IMG/VR virus record: IMGVR_UViG_3300031364_000002
Coordinates: 1 to 57,662 of that record
DNA from: a virus
Taxonomy: Duplodnaviria > Caudoviricetes
Strand: one strand, 5' to 3'
DNA length: 57,662 nucleotides
Of this stretch, positions 1 through 57,662 are shown piece after piece. The notes beneath the pieces are model-generated. The model searched no databases, was not told the DNA's origin, and worked only from the letters and a program-made list of their open reading frames with translations. A program made the translations under genes and the position numbers. Within the stretch, counting starts at the first letter, position 1; each line of letters begins with the position of its first letter.

Positions 1-144
1 TTGTTCTATTCTGAACATCCCTATTTATTCAGGAGAACGCTGCTATTCACTAGGGGTAGTGGATAGATTTGAAAGAAAAAAGGAAAGATTTTATTTTTGT
101 GAAGAGATTGGAAATATATTGAATGTAGGATTTGAGGACTCTCC
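1..144. repeat. Terminal direct repeat, left copy (circular-assembly overlap)
   Basis: Matches 57519-57662 except position 18 (T) vs 57536 (C). Confidence 0.95.
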
Positions 145-198
145 TATATGGGTAAAAGAATGGCTACTAAATCACAGATTTATGGAGGATGAGTATAT

Positions 199-510
199 AT
201 GAATATTTTTTCTTTGGGGGCTCATTACGCTAAAGTAATTTTTCCTATCTTTATTTTTGGGTGCCTTTGCCTGGGAGCTTTTATTAATTATATTATAGCT
301 ATTCCTCGACGTAGGAAATGGTTAGAAAACCAAATAGATGAACGAACAAAAGGTGAAATTACTCGATTAAAAACACAAATTAAAGAACTTATGAATAAAA
401 ATAACAATTTAACACAAGAAATAGATCAATTAAAAGTTAACCAGCGAGCAGCTATTGTTTTGTTGCACAAATCAGAAGATATTTTGACTATAAAGGAAAT
501 AGAAAAATGA
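199..510 (+). CDS. Hypothetical membrane protein with C-terminal coiled coil
   Basis: Hydrophobic N-terminus, heptad-rich tail; GGAGG upstream; ATGA overlap with the ORF crossing the circular join. Confidence 0.7.
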   Translation: MNIFSLGAHYAKVIFPIFIFGCLCLGAFINYIIAIPRRRKWLENQIDERTKGEITRLKTQIKELMNKNNNLTQEIDQLKVNQRAAIVLLHKSEDILTIKEIEK

Positions 511-589
511 TTTTATGGATTATAATATTTACTTTTTTTGTGGGGTTCATTTTCGGAGTGGCTTGGGGGAGCAGAGATAAATAAAAATT

Positions 590-1135
590 CTAGTGATCCT
601 TAGAATATTGATGTAATCTACCGATGCCGTAAGCACTACTTGTCACTATTATTGCCCCACCCATCCACATAATAACCTTCTTGAATTGCTTCTCTTGCCA
701 AAATTTCAGCTGCTCTTTTGAGGTTGTCTCTGCTTTTTGCAAGATCGTCAATGAGCCGCTGTTTAATTTCTCTGTCTTGTTTTGATTGTTCTGTAAATTC
801 AATAATGTCTGATTCGAGTTTGTTAATATAAGCTGATCGTTTTCGTCGGTTTTTCTCAAGCTGGTTAATATACTCAGATCGCTCTTGTCTATTTGCTTCA
901 AGCTGTTTATTGTACTCTGAAATTTTGGCATAGTATTTAGCTCGCTCAACGTCAAGCTGTATTCGTCCTGAATTGTTTCTATTGAGCTGTCCAATATAAT
1001 TATTGAGTTCCCGAGCAATCTCAGTACCTTGTTTAACGTTTCTGGACTGTAGCAAATACCCTCCGGAAAACCCGAGACCGAGAAGCAAAATCCCAATAAA
1101 AATACAAACAATATTCTTTTTAAGTTTTGACACAT
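590..1135 (-). CDS. Candidate spanin-like protein (N-terminal signal, C-terminal TM), overprinted on 636-1133
   Basis: ATG at 1135 after GAGGTGA; 181 aa, MCQNLKRILFVFLLGFC...VIMWMGGAIIVTSSAYGIG; follows holin and endolysin. Confidence 0.55.
   Translation of the reverse strand: MCQNLKRILFVFLLGFCFSVSGFPEGICYSPETLNKVLRLLGNSIIILDSSIETIQDEYSLTLSELNTMPKFQSTINSLKQIDKSDLSILTSLRKTDENDQLILTNSNQTLLNLQNNQNKTEKLNSGSLTILQKAETTSKEQLKFWQEKQFKKVIMWMGGAIIVTSSAYGIGRLHQYSKDH
636..1133 (-). CDS. Candidate i-spanin (N-terminal TM plus coiled coil)
   Basis: GTG start; single N-terminal hydrophobic helix, long coiled coil; last position of the lysis cassette. Confidence 0.6.
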   Translation of the reverse strand: MSKLKKNIVCIFIGILLLGLGFSGGYLLQSRNVKQGTEIARELNNYIGQLNRNNSGRIQLDVERAKYYAKISEYNKQLEANRQERSEYINQLEKNRRKRSAYINKLESDIIEFTEQSKQDREIKQRLIDDLAKSRDNLKRAAEILAREAIQEGYYVDGWGNNSDK

Positions 1136-1143
1136 AATCACCT

Positions 1144-1377
1144 CTATTTCATGTTTTGTAGTCCACTCTGAATCTTTTTTTGTACAACATTTACCCCCAG
1201 ATAACCGGGGAAAACACTTGTCAGTGTTCCAAATGCTATTCCTAAAGCCATTGGGATTGATCCATGGGTGTGATATAGCCAAACAAGAGATCCCCCGAGA
1301 GCCACCCAGAGCGGGACACATATAAGCAACACTATGAATTTCCTTCCCTTATACATTTTTTCCGATTTCATGGACAC
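1144..1377 (-). CDS. Probable holin (2 TM)
   Basis: 77 aa, GRKF followed by two hydrophobic helices; directly after the endolysin. Confidence 0.7.
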   Translation of the reverse strand: MSMKSEKMYKGRKFIVLLICVPLWVALGGSLVWLYHTHGSIPMALGIAFGTLTSVFPGYLGVNVVQKKIQSGLQNMK

Positions 1378-1380
1378 CTC

Positions 1381-2070
1381 TTATATCTGTAAAAAATATT
1401 TTGAGTCAAGGAAAATAACCGGGCCCTTCCCGAATAGAGGGATCCTATATGCTGGCACCGCATCTCTTACAATGTAATGCCTTCCGGCCTCTGAGATATT
1501 CCAGGACGATATCTGTTTCACCATGTTGACCGTAAAGCTTCTTAATGAAAGCCCCCATTTCTCGCAATGTGAGGCAACAAAATTCTCGTCAACAATTTTC
1601 CCGTCAGCGATATACTGAGCGTCAAATTCTCTCAACCATGAAACATTATCGATGGTTGCAGGGATCAATACATCTGTGTGAGTATGTAGCCCTTTCGCCA
1701 GCCCAATATCCCCTACATGAATACCAGGTAGTTGAGCCCCTTTCCGGCAAGACCCGGAGTCCACATCGTCCTTTTCGGACGAATAAGTATGAGCAACCTG
1801 AACCTCAATTTTAGCCGGGTCGGCAGGGAGAATGCGCAAAAGAGACCCAAGAGCATATCCCCTGGGGAGCATTTTCCAGAGATAAGCACCACCAAAAGGA
1901 TGTTGTAGTACATCTGGGCTACCACCTCGGTCAGTTCCTGGATGTATTGGCGATCCAAAAAAATCTTTACGAAGGCCGAAATCATCCCCCGTGAATGCTG
2001 CCCCGGGACGGTACGGCAATGTTGCCGGTTCCTGTTCTTCGATCCACTCGAAGGAATATGGCCTGTTCAT
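1381..2070 (-). CDS. Endolysin, M23-like peptidase
   Basis: HxxxD (HPGTD) and HxH (HTH) zinc motifs; lysis cassette context. Confidence 0.75.
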   Translation of the reverse strand: MNRPYSFEWIEEQEPATLPYRPGAAFTGDDFGLRKDFFGSPIHPGTDRGGSPDVLQHPFGGAYLWKMLPRGYALGSLLRILPADPAKIEVQVAHTYSSEKDDVDSGSCRKGAQLPGIHVGDIGLAKGLHTHTDVLIPATIDNVSWLREFDAQYIADGKIVDENFVASHCEKWGLSLRSFTVNMVKQISSWNISEAGRHYIVRDAVPAYRIPLFGKGPVIFLDSKYFLQI

Positions 2071-2082
2071 TACAAATCTCCT

Positions 2083-2457
2083 TTATTTCGGAAGTGGTGG
2101 GCTTTCCCCTTTCAGGATTGCAAGTGCCAGCTTGGCGTGCTCTGCTATAGCAGGATTTGAATCTTTTATTTCCTCGGTCAAAAGATGTTCCTCATTCCAG
2201 ACATAAAAATCATAAAACATATCAAAATTCTCCCTTAGAGGAGCGACGGAATCCTCAACCGCGCCAGAAACAATCTCTGTCAAATCCTCTTTCCCCGAGA
2301 ATTCAATGCTTGTTCCAGCGATTTTTACACTTGAAACTATCCCCAGCGATCCCAAAATGACACACAATAAAACGATGATCAAAAACAGGATAAAAAACCC
2401 CTTTTCCTTGTTTTGCCCGAAAATGTTGTTCATGATGGCATACCCCTTATCGCTCAT
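2083..2457 (-). CDS. Hypothetical membrane protein (lysis region)
   Basis: Single TM; AGGAGG RBS upstream. Confidence 0.65.
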   Translation of the reverse strand: MSDKGYAIMNNIFGQNKEKGFFILFLIIVLLCVILGSLGIVSSVKIAGTSIEFSGKEDLTEIVSGAVEDSVAPLRENFDMFYDFYVWNEEHLLTEEIKDSNPAIAEHAKLALAILKGESPPLPK

Positions 2458-2805
2458 AATTTCCTCCTTTCTTTAATAGCTGCATATTCATTTTCTTTAA
2501 GCGCTTTCAGATCATTGTCGTCTGGCGTTTCTCCATTTACAAGGGCTAGGACTACAGCCCTGAGACTCCTTGTTGAAGACATATCTAATTTAGGCAATTT
2601 TCCAGCTGCCTCGATTGCCGCTTTTCCGTCTTCTATTGTTTTATCTGTTTTTTTTTGCTATGGCACCCTCTGTCAATGTATAGTCATTAGGGTTTTCTTT
2701 CTGATCATCCGTTAGTTCTAATTCAATTGTGTCAATATCAACCGGTTTCCCAGAACCAAATTCAATTCCGTTACGTCCCTCCCAAACATAATATTTTTCT
2801 ATCAT
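2454..2805 (-). pseudogene. Tail-fibre-associated protein interrupted by a +1 frameshift in an A9 run
   Basis: ATG 2805 and TGA 2454 both form ATGA overlaps with the neighbours; the frame stops at 2641 unless one A is removed from the run at 2648-2656, which gives 116 aa. Confidence 0.7.
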
Positions 2806-3719
2806 AATTTTATACCTTCAACCTTTAACATCCATTCGTTAGATGCATAAGTAACCGAAAATGATGTGTCGGAAATATACCTAATATAAACTATATAAGA
2901 AGCACCAAATCCAACAGTAAGGCCATTATGAATGGTACCATTACAGTCTTGCCAATTGTTGAGTGTTATATCTGTTGTTGATAAATTATTTCCAGTAGAT
3001 TTAGACGTAAAACGGAGTGTGTCATAATCACTAAACTTATATCCAGAAGATAGCGTTTGCGTTCCACTCGTAGCTGTTCCTGTCCAAATAGTATCCATAG
3101 TTCCACTGGTAATTTTATTATCCACGTAAGTTTTAACCGCATTTTGGCTGGGAACCAAAGTATTGCTTGTGCCTAAATTTGTATTTGTAGATAAATGCGC
3201 CCCATCTAATAAATCAGCATTCATACCTGATCCTGGGCCATCTGTAGTCTCTGTCCATAATTTATACCATTGAGTCCAACCAGATGTTGCTCTATGCCTA
3301 ATATAAATATACCCGGGGTTGTCATTCATCGCATAACATATTTGCGTTCGGTAAGCTTGTGAACTGTAGGGGTGCATTAACGTATAGATGAAAGCCCATT
3401 TGCCCGTAACAGGAAAAGCGGGAGCAGATGTAACCTCATTAGTATCTATATTATAGATGCTGTTTACTGCAATATCATTTAAATCGTTACTGTATTCCTT
3501 GCATTTATCCGTTGTGAAAATTCTCCAAGGTAAATTTGTTAAAGTCGTTGAACCGTTTCCAATTTTGAAAGCTAACTCATCTGAATATCCTGGTATATTG
3601 CTGAATAAATATATCTCTCCGTCGGCTAATACTGAGGCCAAAGAAAGAGGAGTGCTGACCCCTGTTATTGTCCCCCAGTCTATAACGCTAAAAATTGGTC
3701 TTCTTTCTTCTGTAGACAT
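2802..3719 (-). CDS. Tail fibre / receptor-binding protein
   Basis: W..W..LWT..DGPGSGMNADLLDG and SQNAVKTYVD motifs common in tail fibres; end of the tail module. Confidence 0.75.
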   Translation of the reverse strand: MSTEERRPIFSVIDWGTITGVSTPLSLASVLADGEIYLFSNIPGYSDELAFKIGNGSTTLTNLPWRIFTTDKCKEYSNDLNDIAVNSIYNIDTNEVTSAPAFPVTGKWAFIYTLMHPYSSQAYRTQICYAMNDNPGYIYIRHRATSGWTQWYKLWTETTDGPGSGMNADLLDGAHLSTNTNLGTSNTLVPSQNAVKTYVDNKITSGTMDTIWTGTATSGTQTLSSGYKFSDYDTLRFTSKSTGNNLSTTDITLNNWQDCNGTIHNGLTVGFGASYIVYIRYISDTSFSVTYASNEWMLKVEGIKL

Positions 3720-5549
3720 TTACGCAACCTCCGGTCGTTCCCTAATTTCCAATTTATATGTCATTTCTCCCGGGTCAAATTTTATACTAATCACCTGTCC
3801 TCGTATAGTACCAAAATAAGCCCGTCCTTTTTTAGTTGGAACTATTTTATTATATGTAAATTTTACAATATCCGTTGCAGAGGGGGTAAATTCCATAATA
3901 TCCATTGCAGCAGGGGTAAATTTTATTTTTGTTTTAGGATCCTGTTGCTCCTTGGCTGGAATCGATAAATCAACAGTTCCTGTTTCATATAATTCACGGG
4001 TGGGCTGAGCTAATTTTGTTATATGAAGAGGGATTGTATGAAGAGTCCTTACTGTTGATTGATCTTCTGCCCGAATTTCTGCAGCATCATTGGCATTTGA
4101 TTCAGTAATCAACAAACTCTCAATCTTTCCTTCCTCTTCAAAACCATAATTCCTAACTGCCTGTTCCTCATAATCAATATTTTCAACTGATGGGTACTCA
4201 TCAAGACCAAAATTCTCAGCATAATAAACCACCACACGAGAATAATATTTAGTAAAATCCCGATTGGATTCATGCTCAGTTTTTTTTATTTCTTCTGGCT
4301 GAATGGAAAAGGAATCAGTTCTGTTGGGATAATTCACATGTATCGTACTCCGCCCATCCCCTCCAATGTCATAAACAAACTGACGATTAGTTCCGTTCTG
4401 TAAATTCTCAACCCACTCATAAAACTTTTTTTGACTATTCATATAAAGATAAACATTATCAAGATAGGCTTTTTCACTCTCCCATTGGATTGTATTGTAA
4501 TTACTAGCATCATAGGCATATCCTAAATATTTTTCTTTCATAGCTGCCAAAATATCTGCTGGATTTGTTTGTGGCCTAAAAATTGCATCTACAACAATAT
4601 CCTCATAAGTTTCACTGTCCGAATATGTAATATAAAATTCTCCGTTTACAGCATCTTCCAACACAGTAGACAAGACAGTTTCTTCCCCATCCAATATCCC
4701 TCGTACTTCTAAAATGGAGGTGGCATCAGTAGCGAACTTCCATAAAATACTACCTGAAGAGGAAACTGAATCCATCCTGGAGCAAGGAGCACCTTTGATA
4801 AACCCATATCCTTCTGGGATTAGTTCTCCTTCTAGATCCTCATCCATATTCGGATAATCAACTATACTAAATTTTGAAAACGGAATTTTATTATTTTCAT
4901 AGAATCTCTTATCTGTGAATGATATTTTTAATCTTTTTAGAGTAACATTATCAGATGAAACTATTCCAGTATAAAACTCAAGTTCATTTCCATCTTTTGT
5001 CTCAAATAAAACAATCTGGGCCTCAGATCCCGGAACTGGTTCTATAATGAGATCATCCTCTTCCCCGTCAGACGCTACAATTTCCGCAGATGAAGACTGA
5101 AAAGCCATTTTTGATACCTCGAATGGGTCTACCTCTCTTGAAAAAGATGATGGATTTCTTAGTCTAGGCTGGAACTCAACATCGTTAATGTAATGCAATT
5201 TTTTATATGAAAACCCTGTTAATTTTCCCCAAATGCAAAAAGAGGTTGTAGAAAGACTATCAAAAAGAAAATGAACATACAGAGTATAGGCAGAAATATC
5301 ATAATAGAAAGAAGATTCATCAGAAAGACAATCAGCCAAACTTGTCTTTTTAGCATAAGGACTGGAATCTATTCTAACAGAGTTGATAACAATTTTAACA
5401 AGATTCATATATGAGGAATCCCACAATGAATAATAATCAGTATAACTGGCGGGCTTAACTAAAGTGCATTGGTATACCCCTTGACCCTGGGGGAGGAATG
5501 AAAGAGTCTCATCATAAGGTAATGATAATTTTAAGAGGGTGTCAATCAT
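3720..5549 (-). CDS. Tail tip / baseplate hub-like protein
   Basis: 609 aa, acidic, beta-rich; position downstream of the distal tail genes. Confidence 0.6.
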   Translation of the reverse strand: MIDTLLKLSLPYDETLSFLPQGQGVYQCTLVKPASYTDYYSLWDSSYMNLVKIVINSVRIDSSPYAKKTSLADCLSDESSFYYDISAYTLYVHFLFDSLSTTSFCIWGKLTGFSYKKLHYINDVEFQPRLRNPSSFSREVDPFEVSKMAFQSSSAEIVASDGEEDDLIIEPVPGSEAQIVLFETKDGNELEFYTGIVSSDNVTLKRLKISFTDKRFYENNKIPFSKFSIVDYPNMDEDLEGELIPEGYGFIKGAPCSRMDSVSSSGSILWKFATDATSILEVRGILDGEETVLSTVLEDAVNGEFYITYSDSETYEDIVVDAIFRPQTNPADILAAMKEKYLGYAYDASNYNTIQWESEKAYLDNVYLYMNSQKKFYEWVENLQNGTNRQFVYDIGGDGRSTIHVNYPNRTDSFSIQPEEIKKTEHESNRDFTKYYSRVVVYYAENFGLDEYPSVENIDYEEQAVRNYGFEEEGKIESLLITESNANDAAEIRAEDQSTVRTLHTIPLHITKLAQPTRELYETGTVDLSIPAKEQQDPKTKIKFTPAAMDIMEFTPSATDIVKFTYNKIVPTKKGRAYFGTIRGQVISIKFDPGEMTYKLEIRERPEVA

Positions 5550-6767
5550 TTAATATTGCCCCATCCTATAAACAGTAGCTCCTGAGTTTCCAATGACATA
5601 CAACCCTCCGTAAGGATCAAATTCTACTCCATAAGAGATTCCTGTTGTCCCATAAACAGAAAATGAAGAAAGTTCATCAGAAGAAATTCCGTCCATTATT
5701 CTTACATTTCCAAATGGTGAAGTATCATCCCCGACAATAATGATATACTCTCCATCCCATGCAATTCCATAGATTCTATAAGCACCAAAACGAATATCAT
5801 CAACAAGCTCAAAAGTATCTTTTGTATAAGTTTGGACTCGTGCACTTTCATTAACCCCAATATTATAGTCAAATCCAACCATCAAATAATCTCCAGTAAA
5901 GCAACAACCCCCTGTTAGGGTAGAAGTACCTGTTATGCTAATATTGAAAGAATTAGTAATTACCGTAGAAAACCCATCATAAATTCTTACAGTAAAACCA
6001 CTCTCGCCATATTTCCCTATCGTTACCATATTCCCATCTATGAAACAAATACCAAAAATATAAGTAAGCCCTAAATTTAAAACAGAAACCTGAGTAGTAG
6101 AATATCCATTCATTTTTCTAACATAAGAATTTTCTGAAACCCCATAAGCTGGACTATCAATTAAATATAAATTCCCTTGATACCTACAAATTCCACGCAA
6201 AGCATTAGTTCTTCCTGGAGAAATGTTGTCATAGAAAGCCGAAGAATTCCAGAATTGATTTATTCCATTAGAATATCTTCCGCTAAAATGAAAACCGTTA
6301 AGATCATCTGGGGTAACAGAAACCAACCCTGAGTGCCAACGTTTCACCCAATCTCCGACGCCTCGCCAGCAATAGGTATGACCAGTGAATCGATAACTAC
6401 CACAATACCAACCGTGCCGTTTTTTACTGTAGACTGGAACCGTGGAAGAAAATTCAAATACTTGATCAACATCATTAAAACACAAATGTACCCGTCCAGG
6501 GGAAAGCCCAGATTCAGAAATTGTTTGGTTTGTGGTAAGTTGATACAAAATTCCATTGGATTCTATAATTGACCCGGCCAAAACCTCCGGGGTTTCATAG
6601 GCAGAATCAGGATCGTTCCATGGAGTAGATAAAGTCACACTATTAAAACCCCGGGTTCCATGCTCAAGCCTTTTATTCTGGGCCTGGTAATCTCTTGGAA
6701 TTTTGGGAGTGTAGCTAGAGGAATACAACATTGGTGCTGTTATTTTATTTATGGCCATTACACCCAC
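5550..6767 (-). CDS. Minor tail protein with probable beta-propeller C-terminus
   Basis: Repeated GI(C/A)xxG blades; N-terminus resembles 6758-7231 (GSIIESNG.LY / GSVVECDGELY; GWY...YRFTGH). Confidence 0.65.
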   Translation of the reverse strand: MGVMAINKITAPMLYSSSYTPKIPRDYQAQNKRLEHGTRGFNSVTLSTPWNDPDSAYETPEVLAGSIIESNGILYQLTTNQTISESGLSPGRVHLCFNDVDQVFEFSSTVPVYSKKRHGWYCGSYRFTGHTYCWRGVGDWVKRWHSGLVSVTPDDLNGFHFSGRYSNGINQFWNSSAFYDNISPGRTNALRGICRYQGNLYLIDSPAYGVSENSYVRKMNGYSTTQVSVLNLGLTYIFGICFIDGNMVTIGKYGESGFTVRIYDGFSTVITNSFNISITGTSTLTGGCCFTGDYLMVGFDYNIGVNESARVQTYTKDTFELVDDIRFGAYRIYGIAWDGEYIIIVGDDTSPFGNVRIMDGISSDELSSFSVYGTTGISYGVEFDPYGGLYVIGNSGATVYRMGQY

Positions 6768-7231
6768 CCACCAATCGGAAACGTAGTTTCTAACCCATTA
6801 TTCCAGTTTAATATCTGTCTCTTGTTGCTATAAGTTGGGGTTGTTGAATCATATGTAGCAATATGTCCAGTAAATCGGTATCCTGATGTTGAATACCAAC
6901 CGTTTTTTCCTGTGTCCCAAGCTGGGGCAGTATTTGTCCATTCATATTTTTCCGAACCATCAGTATTGTTGAACAATAGATAGACAACCCCATTGCTGAT
7001 AGAAGTAGCATCAATAATTGTGTCTGAATTTGTCAGATAGAGTTCCCCATCACATTCGACAACAGAACCAGAAGCAACTTGAGGTACATCTGTCCCGGAA
7101 TCCCAATTTGTAAGAGAAACAAAATTAAGCCCCTTAATAATTACATTTTGAATAGCCACCTGTTTATTATAATCACCCCCCAAAGAAGAAGGAGTTGTTG
7201 AACTGGGGCTTTCATATTTTGTTATCGCCAT
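6758..7231 (-). CDS. Minor tail protein
   Basis: Tail module synteny; paralogous to the N-terminus of the next gene. Confidence 0.65.
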   Translation of the reverse strand: MAITKYESPSSTTPSSLGGDYNKQVAIQNVIIKGLNFVSLTNWDSGTDVPQVASGSVVECDGELYLTNSDTIIDATSISNGVVYLLFNNTDGSEKYEWTNTAPAWDTGKNGWYSTSGYRFTGHIATYDSTTPTYSNKRQILNWNNGLETTFPIGGWV

Positions 7232-7977
7232 TATTTTCTCTCCTTAAAATCAAGAGTAAAATCTGAAAAATAGAGCCCATTTTCCCCTTTTTTCAGTTCA
7301 GGAGCTGAGGTGGTATTGCTACAAAATAGAGCCCGAAAACGGGAATCATCTTCCCATCTGTCTAAATAAACTGGTTTGTTTATTTGGATGGTTTTCAAAA
7401 ATAGTACCACATCATCATATTCATCAAATTCTACCCCATCAAAAGTACATTTGAACTTTTCCAAGGTTTCGCCATCCTGCTCAAACCCCACACCATAATC
7501 AGAAGATTCAAGATCAGAGGTAGTCGGAAAGGAAACTGTAGGATTTACAGAAAAATAGGGCATTTGATAATATTGCCCTGTATACAACCCACCAATATAT
7601 AAAGGGGTAGTTAAACCTATAATATCAAAAGTAATTTTTCTTACCCCCGAAACGGGAGTATTTAGATAAACAATTCCTGTAGGATATTCAGCATTAAAAA
7701 CAATATCATCCCATTCATATTCATAAGATCCAATAGAAACATCAGAAGAATTATAAAAAGTAATTGTAACTGTTTCAATATTATGCTCTCCAAAGGCAAA
7801 AGAAGACACAATTTTATCTTCAGTAAATTCAGCAGTAATCACAGAAACATTACTTGTAGCCTTAAATTTTGATTCAAGTGTATTATTGTAAACCCGTTCC
7901 ACTGGGTAGTTAGTGTTCTCATTAGTTGCTGAAAGAGTTATATCATCATTAAGTAAATTATCAAATAATACTCTCAT
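7231..7977 (-). CDS. Distal tail protein-like
   Basis: Immediately after the tape measure; ends LDFKERK. Confidence 0.6.
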   Translation of the reverse strand: MRVLFDNLLNDDITLSATNENTNYPVERVYNNTLESKFKATSNVSVITAEFTEDKIVSSFAFGEHNIETVTITFYNSSDVSIGSYEYEWDDIVFNAEYPTGIVYLNTPVSGVRKITFDIIGLTTPLYIGGLYTGQYYQMPYFSVNPTVSFPTTSDLESSDYGVGFEQDGETLEKFKCTFDGVEFDEYDDVVLFLKTIQINKPVYLDRWEDDSRFRALFCSNTTSAPELKKGENGLYFSDFTLDFKERK

Positions 7978-7978
7978 T

Positions 7979-10330
7979 TCATTTGCCTTTTATCACAGAA
8001 CTTTCCTTCACTATGATTAATCTATTATCTAGTGCTATTTGTATAGGCCCGTATAATTTTTCACTCCCTATCTGAACAGTTAGATTAACCACTCCAACTC
8101 CGGAAGAACCCCCAAGTGAGCTTTCTTGGGTGACTTGAGAAGATTTTCCATTGGCAATATCAAAAAGTTCTTTCTGCTGTTCTGTGGTGATAACCATTTC
8201 TTTGCTGTTGGCATAAATTGGAATATTATCTCCAGAGTATGATACTCCCGGAACAACACCACCTTCCTGAAAGGAAGGTTTCGTAGATGCTACCACCGCC
8301 GCTTGAGTAATTCCCACCGCCGCTGTAATAATTGAGGCGGGAATTGCCAAATAAATTGGAAGGTCTTTATACTGTCTTACAATAGAAGAAGCCGTATCAA
8401 TTGCAATTTGAGCTATATTTGCTGCCTGCTGCCATCGGTATAGAGTCATTAAATTTTTCTTTTTGGAGGCAGTTAATTCCTCATCCCCAGCAGTCATAGA
8501 AGATATTAAATTTGTAAATATAGTACCAACAGATCCAGCATATATACTATAATAACTCAGTTCTTCCTGAATATGAGCTATATATTGATCGTGGTATTCT
8601 TGTTCTCTTTGTTTTTTATCTTCAAGAGCTTGAAGAGTTAATTGCTCTATATTCTCTTCCTCTGCTCGAATTGCCAGTCGCTCTTTAAATTCCTCAGATA
8701 GAGACCCTGAAGCCTCCTCTTGTATGGTTATCAAATCTCCATAAGTAGCAATTAATGTTTGAATGTTAAGATTTTCTGCTTTATACCCTTGGGCAATAAG
8801 ATCATCAAGAGCTCCCTGAACAGCTGACGCCTTTTCAGCACCCTTATCATATTCTAAACTGAGTTGTTTATACGCCTCAGCTGTTTCCCCTATAGCTTCC
8901 AATTGTCCTTTTAACCCATCTGTAATCGATTTATAATCATTTTCTCCTTTTAACCGGATTTTCTGTTGATCCTCCATAAGTGCTAGAATTTTCTCTTCTT
9001 CTTCCCGACGTCTTTCTGTGTAGGAAGCCATATCTTGGGTTCTGGTGGAGGCAATTGCCAGTATTTTCTCCCTCTGATTCTCAATATCAGCTTGAGCTTT
9101 TACGGCTTCAAGCATCTCCCCCTGAAGGATATTCTGTTCCTCAATTATTTTTGCCACAGCTGTAAAAGGAATTTCCATTGCCTCGGCTGCTATTTTCGTC
9201 TGTTCAACTGCATCGGCAGCGGTATAAACCCCAGTAAATGAAGTGGCAATCATATCAATCATATCGTGAAACTGAATTGCCGTAAGATTAGCTTCTGAAG
9301 CTATTTTTTTCAAATCATCAGAAAATTGTTCGAACTCTTCTGTTTTGGATGCATCAGCCTTGGCCTTAGCAAACTTCAAAAGAGCTATTGTAGCCCCTCC
9401 AAGTAAAACTATAAGACCTACTGGTCCAGATAAAGCCCCAGATAAAGCAACTACAGCAACTTTTATCCCTGAAATAGCAGATATTACTGAAGGCCCAATA
9501 GTCACAATACCAGTAATAGCCAAAATTAACTTTTTTGCTGAATCGTCAAGCCCTCCAAACCATTTTATCAACTCAGAAATTTTAGCTACAATCTGCGTGG
9601 CCAACGGAAGCAATTGTTGCCCTAATGTAACCATAAAATCCTGTAAATTCGCTTCCATAATCCGGGTTTGGTTGGCAAAAGAGCCCTCAGACCTAGCAAA
9701 ATCTCCAATTGCATTTTGACTTTGCTTTACTGCCATCTTGTAAGTAATCCAAGCCTTTTGCCCGCGGTCTAATTGATCCCAAACAAGTCCCTGATCAGCA
9801 GCGAATTTCTTGAGTTCTGTTTCTGTTAAGGCAATACCAAGTGATTTTACCTGCTCTCTCTCTCCCAAAAGAGCTTTTGTCAATGCAGCTGAAGCACCCT
9901 CAGCCCCCCCTTCATAGTTGGTAAATGAGGCCAAATTAACTGCGAGTTCATTTACAGCTGTAGATAAATCAAGGGAACTGCCTTTTGTAAGGCCAAAACC
10001 CTGAAGAAGGTCTGCTGTATCTGAAAGTAATTGCTGTGATTTTTGAGAGGACAAACCAAAAGAATCAGAAAGATTCGAAGCTGCAGCATTTGCAGCGTCT
10101 CCTATCCCCTTGAAAGTAACATTAAATTTATTTATAGTTTCTTCCGCATTGGAAGCGGCGGTTATTAATTTTTTACCAAAAAGGACCCCTCCAACAAGAG
10201 ATCCCACTCTAGTCATAGTACTGAGTAAGGCCTGACCAGACTTCTCTGAAGCTTTAACTTTTTTGTTGTAGTCAGTAGAGTCCCCAGTTATTCTCCAAAC
10301 CAGATCCCCCACCAGTACCTTCAAAGCCAT
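7979..10330 (-). CDS. Tape measure protein
   Basis: 783 aa, Ala/Gly-rich helical; KALLGERE..K.LG and FQEGGVV motifs; follows the tail chaperones. Confidence 0.92.
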   Translation of the reverse strand: MALKVLVGDLVWRITGDSTDYNKKVKASEKSGQALLSTMTRVGSLVGGVLFGKKLITAASNAEETINKFNVTFKGIGDAANAAASNLSDSFGLSSQKSQQLLSDTADLLQGFGLTKGSSLDLSTAVNELAVNLASFTNYEGGAEGASAALTKALLGEREQVKSLGIALTETELKKFAADQGLVWDQLDRGQKAWITYKMAVKQSQNAIGDFARSEGSFANQTRIMEANLQDFMVTLGQQLLPLATQIVAKISELIKWFGGLDDSAKKLILAITGIVTIGPSVISAISGIKVAVVALSGALSGPVGLIVLLGGATIALLKFAKAKADASKTEEFEQFSDDLKKIASEANLTAIQFHDMIDMIATSFTGVYTAADAVEQTKIAAEAMEIPFTAVAKIIEEQNILQGEMLEAVKAQADIENQREKILAIASTRTQDMASYTERRREEEEKILALMEDQQKIRLKGENDYKSITDGLKGQLEAIGETAEAYKQLSLEYDKGAEKASAVQGALDDLIAQGYKAENLNIQTLIATYGDLITIQEEASGSLSEEFKERLAIRAEEENIEQLTLQALEDKKQREQEYHDQYIAHIQEELSYYSIYAGSVGTIFTNLISSMTAGDEELTASKKKNLMTLYRWQQAANIAQIAIDTASSIVRQYKDLPIYLAIPASIITAAVGITQAAVVASTKPSFQEGGVVPGVSYSGDNIPIYANSKEMVITTEQQKELFDIANGKSSQVTQESSLGGSSGVGVVNLTVQIGSEKLYGPIQIALDNRLIIVKESSVIKGK

Positions 10331-10333
10331 TTG

Positions 10334-10533
10334 TTAATACACCCCCATAGTTTTTGGCTCCCATATTCTAAGTGACTCTTTTTTAGGTATTTGTGATATA
10401 CTTATAGCCTCTTGGGTCATTGGCACATCAAGCCCTTTCATAAAATCCTCCCAGGATAAGGGGCGCCAGTATTTATTCAAAGCACTCCACAACCGATCCT
10501 GATGAAAAGTTACGGAGCTGTTCCTTTTTTTTT
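10334..10533 (-). CDS. Tail assembly chaperone, -1 frameshift extension (GT-like)
   Basis: A9G slippery run at 10524-10533; the -1 frame stays open (RNSSVTFHQDRLWSALNKYWRP...GVY) to TAA at 10334, just before the tape measure start. Confidence 0.8.
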
Positions 10534-10986
10534 ATTTTGCCCTATACTGTCTTTCTCCAGGGAAATTCTGAGAAAAGATTCCAACTCTATAGACTCTATC
10601 TGTTTGTACCAAAAATCAGGTTCAAACTCATATTTATTGGAGGTAAGAATTTCCTTGAGAATTTCCTCCCGGACTTTTATCATTTCAGCTGTAATAGTTT
10701 GCATCTTTTCTCTGAGTTTAGTTTCCTTTTTATTTCCTTCAATCCTGATTCGGGCCTGAGCTACCTTGCTTTTGAAAGAAACATCCTCTTTTCCATCGGG
10801 GCCATCCATATACTCTGCACAAGCTACAATTACTTCATCCTGAACCTGTTGCATATCTGCCGGGACTGACTGAAGTTCCTGAGTTAAATTAATCAGTTTT
10901 GCATGTAGCTGCTGAACATAGTTACTCACAAATCCAATTGTGAACCGTTTACCATCAAAATCAAAAATTACTTCTTTTCCTGCCAT
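10510..10986 (-). CDS. Tail assembly chaperone (G-like)
   Basis: Start MAGKEV with GGGAGG RBS; lies between major tail and tape measure; ends in the slippery KKKG. Confidence 0.8.
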   Translation of the reverse strand: MAGKEVIFDFDGKRFTIGFVSNYVQQLHAKLINLTQELQSVPADMQQVQDEVIVACAEYMDGPDGKEDVSFKSKVAQARIRIEGNKKETKLREKMQTITAEMIKVREEILKEILTSNKYEFEPDFWYKQIESIELESFLRISLEKDSIGQNKKKGTAP

Positions 10987-11096
10987 TTTTAGTTTCCTCC
11001 CTAAAAAAATAGACCCCAGAATAATTACATTATCCACTATCCTCTCCTATCTCCGCTGGGGCCCACCCGAAGACAGAGAGGAGGGAGGACAAATTA

Positions 11097-11957
11097 TTAA
11101 GCGGCGTTGGAATCAACTCTCCAAGAGAAGAGCTGATCCTTATCAGTCCTGGTAGAATCCAAAATAGCCTCAAAAGTAAGGGGCATTTCTTCCACTCCGT
11201 CTTCATTGGCTCCCTTGAAATTGAACTGAAACCCTCCAGATGTTGGATTAACTGCATACAACTCAAGCTCTCTCACAAGCCCGTTGGAATCTGTATGAGT
11301 AATTTTGAGAGCATAGGCATTTAAAATTATTGTGGAGGATCCTCCAGTCATAGTGGTTCTTGCTACTGGGGTGTTGCTTCCAAAAACAACTTCAATATCA
11401 TAAGTTGTTGGGGATTCTGTACTCATATTAGCTGAGATAAAAGTTATTCCCCAGCCAGAGGGGGAACGGGAATCAGCTACCACTACATAATCTGTCCCTG
11501 CTGTAAGCGTTTCTGGAGTACCATCTGGATTAAGAGTGACACTTGTAAGTACAGGGGCCGATGAGGTTCTCACACTTCCGTTTGCTGTACTATTCATGGT
11601 AAGAGGATAAATAGCACCATCCTCCCATCCTGAACTTACAGTCAGATCCACAACATCAGAAATAGCACCCCCAGCAACATTAGTAATAGAAAACATTCCT
11701 CCAGACATTTTGTTGATACCTTCCGCCTGAAGGTTGATAAGAGTAAACCCACCTGACATTCTCATATTCCTAATTTGCTTGGATGTTTTTCCTGCATTTG
11801 CTGTTTCTACCTGATTTTCATCATATTCCAAAGTGTTGGTTACAGAGGAGTTAATTGCCCCGACATCGTACCAACTCCCCCCCGACTCATCCTGAACGGC
11901 CACCACAGCTCCATCAGGAAAGAAAATATAATCTGTTTTTGTAGTCTGAACAGGCAT
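11097..11957 (-). CDS. Major tail (tube) protein
   Basis: 286 aa, Thr/Ser/Gly-rich beta protein; GGAGG RBS; synteny. Confidence 0.8.
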   Translation of the reverse strand: MPVQTTKTDYIFFPDGAVVAVQDESGGSWYDVGAINSSVTNTLEYDENQVETANAGKTSKQIRNMRMSGGFTLINLQAEGINKMSGGMFSITNVAGGAISDVVDLTVSSGWEDGAIYPLTMNSTANGSVRTSSAPVLTSVTLNPDGTPETLTAGTDYVVVADSRSPSGWGITFISANMSTESPTTYDIEVVFGSNTPVARTTMTGGSSTIILNAYALKITHTDSNGLVRELELYAVNPTSGGFQFNFKGANEDGVEEMPLTFEAILDSTRTDKDQLFSWRVDSNAA

Positions 11958-11969
11958 TGTTCATACCTC

Positions 11970-12407
11970 CTATCTGCTTTTTATTGTCACCTCTACAGGT
12001 GCGTTGTAATTATCATCTCCACCAGGCGAAGGAGGAATAACAACCTGCTTGGAACAAGTCATAAACCCCTCTGACTCTCCCAATAAATTTCTATTTAAAC
12101 AATCAATCCCAGCATTCTGAATATTCTTGGCGTCCTCTTCCTCTGGGCCTCTGCAATTTATGGTAAATATCTGCTCCCCATATGAAAGGGTAAGATCCTC
12201 CGGCTCCAAAAGGTAAAAATTAATGGTTTTCATGGAGCTGGTTACTTCATACTCATTACTACTATCTGTAGCTATTGTGGAGGGAACCAAGGTAGAATTC
12301 CAAATAAAATAAAAATCTACCCCTCCTATAATAGCAGAATCTAATAATCCCTGGAGAGTTACATCAGTTCGCAAGGCAGTGTACAAAAGAACAGAAATCT
12401 CACTCAT
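11970..12407 (-). CDS. Tail terminator-like protein
   Basis: Synteny; LYTAL..D..L..L N-terminus; acidic. Confidence 0.65.
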   Translation of the reverse strand: MSEISVLLYTALRTDVTLQGLLDSAIIGGVDFYFIWNSTLVPSTIATDSSNEYEVTSSMKTINFYLLEPEDLTLSYGEQIFTINCRGPEEEDAKNIQNAGIDCLNRNLLGESEGFMTCSKQVVIPPSPGGDDNYNAPVEVTIKSR

Positions 12408-12853
12408 TTTGTATACCTTCTCTTCGGACCATTCTTAACTGCTTGCTTGATAAAATCCTGAACAATCGTAACAAGTTCTTGCTTTGTGGCTCCAGCTTTT
12501 CCTACAACCAAACCAGCTGGACGAATAGAAGGTTTTGGATCCATTTTCCTGGTTCCATACTCCAACCATACAGCTCTAGCCAAAGAGGATCCCACAAAAG
12601 CCTCATCTTTTGACGGATGCCTGCCCAAAGTTTCAGATGTAGTTTCCCCAGGGGAATCATTTATACCACCCCTTCTGGATGGGGTTTCCCACTGAATGGA
12701 ATTCCTGAATTGTCCTGTTTTAACTGGAGCTAATAATTTTGCCTGAGTAGCAGTAAGCATTCCTACTGCTATATTTCCATTCCCTATGGAATTCTTAGCT
12801 CCTTTGATAGGATCCCCATAGGTTATTAACTCAGACTTTTTCCCAGAACTCAT
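12404..12853 (-). CDS. HK97 gp10-like tail completion protein
   Basis: AKLLAPVKTGQFRNSI and LEYGTRKM.PKP.IRPA motifs. Confidence 0.85.
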   Translation of the reverse strand: MSSGKKSELITYGDPIKGAKNSIGNGNIAVGMLTATQAKLLAPVKTGQFRNSIQWETPSRRGGINDSPGETTSETLGRHPSKDEAFVGSSLARAVWLEYGTRKMDPKPSIRPAGLVVGKAGATKQELVTIVQDFIKQAVKNGPKRRYTK

Positions 12854-13188
12854 GTTTTTTTCCTCACGAAAACCTGAAGTACTTCCCCCTGATAGGCAAT
12901 ATCATCTGAAAAAACAACAATATAATCTGAATCAGAAATATGAATCCTGTCCTTTTCTGCTACATCTAAACCAGGATCCATAATCAAAATACCGTTCAAG
13001 GTTGTTTCAAATCTATCCTCAATAATCTTTTCCGCATGAGAATTACGATACAGGAAAGTTTTTCCCCCGGTAACCACCCCTACCTCAGTCTTAGTTGTTT
13101 TCCCAGTAGATGGATCAGTGACATTTTTTTCCCGAAATGAGTTAAAAGTTAAATTCATCTCAACGGAAAAATAATCAAGTATACTCAT
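12850..13188 (-). CDS. Head closure / stopper protein
   Basis: Size, synteny, DRI..Y.V pattern. Confidence 0.65.
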   Translation of the reverse strand: MSILDYFSVEMNLTFNSFREKNVTDPSTGKTTKTEVGVVTGGKTFLYRNSHAEKIIEDRFETTLNGILIMDPGLDVAEKDRIHISDSDYIVVFSDDIAYQGEVLQVFVRKKT

Positions 13189-13541
13189 AACAAACCCAGC
13201 AATCCATAAGTACCAGACACATAAGGTAGCGGTTGGCGACTCTTCATCAACTCTGTCAAAAATCTTCCGTAAGAGGTAGCCAATAAATTCTCCTGACCAC
13301 CACCAGCTGTATATTGAAGTGTAATGGGCCCTATACGTTTAGCACTAATATTTCCAGGGGCCCCGTTCTGGCGAGAAAAAAGAGTCATCATATGAGCTGC
13401 ACGATAAGCTACAGCAAGATCATAATTGGATCCGAAAAAGGAAGCACTTGTCTGCTGCTGAGCCAATATAATTACATCAGCTTTGCTGGAATCTTCAGAG
13501 AATTGAGGGGCAATTGTATCAAGGATAGATGAGGCACTCAT
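13185..13541 (-). CDS. Head-tail adaptor (DUF4054-like)
   Basis: AAH.., G.ISAK..G.I...Y and TSYGRF motifs. Confidence 0.8.
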   Translation of the reverse strand: MSASSILDTIAPQFSEDSSKADVIILAQQQTSASFFGSNYDLAVAYRAAHMMTLFSRQNGAPGNISAKRIGPITLQYTAGGGQENLLATSYGRFLTELMKSRQPLPYVSGTYGLLGLL

Positions 13542-13546
13542 TTACT

Positions 13547-13987
13547 TTATCCTACCTTCTTTCCTGCCTTCCCATAATTTTCCACGGCCTCAATTTGATT
13601 CATAAGAGCCAGCCGGATAGAATCACGAGACTCCCGTTTTTTCCAGGAAAGCAGAGTTTCCATATTGTAAGTTTTTTTTACAATATCCTCAGAATCTCTA
13701 AGGCTCATCTCCCGAAAGTTTTTTACTTTCTTTATCCGAGTACGATAAACAGAATATTTTTTCCCTTTCTCATTCTCCCACTCTTCTGAATACTCTTCAA
13801 TCTCAGGAGATCCATGTTCAATTACCACTCCCAGCTCAATCTTATCTTTTACAAGATCCCGGGAATTGCTCCAATCCCCAGCTGGAACTTCATTATTTCC
13901 TGGAATGAGATGGATGTTTTTCACCACTACATTCCTGACCACCATAGGAACTATCAAAAGTCCCACTTTTGTATTCTCAACAATCAT
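13547..13987 (-). CDS. Hypothetical head-associated protein
   Basis: LIPGNNEV motif; follows the capsid gene. Confidence 0.6.
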   Translation of the reverse strand: MIVENTKVGLLIVPMVVRNVVVKNIHLIPGNNEVPAGDWSNSRDLVKDKIELGVVIEHGSPEIEEYSEEWENEKGKKYSVYRTRIKKVKNFREMSLRDSEDIVKKTYNMETLLSWKKRESRDSIRLALMNQIEAVENYGKAGKKVG

Positions 13988-14027
13988 TTATTTCCTTCCT
14001 TCCTTCCTGTTTTGATTGTTTCAGGGA

Positions 14028-14957
14028 TTAAATCCCATCCCCATAAGCCACAGCTGTGGGGTAATATACAATAACACCAGCACATTCAGAATGGCATGGC
14101 ACTACATACTCCATACCGTCCTTATCTGCCTCAAACTGCTCAAACGGCTGAGGAATTTCAAGGGTCAGATGATCCGGATCCCGGGTATAGGCCATAAATC
14201 TATCAGTAGATGAGGCTCCAGCTTCATCAAGTTCATTTACCCAATCTACACTCACTCCTGGGTTGTTATCCAGGAAAAACTTGAGAATGGTACTGGAATC
14301 TCCATCTGTCATCCGAGTAGTTTTTATGAGCCGATATTGAGCTATGGGGAGTATGATCTGATTGGGCTCTTCCCTTCCATTGGTAGCCTCAGAAACTGCT
14401 GATATAATACCAGCCATATCGGCAATAATTTCATCAGGAGTCTTTGTCACCCAAGTTTTAGTGGAAGCAGCCCCTGCCGGAACTGTGTACTCTGTAATTC
14501 CTGGATAGTCAATTAGACCCTGGATGTTATAATCAGAATCCCCATCCCAAGCAAGTCCATCAACTTTCTCATCATTGGCTCTCTTAGCCGTGTTAGCTCT
14601 CCGCTGCTCAAGGGAAAGACCAGCCATAGCTGCCCGCCGAATTTCCGGTATGGAGTACCCATAAGACACCCCAATCCCAAAAACTTTCACGGTCTCTTCA
14701 GTACCGTAAATATCAACACGGGGAAAATCCTTGGCATAATCAGCAATAATTTTTGCTGTACCTATCTGGGAAAAACTCCTGTAGACAATATTGACCGCTC
14801 CGGAAGGAGCTTCAGTGCTCACCGGAATAAGGGTCACCGCTTTGAGGTTTTTGTATTTAGTATCATAAGTCCTGGTCTTTACATACTCAACCTGCCTCTG
14901 GAAAAAGGCACTTTCTTTTGAATCCAACCTCATGGATCCTTCCGCAATTGAAGCCAT
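14028..14957 (-). CDS. Major capsid protein (DUF2184-like, HK97 fold)
   Basis: AWDGDS...GL, W..KTPDEI..D and C...CAGV..Y.P.A....GI motifs. Confidence 0.92.
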   Translation of the reverse strand: MASIAEGSMRLDSKESAFFQRQVEYVKTRTYDTKYKNLKAVTLIPVSTEAPSGAVNIVYRSFSQIGTAKIIADYAKDFPRVDIYGTEETVKVFGIGVSYGYSIPEIRRAAMAGLSLEQRRANTAKRANDEKVDGLAWDGDSDYNIQGLIDYPGITEYTVPAGAASTKTWVTKTPDEIIADMAGIISAVSEATNGREEPNQIILPIAQYRLIKTTRMTDGDSSTILKFFLDNNPGVSVDWVNELDEAGASSTDRFMAYTRDPDHLTLEIPQPFEQFEADKDGMEYVVPCHSECAGVIVYYPTAVAYGDGI

Positions 14958-14971
14958 ATCTCACTCCTTTC

Positions 14972-15700
14972 CTAATCGCTCTGACCGGCAACAGTCATCC
15001 GAACAATACCAGCAGCGCTTATATCCCCACGAAATCTAGCAGAAGTTGTGAACCCACTGTCCCCAAACTGCCCTATATAAGTACCAGAGGTAAGCACATA
15101 AGCTGGGGTGTTGGATTCAACAGCTTCCCCAGCAGAGCCATAAACTCCACCATCAACAATTACATTGGCACATTCCTGATACTTGTACATAGCATTTTCA
15201 GCATATTCTTTTTGAGTAAACAGGGTAACCCCTACAAAAGTAAGCTCATTACTGTAATCATAAGTAACAGCTACTGTCGCCTGGGATTCGCCTCCTGTGA
15301 CCGCTGCGGAAGCGGCTATTGTAGCACCTTTGGTCACAACAAAAATAGTACGATTAGTTGTATCGGTCGTATCCAACTCTGCTGAATATCCCGCTGCTAC
15401 TAAAGCAGCTATGATCAAATTCATAGTAGTTAGGTGATTGGTATCAAAAACTACTGCATCCAGAGCCGTTCCCTGAATAGTAACCACTGTAGAATTCAAT
15501 GTAATAAGATCTGCTGAAAACACCAGTTTAGCTCTGTCGTTGTGGAATTTGTAGATGGTTTTATCATCCCCATCGTATCCAAACACAGGCCTTCCAAATT
15601 CTATGCCATTAGCCTCTCCAACAACCCAACTTTCAACCTCAGACTTGAGCCCATGTTTCAAACCGGCAATTGCCACATCTATAGTATCATAAGCACCCAT
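14972..15700 (-). CDS. Head decoration / cement protein
   Basis: AIAG...IEFGRPV motif; between protease and capsid; start MGAYDT after GGAG. Confidence 0.7.
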   Translation of the reverse strand: MGAYDTIDVAIAGLKHGLKSEVESWVVGEANGIEFGRPVFGYDGDDKTIYKFHNDRAKLVFSADLITLNSTVVTIQGTALDAVVFDTNHLTTMNLIIAALVAAGYSAELDTTDTTNRTIFVVTKGATIAASAAVTGGESQATVAVTYDYSNELTFVGVTLFTQKEYAENAMYKYQECANVIVDGGVYGSAGEAVESNTPAYVLTSGTYIGQFGDSGFTTSARFRGDISAAGIVRMTVAGQSD

Positions 15701-15704
15701 ATTT

Positions 15705-17276
15705 TTACTCCTTATCCCTTTTCCAGGCATCAGCCATATCATTAGCCATATTCTGCCTGGCTTTTGCTGAGCTTACCTGATTTTTATCTTCCAGAGGAGG
15801 ATCAAATGAATCCTTTCTCTGCTGGGCCTGGGCCTCTCCTCTTTCCTGAAGGAATTCCACAGCTCCATCAAATCGAGCATTTAAATACTCTGCCGAACCA
15901 CCATCAAGTTTGGCCTGATCAGATTTTGGAAATGCCTTGAGAATTATAGTTTTCTTAAGCTCATCCCCTTCCATCCCATCCTTGACCTCCACTTCCGCTA
16001 ATTTCGCAGAGGCCAAAAGATCAAGTCTGTCCTGAACCCTCTTGTCAATCTCATCCTCTGTAAACTTTTTCCCTTCCAGGTCTTTGAGAGATTCATTGGC
16101 AGTATCCAGCTTTCCAGCCAGTGTGTCTTTTTCGGCTGAAAGGGAGTTTTTATCTGCCTTCAGAGTTTCAATCTCACCGGCCTGGTCTTCTACCTGCTTG
16201 TTGAGGGTATGAATTTGACGGGCAATATCTTTGTCCACCTCATACTCCACCCCATCAATAATAATTTTAGCCATAACAACATTCTCCCTGTTATTATTCT
16301 CATCAACAACGGCAACGCCGTCAAAACGATGATCCAATTTAAATCGGGCATCATCCCCAGCCCGTCCCTTATCCACAATAGCTACATGATTATAGCGAAT
16401 ATCCCGTTGAATAGCATCATAAACCGATCCACACCAAGTCCCAGAGCTGAATTCAATCTTAGCCCTATATCCACAAGAAATTCCCCGCTTTCCTCCCTGA
16501 ACCTCCCCAATAGCTTCTCCATCAGTAATAGTTACAGGGCCAGAAAGATGATATTGATCTTGGAGGATAGAATCCCCAACAAAACCTACCTGATACTTTT
16601 TTACATTATCCACAGTCACAGCTTCTTTTGGATGATTATTGGTAAGAGGCAGCATCTTAAGAGATTCAATAGAATCATAGGAAAAAACTTCCTCTGGGGG
16701 GCGTAGTTCCCGACGGGTGGAACCATCCTCCAAAATATAGACAAAAACTCCTACATTGGTAAGAATGGCCCGCCCCTTCATTAGCCCGTCTTCAGTTACC
16801 TTCATCGGCTGGGACATATAATTTTCCTCATCAGGAAAAGGAAGATAATCAACCCGAGAAACTCTATCCTCTATTCCATCCATACTCTTTTTCTTCTTGG
16901 TGGGGCAAGAATCAGGATCTCCATCATCTTCATCAAGCCCTAATTTTTTATTGATTGCTACCAAAAGAGCATCAGCCGCTTCCATAATGGAATTCTCTTC
17001 CTGCTGGGCTGCTCTGGATTTAATAGCAATTACTCCCCGCCGGTAAATTTCCCCATCCTTTCCAAACGGATATTTGTACCGGACTTTTGTTTCCTCCTCA
17101 GCTTCCGTATCTTCTGCCAGAAAATACTTGCCATAATTCTCCCAATTGTCCCCGTTTTTACCCAAGAGTTTATTCCCATCTGCTGCCGTAAATTTCCAAG
17201 CTCCATCAGTATTGATCTTCCCGGAGGAAATTAAACTGGTAGCAAACTTCTTAGAAGCAGATCGTACTTTTAACAT
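15705..17276 (-). CDS. Prohead protease-scaffold (DUF2213-like) with extra N-terminal domain
   Basis: ELRPPEEVF, LTNNHP, ISCGY, NHVAIVDKGRAG motifs; coiled-coil C-terminus. Confidence 0.9.
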   Translation of the reverse strand: MLKVRSASKKFATSLISSGKINTDGAWKFTAADGNKLLGKNGDNWENYGKYFLAEDTEAEEETKVRYKYPFGKDGEIYRRGVIAIKSRAAQQEENSIMEAADALLVAINKKLGLDEDDGDPDSCPTKKKKSMDGIEDRVSRVDYLPFPDEENYMSQPMKVTEDGLMKGRAILTNVGVFVYILEDGSTRRELRPPEEVFSYDSIESLKMLPLTNNHPKEAVTVDNVKKYQVGFVGDSILQDQYHLSGPVTITDGEAIGEVQGGKRGISCGYRAKIEFSSGTWCGSVYDAIQRDIRYNHVAIVDKGRAGDDARFKLDHRFDGVAVVDENNNRENVVMAKIIIDGVEYEVDKDIARQIHTLNKQVEDQAGEIETLKADKNSLSAEKDTLAGKLDTANESLKDLEGKKFTEDEIDKRVQDRLDLLASAKLAEVEVKDGMEGDELKKTIILKAFPKSDQAKLDGGSAEYLNARFDGAVEFLQERGEAQAQQRKDSFDPPLEDKNQVSSAKARQNMANDMADAWKRDKE

Positions 17277-17300
17277 ATTCTTTCAACCTCTTATCCCAAT

Positions 17301-17333
17301 AAAAAAGGCGGCCAGATTTATACCTGGTCGCCT
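17301..17333 (-). terminator. Terminator-like hairpin in the head-operon leader
   Basis: AGGCGACCAG-loop-CTGGCCGCCT followed by a U run on the minus strand. Confidence 0.65.
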
Positions 17334-17380
17334 CCGTGTCTCGGTTGGCAATTGTTTCTGATTTCACGTCTTTTGTATAT

Positions 17381-17409
17381 AATATAGTACCAACTCAAAA
17401 AAAAGTCTA
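17381..17409 (-). promoter_or_regulatory. Putative promoter for the head operon
   Basis: TAGACT-N17-TATATT on the minus strand; same -35 hexamer as 27545-27573. Confidence 0.5.
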
Positions 17410-17461
17410 GTACCAAAATAAATTGAGCTTTATAGCGTCCTCCTACCCAATCTTTTTTCCT

Positions 17462-17626
17462 CCAAAGGTATAGTTTTACCACCCATATCTAGTGGTGTCT
17501 TAAATCACCGTTATTTGGCTCAGTAAATCCTTATATAGTAGGTAGATAGGTACTACGTACCTATTACTACACTGTATATAGAGGGGAGTACACTATATAT
17601 AGTGGTTTATGGTGGAAAAATAATGG
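17462..17626 (-). repeat. Repeat A, copy 1 (165 bp, inverted relative to 43761-43925)
   Basis: Manual alignment: 3 mismatches in 165 bp; non-coding; several internal palindromes. Confidence 0.95.
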
Positions 17627-17652
17627 GTTTTCAATAGTAGTTATTCATTTTT

Positions 17653-17829
17653 CTATCCCATCCGCATCTCTTTTCCCTCAGCTCCCGGTTTGAGGGGAAA
17701 ATGTTTCCTCTTTTCTGACACTACTGCTACCCGGTTCGTATTCTCATTAAGCTCTATAGTCACTCGCCCAAACTGGATATGCTCAGCTTCCTCTTGGATG
17801 TATTTCATCAGATTGTCATTTATTTTCAT
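17653..17829 (-). CDS. Small hypothetical protein (58 aa)
   Basis: MKINDNLMKYIQEEAEHIQFGRVTIEL...; GGAAGGGG upstream; below the ORF-track cutoff. Confidence 0.6.
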   Translation of the reverse strand: MKINDNLMKYIQEEAEHIQFGRVTIELNENTNRVAVVSEKRKHFPLKPGAEGKEMRMG

Positions 17830-17844
17830 AGCAGTACCCCTTCC

Positions 17845-18942
17845 TTATTCCACCCATCTACCATATTTATTTTGTTTCATCCCATGATCCTTAGCCCACT
17901 CAGGGAAACTCTTATACTCAAATATCTCATATTTACCAGTTGATGGATTTTTCCCCCTCCTCACTGAGGGTTCAATACCAGAAACTTTTTCCCCTACACT
18001 ACACCGGCAATTAACATTCTGAGCAGCAGAACTAAACCCCCCAGGCCACATTGCTTCCTCCCCGTCCGGAGCAGTGAAAGGTTCATCAATTCCCCGTTCC
18101 TGTCCATCAAGTCCCTGATGCTCTGACCGAGTATTTGTATCGAGAGTAGATATCCAAAATCGAATGATATCTACTCCCTGATTGGAAGCCCATTTTTCCG
18201 CCGAATAATTCCCGGCGTTTAGGTTCCTGGTTCCCTCCGTCCGGACAATATTCATAGCAGATGCCTTGGCCCCAGAATAATGAGTAACTCCGTCAACAGT
18301 TGCTTGGGATCCAATTACTTTTTTAATATCCTTGGCTATTTTTGTATAACTCTCTCCCCGCTGAAATCCAGAGGAAAGAATTTGCCTTATTTTCTGAAGT
18401 TCCAACTGGCGGTTATTAACCAATAAATCTGTCAGGGTTCCGTTTTTAGGAGTATAAGCCCTCAAACTTCCCCATGTTTTTTGTATTTTCTCCCTGGCAG
18501 ACTTAGATATTTCTGTCCAAACATCCTCTGTCCCATAAACACTCCATTCCATCAGCCAGGGATTCATAATGGAATAGGAAAGTTTTACCGGTAAATCGTC
18601 AGCCAGCCAGGTAAAGGTATATTGTTGTCTATAAAAATTATTAGAGTTAGCCAGCTTCTGTGATTCCTGAAGGAGATATCCAGCCTTCAACGAATATCCA
18701 GTATAAGCCGCTTCAATCTGCCTTTGTAATTTATTAAGCCGATCAAACTCAATCATTACATTGTAATAATCTGCTGGATCTGTTGTACTCAAATATTTTT
18801 TATACACCTTTTGTAACTGAGCAGATATATCCTTGTAGGCATTATCATATTCTTTCATCATATCTTTGGCCAATTTATTCATCTCTGCTTCAGTAAGTTT
18901 GTATCCTTCTGAGGTAAAATCATCCCAGTTTTTTATAGACAT
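17845..18942 (-). CDS. Minor head protein (MuF / SPP1 gp7-like)
   Basis: IVRTE, W.STLD.NTR.EH..LDG and NCRC motifs. Confidence 0.9.
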   Translation of the reverse strand: MSIKNWDDFTSEGYKLTEAEMNKLAKDMMKEYDNAYKDISAQLQKVYKKYLSTTDPADYYNVMIEFDRLNKLQRQIEAAYTGYSLKAGYLLQESQKLANSNNFYRQQYTFTWLADDLPVKLSYSIMNPWLMEWSVYGTEDVWTEISKSAREKIQKTWGSLRAYTPKNGTLTDLLVNNRQLELQKIRQILSSGFQRGESYTKIAKDIKKVIGSQATVDGVTHYSGAKASAMNIVRTEGTRNLNAGNYSAEKWASNQGVDIIRFWISTLDTNTRSEHQGLDGQERGIDEPFTAPDGEEAMWPGGFSSAAQNVNCRCSVGEKVSGIEPSVRRGKNPSTGKYEIFEYKSFPEWAKDHGMKQNKYGRWVE

Positions 18943-20495
18943 TATTTTAACCTGTCAAGTGTACCGGAATCTTTTTCCGGTATACCCACCCGCTCCCTTT
19001 GATACTCTTTTCTCCCCTCCATCTCAGACTTGAATGAGTCAGTAGTTCCAGCCAACCCCATTTTTCTGAGGAGGTTAAAAGCAGCTTTGGGGGAGAGTTT
19101 TCCCTCATCAAGAGCAAGTTGAATATCATCAAGTGCATCAACTGTTTGCTTTACTACCTGGATGGAATTCTCTGCTCCCTCTCCCTCAATCTCCGTCTCA
19201 ATATTATACCCACTCTCAAACCGACTCTGCCGAACCTCCTGGGGAGCGTATACCCCATATTTCATATAAATTTCATCGGTCTTGGCCTGGGTCTGTCGAT
19301 TGTCTACAATCTCTTTTTGAGTAGGCTCTTTTAGGGGATTAAAAGTGAAAGTCACCTCATTCTCGCTTCCCCCCTGGGGCTGGGCAATCAAATCTATAAG
19401 AGTCTGCAAGCAGGGGCGCAGCTGAGTCTCCTGTTTCACATGCACTTTACTATAATAATTTTCTAAATCTGAATCTCCCGTAGCATTCATTCCCGCTGGA
19501 CTTCTACCAAACAACCTAGTAACTGGAATTTCAGCTACAGCTGATAAAAACATCATAAACCGATCAATAAGATCAGAGAGCCCAGCCACTGACACCGAGT
19601 TCCTTCCGAACTCCTCCCCATCAGCCAGAAATACAGCATTAATCAAACTTTTACTGGCAGCCATAATATCCATTCTCTGATAAATAGCCTTCTCATTATT
19701 ATTGGCCAATAGCTCAAGTAAATTTTTAAGTTTATAGACTGCCACTGCAAACTCAAGAGTCAGCTGAGTTACTCCCTGTTCCATTGCTCCAAAATTACTG
19801 AGCCTCTCATACACAGGCTGAAGGGCAGAAATCCCCCAATAGCGATAAGTAAAAGAAAGAGCTGTCCCTTCCACATCTGGAATCCATTCTCCCATTATTT
19901 TCAAACATCGAGAAGTGTGAACTCTTAAATAACCACCTCTGAGTTTTCTGATTCGGTATACCTCTATATCTTCAAAATATGGACTGGAGGGATCCTCATT
20001 AAGATCAGAAACATCGGTCTCAATTCTACTGGCAGGATATACCTTTAATCCTGTAACCCCACGAATATTTTTTCCCAACGGTTTTTCCAAATCCTTTACC
20101 CCATCATCAACTAGCATCAAAATTAAACAACCACGATACAACCTGGACATAGACAAAGCCTTATTGAAAACAGATTGAGCCTTCAGATATTGGAGCTGTT
20201 TTTTTACATATTCATCAGCGTCATCATTAATGGTTATCCACATACGTGTCATATCTTCCGGAAAAGAATTCACAATCTTCCTCCCAAGCCCCTCCCCAAT
20301 ATAAAGACTACTCAGCTCCTGATCACTCATAAATTTATATGTACCCCAATGAGTATCTTCAGTAGCATCCCCCCGGGAACCAATGCCTTTAAGTAGATTC
20401 CTCCATCCATCCATTCTCTCTTCAGGATTTCGTATCATCAGAACGCTCCTTCCTCTTTGACCAGTAAAAATTACATTTTCGACATTCATACACAT
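18942..20495 (-). CDS. Portal protein (DUF1073-like)
   Basis: IPVTRLFGRSPAGMNATGDSDLENYY motif; follows TerL; true start may be slightly downstream. Confidence 0.9.
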   Translation of the reverse strand: MCMNVENVIFTGQRGRSVLMIRNPEERMDGWRNLLKGIGSRGDATEDTHWGTYKFMSDQELSSLYIGEGLGRKIVNSFPEDMTRMWITINDDADEYVKKQLQYLKAQSVFNKALSMSRLYRGCLILMLVDDGVKDLEKPLGKNIRGVTGLKVYPASRIETDVSDLNEDPSSPYFEDIEVYRIRKLRGGYLRVHTSRCLKIMGEWIPDVEGTALSFTYRYWGISALQPVYERLSNFGAMEQGVTQLTLEFAVAVYKLKNLLELLANNNEKAIYQRMDIMAASKSLINAVFLADGEEFGRNSVSVAGLSDLIDRFMMFLSAVAEIPVTRLFGRSPAGMNATGDSDLENYYSKVHVKQETQLRPCLQTLIDLIAQPQGGSENEVTFTFNPLKEPTQKEIVDNRQTQAKTDEIYMKYGVYAPQEVRQSRFESGYNIETEIEGEGAENSIQVVKQTVDALDDIQLALDEGKLSPKAAFNLLRKMGLAGTTDSFKSEMEGRKEYQRERVGIPEKDSGTLDRLK

Positions 20496-20567
20496 TATTC
20501 TTATGAATGCATTGGGAACACTCCCCCTCTTTAATTCTAACTATTTTTGTATCATCCTTTTTCATAA

Positions 20568-22070
20568 TTACCAACTGTACAATAATTTTGGATCGTACTC
20601 AGCCACCCCACTATGCTCATACACTCCTGTTAAACAATCCGGAGCGTCGTCATGATCATTGGCTCGAAATAATCGCTTGAAATAAAGGAGGGCTGTAGCA
20701 AACTCTGGCCATCGGCTTACCCAATTTATAGGAAATAAAATATTTCTCTGAACTGCTGGTGAATTTGTTAAAATTCGGGATTCTTTATTTCCTCCCTGAA
20801 AAAACCAATTAATGACAATTTTTCCCTTAGTTAACCTATCCACAGCTCGGGCAAATCCACGCCCACCATTATTACTTTCAACATCCCCCTCCTTAACCTT
20901 CCATTTGATCAAAATCTGAGCAAGCTCTGGCTCTGTTATCTCCTGGGGTTCTTGGGTGTAATACACCTCAAGCACATACACCACTCCATCAAGTCCCACT
21001 CCATAAATAATTGCACATAGGAAATCTTTTCCGGTATCAGCAGTATCTACATAAAATGATAATTTTTTAAACTTCGGAATTTCCGTATAAGTGCTAAAAT
21101 GGGAATACAACAACCCCTCAAGTGGACGGGGATCCCCCTGATATAAACTCCCAAACTTTTCAGGATCTCTTTCCCGAGCTCTTTCCAGATCCTTCAATCG
21201 GTGCATCTCTGGCCAAAGTGCCTCTCCAGCCTTTCTGGGATCTATAATACTCGGGGGGCCTGTTTTAATAGCCTCAAAATTAATTTTGTACCAAGCATCT
21301 TCCTCCGGGCTATCCAACTGACGTAAATCCTCAATAGGAATAATAGTTTCCTTCCCAGAGAGATACCCCACAAGATCCCCTGCATTCCACCTGGTAAATA
21401 CTATTAGCTGTTTTGAATTATTATGTAGACGAGTAGTCACCACAGATTCGTACCAATCTATTACTGCAGCACGAACCACAGGACTATTACCCTCAGCATA
21501 ATCTTTATACAAATCATCAAGGTCTGCAAAATCAACTTTATCCCCTGTAAGTGGACCACCTCTACCCACAGCTTTAAAACTTCCGCCATGATCCACAATC
21601 TCAAACTCTTCCGTATTCCTCAAATAATTGCCCTCTGCTGTATAAGCCACCCTGGATCTATTGAGTTTTGTCATAGGAAAAATTTTCCGGTATTCTTTTG
21701 TGTCGATAATTCGCTGCACTACCCGATTAAATTTACGAGCAAAAGTGGCTGAATAAGAGCACAAAGCAATTTTCAACTCTGGATCCTTACCTAACATGTA
21801 GGATGGGAGACGCCTAGATGACCCCTCACTTTTACCATGCTGTGGGGGCATAGTAACTATCAATTTAGTTAAATTTCCTTCAGCAAATTTTTGTAGTATG
21901 GAATAATAAACTTGGTGAAACCAAGCAGGTTTAAAAGCTGGAAAAGTGTAATGGGTGAAATCAAGCAGATACCGTCGAGATAGAATTATCCGAGCAATAT
22001 CTGGATCAGGATTCAGGGCATCTACTTGCCTTGATAATTGCTCTGAGTGCTTTGTCCGATAGGTGCTCAT
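20568..22070 (-). CDS. terL: Terminase large subunit
   Basis: MPPQHGKS Walker A, LDD Walker B, TRW, YQGDP, and nuclease motifs DTA...HDDAPD. Confidence 0.96.
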   Translation of the reverse strand: MSTYRTKHSEQLSRQVDALNPDPDIARIILSRRYLLDFTHYTFPAFKPAWFHQVYYSILQKFAEGNLTKLIVTMPPQHGKSEGSSRRLPSYMLGKDPELKIALCSYSATFARKFNRVVQRIIDTKEYRKIFPMTKLNRSRVAYTAEGNYLRNTEEFEIVDHGGSFKAVGRGGPLTGDKVDFADLDDLYKDYAEGNSPVVRAAVIDWYESVVTTRLHNNSKQLIVFTRWNAGDLVGYLSGKETIIPIEDLRQLDSPEEDAWYKINFEAIKTGPPSIIDPRKAGEALWPEMHRLKDLERARERDPEKFGSLYQGDPRPLEGLLYSHFSTYTEIPKFKKLSFYVDTADTGKDFLCAIIYGVGLDGVVYVLEVYYTQEPQEITEPELAQILIKWKVKEGDVESNNGGRGFARAVDRLTKGKIVINWFFQGGNKESRILTNSPAVQRNILFPINWVSRWPEFATALLYFKRLFRANDHDDAPDCLTGVYEHSGVAEYDPKLLYSW

Positions 22071-22740
22071 AGTCTATACCCACTTCTTTCCCCTCTTTGT
22101 TAAGAGTTTTGAAGAGAATTTCCATTCTGTCTGAGGCAAATAATCCCGGAACTAATTTTTGAAGCTGCTCCCTGGCCCGATCCCGGTTGACCAATTTAAT
22201 AAAAATAGTAGTAACATCAGCTTCTTTTCCGTGTTTGCGGGTTTCTATCCCCTCTACACAACATCTATATTTGGGAGGGATTTGATCCCAAGAGGAAAAC
22301 GCCGGGGATCCATCTGGATTAACAAACATTTGAGGATCATAAGTGGCCTGAACTACGAGCTGATCAATAATGGACTGCTGTACATCCTCACGGACTTTGC
22401 TTTCCATATCAGCTCTGATCTTTAAAATAGCCTCATGCACACGAGCTTTCCTGTAGAGTCTGTCCCCACCACAATAAAGTGAGTCCTGCGATATTTCCCT
22501 ATCTACTATTAGCTTACCTTTGCTGCTCACTTTTACACTACAATAAGCTCGGCGGTAGGCATCGCTTTTATTCCCCCCATTATAGCAATAATACCAAGCA
22601 AAAGCTCTCTCTTTTAATCCCAAATTCCTTACTATGTCCCCATTTTTCCCCCCATTGACAATATCTTTTATACTATCTAGGTAGGGAGTGAGCTTTTTTA
22701 TAGCTAGAGGGGATAATTCAATTTCTCTTAGTCCGTCCAT
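22006..22740 (-). CDS. terS: Terminase small subunit
   Basis: F...Y....N..DAYRRAY N-terminal motif; directly upstream of terL. Confidence 0.8.
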   Translation of the reverse strand: MDGLREIELSPLAIKKLTPYLDSIKDIVNGGKNGDIVRNLGLKERAFAWYYCYNGGNKSDAYRRAYCSVKVSSKGKLIVDREISQDSLYCGGDRLYRKARVHEAILKIRADMESKVREDVQQSIIDQLVVQATYDPQMFVNPDGSPAFSSWDQIPPKYRCCVEGIETRKHGKEADVTTIFIKLVNRDRAREQLQKLVPGLFASDRMEILFKTLNKEGKEVGIDYEHLSDKALRAIIKASRCPES

Positions 22741-22749
22741 AATATTTAT

Positions 22750-22778
22750 ATTATAGGACTAAATAAAAAATAAGTAAA
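22750..22778 (-). promoter_or_regulatory. Putative promoter for the terminase operon (near-leaderless)
   Basis: TTTACT-N17-TATAAT ending 9 nt before the terS ATG; no SD in between. Confidence 0.6.
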
Positions 22779-22784
22779 TAGCAC

Positions 22785-22832
22785 AAAAAAGGGGGGCTTG
22801 GCGAAAAGGAGATAGAAACCCCAAGCACCCCC
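22785..22832 (-). terminator. Rho-independent terminator of the left early arm; also candidate anti-RBS small RNA
   Basis: GGGGG(T)GCTTGG / CCAAGCCCCC stem plus U6; 19-nt loop containing TCTATCTCCTTTTC. Confidence 0.75.
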
Positions 22833-22988
22833 ACAAGAATTATATAGGAAAAACTTTCCTATAGTATTTTTTTTAATCAAAACCACTCATCACCAAAATA
22901 GTCCCGGTCCAATTCGTTCGATATTTTCCACCTTCTTTGCCCCCTCTTCAACAGCCTGTCTGAATTGTTTCATGCCCATTATTAATTT

Positions 22989-23180
22989 TCATGGTATTTC
23001 CTCCTCAATACAGGGGAGTTCCCAAAAATCACTTATTGCTTCTCTTGTTTCACGATTAAAATCAACACAGGCCTCTCTCACTTTTTTTGAATTGCTTGGA
23101 TATTCTCTAGTTCTCCGACAAAATTTTTCCAAACTCAGATACAAATTTATCTGTAGCTTCTCAATATTTTCAAATAACAT
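22989..23180 (-). CDS. Hypothetical early protein
   Basis: ORF co-directional with the arm; GGGGG upstream. Confidence 0.5.
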   Translation of the reverse strand: MLFENIEKLQINLYLSLEKFCRRTREYPSNSKKVREACVDFNRETREAISDFWELPCIEEEIP

Positions 23181-23229
23181 TTAAAACCCCCATAATCTAA
23201 AATTAAAAGAGATAGCAGCCAGCATCTAC

Positions 23230-23565
23230 TTAATATTTATCTATTGTTTTCCCATTATCATTCATCAGATAAACCGAACCAGCCGCACAGGCAAGCCTGA
23301 ATTGATCACCCTTATTGTTAGTAAACTCCACCAGAGAAAAATACAGACGATCTTCAACACACCAGGATTTATCAAACATTCTATCAAAATGTTCTGTCAT
23401 GTTGATGGCAGTACCAGTGCCTCCTTCATACCAAAGCATCCCAGTTGCTTTTTCAAAATAATGTTTGTTTGATATGAATGAAGTTATCATCAAGTTTGAA
23501 ATATTCTCAAAATATTTCCATGTTCCAATTTCTTCTTTCCCACAAATTCCAATCTTTAAAACCAT
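23230..23565 (-). CDS. Hypothetical early protein
   Basis: AGGAGG RBS; ends YLMNDNGKTIDKY. Confidence 0.75.
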   Translation of the reverse strand: MVLKIGICGKEEIGTWKYFENISNLMITSFISNKHYFEKATGMLWYEGGTGTAINMTEHFDRMFDKSWCVEDRLYFSLVEFTNNKGDQFRLACAAGSVYLMNDNGKTIDKY

Positions 23566-23727
23566 TTCTTCCTCCTACTACTACTTCTTTATACTGGCTG
23601 CTATCCCAACAATTTGAATTTATATACCAAAACATAAACAATTAGTATTATCAATAAAATAATAATTATACTTTTTTTCTCTCCATTTCGATTATCCGCC
23701 CTCCCCTAAAATTCTTACCGCCTCCAT

Positions 23728-23973
23728 TTAATCTATACATTTTTTTATGAACTGGATTAAATCGACTGAAATGTTTTTGTTTGGATCTATACCAGTTCCG
23801 TTGCATGCTGGACAATCATATACACATTCACATGGATATTCTGAACATTGAGCTTCAGGGTCTTCTAATAAACCACTGCCACCGCATTCAGGGCAATCAT
23901 AGAACCTTTTCTCGACATCATTCTTGTGTGCCTCTTTTATTTTCTGTTCAATCCATTCTCTGGTCATTTTCAT
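23728..23973 (-). CDS. DnaJ-type zinc-finger protein
   Basis: Two CxxCxGxG motifs; GGAGG RBS. Confidence 0.75.
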   Translation of the reverse strand: MKMTREWIEQKIKEAHKNDVEKRFYDCPECGGSGLLEDPEAQCSEYPCECVYDCPACNGTGIDPNKNISVDLIQFIKKCID

Positions 23974-24002
23974 TCCTCCATTAACTGAATATCAAGACGC
24001 TT

Positions 24003-24251
24003 CTATACAGATTTTGGTTCCGGAAGTTCAAGAAAGTCGTGGACTGAGATATATTCATTTGAATGGTTTTTGAAGTATTTATAATAAATTCCAGTCCTTA
24101 CTATTCTTTTTTCTATGTATATGTATACAAATTCACCCCAATTGCGTAAGACGCCACCATAAGCAACACCAAGATTCCTTGCTTTTTTAGAAACGGCTTC
24201 TTTCTCTTCATCCGTAAATGCAAACAGTTTATAGTCCTTCATATTTTCCAC
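24003..24251 (-). CDS. Hypothetical early protein
   Basis: ORF coupled to the upstream gene. Confidence 0.65.
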   Translation of the reverse strand: MENMKDYKLFAFTDEEKEAVSKKARNLGVAYGGVLRNWGEFVYIYIEKRIVRTGIYYKYFKNHSNEYISVHDFLELPEPKSV

Positions 24252-24544
24252 TCCTTGACGATATTAACGATTCCCCAAGCCGCTGTGCTCCGATCTTCTG
24301 GTGTCTCGGCATTATACCAACAATGATAAACGCCTCCATCCATACAACAATCCCCGGTGGTGGCAAGCGGGCAACCAGTACAGGCATACTCAAAAAACAA
24401 CTCACAGAGAGGGCATTTGAGCTCCAAGTCTTTTATTTTTTCATAGAGTATTTTCGGTAATTCATATTTCCTGCGTATCTCTGGATGTTCCGCAAGATAC
24501 GTCCAGACCTCAATAGTTAATTCTTTCGATTCTTTTTCAGTCAT
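24239..24544 (-). CDS. Cys-rich hypothetical protein
   Basis: CPLC...CTGCPL...CC motif; AAGGAG RBS. Confidence 0.7.
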   Translation of the reverse strand: MTEKESKELTIEVWTYLAEHPEIRRKYELPKILYEKIKDLELKCPLCELFFEYACTGCPLATTGDCCMDGGVYHCWYNAETPEDRSTAAWGIVNIVKEWKI

Positions 24545-24547
24545 TCT

Positions 24548-24817
24548 TTACTCCTTGCTCTTATCTTTACGAGCAGCCTCATAGATGCAATCCATCCTCC
24601 ACCCGAACCACTCCTCAACCTGGTCCTTTGACTCCTTTAGATATGATCCAGTTCGTTTTCGATATTCCTTGATTAGTGGTATCTTGATATTATCATTACC
24701 ACTCAGGAGGATATCAACTCCCATCTTTTTCAAATCCTCATATAGACACCTACTGGCTCCGTTCGTTCGATGTGCCTCAATAACCACCTCAATTCCGAAA
24801 ATGTTTATTGTCATCAT
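24548..24817 (-). CDS. Protein with ribosomal L7/L12 C-terminal-like motif
   Basis: KIPLIKEYRKRTGSYLKESKDQVE resembles the KIxxIKxxRxxTGxxLKEAKxxVE consensus. Confidence 0.65.
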   Translation of the reverse strand: MMTINIFGIEVVIEAHRTNGASRCLYEDLKKMGVDILLSGNDNIKIPLIKEYRKRTGSYLKESKDQVEEWFGWRMDCIYEAARKDKSKE

Positions 24818-25175
24818 TACTCTCCTCTTCTATCCTAATTTGTTCCAACATTTTGTGATAATAAAACTCAAAAACGTTGTCTTGGTACTCAGACCCCTCA
24901 TGACGCCAACCACCATCCAATCCAAAATAAAACACAGTGATTCCATCAAACCCTAACCAATAAGAATATTCCCCAGAACCAACCTTATAGGATAACCCCC
25001 CATTCCATGAGTCACATTGGAGAAAAGTTCCCTCATCAGGAAATCTAAATATTTCCCATGAGCCATGTTTCTTGGGGAAACTATTACAATTCTCACGGAA
25101 TAGATCCCGCAATTTGCGTTCTGATTCCGTAATGTGTGCTCGGCAAGACCCCATCTGTGCTTCTTTTTCAGTCAT
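24789..25175 (-). CDS. Hypothetical early protein
   Basis: GAGGA RBS; ORF. Confidence 0.7.
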   Translation of the reverse strand: MTEKEAQMGSCRAHITESERKLRDLFRENCNSFPKKHGSWEIFRFPDEGTFLQCDSWNGGLSYKVGSGEYSYWLGFDGITVFYFGLDGGWRHEGSEYQDNVFEFYYHKMLEQIRIEEESNDDNKHFRN

Positions 25176-25197
25176 TTTTCTATCCTCTCAGGTTTTC

Positions 25198-25470
25198 TCA
25201 GCTGGGTGAATTTTCTTTATATCCTAAACAGCGGGAACAATCAGAACAGTGGAAACAATCAGAACAGTGGAAACAGCGGAAACAGCGGGAACAGTCAAAA
25301 CAACAGGAACAGCGGAAACAGTGGAAACAGCGGAAACAGCGGGAACAGTCACAGCAATTAGAGCAATTGATCATAGTTTTAGACAATTCTACTGCCTCTG
25401 TTTTCGTGAATTTATCACAGTCCCATTTATTATTATTTTTATCAGTCCAATACCCATCAATTTTTTTCAT
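25198..25470 (-). CDS. Cxx-repeat protein encoded by a 9-bp tandem repeat
   Basis: (CxxCxx)n array at ~25225-25366; start MKKIDG after GAGGAG. The plus-strand ORFs here are shadows of the repeat. Confidence 0.75.
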   Translation of the reverse strand: MKKIDGYWTDKNNNKWDCDKFTKTEAVELSKTMINCSNCCDCSRCFRCFHCFRCSCCFDCSRCFRCFHCSDCFHCSDCSRCLGYKENSPS

Positions 25471-25542
25471 CTCTTTTCTCCTCTTGCCGGACTCGTGATC
25501 GGCGCTGTTGTTTAATGCCGCTATGGCGGCATATGTCATCTA
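25471..25542 (-). ncRNA. Intergenic structured module M4
   Basis: TAGATGAC-ATATGCCGC-CATA-GCGGCAT-TAAAC, second hairpin GCCG..CACGAGT.CCGGC, then RBS; shares blocks with M3 and M5. Confidence 0.55.
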
Positions 25543-25860
25543 ATACCTGCCTAATTGAGCGTCTCTCAAAAGTTTTGATTCCTCTCCTGGTCGGTGCTCT
25601 AATAACCGATCATACAGATTCCTGCCTTTTACCAGTTTTCCACAAACGCTGAACGTATGCTGACCTGTTTTGTCTCCATAATGACTCGATAAAACAAATC
25701 CTTCAATTATCTCATTGGTGGATTTATCTACATACTTGACATAGCACCCTTCTCTGATAGGCCCGTTTGATTGTATAAAATCAAATTTTTCTTCGGCTTC
25801 TCTCATTTTCTCAGCATATGCGGCTTTCTGTGCCTTGTTTGGTTTCCATCTGTATGACAT
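25540..25860 (-). CDS. Hypothetical early protein
   Basis: AGGAGGAG RBS; ORF. Confidence 0.75.
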   Translation of the reverse strand: MSYRWKPNKAQKAAYAEKMREAEEKFDFIQSNGPIREGCYVKYVDKSTNEIIEGFVLSSHYGDKTGQHTFSVCGKLVKGRNLYDRLLEHRPGEESKLLRDAQLGRY

Positions 25861-25933
25861 CGTTTTTCTCCTCCTGGCCTGGCTTCAGGCTGGCTATGCA
25901 GTTTAATGCCGCCGGAGCGGCATCCGTCATCTA
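25861..25933 (-). ncRNA. Intergenic structured module M3
   Basis: TAGATGAC-GGATGCCGC-TCCG-GCGGCAT-TAAAC...AGGCCAGGAGGAGAAAAA; shares blocks with M1, M4 and M6. Confidence 0.55.
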
Positions 25934-26353
25934 AATACGAGGAATGTATTTTTGGCCAACAACACTCGACGCGTTCTTCCCTATCAGTCCGAGCTGACGA
26001 AGCCGGAGTGCAACCCGATGATTTATCTCAAATGGGCCGCTTAACCCGGCCCTTACAGCACCGAGCTTGTCAACCTTTATCCCTAACGATCCCAGAAAGG
26101 CTACGAAATTCAGATACCTGTATTCCCGGAAGTCCTTGCTATACGTGCAGGCGTAAAATGAAAAACGCCTGTTTCCGCTTGGACGGGAAATACTTTCAAG
26201 GCGGCAAATCATGCGCCCAGACGACACAGCGTCAATCCACCGTCGGGCGTCCTTCAGGAACGTCTCTCTATCGTAGTACTCCTCTGCGTTTACGAGTTTT
26301 TCAATTTCCGCTTCTTGCGCGTCGGTAAGATCGCACCTAATTTTGTATGACAT
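25931..26353 (-). CDS. Hypothetical early protein
   Basis: Start MSYKIR after AGGAGGAGATTAGAT. Confidence 0.75.
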   Translation of the reverse strand: MSYKIRCDLTDAQEAEIEKLVNAEEYYDRETFLKDARRWIDAVSSGRMICRLESISRPSGNRRFSFYACTYSKDFREYRYLNFVAFLGSLGIKVDKLGAVRAGLSGPFEINHRVALRLRQLGLIGKNASSVVGQKYIPRI

Positions 26354-26463
26354 ATCTAATCTCCTCCTTTGACTGTATAGAGACAGTGCCATGGCACAAC
26401 TAAATCACCAGGAGGGCCAAAGGCGTGCAATCCTGTTGGTTCCTCCTGAGTGTGGATGACTGA

Positions 26464-27162
26464 TTATACAACTTCAAGCGGTGTCAGGTTGGTATACGCA
26501 GTTTTCCCATTACTGTACTCCACCGAGTGACCAGATACTTGGCATTTAAATATTACTTTTTTTGCCAACAGTAATTGTGAGCCATCCGGGAATACTGCTT
26601 CCTTCGCCTTATCGATGGATCTGTAAACATAATAACCGCCACCGTGGTCATCAGCCGCTCTCTGCGTCATCCGCTTCCCGGGGATATATTCTGTTTCCCC
26701 GTCGTAGATGGAGTAAAATTTTCCCCCTACCGTGGCTACCTGTTTGTAAGCAATTTTGCTACTACTGGCAGAGGTTTTGATTTTGATTTGTTTAGACCCA
26801 TCGATGACTGCAATAATGTCGCCTACCTCGTCAACTGTTTTGGCGAGTTTTACAATGCGCGGTTTCCAGCTGTCTAGTTTCTCAACCACAGCAGTTTTGC
26901 TGTTGATCCGCTTGCGATCAATACGGTAATACGATTTTCGAGGGTGATTTCCGTATTTGTCACACTCCGTTTCTCTCTGCTGTACAATTACAGTGTTTTT
27001 TGTAACATCGTAAATACTGTAATTCAACGCTGATCCGCGATGTTTCTGGTCAACGTCGCAGTATTCGTGCGGTAACTGTCCACTCTTAAGCGCGAGGGAC
27101 AAAATCGCCCTTCCTTCATTGGCGCCATCGCCTGTTAATTCCCCGTAGTATCCTCTGGTCAT
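26464..27162 (-). CDS. Hypothetical early protein
   Basis: GGAGG RBS; directly downstream of the hammerhead. Confidence 0.75.
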   Translation of the reverse strand: MTRGYYGELTGDGANEGRAILSLALKSGQLPHEYCDVDQKHRGSALNYSIYDVTKNTVIVQQRETECDKYGNHPRKSYYRIDRKRINSKTAVVEKLDSWKPRIVKLAKTVDEVGDIIAVIDGSKQIKIKTSASSSKIAYKQVATVGGKFYSIYDGETEYIPGKRMTQRAADDHGGGYYVYRSIDKAKEAVFPDGSQLLLAKKVIFKCQVSGHSVEYSNGKTAYTNLTPLEVV

Positions 27163-27190
27163 AATTGACCTCCATGAGATAATTTGTTTC

Positions 27191-27253
27191 TGGCCTGCCT
27201 TATCAATGCCGTGCGGCCATTCACGGCAGACGCCGGTTATCCGGCGTTTCGGC
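27191..27253 (-). ncRNA. Type II hammerhead ribozyme (U3-A8 core variant, loop I/3'-tail pseudoknot); module M1
   Basis: GCC-GAAA-CGCCGG(ATAA)CCGGCG-TC-TGCCGTG(AATGGCCG)CACGGCA-TTGATAA-GGC-AGGCCA: all three stems pair perfectly, GUC cleavage triplet, loop TGGCC complementary to tail GGCCA. Confidence 0.88.
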
Positions 27254-27259
27254 TATTAC

Positions 27260-27451
27260 TTACTGTCTACAAAACTCACTCCACAGATCAGGTGTATCCA
27301 GCTTGTTGCCGTCATCATCAAACAAACCGCCGCCGACTCCGCTTGTGTGAGATCTAAAATCGACGCGAATTTCCGGATGGTTTTTTCCAACATACGCCAC
27401 AAATTCCTGGCCGTATCCGTTACAATTGTCTTCTAAAATAACTAATGTCAT
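27260..27451 (-). CDS. First gene of the left early arm, hypothetical
   Basis: Start codon and RBS lie within repeat B. Confidence 0.75.
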   Translation of the reverse strand: MTLVILEDNCNGYGQEFVAYVGKNHPEIRVDFRSHTSGVGGGLFDDDGNKLDTPDLWSEFCRQ

Positions 27452-27546
27452 CTCTAATCTCCTTTTCCTTAACCTTATATAGGTATTATATACCTACTCT
27501 AAATAAAAAGCAAGAGAATATTTGACTATTTTTAAAAAAAATTATA
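27446..27546 (-). repeat. Repeat B, copy 1 (101 bp, perfect inverted copy of 53124-53224)
   Basis: Manual alignment, no mismatch; contains promoter, palindrome, RBS and ATG. Confidence 0.95.
27485..27513 (-). promoter_or_regulatory. Sigma70-type early promoter, left arm
   Basis: TTGCTT-N17-TATAAT, with the palindrome TAGGTAT-ATA-ATACCTA over the -10. Confidence 0.85.
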
Positions 27547-27573
27547 GACTTTTAGAAATAGCGGGATTATACT
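27522..27573 (+). promoter_or_regulatory. Tandem rightward promoters for the replication operon
   Basis: TTGACT(27522)-N17-TAGACT(27545)-N17-TATACT(27568). Confidence 0.55.
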
Positions 27574-27588
27574 AATCAAGAAAAGTCA

Positions 27589-27745
27589 GGGGGACTAAAA
27601 ACAGGAGGGGAGAAGAAATCCAAACTAAAAAATGGCCTCCAATGGGATGGCCCCACAACAGTCTTTGGTCTGGATTCTTCTTTCTGTCCCCCAGAATAAT
27701 GAATTTATCCTTCTGTTGTGGAGCTTTTCAATTGGAGGCTTTTTT
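27589..27745 (+). promoter_or_regulatory. Structured leader / candidate attenuator
   Basis: Two long competing helices; the second buries the GGAGG RBS and ends in a U run. Confidence 0.55.
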
Positions 27746-28057
27746 ATGTCCTATCTAATAAATGCTATCAGCCCTTGTGGAAACTGGATACTTAACAAAA
27801 AACTAACTCAGGAAGTTGGGGCTGAAGCAGCCCTCATAATGACTGAATTAAGCAACCCCAATGAAACCATGAAGGAAACCCCTATCCAGAAAATTCTATC
27901 CATCAGAATTGGTATCTCAGAAGAAAAAGTAATTTTCCTCATCAAGAATCTTGTCAATAAAAAATTACTAACCTGGGATCAAAAAGCTGAAAAGATATGG
28001 GTAAACGTAGAAAAACTTGATACTTTACTATCTGGAGATGATTATGAAGATGCCTAA
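27746..28057 (+). CDS. Small winged-helix-like protein
   Basis: Start MSYLIN after GGAGG; NKKL..EVG.EAALI..EL resembles the N-terminus of the next gene. Confidence 0.6.
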   Translation: MSYLINAISPCGNWILNKKLTQEVGAEAALIMTELSNPNETMKETPIQKILSIRIGISEEKVIFLIKNLVNKKLLTWDQKAEKIWVNVEKLDTLLSGDDYEDA

Positions 28058-29588
28058 TCCCATTACATCAGACCAATATAGACTATTCAGTGTCCCTGTA
28101 TGGAAAAAATTTGGAGTAGGAACAGCTCTTGTTTTGGGAGAGCTTTTTGACCGATATCAGCAACTAAAACAAAACCAAAAATTGGTATACAAAGATGATG
28201 AGTTCTATTTTTTTTACCCAGAAAAAAAATTAGCAGAATTTGTAGGATTCACCCCCCGATCAGTCAGGACATATGTAGCTAATTTGAAAGCTGCAAAAAT
28301 CGTAACAATTCATAAATTGGATGCTTCAACAAAGAATTACTATCAATTCAGTGAAAAAGTACTCAAAGAACTCATGATGGAATACGATGAAAAATATGGA
28401 AAAACATCAAAATCAGAGGAAAAGATTTCCCCTGTAATTTTTAAAGAAATTCCTGAAAAAATAGAGGAAAAGATTTCCCCCATTGAACAAAACCATAGGA
28501 AACCGATTTCCTATCCTATTATAAAAGTAACTAAATTCGTATTAACTAACGTTAATACTAAGGGACTTCTCAGTGAAGTCCCTGATATTGATGAAAAAAT
28601 TTCATCTTGGGAGGATAATCCCTTTCATGAAATTATAGAGTATGCTTTCCAAAGAAATTCCTTTACAAACCAATTACCTACCCAAAGAGGAGAAATTACA
28701 AAAACTCTTCAGAAAGCTTTAATTTATCTCCAGGAAATAAGATCAGGTAAATTTATTTCAAAACATACATGGGACAAAAAATGGTGGTCTTCCCAAAAAA
28801 TAGATGGAGTAGATTTGCATTCTATGGGGATAGACTCCATTAGAAACATAATTGGCCGGGCGGTGGCCAGGTATAGCCGCCTTTTTGAAGAACCTTATTG
28901 GCCAGTAAATAAAAAAACCCTTACACATGATTTCGCCAATTTTTTGTATAACCCCCACACCGGAAAATCCTGGTTTTTATACTGTCTTGCTCACCGGCCA
29001 GAACAGGTACAGGAACGGGTAAAAGAAAAAAATATAGAAAATTTCAAATCTCAGATTGATCTTAGAAATATAAAGTCTGTGGAAGAGTGTCTTGAAAAAT
29101 TTAGAGAGGGGTGGAGTACTGGGGATCTTGAAAATTGGTGGAGATCCCTGAAATATATTCAGAATTGGTATAGAGCCAAAAAGAAATTTTTATCTACAAA
29201 AAATCCAGCAGATAACTGGACCCCCCAATTTGGTAGTGAGGAACTATTTTTTGATCGGGTAAATGAATTTTTTGTGGAGTGGAAAAGCCTTAGCCCTTGT
29301 GCTATAGCTCCAGATGCCGGGGGATGGGAGAGGTTTGAAGAGTGGTGCTGGAAAGAATTTGGGGTAAAGTTTGAGTTTAAAGCTGAAAGAACTCCTGTGA
29401 AAAAAGCAAAAAAGAATGGCCCTACATTTGAGGATTTGACTGAGGAGGAGAAAAAAGAGGTTCAGGAACTGAGAGCAGAAATTGAGTGGGAAATTCTGAG
29501 AGGTAATAGAGCTGGAGATTCCTCCTATGAGGCTACAATTCAATTAGCCATAAAACAGATAATATCTAAACGTCAGAAAAAACTATAA
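28044..29588 (+). CDS. Replication initiator-like protein (N-terminal wHTH)
   Basis: YFFYPEKKLAE..G.T.RSVR..V.NL motif; internal iteron/palindrome cluster; first large gene of the replication module. Confidence 0.65.
   Translation: MKMPNPITSDQYRLFSVPVWKKFGVGTALVLGELFDRYQQLKQNQKLVYKDDEFYFFYPEKKLAEFVGFTPRSVRTYVANLKAAKIVTIHKLDASTKNYYQFSEKVLKELMMEYDEKYGKTSKSEEKISPVIFKEIPEKIEEKISPIEQNHRKPISYPIIKVTKFVLTNVNTKGLLSEVPDIDEKISSWEDNPFHEIIEYAFQRNSFTNQLPTQRGEITKTLQKALIYLQEIRSGKFISKHTWDKKWWSSQKIDGVDLHSMGIDSIRNIIGRAVARYSRLFEEPYWPVNKKTLTHDFANFLYNPHTGKSWFLYCLAHRPEQVQERVKEKNIENFKSQIDLRNIKSVEECLEKFREGWSTGDLENWWRSLKYIQNWYRAKKKFLSTKNPADNWTPQFGSEELFFDRVNEFFVEWKSLSPCAIAPDAGGWERFEEWCWKEFGVKFEFKAERTPVKKAKKNGPTFEDLTEEEKKEVQELRAEIEWEILRGNRAGDSSYEATIQLAIKQIISKRQKKL
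28415..28606. repeat. Iteron/palindrome cluster, candidate replication origin
   Basis: AGAGGAAAAGATTTCCCC at 28415 and 28463; palindromes at 28495-28514, 28539-28558, 28561-28583 and 28590-28606. Confidence 0.6.
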
Positions 29589-29592
29589 TAAT
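29578..29592 (+). promoter_or_regulatory. Repeated AAAAACTATAATAAT promoter motif, copy 1
   Basis: Identical 15-mer at three gene junctions (29578, 34278, 44908). Confidence 0.7.
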
Positions 29593-29606
29593 TAACAGGA
29601 AATACT

Positions 29607-29825
29607 ATGAAATTTATTCCTTTGATTGAAATAAATGAACTTCAAGAAAAACGTCATCATAAATGTGGGCCCCGTTGTTGGTATGCCAAAGGTAAAAAAT
29701 GCAGTTGCTCTTGCGGGGGTAAAAATCATGGAATTTTGAATAGGGAGAATGGAAAAAATGAGAATGGAAAATCAAATGAAAGTAATGGAAATAATAAAAA
29801 TCAATCAGAATCACTATTTGGGTAA
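29607..29825 (+). CDS. Small Cys-rich protein
   Basis: C..RC..A.G..CSCSCGGKNHG motif. Confidence 0.65.
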   Translation: MKFIPLIEINELQEKRHHKCGPRCWYAKGKKCSCSCGGKNHGILNRENGKNENGKSNESNGNNKNQSESLFG

Positions 29826-30297
29826 TGGGAGGTTGACTCATATTTTAATGAAAGAAATGGACTGTTCAACGGGTTGTATATATAATATTTTGAATAGCTT
29901 ATGGTCAAAACATTTAATTGGGAAACCTGGTTTGAATTGGTCAGGAGTGTATTTGACAAGAGATGGAGAAAGGATGTTATCCATTTATTTGAGGCAGTCC
30001 TCTCAGCCACTACTTAGTAAAAATTCTATGATACAACAATTGACTCCCCGTCCTTCCCTTGAAAATTTTATGAAGGTAATAGAATTTAAATTGAGCCTTA
30101 ATGATCATAAAGTTCATTGGAGTAATCTTAATTTTGATGATCTTTTGAGTGGGTTAAAAGAGGAGTTGAAAGAATTGGAAATAGCAATAAATCATCAAGA
30201 TTTCAAAGAAGCTATTTTTGAAGCTGCTGATGTAGGGGCTTGGGCTATGATGATGGCAGATGTATGTTCAGGAAAATTAAAAGAGGAAGAGGAGTGA
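29749..30297 (+). CDS. Hypothetical protein with MazG-like C-terminal helical domain
   Basis: LKEELKEL...EAADV..WAMM pattern; start uncertain. Confidence 0.5.
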   Translation: MEKMRMENQMKVMEIIKINQNHYLGNGRLTHILMKEMDCSTGCIYNILNSLWSKHLIGKPGLNWSGVYLTRDGERMLSIYLRQSSQPLLSKNSMIQQLTPRPSLENFMKVIEFKLSLNDHKVHWSNLNFDDLLSGLKEELKELEIAINHQDFKEAIFEAADVGAWAMMMADVCSGKLKEEEE

Positions 30298-30355
30298 GCT
30301 CCAATTTACTAACTACAAGTTGGAACGGAAGTAATCATGGACGGATATCTTAATT

Positions 30356-31297
30356 ATGAGTTTTGATGCTTATCAATTTTTAAACGATTTTCATATTGAT
30401 TATACAGATTCTGGACCCCATTCCTCCCATGGATGGGTCAATATTAATTGCCCCTATCCAGGGTGTAAAGATGATAATTATCATGGGGGATTCAATCTTC
30501 AGGAAGGATATTATCATTGTTGGAAATGTGGTGGGCACCCTCTTGATAAAATAATTCATTTTTTGTTAGGAGTGAAATATGAGGAAGCGGAAAGAATAAA
30601 ATGGCAGTACACAGGTCGTTTTCTCCAATTAAAAATCCTCAATAAAAAGATAAAATCTGTTTCCTCCATTGAGTTACCTGGAGAGAAATTAGGAAAAAAA
30701 CATAGAGAATATTTGAGATCTAGGGGATTTTCCCCTCAGAAAATTGAGCAGTTGTATCATATATCAGGAACAAATTGGGCATCCGCTGGGTTTAAAAACA
30801 GAATTATAATCCCTGTTTTCTCCCACGGAAAATTAGTCTCTTATCTTGGACGGGACATTACAGGAGAAAACCCCCTTCGTTACAAAGGTTTGTCTCCGGA
30901 GGAAAGCATAATTCACTACAAAAGACTATTATATGGATTTGATGAATGTATTTCTTCGTTGGGTGGATTAGTTGAGGGGCCTTTTGATCAGTGGCGAATG
31001 GGCCCGGGGTTCGTTTGTAGTTTTGGTACAGCTCTAACAGAATATCAAATTAAGTTATTGAGTAGTTTTGATAAACTTTTTATTCTGTTTGACCCTGAAC
31101 CTTTTACTCAAAGGAAAGTAAAAAAATTAGCTTCCAGGTTGGCCTCATTAGGTACCAAAGTTGAGTTAATTCAGTGGGGAAATGATAAAGATCCCGCAGA
31201 ATTTAGTGAAACTGAAGCAAAGGAAATTAGAAATGATTTAGGATTTACGAGAGTATACAAGCCCTTACAAATTTCAGGTTTGAGGGGAAAAAGATGA
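30356..31297 (+). CDS. DNA primase (zinc finger + TOPRIM)
   Basis: CP..C...HCWKCG; RIIIP; VEGPFD; FDPE; KDP motifs. Confidence 0.9.
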   Translation: MSFDAYQFLNDFHIDYTDSGPHSSHGWVNINCPYPGCKDDNYHGGFNLQEGYYHCWKCGGHPLDKIIHFLLGVKYEEAERIKWQYTGRFLQLKILNKKIKSVSSIELPGEKLGKKHREYLRSRGFSPQKIEQLYHISGTNWASAGFKNRIIIPVFSHGKLVSYLGRDITGENPLRYKGLSPEESIIHYKRLLYGFDECISSLGGLVEGPFDQWRMGPGFVCSFGTALTEYQIKLLSSFDKLFILFDPEPFTQRKVKKLASRLASLGTKVELIQWGNDKDPAEFSETEAKEIRNDLGFTRVYKPLQISGLRGKR

Positions 31298-32916
31298 GTT
31301 ATTATACTCCAGTTGTGAAAACAGTCTCTTTACAGGCAGAAACTACAGAATTAATAATCCAGTGGAAATGTATGGACTCAAAAATATTTTTTAAAATTAA
31401 GAGCCAGGTTGAGTCAGTTCCGGGAGTGTACTGGGATGGTAGCAAAAATTGGTATGCCCCAGATACAATTCAAAACAGAGAACTACTTAAACGATTTGGC
31501 TTTCTGCTCCCTGTTGGTTATAACAAAAATTGGGTGCCCCCTTGGAAAGGAAAAATCATTCCAAAGGAAATTTCTGAACCTCTTAGAACATATCAAGTTG
31601 AGGGGGTTCAGTTTATTGATTACTTACAAGGAAAAGGGTTACTGGCTGATGACATGGGTCTGGGAAAAACTGTCCAGTCCTTGTCCTATCTCCGATTACA
31701 TCCAGAATTTAGCAGAGTGCTAATTATTACTGAAGCCTCACTAAAACTCCAATGGAGGGAAGAGGTGAAAAAATGGGGGGAAAGAACACCTATTATTTTG
31801 TTCGGAAAAACCCCTTATGAATTACCAGAGGGAATTTTTATCATAAATTGGGATGTTATCCACGATTGGGAGTTAGAGTTAATACAAAATCCTTGGGATT
31901 TTATAATTGGAGATGAAATACAAGCTATTGGAAATATGAAATCTCTTAGGAGCCGGACATTTATGAAATTAGCCCGGAGAAATTCCAGGGTTTTGGGGAT
32001 GTCAGGTACTCCCTTTAATAGTAAAACAGTAAGGTTTTATCCAATTTTGTCCATTTTGGATCACAGGCATTTTTATAGTTCCTGGAATTTTAAGCAGCGA
32101 TATTGTGATCCAAAATATACCCCTTTTGGATTGACTTTTGACGGAGCTTCTAACACAGAAGAATTAAGAGCTCTCATTCAACCAATTATGTTGAGACGCA
32201 CAAAAAAAGAGGTAGCAAAGGATCTTCCAAGAAAGATTAGAATTGCACTACCTTTAGAAATTAAGGATATTGAAAAATACAAAGAGGCGGAGAAAGCTGT
32301 TTTTGGATCTATATCAGATTTTTCAGATAATATTCGGGATAAAGAATTGGCTGATCTTCAATATTCAGCTTTTCAGTACAAAAAAGATGTGATGATTAAA
32401 TGGATCCAAGAATTTTTGGACAAAGATCAAAAGCTGATCTGCTTTGCATTTCATCGGAAAGTAGTGGAGTATGTTCATGAGAAATTTAAAAAAAATTCAG
32501 TGATGATTTATGGAGGTATATCCACGGGAGAGAGGCAAAAAAGAATAGATAAATTTATGAATTCTTCCTCCACAAATTTATTGATAGGTAATTTTCGCTC
32601 GGCTGGAATAGGTCTAAATTTGACAGCAGCTACCGCCGTTTGCTTTTTGGAGTTGAGTAGCCAACCTGAAATACATATGCAATGTGAAGACAGAATTTGC
32701 CGGATTGGTAGCACTTTTGATCGAGTGTTTGCTTACTATCCTTTTGTAGCTGGAACCATAGAGGAAGAGTGGGTAAAAGTGTTGGATAACAGAATGAAAA
32801 ACTATAATAGAATTATGGAGGGCCGGGAAACTCGTCGGTCTGAAATGATAAGAGAAATAATTAAGCATGCACGGAGAAAACATGAAGCTCACCTCAAAGA
32901 AAATTTATCTGAATGA
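31294..32916 (+). CDS. SNF2-family helicase
   Basis: LLADDMGLGKT, DEIQ, SGTP, LRRTKKEV..DLP, QCEDRICRIG. Confidence 0.93.
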   Translation: MSYYTPVVKTVSLQAETTELIIQWKCMDSKIFFKIKSQVESVPGVYWDGSKNWYAPDTIQNRELLKRFGFLLPVGYNKNWVPPWKGKIIPKEISEPLRTYQVEGVQFIDYLQGKGLLADDMGLGKTVQSLSYLRLHPEFSRVLIITEASLKLQWREEVKKWGERTPIILFGKTPYELPEGIFIINWDVIHDWELELIQNPWDFIIGDEIQAIGNMKSLRSRTFMKLARRNSRVLGMSGTPFNSKTVRFYPILSILDHRHFYSSWNFKQRYCDPKYTPFGLTFDGASNTEELRALIQPIMLRRTKKEVAKDLPRKIRIALPLEIKDIEKYKEAEKAVFGSISDFSDNIRDKELADLQYSAFQYKKDVMIKWIQEFLDKDQKLICFAFHRKVVEYVHEKFKKNSVMIYGGISTGERQKRIDKFMNSSSTNLLIGNFRSAGIGLNLTAATAVCFLELSSQPEIHMQCEDRICRIGSTFDRVFAYYPFVAGTIEEEWVKVLDNRMKNYNRIMEGRETRRSEMIREIIKHARRKHEAHLKENLSE

Positions 32917-34279
32917 AGAATTACAGGTCTTGACCTGGTGTATAGTCAGTACAGAATTACTCCAACAGATTCATCTTGTAGGCAATCCAGAATTATTTGA
33001 GTCCACATATTCTCAGTTGGTAGCAGGGTGGGTGTGGAATTATTTCAAAATAGCAAAAGAATCCCCAGGAAGAGAAGTCCAAAAAATTTATTTGCGGGAG
33101 AGGAAAAACATAAAAGATGAGGAAGATTTGGAACTTATTGGGGAATTTCTTACCAATCTTTCAAAAACCTGGGAAAAAACATCTGTTTTTAATTTACCTT
33201 TTGCTACGTCTCAATCTATTGAATATTTTAAAAAACGGTCACTTCAGCGATTAAGTGAAAAATTAGAGGTAGCGCTTGAGTCGGGAGATGTGAGATATGC
33301 AGAATCTCTTGTTGGAGGGTTTAAGCGGGTTGAACGTCCCTCCGGGGAAGCCGTTCAGATATTGAGAGACTCAACAAAAGTGATAGAGGCTTTTACCCTG
33401 ACTGATGAAATTATGTTTAGTTTTCCTGGGGATCTTGGAAAAACCGTGGGGCCTATCGTACGTGGAGATTTTGTAGCAGTTCTTGGGGCTATGGGCCGTG
33501 GAAAATCCTGGTGGTTGCTTTATTTTGCAGTTCAGGCCTCTATCATGGGATTTAAAAGCATATTTTATTCATTGGAAATGACGGAACCACAGGTGGTTAG
33601 ACGGGCCTGGCAGATGATTCAGGGGGTAGGGAGATATGAAAATACTGTAAATTATCCTCATTTTGTGGAAGGGGAAGAAGAAGGAAAGTGGGAGATAGAG
33701 CATGAAGAGAAAAAAATTAATTCTATTGATGTAAATTCTGTTGAGGGAATAATGAAAAAAATGAGGCTTAGTTTGAGAGGAGCAGATTTGCGAATTGAAA
33801 CAATGCCTTCTATGACTGCTTCTCTTGCTGATATTGAAAATTCTTTAACAAATTTGGAAGTGTATGAAAATTTTGTACCGGATATTATTGTAATAGATTA
33901 TGCAGATATTATTGTCCCGGAACGGTATAACCGGGAAAATCGACAAGAGATAGATTTAATATGGAAAACGCTTCGGGGGTGGGCTCAAAAAAGAAATTGT
34001 TCTGTCATCACTGGAAGTCAAACTAACAGGGAAGCTCTCGATAGAGATGCCAAAGGGAAAAATATTGCAGAGGACATACGAAAATTAGGGCATGTTAGTA
34101 AAATGATAGCCTTGAATCAAACAGAAAAAGAGTATGAGGCAAATATCATGAGAGTAAGCTCTTTGAAAGAGCGGGATAAACGCCGGTGGATATCTCAAGC
34201 CTGTGTTTTACAGTGTTTAGATATTGGACGCCCTTATTTAGATAGTCGAATGGTAGGGGATGTGGAATATGAACGTTAA
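32867..34279 (+). CDS. dnaB: Replicative helicase, DnaB-like
   Basis: GAMGRGKS, SLEM, IVIDYAD, TGSQTNR motifs. Confidence 0.9.
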   Translation: MHGENMKLTSKKIYLNEELQVLTWCIVSTELLQQIHLVGNPELFESTYSQLVAGWVWNYFKIAKESPGREVQKIYLRERKNIKDEEDLELIGEFLTNLSKTWEKTSVFNLPFATSQSIEYFKKRSLQRLSEKLEVALESGDVRYAESLVGGFKRVERPSGEAVQILRDSTKVIEAFTLTDEIMFSFPGDLGKTVGPIVRGDFVAVLGAMGRGKSWWLLYFAVQASIMGFKSIFYSLEMTEPQVVRRAWQMIQGVGRYENTVNYPHFVEGEEEGKWEIEHEEKKINSIDVNSVEGIMKKMRLSLRGADLRIETMPSMTASLADIENSLTNLEVYENFVPDIIVIDYADIIVPERYNRENRQEIDLIWKTLRGWAQKRNCSVITGSQTNREALDRDAKGKNIAEDIRKLGHVSKMIALNQTEKEYEANIMRVSSLKERDKRRWISQACVLQCLDIGRPYLDSRMVGDVEYER

Positions 34280-34292
34280 AAACTATAATAAT
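34278..34292 (+). promoter_or_regulatory. Repeated AAAAACTATAATAAT promoter motif, copy 2
   Basis: Heads the putative modification operon. Confidence 0.7.
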
Positions 34293-34305
34293 AATAGAGG
34301 GTAAA

Positions 34306-35127
34306 ATGATAACAATTTCAGGCACTCCTTGGGAAAAACACGATGGGATTTGGGTAAAAAGAGAGGATTTGTGCAGCCCTTATCCTGGGCCCTCATTTTC
34401 CAAAATTAGAGGGGTAGAGCAACATATAATAAAATTGATGAATTCCTCATTTCCTCCCACCTCTATTGGAGTTGTGGATTCTCGACACAGTAAGGCTGGG
34501 TGGGGAGTTAGCTATATTTGTCAACTTATGAAAATTCCGGTTACTGTATTTTACCCTATCCTGAAAGGGGAAACAGAATTAAGACCATTTCAAAAAATGT
34601 GTGATAAATTAGATGCTGGATTGGTAGGGTTACCAGCTACTAAAAGTGCAGTGTTGTTTTATCAGGCTCGCAAACTATTTCAAAATTGGGATTCTTATGG
34701 GTATCTAATGCCAAATGGATTGAAATTAAGAGAATCTGTTTTAAGTACTGAAAAAGAATTGTTAAATTACACTCCAGAAAATTTATTGAGAGGAACCTGG
34801 ATTATTTCAATATCCTCCGGGACAATTGCTGCAGGAGTGCTTTCTGGGTTGACAAAATTTAAATTTAAGGGTAAAATTTATCTCCATATGGGTTATAGTC
34901 GTAGCAAAAAAGCTGTTAAGAATTATTTAAATTCTATTGGGCATAATCTACAATGTGAAGATTTAGATTTAGAGCTTATTGATGAGGGATATAATTACAA
35001 GGATCGGGTAGATAATAAATGTCCTTTTGCATGCAATCCTTATTATGATCTTAAGGCATGGAAATGGGTTACAAAATATAGAAATAAATTTGAGTCCCCA
35101 ATAGTATTTTGGAATATAGGTAGTTGA
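34306..35127 (+). CDS. PLP-dependent fold-type-II enzyme (ACC deaminase / D-cysteine desulfhydrase-like)
   Basis: VKREDL...SKIRG (Schiff-base Lys), SSGTIAAG, NPYYDLKAW, VFWNIG. Confidence 0.82.
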   Translation: MITISGTPWEKHDGIWVKREDLCSPYPGPSFSKIRGVEQHIIKLMNSSFPPTSIGVVDSRHSKAGWGVSYICQLMKIPVTVFYPILKGETELRPFQKMCDKLDAGLVGLPATKSAVLFYQARKLFQNWDSYGYLMPNGLKLRESVLSTEKELLNYTPENLLRGTWIISISSGTIAAGVLSGLTKFKFKGKIYLHMGYSRSKKAVKNYLNSIGHNLQCEDLDLELIDEGYNYKDRVDNKCPFACNPYYDLKAWKWVTKYRNKFESPIVFWNIGS

Positions 35128-35128
35128 A

Positions 35129-36184
35129 ATGAAAAGATTGAAAACAGGATTGAGTATTAGGGGAGATAGTTATTATTGTCCACTTTCTTTTCAACTTGAT
35201 ACCTACTGGAATTGTACCAATAAGTGTGAGCACTGTTATTTACGTCGTTTGAATAGAACCTGGGGGGAGGATTTACGACCTTTAGATTTAAAAGAATTCC
35301 ACAAAAAAATTGTTAATGGAATGAAAAACTCTAATCCAAAAACCTCATTGGGATGGGCTATTAAACAAAAGAAAACAATCCGGTTAGGAAACAAAACTGA
35401 TCCTTATCAACCAGCAGAAGAGGAATTTGAGGTTACAAAACAAGTTATAAAATTGTTATTACACTACAACTTTTCTTTTGTAATCCAGACAAAATTTACA
35501 GAGCTTGTTAATCGGGATTTAGAGATATTGAAAAAAAAGCCAGATTGGGTATCTGTTATGCCTATAATCACTCCAGGATTAGAAAGGGATTGGGAGTTAT
35601 TCGAGCATGGAACCACAACTAATCCTATAGAGCGTTTAAAACACTGTCAAACCTATATGAAAAACAATATAAACGTGGGGGTAAACGGAGAGCCTTTTAT
35701 TCCCGGTTATCATACAATTCAAAATTTTAGAGATACTATGAAAGTGTTGAAACAATATAACATAAAAAGTTATAATACTTACCATCTACATTTTAATGAT
35801 CTTGTAGCTAAAAACTTCCTAAGAATTGGGTTGGATATTGAAAAAATCTGGTATATGAATCAGGACATTCAATGGAAAGCAATTTTGAGGAAATTGATAA
35901 ATATCGCTGCTGAATATGATATAATATTGGGTTGTCCAGACTTTGTAAATTCTGGAGGTTATCAAGAAACTGTGAATACGTGTTGTGGTTTATCAGTCCC
36001 GAACCCTTGTACTTTCAATGTAATTCAATGGAAGAAATTATTTATAGCGGGGAAGACTTCAAAGGAGATTGTGGAGAAAACCTATGACCACATTGGTAGT
36101 AAAGAAGATGCCTTGGGTATAATAGAGGGGACTACTAAGAATTTCTATACATTGAAAGACATAGATCTAAAGGAAAAGATATGA
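35129..36184 (+). CDS. Radical SAM enzyme, spore-photoproduct-lyase-like
   Basis: CTNKCEHCY (CX3CX2C), TDPYQPAE, IQTK; extra TCCG near the C-terminus. Confidence 0.88.
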   Translation: MKRLKTGLSIRGDSYYCPLSFQLDTYWNCTNKCEHCYLRRLNRTWGEDLRPLDLKEFHKKIVNGMKNSNPKTSLGWAIKQKKTIRLGNKTDPYQPAEEEFEVTKQVIKLLLHYNFSFVIQTKFTELVNRDLEILKKKPDWVSVMPIITPGLERDWELFEHGTTTNPIERLKHCQTYMKNNINVGVNGEPFIPGYHTIQNFRDTMKVLKQYNIKSYNTYHLHFNDLVAKNFLRIGLDIEKIWYMNQDIQWKAILRKLINIAAEYDIILGCPDFVNSGGYQETVNTCCGLSVPNPCTFNVIQWKKLFIAGKTSKEIVEKTYDHIGSKEDALGIIEGTTKNFYTLKDIDLKEKI

Positions 36185-36918
36185 ATAATTTATTAAAAAT
36201 TACTTATGATAATGATTTAGTTTTGAATATTCCAAAATTGGAAAATTTAAATCAACAAATATCAGCTAACATAGGTCAAGTGTTTTTTATCAAATCTCAT
36301 AATTCTGATATCAGAAAAGAAATGGGGGCTCTAAAAGCAATGAGTATTTACCTGAAAAATAATGGATTTTCATTAAAAGAAAAAACATTTATGGATGTTA
36401 TGGCTGGTTGCGGATTTTCTGGTAGAATATTTAACAAATATCTTTTTCCTGAAAAAATAATACTCAATGATTTAGATTCAACTTGTGTTTCTATTTTGAG
36501 AGAAAATTATACTGACAAAGAAATCACTAACCAGAATATTTTTGATATAGATTTTCAGGGCATAATTCCATTTATAGATTTCAATAATTTTACAATTAAA
36601 AAAAGTTTATTCTGGGAATCTGTATTTGCCCACATTAAAACAGATTGGGCTTTGTATACAGATAGTGCCTGTTATGGATTTGGAATGGGTAATTTGAAAA
36701 GTTATGGAGTTGAAACAGAAATAGAATATTATGAAAAATGTGTCAATCCATTTATATCCAAATATGGATTTTACGTACAAGCTATTTGTAATTTTGGTCA
36801 TGCTTCTGTGATATTGATTACAAAAACAAAATTAAGTAAAATTGATATAATACCTACATTAAACATAACCTGGAAAACAGAAGAAATTAAAACATCTATA
36901 TTTTGGGAATTATTGTAA
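36181..36918 (+). CDS. Atypical class I SAM-binding (methyltransferase-fold) protein
   Basis: FMDVMAGCG motif I and ILNDLD; FIDFNNF where DPPY would be expected. Confidence 0.6.
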   Translation: MNNLLKITYDNDLVLNIPKLENLNQQISANIGQVFFIKSHNSDIRKEMGALKAMSIYLKNNGFSLKEKTFMDVMAGCGFSGRIFNKYLFPEKIILNDLDSTCVSILRENYTDKEITNQNIFDIDFQGIIPFIDFNNFTIKKSLFWESVFAHIKTDWALYTDSACYGFGMGNLKSYGVETEIEYYEKCVNPFISKYGFYVQAICNFGHASVILITKTKLSKIDIIPTLNITWKTEEIKTSIFWELL

Positions 36919-38330
36919 GGAGGTCAGATTTGGATTATTGGGATTATAGAAAAGAAGCAAGTAAATTAATTCCCCGTTTGGCTTTGTTGCCTAGCAAGGA
37001 TCACTACCATCAAAAAGAAAAAGGAAGAAAGAGTAACTATAAGCAATTTGATATTCACCAAAAAAAGCTGGTTAAAATAGAAAGATTGCTAGATACAGAA
37101 AATATCAATAGTTTTTTAGAGGTATCTTTAAGAGCACAAAGTTGCCCAATGCCTCTCAATGCAGATGTTTGGGACGGATTGAGATGTCCTTTTGCATGCA
37201 AATATTGTTATGCAGATTATTTCAAACATTCTTTGTACACTTCCTTTTTTGATAATGGAAAAGAAATTGGAGTTCGACATTGTAAATCTGAAGTATGGAA
37301 GGGACAACTTGATGGGTTATTTCCTCACCGGGGAGAGCCTACTTCTGGTGAAAATTCAGTATTAAATGCAATAAGAATTGGCATCCCAATACGATTAGGA
37401 ATTAGATATGAAGATTTCATTCCATCCGAAAAAAAGTATGGAATTTCTCTAGAATTGTTAAAATATTTAGCAAAAGCATCCTATCCCACCATGATAAATA
37501 CTAAAAGTGCACTTGTAGGAGAGTCAGAATATGTAGATGCTCTATCCTCAAATCCGGCAGGGGCTGCTGTTCATATAACTATGATTTCTTCAGATGAAGA
37601 ATTAATTCACGCTATAGAACCAGGGGCTCCATCTTTTAAGGATAGGTTAATAGCAGCAAAAAATTTAATTCAAGCGGGAGTTCGGGTAGTAGCTCGAATT
37701 GAGCCCTGGATGTTATTTATCAATGATGAAAAGAGCAGAGTGCAGGAATATATTGGATTGATCAAGAGTGCAGGAATTCAACACTTAACTTTTGATTCAT
37801 ATTCTTATTCAGCTTATTCCAAAGGACTAGCTGAAAATTTTAAGCAGATAGGATTCGATTTTGAAAGGATGTTTTTGCTTAGTGCAGATAGTCAGTGGCT
37901 TTCCTCTTTTCTGCTCGGAAAATTTATGAAAGAATTTCAAAAAGAAGGATTGAATTGTAGTACTTTTGATCAGGGAAATGTACCTGTCAACAATGACTGG
38001 ATTTGTTGTTCCGTTGGGGATTATTTTAAAACAGGATTTAATTGGGGGTCTGGAGTAATTGCTATAAAGTTCATACAGTCCAGAAATGGGTTACCAACCA
38101 GGTGGAGTGATTTTGAAGAATTTGTTGTAAAAAAGGGAGGGTGGTTATCCTCCTCATTAAAAAAAGAAGTACAAATGCTTTGGAATGGGCAAGGAAATGC
38201 TGCCTGGCCTATATATTGGGGGCAAGGAATCGTTCCGGCTGGTCAGGATGAAAATGGAATAGTTTGGAAGTTTAACAAACAAGATGATTTTAGAAGTGAA
38301 TATTGGAGGTTTTTAACTTATGACAATTGA
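36903..38330 (+). CDS. Second radical SAM enzyme, SPL-like
   Basis: CPFACKYCY (CX3CX2C), INTKS, IEPGAPS...R, ARIEP; extra ICCS. Confidence 0.88.
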   Translation: MGIIVRRSDLDYWDYRKEASKLIPRLALLPSKDHYHQKEKGRKSNYKQFDIHQKKLVKIERLLDTENINSFLEVSLRAQSCPMPLNADVWDGLRCPFACKYCYADYFKHSLYTSFFDNGKEIGVRHCKSEVWKGQLDGLFPHRGEPTSGENSVLNAIRIGIPIRLGIRYEDFIPSEKKYGISLELLKYLAKASYPTMINTKSALVGESEYVDALSSNPAGAAVHITMISSDEELIHAIEPGAPSFKDRLIAAKNLIQAGVRVVARIEPWMLFINDEKSRVQEYIGLIKSAGIQHLTFDSYSYSAYSKGLAENFKQIGFDFERMFLLSADSQWLSSFLLGKFMKEFQKEGLNCSTFDQGNVPVNNDWICCSVGDYFKTGFNWGSGVIAIKFIQSRNGLPTRWSDFEEFVVKKGGWLSSSLKKEVQMLWNGQGNAAWPIYWGQGIVPAGQDENGIVWKFNKQDDFRSEYWRFLTYDN

Positions 38331-39042
38331 TGCTACTACAGAAAGAGTGTTTTCTCAAGCAGTTGCTTTGGCTCAACAAGGCAGAATGAAAAGTTCAATC
38401 CATGTAGGGTTTCACGAAGTGTATATTTTAAATATGGATAACACAATTTTAATCCAAAATAAAATTCTTCAAGAGTTTGATCTGCCTTTTAGTTTCTATG
38501 CCAATGATTATGAAAGCAAGCATTTACGTTTGGATAGGGAAAACCATGTAATTTTTTTGTCCAATTCTGGTGGATATAAAAGAAAGAAAACTGTACCTGC
38601 ACCCAAAATGGATTTTGGTCAAATATCCAGAGATTGGATGGGATATCCTGATATTAAAAAAGATTATTCAATTACCTTATCTGATTCAGCTATTTCTCTG
38701 TTGGATGATAATTTGTCCCATGTGGAATTTCATAAAATTGAGTCTGATTCTATTGTGATGGTTCAAAAAGATATTTACTCAGGTGCCCGAATTGAAATTC
38801 AAGAATTGTCTTCTGGATTTAAGATTGAACTTGGTAATCAAAATTTTGAGTTAAATCCAATAGGAATTAGAACTGTAGATTTGAAAGCTCTTTATTTGTT
38901 TGATTCCACCTATACTTTTTATTTCCAGCCAGGCCAAAATTATGTATATTTAGAGGGTAGTGGAGGAAATATCAAAGTAATTTTGGCTACCTGCTTGTAT
39001 GATGAAATTTCCTATTTGGCCAAGGTAAAAGGAGATAAATGA
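38320..39042 (+). CDS. Hypothetical beta-rich protein (possibly clamp-like)
   Basis: Coupled to neighbours; no decisive motif. Confidence 0.55.
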   Translation: MTIDATTERVFSQAVALAQQGRMKSSIHVGFHEVYILNMDNTILIQNKILQEFDLPFSFYANDYESKHLRLDRENHVIFLSNSGGYKRKKTVPAPKMDFGQISRDWMGYPDIKKDYSITLSDSAISLLDDNLSHVEFHKIESDSIVMVQKDIYSGARIEIQELSSGFKIELGNQNFELNPIGIRTVDLKALYLFDSTYTFYFQPGQNYVYLEGSGGNIKVILATCLYDEISYLAKVKGDK

Positions 39043-39043
39043 A

Positions 39044-39190
39044 ATGGGGGGAAAAAGTCGGAAAACAGGTCAAATTAGTAAACAACTAATTGATAGATTG
39101 TTAAATCAATCGGGGAAATCTTGTGGAGGAGGAGCTAAAAAAGATAAAGAAGAAAAAGATCCCTTTCATTTGATGGAAAGTAAAAAATGA
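39044..39190 (+). CDS. Unannotated 48-aa peptide
   Basis: AAGGAG RBS; MGGKSRKTGQISKQLIDRLLNQSGKSCGGGAKKDKEEKDPFHLMESKK; fills the gap exactly and ends in an ATGA overlap. Confidence 0.7.
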   Translation: MGGKSRKTGQISKQLIDRLLNQSGKSCGGGAKKDKEEKDPFHLMESKK

Positions 39191-39942
39191 GTGAAGTTAA
39201 TTTTTGGAAATACTTTACTTCTCATTCCATTTATCCCAATTTTTATTGCTCACCAGAGTATTGGAAAAAAGGAAAATTTAAAATTGTAGATACCCCGAAC
39301 CTGTTTGAGGTAAGATCCCAGGAAGGATGGTTACTAATTCCTAGATTTGAAAAGGAAATATTTAATTTTTCAGAACCTTTTTATGCTGGATTTTCAGGAT
39401 TTTACTGTGGAAAATTTTTGGATTATCAATTCATATATGATCCCAAAAATTTTAGGGAATTATCGGGAGGAGAATGGAGAAAAATTCGTCACAATTTGAC
39501 AATAAGCAAAAGGGAACTAAATGAATCTTTAGGAATTGTGCTAACAGGTAGGAATTGCAGTTTATCTTCTTTTAAAGATTTTATGTTAACCTGGCAAAAT
39601 TTAAAACAGGAGTCTGAATTATATGATCCAGAAATTATGGTAAAATTTCTGATAAACGGGGATCATCGGTTATTGTTTATGGGTTTGGATAGCAAAAAAA
39701 TCTATGGAATAGCTGTTTTTGATCTAACTCCAATTTTTATCAACTTTAGGTATTGCGAAGTTTTACCTGGAATTACTGGTTTGAGTGATTATTGCCGGGT
39801 AGAATTTTACCAATGGATAGATAAACATTATCCGAATAAATTGGTAAACGATGGGGGGAGTTTGGATAAACCCTCTCTGTATAAATATAAACAATTTTTG
39901 AATCCCATGAGTGTATCTAAAATAAGGAGTTTGTTAAAATGA
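39187..39942 (+). CDS. DUF2156/MprF-C-like GNAT-fold protein
   Basis: DYQFIY....ELSG..W.K.R and VNDGGSLDKPSL..YK..LNP resemble DUF2156 patterns (DY.Y..L.G...KR; IN...DLG..GL...K..Y.P). Confidence 0.6.
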   Translation: MSEVNFWKYFTSHSIYPNFYCSPEYWKKGKFKIVDTPNLFEVRSQEGWLLIPRFEKEIFNFSEPFYAGFSGFYCGKFLDYQFIYDPKNFRELSGGEWRKIRHNLTISKRELNESLGIVLTGRNCSLSSFKDFMLTWQNLKQESELYDPEIMVKFLINGDHRLLFMGLDSKKIYGIAVFDLTPIFINFRYCEVLPGITGLSDYCRVEFYQWIDKHYPNKLVNDGGSLDKPSLYKYKQFLNPMSVSKIRSLLK

Positions 39943-41003
39943 ATATTAACAGGGTAGATTTAGTAAACAAATTGAAACAGTGTATGCCTGGTATTGAAAC
40001 AGGCAACAGCCTGTTGGAGGGGGCAGATACTTTTTATTTTGAAGGTAAGAGAATTCATACTTTTAATGACATAATAAGTGTATCTGTAGATATATCAGGA
40101 ATTGTATCTGGAGATTTAACTGGATCTGTAAGTGCTAAAGAATTTTATAAAATATTGACTAAATTCAGGGAGAGTGATATCACAATAGATCCTGAAGATA
40201 AACAATGGATTTTACGTAGTGGAAAAGCAAAAAGTACATTGAAATTTAGAGAATCTGTTATTTCAAATATGGTGGCAGAACTCAAATTGGATAAATTGAC
40301 CTGGAAAAATTTACCTGATAATTTTCTGGATGGACTAAAGCTGTGTAGAATTCCAGGGAATCACACAGCATTTAATGGAGTAGCAGTGGATAGGAATGGG
40401 ATGTACTCCACTGATAAAATAAGAGTAAACAAATTCAATCTATCAAATGATATGGAACGGTTTTGGATAGAAGAAAAGGCTCATGGGGAAATTCTAAAGT
40501 TTGATGAGATGAAAGAATACAGTCTCAGTGATTTCTGGATTCATTTTAGATCAACTGCTGGGGATTGTTTTTCTGTTAGGAGAAAAAGAGATACAGAAAA
40601 AGGAATTTGCAGATATCCTTTTACTCAAATAGATACTATAGTTTTTAGGGCCTCCGAAAACAGACAAGAAATTGGTACTGATTTACCACAAGAATTGGAG
40701 GAAGTACTATCCAGAGCATCAGTATTTTCTTCAGATTTTGATGGGCATTCCGTAGTTCATTTGGTTTTGTCTGGTAAATTTATTGAATGCTCTTCAAGCA
40801 AAACAAGTGGATCCTACTCAGAAAAAATTAAGTGGAAAGCAGATTTTAAAGAGGAATATCAAATGGATTTGGCAGCTGGATTTCTTTTTGAGTCTCTTAA
40901 ATTATCCCCCAAATTTTCTGTGGCAAATATAGGAGATTCTCAATCCCTAGTATTTTTTGGAGATAATTTTATTCATGTAATGGCCCTCATAAAGTCAGAG
41001 TAA
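39939..41003 (+). CDS. dnaN: Sliding clamp (DnaN / beta-clamp-like)
   Basis: 354 aa; MNINR..L..KL, V.AK.F..I, STD..R, YP, L...L.RA pattern; next to the polymerase. Confidence 0.75.
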   Translation: MNINRVDLVNKLKQCMPGIETGNSLLEGADTFYFEGKRIHTFNDIISVSVDISGIVSGDLTGSVSAKEFYKILTKFRESDITIDPEDKQWILRSGKAKSTLKFRESVISNMVAELKLDKLTWKNLPDNFLDGLKLCRIPGNHTAFNGVAVDRNGMYSTDKIRVNKFNLSNDMERFWIEEKAHGEILKFDEMKEYSLSDFWIHFRSTAGDCFSVRRKRDTEKGICRYPFTQIDTIVFRASENRQEIGTDLPQELEEVLSRASVFSSDFDGHSVVHLVLSGKFIECSSSKTSGSYSEKIKWKADFKEEYQMDLAAGFLFESLKLSPKFSVANIGDSQSLVFFGDNFIHVMALIKSE

Positions 41004-41007
41004 AAAA

Positions 41008-43542
41008 ATGGAAGGATTTATGGATTTAGGCCTGGGGGAGCAAAAATCCAGGCCCCACTATAAAAAACAAGGCTCAGGATGTGATGGGTGTGGTTTATAT
41101 AGGTACTGCCAATCTCCACAAATGCCCCCAACAGGTAAGGGAAAAAAGAGAATTCTCATTGTGGGGGAAGCTCCAGGGAAGATGGAAGACCAAAAGGGAA
41201 TTCAATTTATAGGAAAATCTGGTTATCTCCTTCGTGAGACTCTCTCAAATTTAGGATACGATTTGGAGAGGGATTGCTGGAAAACAAATGCACTTCTCTG
41301 CCAACCTCCGGAGAATAGGGATCCTACTCCTTTTGAGCTCAATGAATGTAAAAAGTTTCTTCATTCTCTGATTAAATCCAAACAACCAGACATAATAATT
41401 CCTATGGGTAAATTTGCTCTAAATGCTTTAATTGGTCATAGAATTACTGGGAGGCTGAAGGGAACTAAATTCTCCAAATTTGTAGGAACCCAAATCCCGG
41501 ATCAGGAATTAGGGGTTTATATATGCCCAGTAAATCATCCCGCTTATATCCTCCGTAATGAGAGGGATACAGTAATTTGTCAAAATTGGAAAGCTCAGAT
41601 AAAAAGTGCTTTTGAATTATCAGGTAGTAGACCAGAAATTGTTGACTATTTTTCCAAGGTAGTAATAACAACAGATCCAGACAAAGCAATAGAATGGATT
41701 AGTTTTATAAAACAGAACTGGAAAAAGTTTGCTTTTGACTATGAAACCACAGGAAGGAAACCTCAAAGGGAAGGTCATAAAATCTGGACTACATCTGTAT
41801 CTAATGGAAAAGTGGCTTATGCCTGGCCTATGTATAAGGCCCAAGAAAAATTGAAAAGAGCTTGGATTGATCTTTTAGAATCTGATGTAGGACTTATTGC
41901 CCATCATACTCAGTTTGAGCATATTTGGTCCCGGGTAATTCTTGATGCTCATCCAAATAATTGGATCTGGGATACCATGACTGGGGCTCATATGGAGTAT
42001 AATAAACGTCCAAACAATTTAAAATTTAGGACATATGAGAATTTTGGGGTTATTGGGTATGATGACGAAATAAATCAATTTTTGAGTAAACCAAAACCAG
42101 GGGAGGATCCTAAATCAGCAAATTCTTTCAATCGGATTGATGAAGCACCTCTTCCAGATTTACTAACCTACAATGCTCTTGACTCTCTGTTTACCTACAA
42201 ATTGTATCTGAAACAAAGCAGAATTCTCGATGGAAAAAGAAGGGCTGCAGCTGACTTCTTTTTTTCCGGAGGAATTGAATTGGCAAATACTCATATAAAC
42301 GGAATAAAAGTTAAAGATTCTCTATTGAATCATCATATAAATCGATTAACTACCAAAAAGGATGAGCTTTACAATAAAATTTTTGAATTCCCAGAGGCAA
42401 AAAAAGCAGGGAGGAAATTTAAACCAACAAGCAATCCAGAATTGAATCGATTATTATACAATACTTTGGGGTACAAAGGAACTGGAGTGGATGACAAGGC
42501 ACTGACTGCTATTGGTACACCCTTTGTAAAGAGTATTTTGGAGTACAGAAAAACAGCAAAATTAGTGGATACGTATCTTGATGGATTTAGACGGGAGGTT
42601 GTAGACGGATTTATTCACCCTTATTTCAATCTAAATACTGTTGATACTTTTCGCTCCTCTTCAGATACTCCAAATTTTCAAAATATACCAAAAAGGGATA
42701 AAAAGGCAATGAAAATTGTCCGTTCTTTTTTGATCCCCAATAATGGGAGAATTATTGAATATGATTACAAGGCCCTTGAGGTAGTTATAGCTGGTTGTGT
42801 TTACAAGGATCCTAATTGGTTGTCTTATTGTAGAGACACTTCCAAAGATATGCACCGTGATACTGCCATCGAAATTTTGTATTATCAAGGATTATGGGAT
42901 AAATTGGAGCCCTCAATAGCAAAAACCTGTCGGCAGGCCTCAAAAAATGGTTATGTTTTCCCATCAATTTATGGATCATCAGGAGAAAATGCAGCTTACG
43001 GGATGTGGGAACAGCTACCAGAAGAGACAAAAAAGCATTTAAAAAAACATGGGATTTATGGAGTACAGGATTTTGTTAATAGAATGATTGAGTATGAAGA
43101 TGAATATTGGAACAAACGATATCCAGTATATGGCCACCGGCGGAATGAGGCCTATAAATTATATGAGAAAAAAGGATATGTTGATACTGTTACTGGTTTT
43201 AGATGTTATGGGCCTCTCGATTTCACTCAGGTGGTAAATTACAAAGTTCAGGGCCCCGCTTCTCATGTAAAATTATGGACCATGGATAAGGTAAGTAAGC
43301 AGTTGAGAGCAGAAGGAATGAAAAGTTATCCCCTGGGGGAAATTCATGATGCTATTCTTTTTAATACAAATTCAGATGAAGAGGAAAAACTTGATCAGAT
43401 TGTTTGGAGATTTGGGACTCAGGAAGTAAGAGAAGAGTGGAAATGGATTATAGCCCCTTTATTATTAGAAAAAGACAGGAGTGAAATTAATGGCCGTTGG
43501 TCAGATATGGAAAGCTGTGGGTATTTGGAGGGAAAACAATGA
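41008..43542 (+). CDS. polA: Family A DNA polymerase with N-terminal family-4 UDG domain and 3'-5' exonuclease
   Basis: CDGC, GEAPG, C.PP.NR.P, HPAY (UDG); DYETTG, YNALD (exo); DYKALE, RQASK...IYG, IHDA (pol motifs A/B/C). Confidence 0.93.
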   Translation: MEGFMDLGLGEQKSRPHYKKQGSGCDGCGLYRYCQSPQMPPTGKGKKRILIVGEAPGKMEDQKGIQFIGKSGYLLRETLSNLGYDLERDCWKTNALLCQPPENRDPTPFELNECKKFLHSLIKSKQPDIIIPMGKFALNALIGHRITGRLKGTKFSKFVGTQIPDQELGVYICPVNHPAYILRNERDTVICQNWKAQIKSAFELSGSRPEIVDYFSKVVITTDPDKAIEWISFIKQNWKKFAFDYETTGRKPQREGHKIWTTSVSNGKVAYAWPMYKAQEKLKRAWIDLLESDVGLIAHHTQFEHIWSRVILDAHPNNWIWDTMTGAHMEYNKRPNNLKFRTYENFGVIGYDDEINQFLSKPKPGEDPKSANSFNRIDEAPLPDLLTYNALDSLFTYKLYLKQSRILDGKRRAAADFFFSGGIELANTHINGIKVKDSLLNHHINRLTTKKDELYNKIFEFPEAKKAGRKFKPTSNPELNRLLYNTLGYKGTGVDDKALTAIGTPFVKSILEYRKTAKLVDTYLDGFRREVVDGFIHPYFNLNTVDTFRSSSDTPNFQNIPKRDKKAMKIVRSFLIPNNGRIIEYDYKALEVVIAGCVYKDPNWLSYCRDTSKDMHRDTAIEILYYQGLWDKLEPSIAKTCRQASKNGYVFPSIYGSSGENAAYGMWEQLPEETKKHLKKHGIYGVQDFVNRMIEYEDEYWNKRYPVYGHRRNEAYKLYEKKGYVDTVTGFRCYGPLDFTQVVNYKVQGPASHVKLWTMDKVSKQLRAEGMKSYPLGEIHDAILFNTNSDEEEKLDQIVWRFGTQEVREEWKWIIAPLLLEKDRSEINGRWSDMESCGYLEGKQ

Positions 43543-43742
43543 TAAAATCTACAGGGGTGGGTAGATTTTTAGTTGAGTGTGATGGAGGGTGTGGAGAGAA
43601 AAAGGAATATGAGGCAAAAGAATGGAACAATCTTGTTTTTCAAATGGCAGAAGATAATTGGTATTGTAAAAAGGATGGGAAAGACCTCAAGTTTTATTGT
43701 GAGGATTGCCGAATGAATATTCAAGATAGTGAAAACTCATGA
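43539..43742 (+). CDS. Small zinc-finger protein
   Basis: CDGGC...CEDC; GGAGG RBS. Confidence 0.7.
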   Translation: MIKSTGVGRFLVECDGGCGEKKEYEAKEWNNLVFQMAEDNWYCKKDGKDLKFYCEDCRMNIQDSENS

Positions 43743-43760
43743 ATTCTCTGACCCAAATTT

Positions 43761-43925
43761 CCATTATTTTTCCACCATAAACCACTATATATAGTGTATT
43801 TCCCTCTATATACAGTGTAGTAATAGGTACGTAGTACCTATCTACCTACTATATAAGGATTTACTGAGCCAAATAACGGTGATTTAAGACACCACTAGAT
43901 ATGGGTGGTAAAACTATACATTTGG
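43761..43925 (+). repeat. Repeat A, copy 2
   Basis: Reverse complement of 17462-17626 with 3 mismatches. Confidence 0.95.
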
Positions 43926-43988
43926 TAGAGTAAAAGCAGTCCTATGAGGCTCTATATAAACAAGAATTTTTGAGGAAAGGAAGAAAAA

Positions 43989-44909
43989 ATGAATTTATAC
44001 AGAAAATACAGACCGGCTACCTTTGGAGATATAATTGGGAACCAAGCAGCGGTAGAAAGCCTTGAAAAGCAGCTTAACAAAAAAGATCAACCTCATTCTT
44101 TTTTGATTTCTGGTCCATCCGGTTGCGGAAAAACTACCTTGGCCAGAATAGCAGCCAATATTATTGGGGCTTCTGAGTTGTCAATTCAGGAGATAAATAC
44201 AGCGAATAATAGAGGAATTGATACAGCCCGAACCATTATAGATAATAATCAATACAGTTCCCCTGATGGAAAACCTATAGTATATATAATTGATGAAGTA
44301 CATCAAACAACTAAAGACTGGCAAAATGCTATGCTTAAACCCTTGGAGGATACTCCCAATCATGTGTATTTTTTTCTGTGTACTACCGATCCCGGAAAAT
44401 TACTCAAGGATATAAAAACAAGATGTACCTCTATTTCAGTCAAACCACTGATCGAGTCAGATTTGTATAAATTAGTTAGAAAAGTGCATCTAGCAGAAGA
44501 GGGAAATTTATCAAAAGAAATTCTTCACTTAATAGCAAAAAATTCAGACGGATCTGCTAGGACAGCGCTTGTTTTGCTAGAAAATGTTATTGAAATGGAA
44601 GATGAGGAAAAAATTAGAGAGGTAATAAATTTGGGAACGGATGCCAACTCCCAGACTATTGATCTATGCCGATTATTACTCAAGAGGGCTCATTGGAAAG
44701 AAATTTCCGTGGTATTACGGGGATTAACTGGAGAGGATCCAGAAAAAATCCGAAGAGCTGTTTTAGGTTACATGAATGCTGTTTTGCTGAAAACTTTTAA
44801 TAATCAAGCAGTAAATGTGATGGAGTGTTTTCAAGAGCCTGTTTACAATACTGGATTTCCAGGGATTACTCTGAGTGCTATTCAGTCATCATCTGAATAT
44901 AGAGAGTAA
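43989..44909 (+). CDS. dnaX: Clamp-loader ATPase (DnaX gamma/tau-like)
   Basis: LYRKYRP.TF, GPSGCGKTT, IIDEVH, LKPLED, TRC, GSAR.A. Confidence 0.92.
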   Translation: MNLYRKYRPATFGDIIGNQAAVESLEKQLNKKDQPHSFLISGPSGCGKTTLARIAANIIGASELSIQEINTANNRGIDTARTIIDNNQYSSPDGKPIVYIIDEVHQTTKDWQNAMLKPLEDTPNHVYFFLCTTDPGKLLKDIKTRCTSISVKPLIESDLYKLVRKVHLAEEGNLSKEILHLIAKNSDGSARTALVLLENVIEMEDEEKIREVINLGTDANSQTIDLCRLLLKRAHWKEISVVLRGLTGEDPEKIRRAVLGYMNAVLLKTFNNQAVNVMECFQEPVYNTGFPGITLSAIQSSSEYRE

Positions 44910-44922
44910 AAACTATAATAAT
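44908..44922 (+). promoter_or_regulatory. Repeated AAAAACTATAATAAT promoter motif, copy 3
   Basis: Heads the UvsY-like/SSB/RecA genes. Confidence 0.7.
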
Positions 44923-44941
44923 AGTAGAGAGGGAGGAATTT

Positions 44942-45415
44942 ATGAGTTTTGAAGATGATGTAAAAATTAACAAATACAAATTGGATGTAGCCTGTGAGGA
45001 ACAACCTTGTCTTATACTCTCCTATGAGGAGCCATTAGCCAGTTTGAAGGGGGATAGGGACAGGCTTTATGATCGTCTTAATCTGGTAACTGCTGAGTTG
45101 GAATTGGAAATTAGAAAAAATCCGCCTGAAGGGGTAAAACTCACAGAAGGGACAGTAAAATCTTTGGTTTTATCCTCTCCTAGAGTAACCAAAATTCAAA
45201 CAAAACTTAATGAAACAAAAAAAGAAATTTATCAGTATGAAGCTGCTGTAAATGCTTTTGAACACAGGAAGCGGATGCTTGATAATTTAGTAAAACTATG
45301 GACCTCAAATTATTACTCTGACCCTGACCGGTATGTATCCCCATCGGATGAAGCCGGTAAAGATATAAGGGGAAATCTCAACAAGGAAAGAAGGCAGGAG
45401 GAAAAAAATGCCTAA
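44942..45415 (+). CDS. Recombination mediator (UvsY-like)
   Basis: Helical; KLTE..V...V and AFEHRK.ML.NL patterns; upstream of SSB and RecA. Confidence 0.6.
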   Translation: MSFEDDVKINKYKLDVACEEQPCLILSYEEPLASLKGDRDRLYDRLNLVTAELELEIRKNPPEGVKLTEGTVKSLVLSSPRVTKIQTKLNETKKEIYQYEAAVNAFEHRKRMLDNLVKLWTSNYYSDPDRYVSPSDEAGKDIRGNLNKERRQEEKNA

Positions 45416-46571
45416 AACAAAAAAGCGGCGGGTTTCATCAGCCCGGTATGATGAATCCTACAACACAAGAAACAAAGGGGGATTTGACAGACCGGATATT
45501 ATTGATTGGAAAAAGGTAGCTGATGCCTTGGGAGTGGATTCCATAAAGTTCATGGAATTCAAAAAAGGCCCTAATCGAGTCAACATTATCCCGTTTGAAG
45601 TAAAAACAAAAAATCACCCTCTTGTCCACAGTGGAAATTTGGAGGTAGGGGATCTTGATTATGGACTGGATATTTGGGTTCATAGGAGCATCGGGGAAAG
45701 TGAAGGGGATTATATTTGCCTCAAACAGAATTTTGGAAAAAGATGCCCTATATGTGAAGCAGCAAATGCTGCCTATAAAGCCAAAAATACTGATATGGGA
45801 AAAGCACTCAAGGCAAGCCGGAGGATGTATTACAATGTCCAGATAATAGACCACGGAGAGGCAAAAGATTCTTTGGAAGTGCTCAGAACTAGTCATTTCT
45901 TTTTTGAAAAAGAGCTGATTGAGGAAGCTACAGAGATGGGAGATGGAAAAGCCCCTGTAGATTTTGCTGATATTGAAAACGGAAAAATGATCAAGTTCCG
46001 GGGATCGCAGGAAAAATTCAACGGACAGGAATTCATTAAACCTAAAGCTTTTTCTTTGGTGGAACGGGAAGAAGAGTTGGAGGAGGGTATCATTGATGAA
46101 GCTGTAAGTTTTGATCAATTTCTGATTATTCCTACAGTTGAAGAACTGGAAAAAGTTCTCCATGGGCTCCCTGAAGAAGAGGAGTACGATGATGATGAGG
46201 AGGAGGAAGAAGAAAAAGAAAAATCATCTAAAAAGTCTCACAAAACAGAAGTTGAGGAGGAAGAGGAAGAAGAAGAGGAAGAAGAAGAGGAAGAAGAAGA
46301 GGAAGAAGAAGAGGAAGAAGAAGAGGAAGAAGAAGAGGAAGAAGAGAAGTCCTCTATCCCAAAAAAGAAATCCAAACCCAAACCTAAGAAAGAAGAAGAA
46401 CCAGAAGAGGAAGAGGAAGAGGAAGAAAAATCCTCCAAAAAACCTACCTCTAAGAGCAAGTCCAGTAAGGGTAAATGCCCACATGGGCATAACTATGGGG
46501 AAGATGCTGATAATTTCGATGATTGTGAAAAGTGTGATCTTTTTGATGATTGTTGGGATTATGCGGAATAA
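45408..46571 (+). CDS. Single-stranded DNA-binding protein (gp32-like) with poly-Glu linker and Cys-rich tail
   Basis: H...C....CPICE zinc motif, long acidic tract, terminal CPHGH..G...C..C....C. Confidence 0.75.
   Translation: MPKTKKRRVSSARYDESYNTRNKGGFDRPDIIDWKKVADALGVDSIKFMEFKKGPNRVNIIPFEVKTKNHPLVHSGNLEVGDLDYGLDIWVHRSIGESEGDYICLKQNFGKRCPICEAANAAYKAKNTDMGKALKASRRMYYNVQIIDHGEAKDSLEVLRTSHFFFEKELIEEATEMGDGKAPVDFADIENGKMIKFRGSQEKFNGQEFIKPKAFSLVEREEELEEGIIDEAVSFDQFLIIPTVEELEKVLHGLPEEEEYDDDEEEEEEKEKSSKKSHKTEVEEEEEEEEEEEEEEEEEEEEEEEEEEEEEEEKSSIPKKKSKPKPKKEEEPEEEEEEEEKSSKKPTSKSKSSKGKCPHGHNYGEDADNFDDCEKCDLFDDCWDYAE
46253..46346. repeat. (GAGGAAGAAGAA)n tandem repeat encoding poly-Glu
   Basis: Seen directly in the sequence. 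Confidence 0.9.
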
Positions 46572-46593
46572 TCTCAAAATAGAACTATAGGAA

Positions 46594-46620
46594 AAGGAGG
46601 GGAATTATTTTCCCCTCCTT
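46594..46620 (+). terminator. Hairpin/terminator after SSB
   Basis: AAGGAGGGGAA-ttatt-TTCCCCTCCTT perfect 11-bp stem. Confidence 0.65.
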
Positions 46621-46637
46621 GTAAAAGGGAACTAAAA

Positions 46638-47867
46638 TTGAACGGAAATGAGATTGAAAAAGTAATAAAATCTGATAATCAGAAAAAAAAGTCTTTAAGG
46701 GCCAAAACTGGATGTATTCTTATGGATATTTTAGTTGGTGGGGGTAGTGGGGAGGGGTATCCTTTTGGTCGTATAATTAATATTGTTGGAGATAAAAGTT
46801 CAGGAAAAACCTTTTTGGCGCTTGAGATAATAGCAGCCTGTTATCACCGATATGGGAATCGATTGAAATGGGTATATGACGATTGTGAAAGTGGATTTAG
46901 TTTTGATACGAAATACCTTTATGGATTTGAAATTATGCCTCCTGATGAAGAGGATCGTTTCCGATCCAGGCGAGTGGAGGATTTATATAATCACTACAGA
47001 GAATTCAAAGACTCACTTGAGAAAAAAGAGTACGGAATTTATGTGGTGGATTCCCTCGATGGGCTCACCTCTAGGGAGCAGGAAAAGATTGGAACCAACC
47101 GATTTTCTAAATATGAAGAAGGTAAGGATTTTGATCAAGGAAGTTACAAAATGGGAAAGGCAAAGTTTTTGTCCCAGGATTTTTTCCCAGAAGCAGCTGA
47201 ATGGACAGAAGAAAAAAATATTCTCCTTGTTATTATTTCCCAAACAAGGGATAAAATTGACTCTCTTTTTAAACAACAAACCCGATCTGGGGGGAAGGCT
47301 ATGGATTTTTATGCACATACTGTTTTATGGCTTTCTCACGTTAGAGATATTGAAACAAAGGGGAGACCCATTGGAGCTATTGTCAAGGCCTTCAATAAAA
47401 AATCTAAGACCCCACGTCCACGTAGATCCATATTTTTCTCTTTTTTGTTTGATCTAGGACTAGATGATATTGGAACCTGTGTCGATTTCCTTTTTGAGTT
47501 ATGGACGGAAAAGGGTGATATTAGCAAAGGGAAAGCTTCTCAAATTATTTGGGAGGAAAATAATCCGAAAACCTTAAATAATTTGAAAGTATGGATGGAA
47601 GAAAAAGGAATTCTAGAAGAATATCGGGGGGAAAGCAATAGAAGGCTCAAACTAAAAGAAATTGATGAGTTTATCTCCTCGAAAGCTAATCTCAAAGCTG
47701 AGTTTGACTCAAGTTTTGGGGAGCCAAAAACAAGAGAAGAATTAATATCTTGGATAGAAAAGGATTCAGCCAGAATAAAAGAGTTGCACTCTCGGGTAAG
47801 AGAAAAATGGGAGTCAATTGAGGATAGTATAAAACCAGATAGAAAGAAAAAATATGGAACCAATTAG
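46638..47867 (+). CDS. recA: RecA/UvsX-like recombinase
   Basis: G.P.GRII.I.GDKSSGKT, VVDSL, ISQTR, SGGKAMDFYA. Confidence 0.92.
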   Translation: MNGNEIEKVIKSDNQKKKSLRAKTGCILMDILVGGGSGEGYPFGRIINIVGDKSSGKTFLALEIIAACYHRYGNRLKWVYDDCESGFSFDTKYLYGFEIMPPDEEDRFRSRRVEDLYNHYREFKDSLEKKEYGIYVVDSLDGLTSREQEKIGTNRFSKYEEGKDFDQGSYKMGKAKFLSQDFFPEAAEWTEEKNILLVIISQTRDKIDSLFKQQTRSGGKAMDFYAHTVLWLSHVRDIETKGRPIGAIVKAFNKKSKTPRPRRSIFFSFLFDLGLDDIGTCVDFLFELWTEKGDISKGKASQIIWEENNPKTLNNLKVWMEEKGILEEYRGESNRRLKLKEIDEFISSKANLKAEFDSSFGEPKTREELISWIEKDSARIKELHSRVREKWESIEDSIKPDRKKKYGTN

Positions 47868-48002
47868 AATTACTCCATTAGAGCTAATAGTGTGTGTAGC
47901 TACAGGGCTTCTTTTGTGGAATTTGGTTAAAAAATTATGGTTTTTAATTGAGGAACTTTTATATAGAATTGTTGACTTTATTCAAGATAGGAGATCCCGA
48001 AA

Positions 48003-48236
48003 ATGAAAAATGAATCGATGATGAAAAATTTAGGAATTACAAAACAGGAATTATACAATGTTTGGAATACCTATTCAGAATTGGTACGTACAAAAGGAGC
48101 TTCAAAAGATACAGCGGTCGAGATACTTTTAAGTTCAGGCATCATGAGAAGAGAGCATTCAATTTTTTTCTCTTCTGTTGGGCTTGAGGTATTCACTGAG
48201 GAAATTGCCTTGGAATTTGATAGGGGTAGAAAATGA
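48003..48236 (+). CDS. Hypothetical protein
   Basis: Coupled ORF with AGGAG RBS. Confidence 0.6.
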   Translation: MKNESMMKNLGITKQELYNVWNTYSELVRTKGASKDTAVEILLSSGIMRREHSIFFSSVGLEVFTEEIALEFDRGRK

Positions 48237-48727
48237 CCTACATTGGAATAGACAATGGAACTACTGGATCAATAGGAATAATTCACTCAGATCGTTCCTA
48301 TGAATTTTTTCAGACCCCATCCCGTATAGAGCAAGATTATACCAAAAAGAAACAAAATGTAGGACGTGTAAATATTCAGGAATTTTGCAATTTGATAACT
48401 TTATCTGCAAAAGGCCAAGAGAAAGTTATTGTTTTAATTGAACGGCCTTTTGTAAATCCGGGTGGTTTTCGCTCTTCCCTTGCAGCTGTCCGATGTATGG
48501 AAGCAGAATTTGTTGTTTTTGAGTTGCTCGGAATTCCCTATATTATGGTAGATTCAAAATCTTGGCAGAAGGAACTACTTCCCCAACCTTGTTCCAAGGA
48601 ACAATTAAAAAAAGCCTCAAGAGATATAGGGTTGCGGCTATTTCCAGGTGTGGAGGATATGATAAAAAAGCAAAAAGATGCAGATGGAATTCTTATAGCC
48701 GAATGGGGGAGGAGACACAATCTATGA
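48233..48727 (+). CDS. ruvC: RuvC-like Holliday junction resolvase
   Basis: YIGIDNG, IERP, WQK, DADGILIA motifs. Confidence 0.85.
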   Translation: MTYIGIDNGTTGSIGIIHSDRSYEFFQTPSRIEQDYTKKKQNVGRVNIQEFCNLITLSAKGQEKVIVLIERPFVNPGGFRSSLAAVRCMEAEFVVFELLGIPYIMVDSKSWQKELLPQPCSKEQLKKASRDIGLRLFPGVEDMIKKQKDADGILIAEWGRRHNL

Positions 48728-48778
48728 AGGTTATTGATTTGGAAGACATTGAACAATTATATAAGGGGTTTTGTAAGA

Positions 48779-49990
48779 ATGATTAAAAAATTAAATCTTT
48801 CTAATTTCCAAACTCACAAATGTACAGAAATAAGATTTCATCCAGGAATAAATGTTTTTAGGGGTACTTCTGATCATGGAAAATCTGCAATTATTAGGGC
48901 TATTCGATGGCTGTATGAGAATCGACCCTTGGGGGATGGGTTTGTCTGCAATCAAATTGGAGAGGATGAGGCTTGTGAAGTTCAGATTTTAATGGGTTCC
49001 GGAGAAAAAATTCGACGGCTAAAAAAGAAAGGGCAAAATGAGTACTTTCTGAACGACAAGGAATTTGAAGTTGCTGGCAGAGAAGTTCCTACTGAGATAG
49101 TAAAAGTATTAAATTACAGCGATGTAAATATTCAGCTTCAGTTTGATCCCCCATTTCTTGTACTTTCCCCTCCTGGGGAGGTGGCCAGGTTTTTTAACTC
49201 GGTGGTAAAAATTGATTATATAGATAGAGTTTTGTCTCTTGCAGCTTCAAAAAAACGAAAGAACAATGAGAATTTGAGAAATAAGACTGAGCTACTTGAG
49301 GAATTAAAAAAGAAAGAAGATAAATTTAATTGGATAAAGAAAGCAGAAGAAATTTACATCAGAACTACTAAATTAACAAAAGAGAAAGATTCTATCAAAA
49401 GCCAGTTAGAAAAAATCTTTTCTGGTATTCAGAATATTCAGTACGCTGTAAGGATAATAAATCAAAATCAGATCAAAATCGAAGCAGAAGACATTTTAAA
49501 ATCGATTGAGAAAAGAGTTGAGAAATTTGAAAAGTGTAAATCCATAATTTCTAGTGGAGAAAATCTTGTGTGCTCTTTTAATAACAAAGAATTAATAGTA
49601 AAAAATAGAAATAATGTAAATAAAGCTGAAAATTTATGGAAAGAATTGAAGGAAATAGAGACAACTAAAGAGAATACTGAATCAAAAATTACAAAAATTA
49701 GGTTTAATTTTACTAATTATGAAGGACTGATTAGAATATCTAATGAATACAAAACAGAAAAACTAATAGAATCAGAAAAAATTACAAAAAATTTGATTGT
49801 TTTTATTGAAAAAAAGAGTGTAATGATAAAGGTAATAGGAATTTTACAGAAATTTATAGACGAATTCTCTGATCTATCAGAAGAAATAAACATCTCTTCT
49901 GAAACAATTGAAAAATTAAGTAAAGAACTACCAAATATCTGCCCCACTTGTGGGCAGCCTTGGCCAAAATATAAAGGGGAGATCGTATGA
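48779..49990 (+). CDS. sbcC: SbcC/Rad50 N-terminal half
   Basis: NFQTH, G.SDHGKS Walker A, Q-loop, coiled coil, CPTCGQ zinc hook at the C-terminus. Confidence 0.88.
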   Translation: MIKKLNLSNFQTHKCTEIRFHPGINVFRGTSDHGKSAIIRAIRWLYENRPLGDGFVCNQIGEDEACEVQILMGSGEKIRRLKKKGQNEYFLNDKEFEVAGREVPTEIVKVLNYSDVNIQLQFDPPFLVLSPPGEVARFFNSVVKIDYIDRVLSLAASKKRKNNENLRNKTELLEELKKKEDKFNWIKKAEEIYIRTTKLTKEKDSIKSQLEKIFSGIQNIQYAVRIINQNQIKIEAEDILKSIEKRVEKFEKCKSIISSGENLVCSFNNKELIVKNRNNVNKAENLWKELKEIETTKENTESKITKIRFNFTNYEGLIRISNEYKTEKLIESEKITKNLIVFIEKKSVMIKVIGILQKFIDEFSDLSEEINISSETIEKLSKELPNICPTCGQPWPKYKGEIV

Positions 49991-50853
49991 AATTTATAGT
50001 TACTGCTGATTGGCACTTACGATCTGATTTGCCACGTTGTCGTAGAGATAAGAATTGGATAGAAACTCAAAAAAAGATTCTGGATTGGCTCTATAAAATC
50101 TACAAAGAATCAGAATCTACTTTGATTTATGTAGTGGGAGATGTTTTTCACACCTCCTCTGAGTGGGGAGTTCTATCATTAGTTTTAGCTGAAATATCTA
50201 AATTTGACAATATAATAATCATTCCCGGGAATCATGATTTGAAATATCATACCCAAATTAAGAACACCCCTTTTGAAATAGTCCAGTGGTGGAACAATGG
50301 AAAAATAAGATGGGGTTTTACTGAGCAGAATGAAGTTGAATTGTCTGATATAAACAACCTTATTATAGATCCTGTTCAGCTCATTCATACGCTTGTGTGG
50401 AAAAAAGAATCCGACAGACCTCATCCAGATGCCGGAGGGATTGTATCTGATGAACTTTTCAAAAGGTATCCAAAAGCAAAATGGATTCTTACTGGAGATA
50501 ATCATCAATCTTTTCACATAGAAAAAGAGGGGAGCCATATAATAAATCCCGGATGTCTTATCCGTCAAAAAGCTAATGAAATTGACTATGTCCCCTGTGT
50601 GTATTTAGTTGATACTGAAGCAGAAGCAGTAAAAAAAATACCAGTTCCTGATGATGAAAGTATTTTTGATGACACCTATCTGAAGGAGTCAAATGAGAGA
50701 GAGGAGCAAATTGCTGCTTTTGTATCCTCATTGAAAAACAATAGTAGTATATCTCTAAGTTTTAGAGATAATGTAGAAGATCATTTGAAAAAAGGGAACA
50801 TAGATCAGGGTACAAAAGACTTGATTATAGAAATAATGGAGGAATGTAAATGA
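49987..50853 (+). CDS. sbcD: SbcD/Mre11 nuclease
   Basis: ADWH, GDVF, GNHD, GDNH, NPG motifs. Confidence 0.92.
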   Translation: MKFIVTADWHLRSDLPRCRRDKNWIETQKKILDWLYKIYKESESTLIYVVGDVFHTSSEWGVLSLVLAEISKFDNIIIIPGNHDLKYHTQIKNTPFEIVQWWNNGKIRWGFTEQNEVELSDINNLIIDPVQLIHTLVWKKESDRPHPDAGGIVSDELFKRYPKAKWILTGDNHQSFHIEKEGSHIINPGCLIRQKANEIDYVPCVYLVDTEAEAVKKIPVPDDESIFDDTYLKESNEREEQIAAFVSSLKNNSSISLSFRDNVEDHLKKGNIDQGTKDLIIEIMEECK

Positions 50854-51098
50854 CTGCTAGAAGACTCGAAGAAATAAGAGACAAAATTGAAGAAGCCAAG
50901 GATAAAAAAGCCAAGGCTGAAGGGGCTTTGGAAAACCTCAAAAAGAGTATGAAAACAGAATTCGGAGTGGATTCTATTGATGAACTGAAAAAGCTTCTGG
51001 AAGAAAAAAAAGGGGAAGCAGAACGGCTTGAAGTTCGAATAGATAAATTATCTACCTCCCTGGAGGAGCTAATAGATTGGGATCGGGAAGATGACTAA
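50850..51098 (+). CDS. Small coiled-coil protein (possible SbcC middle segment)
   Basis: Heptad-rich; lies between the SbcCD parts. Confidence 0.7.
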   Translation: MTARRLEEIRDKIEEAKDKKAKAEGALENLKKSMKTEFGVDSIDELKKLLEEKKGEAERLEVRIDKLSTSLEELIDWDREDD

Positions 51099-51272
51099 AG
51101 GAGATAATAATTATGAACGTAGAGATAAAAGATAAACCAAAAATTGTAGACAAAAAAGTCACCTGTAAGAATTGGAGAAAAATAAGAAAGCAAGCCCTAA
51201 AATCTTACAAAAAAGTGTGGAAAGTTATAGACAGAAAACGGCAACTACAGGCCCGTAATAGGAATTATTTCA

Positions 51273-51881
51273 ATGGAGCTATCTAAAGTTAAATCTAGAA
51301 TAGATGAAGCCAAAGGAGAAAAAAAGGTTCTTTTTAATTCCATAAAAAATACTGAGTTAATAATTCTAGAGACAAAAGAACGATCAAAAAGTATAGATAA
51401 AGCTCAAGCTTTTTTTCAAATGGTAGCTAAAGAGACTCAAGACAAACTCGTTTTTCACATTGAACATATTGTTCAAGAGGCCATAGAAGCATGTTGGCCA
51501 GACACTTATACTTTTAAGTGTGAATTTGAACCGGGTAGGGGGAAAATGGAAGCTAGGCTATTTTTGCTACAAGACGGAAAGGAAATTGATCCCCGGGATT
51601 CTGTGGGGGGAGGCCTGGTGAATATAACAGCTATTGCTTTGAGATTGGCTGCTTGGAGCATGGGAAAAACAGATAATGTTTTAATTATGGATGAACCGTT
51701 TACTGCTCTGAGTGTAGATTTGCAACCAATAGCTGCTGAGATAATTAGTCAAATAACAAAAGAATTAGGGGTACAAATAATTATGGTAACCCATAACACA
51801 TCAATGATTGAGAAAGCAGATCGAATATTTACAGTAACAAAAAATGAAAAAACAAGAATATCCAAAGTAAAGGAGGAATAG
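51273..51881 (+). CDS. sbcC: SbcC/Rad50 C-terminal half
   Basis: SVGGG signature, LIMDEP Walker B, VTH H-loop. Confidence 0.88.
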   Translation: MELSKVKSRIDEAKGEKKVLFNSIKNTELIILETKERSKSIDKAQAFFQMVAKETQDKLVFHIEHIVQEAIEACWPDTYTFKCEFEPGRGKMEARLFLLQDGKEIDPRDSVGGGLVNITAIALRLAAWSMGKTDNVLIMDEPFTALSVDLQPIAAEIISQITKELGVQIIMVTHNTSMIEKADRIFTVTKNEKTRISKVKEE

Positions 51882-51884
51882 GAA

Positions 51885-52169
51885 ATGATACTCAAAAATG
51901 TAAGCTGCCCTTGTGGAAGGGGGTTTGATGAAAAAAATAAAAATGTATGGGTAAAAGAAGATGGATTTGATGAAGGAAAAGGAAAACGTCTTGTTTGTGT
52001 ATACTGTGGTCATGTATTTCATCAATTTTACGTTCCACAATATAAAAAAGGTCCTCACGAAGAATTTATAAGAAAACATCCAAAAGATCATCTCTCTAAG
52101 AAGCAAAGAAGAAAACAAAGAGAAAAACAGAAAGAAGACCTCAAAAAAGCTCTTATCTATTCAAAATAG
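51885..52169 (+). CDS. Zinc-ribbon protein
   Basis: CPCG...CVYCGH; AGGAGG RBS. Confidence 0.7.
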   Translation: MILKNVSCPCGRGFDEKNKNVWVKEDGFDEGKGKRLVCVYCGHVFHQFYVPQYKKGPHEEFIRKHPKDHLSKKQRRKQREKQKEDLKKALIYSK

Positions 52170-52205
52170 TATAAGAGCCCCTATGCTTTCTATTAGGATG
52201 GTAAA

Positions 52206-52436
52206 ATGATAAAGAAAACAAAGAAGATAAGCCTAAATGAAGACATGCTAGAAGTATTTATTGCTTATTCAGACTCCAAAAGAATAACTCTCAGCCAGTT
52301 TGCTGAATCTGCCATGGCAGGAGAAATTAGGCGGCGATGTAAAGAAAAAAAGAAATGGATTAAAGCCTTGGAACTAGCTGAGGAAGCGGCTTTGGATTCT
52401 CTTGTAGATCGGCTAAAAGAGAGAAGAAAAATTTGA
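52206..52436 (+). CDS. Ribbon-helix-helix-like small protein
   Basis: KKISLNE beta strand followed by two helices (TLSQFAE.A). Confidence 0.55.
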   Translation: MIKKTKKISLNEDMLEVFIAYSDSKRITLSQFAESAMAGEIRRRCKEKKKWIKALELAEEAALDSLVDRLKERRKI

Positions 52437-53128
52437 ATAATAAGATTAATGTTGTTCACTTGATTGATAATCTCCTATTTATGAAAAACTTGGAAACTAA
52501 TGCTTTCGATTTGGTTTTGGCAGATCCCTGGTATGGAATTGGTATGTTAAAAAATGATAATACTGGATTTGCCAAAAGGAGACACCATCAGATATTAGCC
52601 AAAGGAGTAGACGATAGTGCCTTTCAAGATAATATTCCTCCTGAAGAATTTTTTACCGAATTAAAAAGAGTATCAAAATATCAAATTATTTGGGGTGGGA
52701 ATTATTTTGGGGACTATCTTGGAAAATGTGTTGCTCCTATCATATGGGACAAGGGAACTGGAAAAAATTATTTTGCTGACGGGGAAATGGCTTGGACTTC
52801 CTTTCTGGATGGGTGCTTAAGAATATTTCATCATCAGTGGTGTGGTTTTTATAAAGAATCCGAACAGGGAGTAAAAACCATACACCCCTGTCAGAAACCA
52901 ATAGAATTGTATCATTGGATATTTAAAAAATTTAGTAAAAGATACCATATTAAATCTGTTTTTGATCCCGGAGTAGGGTCTGGTTCATCCCGAATTGCGG
53001 CTTATGACTATCAATTGGATTATACAGGTTGTGAAATAATTCCGTCAACGTGGAAAGCCCAGGAAGAGCGTTTTAAAACCTATATCAAAACAAATCCATT
53101 TAATCTTTCTTATCCAGATAAATTATAA
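52433..53128 (+). CDS. N6-adenine/N4-cytosine DNA methyltransferase (beta class)
   Basis: DPWY (DPPY-like), IIWGGNYF, HPCQKP, FDPGVGSGS. Confidence 0.9.
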   Translation: MNNKINVVHLIDNLLFMKNLETNAFDLVLADPWYGIGMLKNDNTGFAKRRHHQILAKGVDDSAFQDNIPPEEFFTELKRVSKYQIIWGGNYFGDYLGKCVAPIIWDKGTGKNYFADGEMAWTSFLDGCLRIFHHQWCGFYKESEQGVKTIHPCQKPIELYHWIFKKFSKRYHIKSVFDPGVGSGSSRIAAYDYQLDYTGCEIIPSTWKAQEERFKTYIKTNPFNLSYPDKL

Positions 53129-53224
53129 TTTTTTTTAAAAATAGTCAAATATTCTCTTGCTTTTTATTTAGAGTAGGTATATAATACCTATATAAGGTTA
53201 AGGAAAAGGAGATTAGAGATGACA
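53124..53224 (+). repeat. Repeat B, copy 2
   Basis: Perfect reverse complement of 27446-27546. Confidence 0.95.
53157..53185 (+). promoter_or_regulatory. Sigma70-type early promoter, right arm
   Basis: TTGCTT-N17-TATAAT; palindrome at 53174-53190. Confidence 0.85.
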
Positions 53225-53527
53225 ATAGCCCTAGTACATACGCAGTATGACAACAAACACCTTGACGAGGTAAAAAACCTAATGATGTCATTAGGCACGC
53301 CTATTATACATGCCGTATGGATGGAGTGCTATCAAATGTATGCAGCTCTCGACGGATGCCATAGGCTGAGAGCAGCTCAGATGCTTGGCATTACTCCTAT
53401 TATAGAGGAGGTAGAGTATAGCGATGACATGGCCTCTACCGTTACAGGATACGATGGCGACGATGATTATATGATCTCAGAGATTTGTGATGATTGTATC
53501 AAATCATCAATCCTATATTTCAAATAA
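53219..53527 (+). CDS. ParB/Srx-like small protein, first gene of the right arm
   Basis: P.I......ALDGCHRL.AA..LG motif. Confidence 0.7.
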   Translation: MTIALVHTQYDNKHLDEVKNLMMSLGTPIIHAVWMECYQMYAALDGCHRLRAAQMLGITPIIEEVEYSDDMASTVTGYDGDDDYMISEICDDCIKSSILYFK

Positions 53528-53597
53528 GCCGAAACGCCGGAGAGATCCGGCGGTAAACGACAATGTCGGGCACAAGTCCGACAGGAGGAGATTAGAG
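53528..53597 (+). ncRNA. Intergenic module M5 (5' half of hammerhead plus M4-like hairpin)
   Basis: GCCGAAACGCCGG...CCGGCG identical to M1, then TAAAC..TGTCGG-GCACAAGT-CCGACA and RBS. Confidence 0.6.
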
Positions 53598-54338
53598 ATG
53601 GAACAAAAATTAATTTTTGTTGATGTTGTAAATGACTCAATTACTCTAAAATGTATGCCTGTTTTAGATCCTGATTTTACAACATTGGCCACCACGATCT
53701 GTTCGAAAGCCAAGACAACTTACAGCGTTTGTACTATGTTGTCTTGGCAATATAATATGGCGTGGTGGCAAAGCTTGTATAATAGAGTTTTCTATTTTGG
53801 GGGAGTTCCTGAAACGGAAAAAAATAAAGCTATTTTTACATCATTTTTTGAAACGCAATATTATCCTATAGATTTTTTAAATAGCGAAACACCCACTATT
53901 GTATCTCAATTTTTTAGGACTATGCAAGCGATTCAGTACGGCAATCTTGACCTGTATCAACAAAGATTAATCATGGTTAAAGTTGATGAGTCTTTACTGG
54001 ATGAACACCTGGTGATATCCTCGGTTGGATATCATGGAGAAGAAGTTATTTGTGAGGAAGACGATATATGCAAACCTGACGAGTTTGACGTATTTAATAC
54101 AAGATTGGAGGGGGTTTACTATACCTATGATAGATTCCCTTTTTCCCCTCAAATTAATTTAAAGGCTCCTGCTAATGGGGTTCTTAAATTTTGGAAAAGC
54201 ATAATCCTGAAGGAGTATAATAATTACTATGGCCATACGGCTACTATTCTTTTTGGGGATGGGTACAGCATATTAAATACATTTTTAAAAAAGAGGAGGA
54301 AAGAAATAAATTTTGAAGAATATAGCTTTGTAAAATGA
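53598..54338 (+). CDS. Hypothetical protein
   Basis: Start MEQKLI after AGGAGGAGATTAGAG. Confidence 0.75.
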   Translation: MEQKLIFVDVVNDSITLKCMPVLDPDFTTLATTICSKAKTTYSVCTMLSWQYNMAWWQSLYNRVFYFGGVPETEKNKAIFTSFFETQYYPIDFLNSETPTIVSQFFRTMQAIQYGNLDLYQQRLIMVKVDESLLDEHLVISSVGYHGEEVICEEDDICKPDEFDVFNTRLEGVYYTYDRFPFSPQINLKAPANGVLKFWKSIILKEYNNYYGHTATILFGDGYSILNTFLKKRRKEINFEEYSFVK

Positions 54339-54359
54339 GTAAAGATATTGACAATGTTT

Positions 54360-54407
54360 GGATACCGCTTCGGCGGCACTGATGAGGCAGGCCAGGAGGA
54401 GAAAAAA
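54360..54407 (+). ncRNA. Intergenic module M6 (3' half of hammerhead)
   Basis: CCGC-TTCG-GCGG hairpin, CA-CTGATGA-GGC-AGGCCA, then RBS. Confidence 0.6.
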
Positions 54408-55079
54408 GTGAAAACAGAAATTCTTAGCATAGATGGAAACATTCTTTACTCCGGAAATTTTAAATCAGATAAAGAATGCCTAGAAGATGCCACCAAACAC
54501 CATATCAATCTTTATAGAGCAAATCTTTATAGAGCAGATCTTCAAGAAGCTTATCTTCAAGGAGCACTTCTACAGGATGCAGATCTTCGAGAAGCAAACC
54601 TACAGGATGCAGATCTTCAAAGAGCTTATCTTAAGAATGCAAATCTTCAAAATGCAAACCTTCAAAGAGCAAAGCTTCAGAACGCACATCTTCAAAATGC
54701 AAGTCTTCAGAATGTAGATTTCTATAGAGCTTATCTTCAAGAAGCTTATCTTCAAGGAGCACTTCTACAGGATGCAGATCTTCGGGATTCGAATTTTCGG
54801 GATTCAAATCTTCAGGAAGCAGATCTTCAAAGAGCAAATCTTCAGAATTCAAATCTTCAAAGAGCAGACCTTCAGGGAGCACTTCTTCAGGGAGCAAATA
54901 TTGATTTTTCAGTTTTGCCTCTTTGTTGCGGAAGTCAGTTCAAAGCAGACGAACGAATCTGCAAACAAATTCTTGCTCACGCAAAACGTATCATGGAGCT
55001 TTCCAAGGAGGGATCTACCGAGCTACACGAGCTGATGGCCGAATACATCAAAGGCTGGCACAGGGAGAGCGAATTTTAA
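54408..55079 (+). CDS. Pentapeptide-repeat protein
   Basis: A(D/N)Lxx repeats; GTG start after AGGAGGAG. Confidence 0.9.
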   Translation: MKTEILSIDGNILYSGNFKSDKECLEDATKHHINLYRANLYRADLQEAYLQGALLQDADLREANLQDADLQRAYLKNANLQNANLQRAKLQNAHLQNASLQNVDFYRAYLQEAYLQGALLQDADLRDSNFRDSNLQEADLQRANLQNSNLQRADLQGALLQGANIDFSVLPLCCGSQFKADERICKQILAHAKRIMELSKEGSTELHELMAEYIKGWHRESEF

Positions 55080-55114
55080 AATTAGCTGTCAATAAAACTA
55101 GCAGAGGAGGAATC

Positions 55115-55306
55115 GTGACGGATACAGAACGACTTGATAAATTAGAATCGCTTTTGCAGGAATCGACGCATGATGGTATATCGATAATGACAATTGACTC
55201 CGGAGGGATATTTTTAATGAACAGAATATCTGATGAGTTTAAGAACCTTCGTTTTGGTAAAAACCTGCGCGGCGCTATCGATAATTTTGTGAGCAAGGGG
55301 GAATAA
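55115..55306 (+). CDS. Hypothetical protein
   Basis: GAGGAGG RBS; TDTERLD.L...LR.AID motif. Confidence 0.65.
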   Translation: MTDTERLDKLESLLQESTHDGISIMTIDSGGIFLMNRISDEFKNLRFGKNLRGAIDNFVSKGE

Positions 55307-55654
55307 ATGGATAACCGATACGACCTTATTTTCGGTAAATTCGGTCAATATTTTTACGACAACAAAACAGAAGAAAATTTAATCCTGGAGGATGTGGTAA
55401 ATTTATTGAATGACGGAGAAAAGAAAAGAATTGAATCTAAAGCGCAAAAAAAGGAGCCTATATGACTTCTGAGGAATTATTTGATTTGGAAATTGGCAAT
55501 GGATTAGGTTGCGGTGATGTTTATTTTACAAGAGTGCCTGGTGGGTGGGTGGTTTACCGTTGGGACATGCTAAATGATGACGCAAAAGATGTTGGAACAT
55601 ATATTCCAGAACCAGGAACAAATGCCGAAAGGTCATAAGAGGAGGTTTGCAATA

Positions 55655-55864
55655 ATGATAAAAATTTGTAACATAAGCGGAAGAATTCTCTACTCTGGAG
55701 ATTTTGAATCAGATAAGGCATGTCTGGAGGATGCAGTCAAAAACAATGTTGATCTTTATGGAGTTAATCTTTATAAGGCTGATCTTCGGGGAGCAGATCT
55801 TCGGGGAGCAAAAGGAGTTTTTTTGAATGAAGAGAGAAATTCACAACATAAGGGGAAGGGGTAA
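55655..55864 (+). CDS. Short pentapeptide-repeat paralogue
   Basis: ILYSGDFESDKACLEDA matches ILYSGNFKSDKECLEDA of the 54408 gene. Confidence 0.7.
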   Translation: MIKICNISGRILYSGDFESDKACLEDAVKNNVDLYGVNLYKADLRGADLRGAKGVFLNEERNSQHKGKG

Positions 55865-55869
55865 AAAAA

Positions 55870-56391
55870 ATGATAAATGTTAAACAATATGAGCCTATGT
55901 TGAATAGTCAAGCTGCCTTTTATGCTAAAAAATACAAACTAGATTTTGATGAGGTAAAATCTCAGGCCTATCTCATATTTTGTGAAACTCTGGAGAAATA
56001 TGACAATAGAAAAGCATCATTCACCACCTTTTTGTATGCCAGACTTCATGATCTAAATAGACTAGCCTATTCTGAATCTGCTTCTAGAATATTTTATGAC
56101 TCTGGAGAAACAGATTTTGATAAAATTCCCTTTACTTATTTTTCCAATTATTCCCCTGTTGAAAAAGCAAAAGGAAAAATCAGCCCGGATGCTTTTACCA
56201 CCATAAAAGTTATTGCTTCTGGACAACTCTACAAACCAGAACACCAGCATGGAAGGGGAAGAGCCGGGAGTATGGGGGAAATTTCAAAACGATTTAATTG
56301 GTCCACTGAATACACCAAACGTATTTTTGAAGAGATAAAAATTTGGTGGAGAAAAGAATATCCTATTATTGAAGGTTTGCAATTGTGTTAA
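55870..56391 (+). CDS. Sigma-70-like factor (region 2 recognisable)
   Basis: YEPM....A......DEV..QAY......EKYD..KASFTTFLY motif; C-terminal HTH-like segment. Confidence 0.7.
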   Translation: MINVKQYEPMLNSQAAFYAKKYKLDFDEVKSQAYLIFCETLEKYDNRKASFTTFLYARLHDLNRLAYSESASRIFYDSGETDFDKIPFTYFSNYSPVEKAKGKISPDAFTTIKVIASGQLYKPEHQHGRGRAGSMGEISKRFNWSTEYTKRIFEEIKIWWRKEYPIIEGLQLC

Positions 56392-56418
56392 TAGCAACAA
56401 TAACATTTTGGAGAGTAT

Positions 56419-56625
56419 ATGATAGTAGATGTTTATTTTGACTATGGTCACGGAAGAGCTAAAATAAGATTATTTCAAGTGGAAAGTACTATGGTAGCCC
56501 TTCAAAAAGTCACTGAACTTATCCATAAAATGAGAATTTGTGAGGGGGATTCTATTGAATCTCCATTTATATCCAAGGCTATCAAAGTAAAGGAGAAGAT
56601 TGGTGAATATAAGTGTAAGAATTAA
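56419..56625 (+). CDS. Hypothetical protein
   Basis: GGAG RBS; ORF. Confidence 0.55.
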   Translation: MIVDVYFDYGHGRAKIRLFQVESTMVALQKVTELIHKMRICEGDSIESPFISKAIKVKEKIGEYKCKN

Positions 56626-56854
56626 TTCCTGTTTAGACTGTAGGCATAGAGATCATTCTGGGGCCTTTACACCTGGAGGGGCTATCCCAATATGTCAACA
56701 TCCACATCATCCTAAAAATGCGGAAGTTCCTGGGGTATGTGACTTTAATGATGTTAAAACAAAGGAGATAGCCCAAAAGATATTTGCCCCAAGAACATTA
56801 GAAAAAGGGGTGATTCCTAGTTGGTGCCCACTAAAGATGGGGTTACCATATTGA
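56600..56854 (+). CDS. Cys-rich hypothetical protein
   Basis: SC.DC...C...IPSWCPL motif. Confidence 0.7.
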   Translation: MVNISVRINSCLDCRHRDHSGAFTPGGAIPICQHPHHPKNAEVPGVCDFNDVKTKEIAQKIFAPRTLEKGVIPSWCPLKMGLPY

Positions 56855-56920
56855 AATTCCGCATCCAACTATGGATCCTATAAGACATAATTAGAACTGT
56901 AAAACAAGGAAAAGAGAATT

Positions 56921-57148
56921 ATGAAAGAAAAACGAAAAAAGGTGCATCCAACTGACCTTAAAAAATTATTGAAAGAGACAGAATCTACCCAAGTACATGC
57001 AGCCCAACTTCTGCGAAGAGATCCACGTACGATAAGAAAATGGATAGCCGGAAAATCTTTTATTTCCTGGGATGAATTTTGTGCTCTCACGATACTTCTG
57101 AAATTAGAGACGGGGGCCCTTGTGGATTATACAGATATTCCAAAGTGA
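56921..57148 (+). CDS. XRE-type HTH protein
   Basis: TQ..AA.LL....RTIRKW..G. Confidence 0.75.
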   Translation: MKEKRKKVHPTDLKKLLKETESTQVHAAQLLRRDPRTIRKWIAGKSFISWDEFCALTILLKLETGALVDYTDIPK

Positions 57149-57154
57149 TAAATT

Positions 57155-57451
57155 ATGAGCAAAATTAGATTTATATTTGAAATAGATCCAGAAGCCATTA
57201 AAAACGCTCCAAAATTTCTAAACAGAGAAGAAGATCTGGTTTATTTCAACTCAAACAAATCAATAAAGGAACTTGGAGGAATAATAGCTAAAAAGGCCAT
57301 CCAGAGGGCTCCAAATGAACAATTCATATGGGGAGAATTACTAGTAGAAGCAATCCAGGAAGGAAAACTTGATCAGTCGGATATTGTAGCTTTTGCTATG
57401 GTAGGAGTACCCACAATACTTGAGGCAGGAGGATTTTTGAAGAAAAAATGA
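57155..57451 (+). CDS. Hypothetical protein
   Basis: Co-directional ORF. Confidence 0.6.
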   Translation: MSKIRFIFEIDPEAIKNAPKFLNREEDLVYFNSNKSIKELGGIIAKKAIQRAPNEQFIWGELLVEAIQEGKLDQSDIVAFAMVGVPTILEAGGFLKKK

Positions 57452-57662
57452 CCGAATTTGAAAAAACTCAAAGAGTTGTTTTGTCCTATTCCTGGGAAAT
57501 TACAAAAAGACTAAGAATTTGTTCTATTCTGAACACCCCTATTTATTCAGGAGAACGCTGCTATTCACTAGGGGTAGTGGATAGATTTGAAAGAAAAAAG
57601 GAAAGATTTTATTTTTGTGAAGAGATTGGAAATATATTGAATGTAGGATTTGAGGACTCTCC
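57448..57662 (+). CDS. Hypothetical protein spanning the circular join (ends at 202)
   Basis: MTEFEKTQRVV...FEDSP|IWVKEWLLNHRFMEDEYI; ATGA overlaps at both ends. Confidence 0.7.
   Translation, partial: MTEFEKTQRVVLSYSWEITKRLRICSILNTPIYSGERCYSLGVVDRFERKKERFYFCEEIGNILNVGFEDS
57519..57662. repeat. Terminal direct repeat, right copy
   Basis: Matches 1-144 with one mismatch. Confidence 0.95.

Follow-up and report, generated by a model that had tools for sequence, protein, structure and literature searches.

We found that the six intercistronic spacers (M1 to M6) of two small-gene arms in the window (the whole 57,662-nt stretch of viral DNA analysed) have a definable anatomy, that M1 belongs to the hammerhead ribozymes, that the spacers contain chimeric junctions, and that the conservation of two neighbouring genes, gA2 and gA3, is discordant. 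Our preferred reading, to which we give a probability of roughly 0.55, is that the six spacers are the punctuation modules of two accessory operons whose genes are exchanged module to module.

Layout of the two arms

The arms comprise the following features:
27442..27546, minus strand: left copy of repeat B, a promoter-like block, then the RBS and ATGACA of gA1
27260..27451, minus strand: gA1, an ORFan of 63 aa that opens the left arm
27185..27255, minus strand: M1, type II hammerhead ribozyme, complete, core U3-A8 (UUGAUAA)
26464..27162, minus strand: gA2, ORFan of 232 aa, a cassette gene (GC 45.4% vs 37.8% for the genome)
26354..26463, minus strand: M2, hairpins CUCAGGAGG..CCCUCCUGG and GUGCCAUGGCAC, an AU-rich linker and the RBS context AGGAGGAGATTAGATATG
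25931..26353, minus strand: gA3, ORFan of 140 aa, a cassette gene (GC 49.4%)
25861..25933, minus strand: M3, TAGATGAC, hairpin H1 (25923-25906), TAAAC (25905-25901), a second hairpin, CAGGCCAGGAGGAGAAAAA and RBS
25540..25860, minus strand: gA4, 106 aa, DUF7699-like, of a widespread small-protein family
25471..25542, minus strand: M4, TAGATGAC, H1 (25532-25515), TAAAC (25514-25510), H2 (25503-25486, loop CACGAGU) and RBS
25198..25470, minus strand: gA5, Cys-rich, 90 aa, with repeats of 9-nt period (repeat family D3)
53124..53228, plus strand: right copy of repeat B, reading into gB1
53219..53527, plus strand: gB1, a 102-aa ORFan
53525..53597, plus strand: M5, hammerhead 5' half (53528-53552, GCC-GAAAC-stem III), GTAAAC (53553-53558), GACAATGT, H2 (53565-53582, loop CACAAGU) and RBS
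53598..54338, plus strand: gB2, a 246-aa ORFan between hammerhead 5' and 3' halves
54336..54407, plus strand: M6, GTAAAG..GACAATGT, an H1-like hairpin (54363-54378), CTGATGA-GGC-AGGCCAG (54379-54395) and RBS
54408..55079, plus strand: gB3, GTG start, pentapeptide-repeat protein (PF00805, E 4.7e-46)

The inverted copies of repeat B (27546-27442, minus strand, vs 53124-53228, plus strand) agree at 104/105 positions (1 mismatch), and their identity spans the RBS, the ATG and two codons beyond. The first-pass annotation had both arms open with this promoter/RBS/ATG block, which we confirmed, although its length is 105 nt and not 101; its description of mirror-image arms was too strong, the left copy lying at a divergent region and the right copy inside a plus-strand array ~25.6 kb away. 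In the block, the palindrome TAGGTAtataaTACCTA overlaps TTGCTT-17-TATAAT and TATAAGG comes next; the palindrome with TATAAGG occurs at only four sites in the genome. From these elements we infer that repeat B is a promoter; it was not listed by a promoter consensus scan because its -35 hexamer fits at 3/6 positions only.

As described earlier, the first genes are unrelated (gA1 and gB1 gave no BLASTP alignment at E <= 100), and identity restarts past their stop codons with AGCCGAAACGCCGGA (15/15, M1 vs M5) and, after a differing loop, CCGGCG. All inter-arm blastn matches at E < 0.1 (8/8) fell within repeat B or the six spacers, beside unrelated genes. The phage is a salt-marsh phage, and the spacers between its small accessory genes are GC-rich.

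Searches of Pfam and PHROG gave no match for gA1, gA2, gA3, gB1 or gB2, and an Atlas search with gB2 yielded leads only. The sole homologue of gA1 among 5.8 billion proteins is 64% identical, and the GC content of gA1-gA3 is 44-49% vs 37.8% for the genome. There are 66 further homologues of gA4 (best 85% identical), many with PF24766; the gA4 of the window scored under the Pfam cut-off. gA5 matched phrog_15341 (E 7.8e-22). The gB1 motif DGCHRLRAAQ looks ParB-like, as judged by eye only.

Ribozyme content of the spacers

M1 scored 47.8 bits against RF02276 (cut-off 37) and 78.1 bits against subfamily model R1. It has a 5-bp pseudoknot between loop I (UGGCC) and the 3' tail (GGCCA), and its predicted cleavage site lies between 27229 and 27228. 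In an alignment of M1 and the four hammerheads found in G001, an unrelated phage, 98.3% of cells were paired and 12/25 pairs were compensatory, including 2/5 pseudoknot pairs; this level of pairing and covariation was reached by 0/500 shuffles. The U3-A8 core is a natural, active hammerhead variant according to the accessible text of PMC3088659. Judged by its sequence, M1 is a genuine type II hammerhead and the sole ribozyme among the six spacers; processing is predicted for M1 only, and M1 would presumably be cleaved in vivo.

The modules had been called ribozyme-related; M1 scored above the Rfam cut-off, and M3-M6 are not ribozymes by any Rfam model or by the subfamily model. M2 matched no Rfam family; its RBS context AGGAGGAGATTAGATATG is common to M5 and the repeat-B leader, and it matches M5 at 17/18 positions. 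M3 had no Rfam match at E <= 10 and scored 72.8 bits against model R2, of which it is itself a training sequence. M5, whose RBS is identical to that of the repeat-B leader, scored 11.1 bits against R1, and no hammerhead model fits it. M6 gave no match to hammerhead models at E <= 10, and at its positions 54379-54395 lies the 3' half of a hammerhead, whose core is the canonical C3/G8. M3, M4 and M5 have a common hairpin-UAAAC-hairpin-RBS layout; the hairpin ahead of UAAAC is retained in M5 with a different sequence, and H2 pairing is kept between M4 and M5 via one compensatory change (C-G vs U-A).

The coordinates given earlier for M5 (start 53528), M6 (54360) and the gene between them (53598-54338) are correct, and at the level of sequence M5 and M6 do hold the hammerhead 5' and 3' halves that flank this gene; the genome has just two copies of GACAATGT, one on each side of gB2. 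We rejected M5/M6 as a split hammerhead because the insertion is in the junction strand that bears the cleavage site.

Mosaic junctions and their possible origins

The patchwork described by the first-pass annotation was recovered in M3 vs M4 (28/34, ending at TAAAC), M4 vs M5 (30/37, CACRAGTCCG..GAGGAGA), M3 vs M6 (19/19 for CAGGCCAGGAGGAGAAAAA and 17/19 for GGATRCCGCTYCGGCGGCA) and M1 vs M6 (20/22, CGGCAYTGATRAGGCAGGCCAG). Both differences in the 22-nt M1/M6 match are core positions 3 and 8 (U..A in M1, C..G in M6), which argues that M6 comes from a once-functional core. Across the whole genome (both strands), GGCCAGGAGG, CAC.AGTCCG and GCCGAAAC occur in spacers only, with two copies each, and TAGATGAC occurs three times, twice in spacers. 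Switch points had been placed around CGGC, and we found them in CGGC-containing hairpin arms, TCCGGCGG being common to M3 and M5 and CGGCGG to M5 and M6. Junctions recur at TCCGGCGG/CGGCGG (M3, M5, M6) and right behind TAAAC, so that the spacers are chimeric, switching at CGGCGG and past TAAAC. Shared tracts are 6-8 nt at junctions and 15-37 nt overall, the 105-nt promoter-like repeat excepted.

The phage encodes its own recombination machinery:
46638..47867, plus strand: RecA/UvsX-like recombinase (PF00154, E 3.3e-17)
45408-46571: gp32-like gene (PF08804)
48734-50853: SbcCD-like genes (AAA_23 and Metallophos)

A phage RecA had been predicted, and the RecA/UvsX-like protein is a candidate engine of exchange. 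The system had also been called integrase-free, and a six-frame search found no tyrosine integrase, serine recombinase or reverse transcriptase (Phage_integrase, Resolvase, RVT_1), nor did the 40 proteins scanned against Pfam.

Relatives had been proposed as a source of gene gain and loss breakpoints, and we found that gene content is not fixed. The contig of one relative (run X2) matches M4 down to 25510, the end of TAAAC, and continues with 37 unlike letters that are absent from the window; this breakpoint is a single 321-nt contig of depth 3.8 that could be chimeric. Other loose ends in relatives fall at 24542-24548, a plain gene boundary without a module. Hence, variation is not confined to modules, and it is also compatible with ordinary gene-boundary mosaicism.

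A 15-billion-protein collection contains 19 of the window proteins, and mates at least 90% identical on other contigs were found for gA2 and gA3 only, with 90% clustering concealing relatives slightly under the threshold. The gA2 mates (90.5-97.4% identical) are on contigs of 43295, 11808 and 7437 nt and the gA3 mates (91.4% identical) on contigs of 43295 and 7437 nt; the equal sizes in nt suggest that the two genes are on the same foreign contigs. In the window they are adjacent and bounded by M1 and M3, and in two relatives the gA2 frame continues into the M2 spacer. The nearest TerL found anywhere is 59% identical.

The spacers could instead descend from an ancestral tandem hammerhead+RBS array that was duplicated and then eroded by point mutations and small indels, with no role in exchange. 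The intact state is visible in G001, where four hammerhead+RBS modules flank one or two genes each; M3-M6 fail every ribozyme model; and the copies would be old, since the M6 core is canonical and that of M1 is U3-A8. We nevertheless consider such decay unlikely: perfect or near-perfect patches (19/19, 15/15, 104/105) abut wholly unrelated sequence, which is the signature of crossover or conversion and not of uniform decay, M5 and M6 combine two module types in reciprocal fashion, and contigs without a close TerL carry gA2-gA3 mates at 90% identity or more. It is more doubtful still that the hairpin-UAAAC-hairpin unit of M3, M4 and M5 is an undescribed functional RNA (self-cleaving motif, RNase or protein site, or translational operator) conserved by its function. 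All three copies retain UAAAC and two hairpins despite the different first hairpin of M5, H2 has its compensatory pair, the folds are stable (z-scores -2.5, -2.7 and -6.0), and the unit adjoins a hammerhead, a RAGATH-like context, RAGATH motifs being found near hammerheads. M5 also has a sub-threshold match to Twister-P5 (26.2 bits, cut-off 37.6); set against the twister features of PMC5408937, its alignment has the T1 pseudoknot partner deleted and a different L4 loop. No Rfam family scores above cut-off, however, and the layout was not found outside this genome: a relaxed pattern gave 0 matches in 2.9 million viral contigs and four chance matches in 185,579 genomes, and model R2 had no convincing match in 135 other loci. 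The module is three near-identical copies in a single genome, too few to establish covariation.

A site-specific cassette system, with an integron-like or other recombinase acting on the palindromic hairpins, seems very improbable. Each gene ends at its 3' side in an imperfect palindrome, in one orientation under one promoter, which is superficially attC-like, and the accessible text of PMC9892861 reports integron elements in phages; against this, the searches above found no integrase, resolvase or reverse transcriptase, the hairpins (16-18 nt) are far below attC size, and the junctions resemble microhomology joints. That the mosaic is only apparent, from a contig made chimeric by repeats, is scarcely credible. 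The record does hold 105- and 174-nt repeats, which break short-read assemblies, but when the probable source sample was assembled independently, one 2154-nt contig (25322-27475, M1-M4) was obtained with 0 differences and even depth (12.6-13.4), and the 101-nt repeat had double depth. Hence, the arrangement is not an assembly artefact of the record; the mosaic pieces are also too short for assembly k-mer problems.

In the module-exchange reading, the two accessory-gene operons would begin at duplicated copies of one regulated promoter, and a module would run from stop codon through GC-rich hairpin, short single-stranded linker, second hairpin and strong RBS to start codon. M1 would cut after GUC (27229|27228), leaving the upstream cistron with the stem III hairpin at its end; the 5' end of the downstream cistron would carry a hydroxyl group, followed by the stem I hairpin and a standard leader. 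Cleavage would insulate the expression of each gene from its neighbours. M3, M4 and M5, whose ribozyme core is absent, are probably stabilising hairpins or a host RNase site, putatively at UAAAC, and M5 and M6 would be recombinant modules, each a hammerhead half fused to half of the other module type. Since the same GC-rich pieces separate unrelated genes at several places of an otherwise AT-rich genome, crossovers there would leave viable products. Given such places and RecA/gp32/SbcCD-type replication machinery of the phage's own, accessory genes could be gained, lost and swapped between modules, as proposed for promoter-early stem-loops (PeSLs). Recombination would then be the source of the mosaic, and the exchange of accessory genes is supported, if thinly. 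That the spacers are 'homology handles' for RecA, as first suggested, we only infer, because the shared 6-37 nt tracts are short for RecA-type homologous exchange; such lengths are marginal, and microhomology or illegitimate joining fits equally well.

Comparison with known systems

There are precedents both for hammerheads around variable phage genes and for PeSL-type shuffling of modules. In the accessible text of Perreault et al. (2011, PMC3088659), prophage hammerheads flank variable genes, with multiple copies around individual genes of inconstant identity. M1 is like these phage and prophage type II hammerheads in its loop I/3'-tail pseudoknot and U3-A8 core covariation, and likewise lies between cistrons of a polycistronic small-gene unit of variable identities. 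In contrast, only 1/6 spacers here is intact, the others being half-ribozymes fused to a second hairpin module, and a gene between hammerhead 5' and 3' halves does not appear in that text.

The PeSL cassettes of T4-type phages, as far as the accessible text of PMC2839356 (Arbiol et al. 2010) and PMC4122927 (Comeau et al. 2014) covers them, are also ~70-100 nt modules from stop codon to Shine-Dalgarno and start, with GC stem-loops and ORFan neighbours, in a plastic region of a phage that encodes recombination functions itself. Exchange between modules is predicted to yield chimeric PeSLs (PMC2839356), and chimeric modules are the outcome to expect of such exchange here too. However, each PeSL has a sigma-70 promoter and a terminator, whereas the spacers have no promoter or U-tract and only repeat B is promoter-like; the conserved element here is a ribozyme or remnant acting, if at all, on RNA; and, of the two, only PeSLs have demonstrated mini-circles.

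The G001 hammerheads (behind locus L123) and M1 form one subfamily (UAGCCGAAAC..GUCU..AUUGAUAAGGCAGGYCA) with U3-A8 and a covarying pseudoknot, and every G001 copy lies between a stop codon and a conserved RBS, as here. G001 has a GC content of 58.6%, and a protein comparison with the window at E 1e-5 found no similarity; unlike the window, its 4/4 modules are intact and in tandem, and we saw no mosaic or half modules. Integron attC arrays resemble the arms in having small genes of one orientation close to a promoter, with an imperfect palindrome behind each gene, but here the integrase is absent, the hairpins are much shorter and microhomology junctions replace a conserved crossover site. In RiboJ-type insulators, an engineered hammerhead plus hairpin before the RBS strips upstream context and equalises expression, and the natural M1 may have the same role.

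Recurring spacers and the inverted promoter repeat

The two arms of the phage contain six GC-rich intercistronic spacers (M1 to M6), four among the left-arm genes gA1 to gA5 and two among the right-arm genes gB1 to gB3.

27259-27163, minus strand: M1 spacer
26466-26354, minus strand: M2 spacer
25933-25861, minus strand: M3 spacer
25542-25471, minus strand: M4 spacer
53525-53597, plus strand: M5 spacer
54336-54407, plus strand: M6 spacer

By folding, we found that all six have one layout: a stop codon, a GC hairpin, a short single-stranded linker, a second hairpin, an AGGAGG-type RBS and a start codon. For M1, hammerhead stems III and I form the two hairpins, with the predicted cleavage site as the linker; the linker of M3, M4 and M5 is made of (U/G)UAAAC and a further 6-11 nt. 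The alignment keeps the pairing of the second hairpin between M4 and M5 via one C-G to U-A change, and the M5 hairpin before UAAAC is hammerhead stem III in place of the first hairpin.

The motifs GGCCAGGAGG, CAC.AGTCCG and GCCGAAAC occur in the spacers only (whole genome, both strands), and all eight blastn matches between the arms with E<0.1 fall in the promoter block or the spacers. The pieces that the first-pass annotation listed as common to the spacers are indeed shared. Past M4 and M6, the genes are closely spaced and comparable spacers are absent. An independent assembly of the probable source run has M1-M4 in one contig with zero differences. Within M4, the ATG of TAGATGAC opens a 113-aa ORF in phase into gA5 (25539-25198, minus); the equivalent ATG of M3 opens a short frame only, out of phase with gA4, and the in-phase ATG of M4 is probably a by-product of shared sequence.

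Both arms begin with an inverted 105-nt promoter/RBS/ATG block (repeat B; 27546-27442, minus, versus 53124-53228, plus) that is identical at 104 of 105 positions. In this block, TTGCTT-17-TATAAT, with which the palindrome TAGGTA-N5-TACCTA overlaps, is followed by TATAAGG, an RBS and ATGACA. The first genes behind it, gA1 (63 aa) and gB1 (102 aa), are unrelated (no alignment at E<=100), and past their stop codons identity picks up again with AGCCGAAACGCCGGA (15/15), just as had been noticed at first sight. The accompanying terms 'mirror-image' and 'early' say more about the arms than the sequence shows; the right promoter copy lies inside the plus-strand array, away from any divergence point.

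Another regulatory block is also duplicated: an inverted repeat of 174 nt with 96% identity (17453-17626, minus, and 43761-43934, plus) lies upstream of a 523-aa gene (17276-15705) and of the clamp-loader gene (43989). It has in common with repeat B the palindrome TAGGTA-N5-TACCTA followed by TATAAGG, and the genome has only these four sites, which suggests one regulator for four promoters.

Among the arm genes, family matches were restricted to gB3 in Pfam and to gB3 and gA5 in PHROGs. Atlas searches gave weak leads only for gB2 (a DUF3289/DUF6402-like neighbourhood) and no lead for gA2. Within gA5, repeats with a 9-nt period at 25209-25366 (minus) encode a Cys-rich array of C-x-x units (CSRCFRCFHC...); the protein matches phrog_15341 (function unknown). 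The pentapeptide-repeat protein gB3 (15-nt period at 54464-54913, plus) has a short paralogue ~1.2 kb downstream (55655-55864, plus), whose N-terminus resembles that of gB3 (ILYSG.F.SDK.CLEDA).

An intact hammerhead and hammerhead pieces

M1 is a genuine type II hammerhead, with three helices open at stem II plus a pseudoknot. It matches Rfam RF02276 with 47.8 bits (cut-off 37) at 27254-27189 (minus), spanning model positions 1-66 of 66, and has GAAA and the cleavage triplet GUC, with cleavage predicted directly 3' of this triplet (27229|27228). Its core is UUGAUAA, with U3-A8 replacing C3-G8; this covariation occurs naturally and such cores are active in vitro, according to Perreault et al. 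(PMC3088659). The same paper joins loop I and the 3' tail in the type II pseudoknot; the corresponding sequences of M1 are UGGCC (loop I) and GGCCA (tail).

Corroborating this assignment, M1 aligns with four hammerheads of an unrelated phage record, G001 (5 sequences, 25 pairs); 98.3% of cells pair and 12 of 25 pairs are compensatory, including two of the five pseudoknot pairs, a level reached by 0 of 500 shuffles. Control structures with the 3' partner slid by 1-3 columns were only 21-39% paired. A type II subfamily model (R1) scores M1 at 78.1 bits.

At E 1e-5, no protein of the G001 record (56,674 bp, 58.6% GC) resembles one of the window. Its four intact hammerheads lie in tandem (~22.7-25.1 kb, minus), and all of them have the rare U3-A8 core. 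Upstream of every copy is a stop codon and downstream is a common RBS context (AAACCACGGAGGTGT..ATG), and every copy flanks one or two genes. G001 is a clean, 'uneroded' counterpart of the window array. A scan for the hammerhead 5' half gave 32 viral loci, 11 with a type II hammerhead by R1, one of these being in G001, and none with an M5-like spacer. Among the matches listed for TTGATAAGGCAGGNCA (at least 118), all were coding coincidences except one further G001 hammerhead.

The other spacers had also been taken as ribozyme-related. Compared with Rfam, including the RAGATH families, only M1 passes: focused scans at E<=10 found no hammerhead, pistol, hatchet, twister-sister or RAGATH in M2-M6, and Rfam 15 on the window at gathering and at E<=10, together with two focused scans, gave these spacers only chance-level snoRNA/sRNA matches. 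With R1, M5 scored 11.1 bits and M3, M4 and M6 were absent from the matches. No available model thus identifies M2-M6 as ribozymes.

M5 and M6 had been read as the two halves of one hammerhead. The 5' and 3' pieces are present; the cores are incomplete and match no model, M5 being without CUGAUGA, stem I or a U at position 16.1 and M6 without GAAA and stem III. A split hammerhead formed by both was rejected from the sequence: ~800 nt with gB2 interrupt the strand that links stems III and I and should carry the cleavage site, a G occupies position 16.1, and the gap prevents stem I from forming, so that the halves cannot work as one. A reading of M3/M4 as a permuted hammerhead (UAGAUGA..hairpin..UAAAC for CUGAUGA..stem II..GAAAC) was also rejected; G12, C3 and U4 differ, neither stem I nor stem III is present, and no model matches. 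Twister requires pseudoknot T1 between loops L1 and L4 and conserved nucleotides (PMC5408937); as Twister-P5 (RF02684), M5 reaches 26.2 bits against a cut-off of 37.6, five model positions of the L1 strand (T1) are deleted, and the L4 loop is GCACAAGU.

The composition of M5 and M6 is that of chimeras. In 5' to 3' order, M5 is made up of GCC-GAAAC-stem III, G-UAAAC, GACAAUGU, a hairpin whose loop is CACAAGU, and the same RBS as in the promoter leader. M6 is made up of GUAAAG..GACAAUGU, a hairpin that agrees with that of M3 at 17/19 positions, CUGAUGA-GGC-AGGCCAG and an RBS. One joint is the 3' arm of the first hairpin (TCCGGCGG in M3 and M5; CGGCGG in M5 and M6) and the other comes directly after TAAAC, where M3/M4 identity ends; both are 6-8-nt microhomologies, not long homologies. 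The direct repeat GACAATGT, unique in the genome, flanks gB2, and is weak alone as 9% of spacer shuffles share some 8-mer. In a 22-nt match, M6 differs from M1 only at core positions 3 and 8 (C..G versus U..A), which argues that M6 descends from a working ribozyme.

A model of the hairpin-UAAAC-hairpin module (R2), built from M3, M4 and M5, finds these three alone in the window. In 135 other loci (1.87 Mb) it found nothing convincing except four genome loci chosen by the pattern itself, and a relaxed M3/M4 pattern had 0 matches in IMG/VR viral contigs and four chance matches in genomes. The module is so far private to this phage.

Replication genes and evidence for gene movement

The IMG/VR record of 57,662 bp is probably a complete genome of ~57.5 kb, circularly assembled or terminally redundant, because its ends (1-144 and 57519-57662) form a 144-nt direct repeat with 99% identity; in the source database its class is linear, with 88% completeness. 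Among public runs, the best match carries the label salt-marsh metagenome, and no RNA run was listed as containing the sequence. The genes are arranged as follows.

from ~27.45 kb, leftward: small ORFs, then terminase small subunit, terminase large subunit and structural genes
from 27.63 kb, rightward, first part: primase, SNF2 helicase, DnaB, family A polymerase with UDG domain
rightward, further: clamp loader, gp32-like SSB, RecA/UvsX-like protein (46638-47867), SbcCD-like proteins, methylase

This gene set points to a lytic phage that encodes its own proteins for recombination-dependent replication. A RecA-like protein, as invoked for cassette swapping, is encoded. In line with the label integrase-free, a six-frame search of the genome found no tyrosine integrase, serine recombinase or reverse transcriptase, and the tyrosine recombinase family PF00589, that of integron integrases, had 0 matches in the six frames of the window while matching 14 of 14 control genomes.

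Several replication genes have unusual features. Within the gp32-like gene, 12-nt repeats at 46173-46442 (plus) encode a long acidic Glu-rich tract near the SSB-like C-terminus. The SbcC/gp46-like ATPase appears split, with its N-terminal AAA_23 and C-terminal SMC_N parts apart (48734-49990, 49987-50853 and 51273-51881, plus) and an SbcD-like gene and two small ORFs between them. Weak PLP-enzyme and radical-SAM matches cluster among the replication genes at 34306-38330 (plus), which may be a DNA- or nucleotide-modification module.

Perfect patches beside unrelated genes make the genome a mosaic that may itself count as evidence that genes move. Evidence from relatives came from contigs of three runs mapped onto 22000-29999, leaving out uncovered bins in runs X2 and X3 (e.g. 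24670-24936). A strain-level relative is present in X2, with 2 differences over the 229 nt of 27722-27950. A 321-nt contig of X2 matches the window through gA4 and into M4 as far as 25510, where TAAAC ends with its C, and then has 37 letters unlike the window; because its depth is only 3.8, it may be a chimera. The X2 variant 30-mer had 0 matches in viral contigs and none in the window. Other loose ends, from X2 and X3, lie at an ordinary boundary between genes (24542-24548), against a module-specific reading. Hence, for the idea that relatives break at the modules, one low-depth end at the M4 TAAAC speaks in favor and the remaining ends speak against.

Proteins point to movement as well. An exact look-up of 30 window proteins found 19 in a collection of 15 billion; cluster mates of at least 90% identity on foreign contigs exist for just two, gA2 and gA3, which adjoin each other between M1 and M3. 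The gA2 mates are 97.4%, 90.9% and 90.5% identical (contigs of 11808, 43295 and 7437 nt) and the gA3 mates 91.4% (contigs of 43295 and 7437 nt); judging solely by these equal sizes, the gA2 and gA3 mates would share contigs. By comparison, among 5.8 billion proteins TerL has its closest relative at 59% identity, gA1 at 64%, and gA4 at 85%, on a different contig. With mates at this level beside such distant TerL, gA1 and gA4, the gA2-M2-gA3 block looks horizontally shared among otherwise distant phages. The GC content of gA1-gA3 is 44-49% versus 37.8% for the genome.

Two proteins from relatives (P0003 and P0004) continue the gA2 frame, without the stop codon of the window, 27 codons into the M2 equivalent. 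The last seven residues of this read-through (GDLVVPW) fit the in-frame translation of the window and the first 19 differ; therefore, in M2 (26354-26466), the 3' hairpin region is conserved and the 5' part replaced.

Searches of known phages with both arms by blastn gave no match except a pentapeptide-repeat gene. In IMG/VR, the best TerL was 55% identical and the 523-aa protein and gA2 had no relatives. Across 91 loci around TerL or methylase relatives, R1 and R2 found no hammerhead and no two-hairpin module; Rfam found only a tRNA in the 12 nearest IMG/VR relative loci, and no fetched locus held a homologue of an arm protein.

Proposed mechanism and known systems

We favor, at a probability of roughly 55%, a picture in which the modules serve as intercistronic punctuation, M1 self-cleaves, and crossovers between modules yield viable products. 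Upon self-cleavage of M1, the upstream message would end in a hairpin and the downstream message would start with a 5'-OH, a hairpin and a fixed leader. In effect, this would be a natural counterpart of engineered ribozyme insulators. The non-ribozyme modules would keep their hairpins, perhaps with a host-RNase site at UAAAC. Crossovers would give viable products since identical GC-rich pieces are found repeatedly in a genome that is AT-rich and replicates by recombination, and the reciprocal M5/M6 chimeras around gB2 would be the expected residue of insertion between two module types. The first-pass annotation had assigned the swapping to RecA; given the short shared tracts, microhomology-mediated joining is at least as likely as RecA-type exchange.

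A stronger reading, which we consider doubtful, has the RNA-processing units coincide with the DNA-exchange units, so that cassettes would be bounded by halves of cleavable modules that both insulate expression and host integrase-free crossovers. A 3' hairpin would then bound the accessory gene upstream and a 5' hairpin plus RBS downstream; the hammerhead would be joined by a second, undescribed hairpin-UAAAC-hairpin processing motif; phage recombination proteins would drive exchange; and gB2 would be the footprint of a cassette inserted at the ribozyme cleavage-site position.

Hammerheads between phage genes have been known since 2011 and their biological purpose is still called speculative. 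The window offers a testable idea: a ribozyme module standardises the leader, making a gene portable, and the same conserved module is the place of genome crossover, so gene cassettes could move without an integrase; half-ribozyme chimeras are the type of scar expected of such exchange. If true, this would join two separate literatures, those of small self-cleaving ribozymes and of modular shuffling by promoter-early stem-loop (PeSL) cassettes, and orphan ribozyme halves would become a search image for hot spots of exchange in phages. Otherwise, the locus remains a clean natural case of ribozyme decay beside an intact copy.

In the literature covered, we found no array of ribozyme-derived, mostly non-catalytic, chimeric modules with a gene between two ribozyme halves; the supplements of PMC3088659 may list similar variant or partial hammerheads. 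In a search for hammerheads as recombination sites, the matches listed had no mention of hammerhead ribozymes. PMC3088659 describes hammerheads flanking variable genes in prophages, with cutting of long phage transcripts as a possible role.

Module-mediated shuffling is already published for T4-type phages, as PMC2839356 and PMC4122927 report, and the former proposes that exchange between flanking PeSL elements gives a chimeric element and a mini-circle. Like PeSLs, the window spacers are conserved stop-to-SD/start modules with a stem-loop beside ORFans. In contrast, each PeSL module has a sigma-70-type early promoter and a terminator, which the window spacers do not: a promoter scan found one weak promoter-like 9-of-12 site over the M1 3' half (27206-27179, minus) and none in M2-M6, and terminator-like matches are on the opposite strand only. 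Only repeat B resembles a promoter. The array also differs from integrons, as no integron integrase (PF00589, six frames) is adjacent. In logic, however, the likeness to PeSLs holds, since the M5/M6 chimeras would fit module-to-module exchange as proposed for those cassettes.

Follow-up and report, generated by a model that had tools for sequence, protein, structure and literature searches.

A predicted type II hammerhead ribozyme with a U3-A8 core and its downstream gene in an uncultured salt-marsh phage

The question raised by this locus is whether a short stretch between two phage genes is a genuine self-cleaving ribozyme and, if so, to which of its two neighbours it belongs. The window analysed here is the whole IMG/VR virus record, 57,662 bases, linear and an estimated ~88% complete, of an uncultured tailed phage; the runs listed as containing this stretch are three DNA runs, all salt-marsh metagenomes, with no RNA run among them. 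Its minus-strand genes occupy 590-27451, its plus-strand genes run from 27632 onward and include primase, helicases and DNA polymerase, and the 180-nt AT-rich gap at 27452-27631 is the point from which the two arms diverge. The minus arm comprises about 10 small ORFs whose function is not known (27451 down to 23230), followed by small and large terminase, portal, head-morphogenesis protein, major head protein and tape measure. There are no tRNA genes within the window, and a megablast search of GenBank phages with 26500-28000 returned no match and hence no close relative in that collection.

The element and its place in the minus arm

The element fills a 97-nt gap that leads from a 63-aa ORF of no known family (27260..27451, stop codon 27262-27260) to a 232-aa ORF (26464..27162, ATG at 27162), all three on the minus strand. 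It starts 5 nt past the stop of the upstream ORF, and the GGAGG ribosome-binding site of the downstream gene (27169..27173, minus strand) lies 15 nt past its last base. A sequence-only reading had called it a complete type II hammerhead, quoting minus-strand letters every one of which is found in the sequence, and the Rfam check that we ran agrees: cmscan matched Hammerhead_II (RF02276) at 27254 to 27189 on the minus strand over the full model (positions 1-66 of 66), with 47.8 bits against a gathering score of 37. The E-value of this match is 9.3e-7 when the whole window, both strands and all 4227 families are counted, 7.5e-8 on 23000-27650 and 2.2e-10 in a single-genome search. No other Rfam family exceeds its threshold anywhere in the window, and the remaining rows for 23000-27650 at E<=10 are merely implausible eukaryotic snoRNA and lncRNA families far under their cut-offs.

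The minimum free energy fold of the 66 nt is a three-way junction (-27.3 kcal/mol, z -2.43, with 2 of 200 shuffles folding as well) that reproduces all three stems of the sequence-only reading, with 3 bp in stem II, 7 in stem III and 7 in stem I, in agreement with the structure line of cmscan. Loops close stems I and III, whereas stem II stays open, which is the type II topology. Reading along the minus strand, the 5' strand of stem II (GCC, 27251..27253, paired with GGC at 27197-27199) is followed by G12 A13 A14 of the core (27248..27250, aligned to GAA of the model), the stem III hairpin of 7 bp with loop AUAA (27230..27247, where A15.1 is 27247 and U16.1 is 27230), C17 (27229), the stem I hairpin of 7 bp with the 8-nt loop AAUGGCCG (27207..27228, where 27228-27222 pairs with 27213-27207), the core letters U3 U4 G5 A6 U7 A8 A9 (UUGAUAA, 27200..27206, read from the sequence and the model alignment), the 3' strand of stem II (GGC, 27197..27199, from sequence and fold), and finally a 3' tail GGCCA (27191..27195) that is complementary over 5 bp to UGGCC in loop I (27219-27215). 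The cleavage triplet is GUC, and the model alignment identifies its C at 27229 with C17, so that the cut is predicted between 27229 and 27228, as had been proposed. For RF02276 we took as the core C3 U4 G5 A6 N7 G8 A9, G12 A13 A14, A15.1-U16.1 and H17, and for the pseudoknot at least 4 bp formed by loop I with the nucleotides directly behind stem II. The core is complete, its single difference being U/A instead of C/G at 3/8 with the Watson-Crick pair kept, and the pseudoknot has 5 bp.

Could chance hairpins and a few short core words in intergenic DNA produce this picture? The element is short and the z-score of its fold, taken alone, is just -2.43. On the other hand, the E-value of the match, with the whole window and every family counted, is of the order of one in a million, a partner for the pseudoknot is also there, and the element is kept, with changes that preserve its structure, in L207, a metagenome contig of 11,808 bases with the same hammerhead and 232-aa gene, and in the X2 and X3 contigs described below. 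The comparison of these sequences already contradicts the chance reading, to which we give practically no credence. Judging from score, fold and conservation together, the element is a genuine type II hammerhead, for which cleavage is predicted. We also considered the span 27189-27254 as a terminator and rejected this; the consensus scan lists no terminator-like site, and neither hairpin has a T run behind it.

The position of the element in a transcript was the second part of the sequence-only reading, which placed it just after the first gene of a left early transcript. A promoter-like TTGCTT-17 nt-TATAAT stretch (27485..27513, minus strand) can be read by eye in the divergent intergenic region, and it is absent from the consensus-scan list because its -35 part matches at 3 of 6 positions only. 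With this candidate promoter, and on no other ground, the 63-aa ORF is plausibly the first gene of the leftward arm. The word 'early' is unsupported, as the same arm continues into genes for terminase, portal and capsid.

The U3-A8 core and the loop I pseudoknot in related hammerheads

The exchange at 3/8 is not new in itself. Passages of Perreault et al. 2011 (PMC3088659) already describe natural U3/A8 covariation in hammerheads, report type II hammerheads as common in bacteria and note that most of them have a pseudoknot of at least 4 pairs between loop I and the nucleotides after stem II, whose shortening or mutation lowers the rate 20- to >100-fold. For the in-vitro activity of 3/8 variants the same passages cite Przybilski & Hammann 2007. 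They also place type II hammerheads between phage genes and prophage genes often between flanking hammerheads, a position described there as 'implying' the processing of long phage transcripts. More recently, Olzog et al. 2021 (PMC8782182) saw cleavage, in RNA from Desulfovibrio vulgaris cells, at three type II hammerheads that neighbour phage-derived genes, and a 2019 review (PMC6765202), which repeats the processing idea, describes what self-cleaving ribozymes do in bacteria and phages as still 'largely elusive'. Our own search for 'U3-A8' in the titles and abstracts of open-access literature gave nothing relevant, its one paper being on Penelope-like elements.

We then turned to IMG/VR. A scan in which the element's own stem III/stem I junction was fixed, with Y at 3 and R at 8, matched 104 stretches, and among the 86 matches in the 80 loci listed there were 84 C-G, one U-G, one C-A and no U-A combinations. 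Neither exception is a candidate, as the U-G match (L132) has no GAAAC upstream and is therefore not a hammerhead, and the C-A match (L158) is without stem II. A second scan that required U3/A8 gave 21 matches in 20 stretches, of which 10 have a stem I of at least 5 bp (L191, L197, L198, L199, L201-L204 and two in L206); the others look like chance matches. Finally, we took a census of all fetched loci together with the window and L207, using a general type II expression that required three stems and allowed all four 3/8 combinations. Among 76 unique type II hammerheads it counted 66 C-G, 10 U-A, no U-G and no C-A, in a sample that is enriched for U-A by the second scan and in which several U-A and C-G copies came from flanks, independently of the pattern. 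U-A thus appears, within these sequences, as a minority state, and the counts bear out the earlier proposal that the double change preserves a 3-8 pair.

The pseudoknot, likewise proposed from the sequence, gains from the same collection. The longest complement between loop I and its own tail averages 4.21 bp over the 76 hammerheads; with shuffled tails the figure falls to 3.41 +/- 0.08, and none of 1000 shuffles exceeded 3.68, where the relatedness of the sequences means that these figures are no probability. Loop and tail partners are in other words more complementary than shuffled ones, and this covariation across the family supports a pseudoknot at the present locus.

Set against the Hammerhead_II family, the element has the same GUC, the same short and open stem II of 3 bp, the same pseudoknot and the same kind of same-strand site between phage genes, and differs in its core, which reads UUGAUAA where the family has CUGAUGA. 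The IMG/VR copies with U3-A8 (L191, L197, L198/L201-L204, L199/L206) share the 3/8 change, the type II layout and the pseudoknot, and several of them stand directly past stop codons. Their stems, loops and neighbour genes are unlike ours, however, and none is a close relative. With the prophage pairs in the passages of Perreault et al. 2011 and the D. vulgaris copies in those of PMC8782182 the element shares its position at a gene boundary and the proposed processing of transcripts; unlike the flanking pairs, there is one intact hammerhead here, and the flanking partner in L207 is a twister.

These comparisons bear on how active the ribozyme would be. One alternative is that the element is a hammerhead by descent which is slow or inactive, and whose GC-rich hairpins persist as RNA-stability elements or as a DNA recombination 'linker'. 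Strict covariation of 3 and 8 among the relatives, however, would arise only from selection for the tertiary pair and thereby for catalysis, and the catalytic core of the present copy is intact. Going by the title of Przybilski and Hammann's work, tolerance of a 3/8 exchange reportedly depends on the surrounding elements. Being dependent on context in this way, 3/8 tolerance may not predict the speed of the particular ribozyme at this locus.

Overall, the ribozyme is of a known sort and its rare core variant is already documented. All of its features have been published since 2011, which puts its novelty much below the rating given by the sequence-only reading. Taken alone, the element is one more example in a family of thousands, and nature supplies in it a clean case on which to test the 3-8 tertiary pair. 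In our judgement its surroundings, that is, the cassette, the hybrid and the breakpoints to which we now turn, deserve more attention than the ribozyme.

A ribozyme and gene block in different genomic contexts

The most informative comparison is with L207, where 4643-5438 corresponds to 26462-27257 of the window at 96.1% over 796 nt (blastn). The shared block reaches from 3 nt upstream of the hammerhead to 2 nt past the stop of the 232-aa gene; outside it there are just scattered, rearranged matches, with nothing adjacent on either side. The hammerhead of L207 scores 46.8 bits and keeps the core UUGAUAA, differing in two letters of loop III (loop UUAU) and in a C-to-U change at 27208 that turns a G-C pair of stem I into G-U. 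A contig from a public run, X2, matches 26462-27257 only, with 31 differences of which a single one, the same G-U change at 27208, falls inside the ribozyme. The contigs of X3 have a low depth of 2-3 and 30 visible letters per loose end. In one of them the ribozyme (27190-27254) is preceded by a 5' flank other than that of the window, and two inserted letters, as we read them, lengthen stem III by an A-U pair and make its loop GUAA. In a second X3 contig homology covers the end of the 63-aa ORF and stops at 27260; the loose end beyond it resembles the 5' half of a twister found in L207.

Compared in this way, the natural variants preserve the structure of the ribozyme, and hammerhead and 232-aa gene are inherited as one block in otherwise different contexts. 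The sequence-only reading had inferred that self-cleavage separates the upstream cistron from the rest of the arm; in the comparative data it is the downstream gene, not the upstream one, to which the ribozyme is linked. Weighing against the account that we prefer below, Hammerhead_II occurs in only 1 of 80 terminase-related phage records (1 of 50 and 0 of 30). The match in that record, G004, has 40.7 bits and a canonical core and is found in a short plus-strand stretch with a minus-strand block on each side. Since it is rare in these relatives and not syntenic, the element is dispensable for the phage lineage. Twister-P5 was found in none of the 50 of these 80 records that were searched for it.

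The twister of L207 (Twister-P5, RF02684) stands directly past the stop of the 232-aa gene, with 58.8 bits against a gathering score of 37.6 and an E-value of 2.1e-10, and is followed by a homologue of the Cys-rich ORF at 25198-25539 of the window. At the corresponding place the window has two extra ORFs and no ribozyme. A twister-like stretch at about 25487-25535 (minus strand) aligns with the L207 twister and has no Rfam match; possibly it is the relic of one.

An arrangement in which a gene is bracketed by a hammerhead (46.8 bits) and a Twister-P5 (58.8 bits), as in L207, invites the alternative that the hammerhead is one end of an excision and ligation unit, in which a second ribozyme behind the gene frees a monocistronic RNA that an RtcB-type ligase could circularise. 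RtcB uses 5'-OH and 2',3'-cyclic-phosphate ends. For the window, however, there is no ribozyme behind the 232-aa gene, the homology with L207 stops at 26462, and cmscan of 23000-27650 at E<=10 gives nothing credible except the hammerhead. Passages of Perreault et al. 2011 (PMC3088659) raise spliced or circular products as a possibility and state that such products could not be detected. We consider this alternative very improbable for the present locus.

The 232-aa protein that the block encodes has only 10 homologues in 5.8 billion proteins, none of them with a Pfam family, and itself gave nothing in Pfam and PHROGs; a peptide-pattern search of IMG/VR for its relatives matched 5 stretches, none of which was confirmed. 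Its AlphaFold model, built from an 11-sequence alignment, has a mean pLDDT of 71.5, with residues 136-232 mostly above 85. A Foldseek search of the model against the PDB gave nothing at E<=0.001. A wide VIA-align search with residues 132-232 had 2aua_B as its best match (Z 8.3, rmsd 2.9, 83 aligned), followed by Arr, the rifampin ADP-ribosyltransferase (Z 6.1), 9ld3_A (5.4), PARP13 (5.0), a diphtheria toxin chain (4.9) and tRNA 2'-phosphotransferase (4.2), and it also returned several PARP catalytic domains, ParT and MbcT. Most of these matches we take to be proteins of the ADP-ribosyltransferase fold. At such Z values the modelled C-terminal part bears a weak likeness to that fold, which is a lead rather than an assignment.

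With these elements in place, the explanation that we regard as the best joint account, and as quite probably correct, is that the locus holds a genuine self-cleaving type II hammerhead with a U3-A8 core that moves with the 232-aa gene as its portable leader. A leftward transcript would start from the TATAAT site with the 63-aa ORF as its first cistron, and the polycistronic RNA would run through the element. Once the polymerase had passed 27189, stems I, II and III would fold and the pseudoknot of loop I and tail would align stems I and II side by side, whereupon the 2'-OH of C17 would attack its own 3' phosphate and break the chain between 27229 and 27228. The upstream RNA with the 63-aa cistron would then end in the GC-rich stem III hairpin and a 2',3'-cyclic phosphate, and the downstream RNA would have a 5'-OH and open with the hairpin of stem I, at a distance of 54 nt from the ribosome-binding site of the 232-aa gene. 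We infer transcription of the minus strand, cleavage, separation of the cistrons and an effect on expression. Because ribozyme and gene move together between phage genomes, the most likely role of the element is that of a portable 5' leader: whichever genome the cassette entered, the mRNA of its cargo gene would have an identical 5' end and so keep its stability and translation context. Whether a 5'-OH stabilises an mRNA or not differs by host and its RNases. In synthetic insulators of the RiboJ type, which derive from plant satellite RNA, a hammerhead-type ribozyme in the 5' leader fixes the 5' end of the mRNA, and the natural role proposed here would, by analogy, be alike in making the 5' end independent of upstream sequence.

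A hammerhead/twister hybrid and breakpoints of homology

A further piece of evidence lies in the plus-strand arm. At 53528..53583 (plus strand) the window contains what reads as a hammerhead/twister hybrid, whose 5' 15 nt equal the 5' end of the hammerhead and whose rest resembles the 3' part of the L207 twister. Twister-P5 matches it at 53530-53581 (plus strand) below threshold, with 26.2 bits against the gathering score of 37.6 and an E-value of 0.22; besides the hammerhead, nothing else in the window matches an RNA family at E<=1. The hybrid begins with AGCCGAAACGCCGGA, 15 letters that correspond to a stem II strand, GAA, A15.1 and a stem III strand of the hammerhead, and then follows the twister pattern, with a first hairpin closed by a GNRA loop, GUAAACGACA, and another hairpin whose loop contains CACAAGU. 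By blastn, L207 4560-4635 matches 53610-53534 of the window at 85.9%. The hairpin CGCCGG...CCGGCG occurs in the window solely at the hammerhead and at the hybrid, with none expected by chance, and is also the stem of the L207 twister hairpin. Seven of the 15 hybrid letters are common to the twister; a further seven, AGCCGAA, are found in the hammerhead and not in the twister, and by our own arithmetic the chance of this match at that one spot is about 6e-5.

Compared with the Twister-P5 of L207, the hybrid keeps the hairpin, UAA and the 3' hairpin, and the 5' strand GUGAGUG, which is complementary to UCAC of the terminal loop, is replaced by AGCCGAA. Five positions of the 5' internal loop of the Twister-P5 model are missing, and the 5' end of the hammerhead stands in their place. 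Having neither the GUGA strand nor any hammerhead part beyond stem III, the hybrid should, we infer, cut as neither ribozyme. Its sequence is explained most simply by a crossover of hammerhead and twister within the common hairpin. It lies between the stop of the ORF at 53219-53527 and the ribosome-binding site and ATG of the next gene (ATG at 53598), a site like that of the hammerhead, and a presumably dead hybrid that is tolerated in an equivalent position suggests that cutting at such sites is not always needed. A scan of IMG/VR with a 16-mer from its twister part matched 20 stretches, none of which was a twister on inspection.

Breakpoints of this kind can also be sought among the hammerheads collected from IMG/VR. 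We paired hammerheads that are at least 85% alike and come from separate loci, using the 86 instances with 200 nt of sequence on either side, and found 161 pairs that share neither flank, 20 that share both, 15 that share the downstream flank only and 8 that share the upstream flank only. A single flank is therefore shared in 23 of the 43 pairs with any common flank, although the pairs are not independent and form 7 downstream-only and 4 upstream-only clusters by our own grouping, and the counts cover ribozyme-bearing boundaries alone. Such a distribution is compatible with ribozymes standing at mosaic joints. Homology breaks off at the upstream edge of a hammerhead about as often as at its downstream edge, which shows that linkage to the downstream gene, clear as it is for the present copy, is not a rule for the family.

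Do these observations favour the slow or inactive hammerhead that would persist for its hairpins as a stability element or DNA linker? The hybrid joins inside the CGCCGG...CCGGCG hairpin, the homology with L207 and with the X2 and X3 contigs breaks no more than 3 nt from the edge of the ribozyme, and more than half of the flank-sharing pairs share one flank only, all of which would be in keeping with a linker. Against this, the breakpoint counts are confined to gaps that bear ribozymes; in copies that are 3.9% apart over 796 nt the ribozyme itself varies only in loop letters and in one stem pair that goes from G-C to G-U; and a linker role and ribozyme activity are not mutually exclusive. We therefore think an inactive element decidedly improbable, if somewhat less so than an excision unit, and retain the self-cleaving portable leader as our preferred account.

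A bolder proposal would unite both aspects. In this salt-marsh phage population, hammerhead and twister might be interchangeable, portable junction pieces between accessory cassettes, which cut RNA and whose shared hairpin serves as microhomology for DNA swaps. We hold this tentatively and on balance doubt it, while rating it above the alternatives discussed so far. If it were true, each cassette would be expressed from its own defined ends, and the hammerhead, gene and twister of L207 would free a single-gene RNA with ligatable ends. CGCCGG(A)...(U)CCGGCG would then be the microhomology at which cassettes are swapped, and the hybrid at 53528-53583 the scar of one such swap. Among the open-access papers searched, titles and abstracts gave nothing relevant on hammerhead/twister hybrids or on ribozymes at phage mosaic joints. 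What is new here is a single unit of ribozyme and gene in two genomic contexts, closed by a twister in L207, together with a hybrid elsewhere in the genome and the 3/8 counts, and if ribozymes do form the edges of exchangeable cassettes, the ideas of processing or insulation and of recombination joints both become testable. In line with the junction-piece proposal, breaks in homology lie no more than 3 nt from ribozyme edges, and the 63-aa gene is followed by the hammerhead in one variant and, in an X3 contig, by 30 letters that resemble a twister 5' half.

Ribozymes around the 232-aa gene and twister-like elements in the window

Two ribozyme classes flank the 232-aa gene in L207, a related metagenome contig of 11,808 bases: a full Twister-P5 (Rfam RF02684) at 4588-4643 on the minus strand (58.8 bits) starts immediately after the stop codon of the gene, and the same hammerhead as in the window, at 5370-5435 on the minus strand (46.8 bits), occupies its other flank. 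Within the window, a hammerhead/twister hybrid on the plus strand (53528-53583) follows ORF 53219-53527 and precedes the ATG at 53598. Its first 15 nt are identical to the 5' end of the window's hammerhead and the remainder is similar to the 3' part of the L207 Twister-P5, and its Twister-P5 score of 26.2 bits is below the cut-off of 37.6. A further stretch, at 25487-25535 (minus strand), can be aligned to the L207 twister through a hairpin, the motif UUAAAC and a second hairpin whose pairing is kept by a compensating change. This stretch, which gave no Rfam match, may be a decayed twister. It falls within an apparent N-terminal extension of ORF 25198-25539, the true start of which is probably the ATG at 25470.

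L207, which is phage-like, also contains a tRNA match of 44 bits at 2762-2895 (minus strand). Its anticodon-arm region is interrupted by 77 inserted nt, and it may be an intron-containing tRNA gene.

The C-terminal part of the 232-aa protein

In the ribozyme-linked 232-aa protein of the window (26464-27162, minus strand), the C-terminal domain (residues 132-232) showed weak structural matches to ADP-ribosyltransferase-fold proteins, with a top Z of 8.3 and a Z of 6.1 for Arr. Invariant across an 11-sequence alignment of the protein are H173, GGYY (residues 175-178) and S151-I-Y-D-G (residues 151-155).

A shared translation-start box and the divergent intergenic region

Four small genes, spread over both the minus-strand and the plus-strand arm of the window, have the same translation-start box, GGAGATTAGA[G/T]ATG, in front of them. 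Exact copies were found at 27449-27462 and 26351-26364 (minus strand) and at 53208-53221 and 53587-53600 (plus strand), together with one copy carrying a single mismatch at 31222-31235 (plus strand), against an expectation of 0.15. The box points to a true start at 26353 for the ORF listed from 26392, and at 53598 for the one listed from 53487.

In a salt-marsh metagenome DNA run from which the window may derive, several contigs stop or branch at 27442-27546, within the divergent intergenic region, and depth climbs there from about 13 to 28-44, which suggests a regulatory region common to several co-occurring phage variants.

Type II hammerheads in other phage contigs

In some phage contigs from IMG/VR (L198, L201-L204, L199/L206), U3-A8 type II hammerheads occur two or three times. 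L198 and L202 combine U3-A8 copies with canonical C3-G8 hammerheads and thus hold both core states in a single genome.

Among 80 terminase relatives, the sole Hammerhead_II match (L082 1501-1564, equivalent to G004:C1:17783-17846, plus strand; 40.7 bits) has the core CUGAAGA. It is preceded by a 54-aa ORF and followed by a 175-aa ORF with a signal-peptide-like N-terminus, and it lies in a short plus-strand island flanked by minus-strand blocks.
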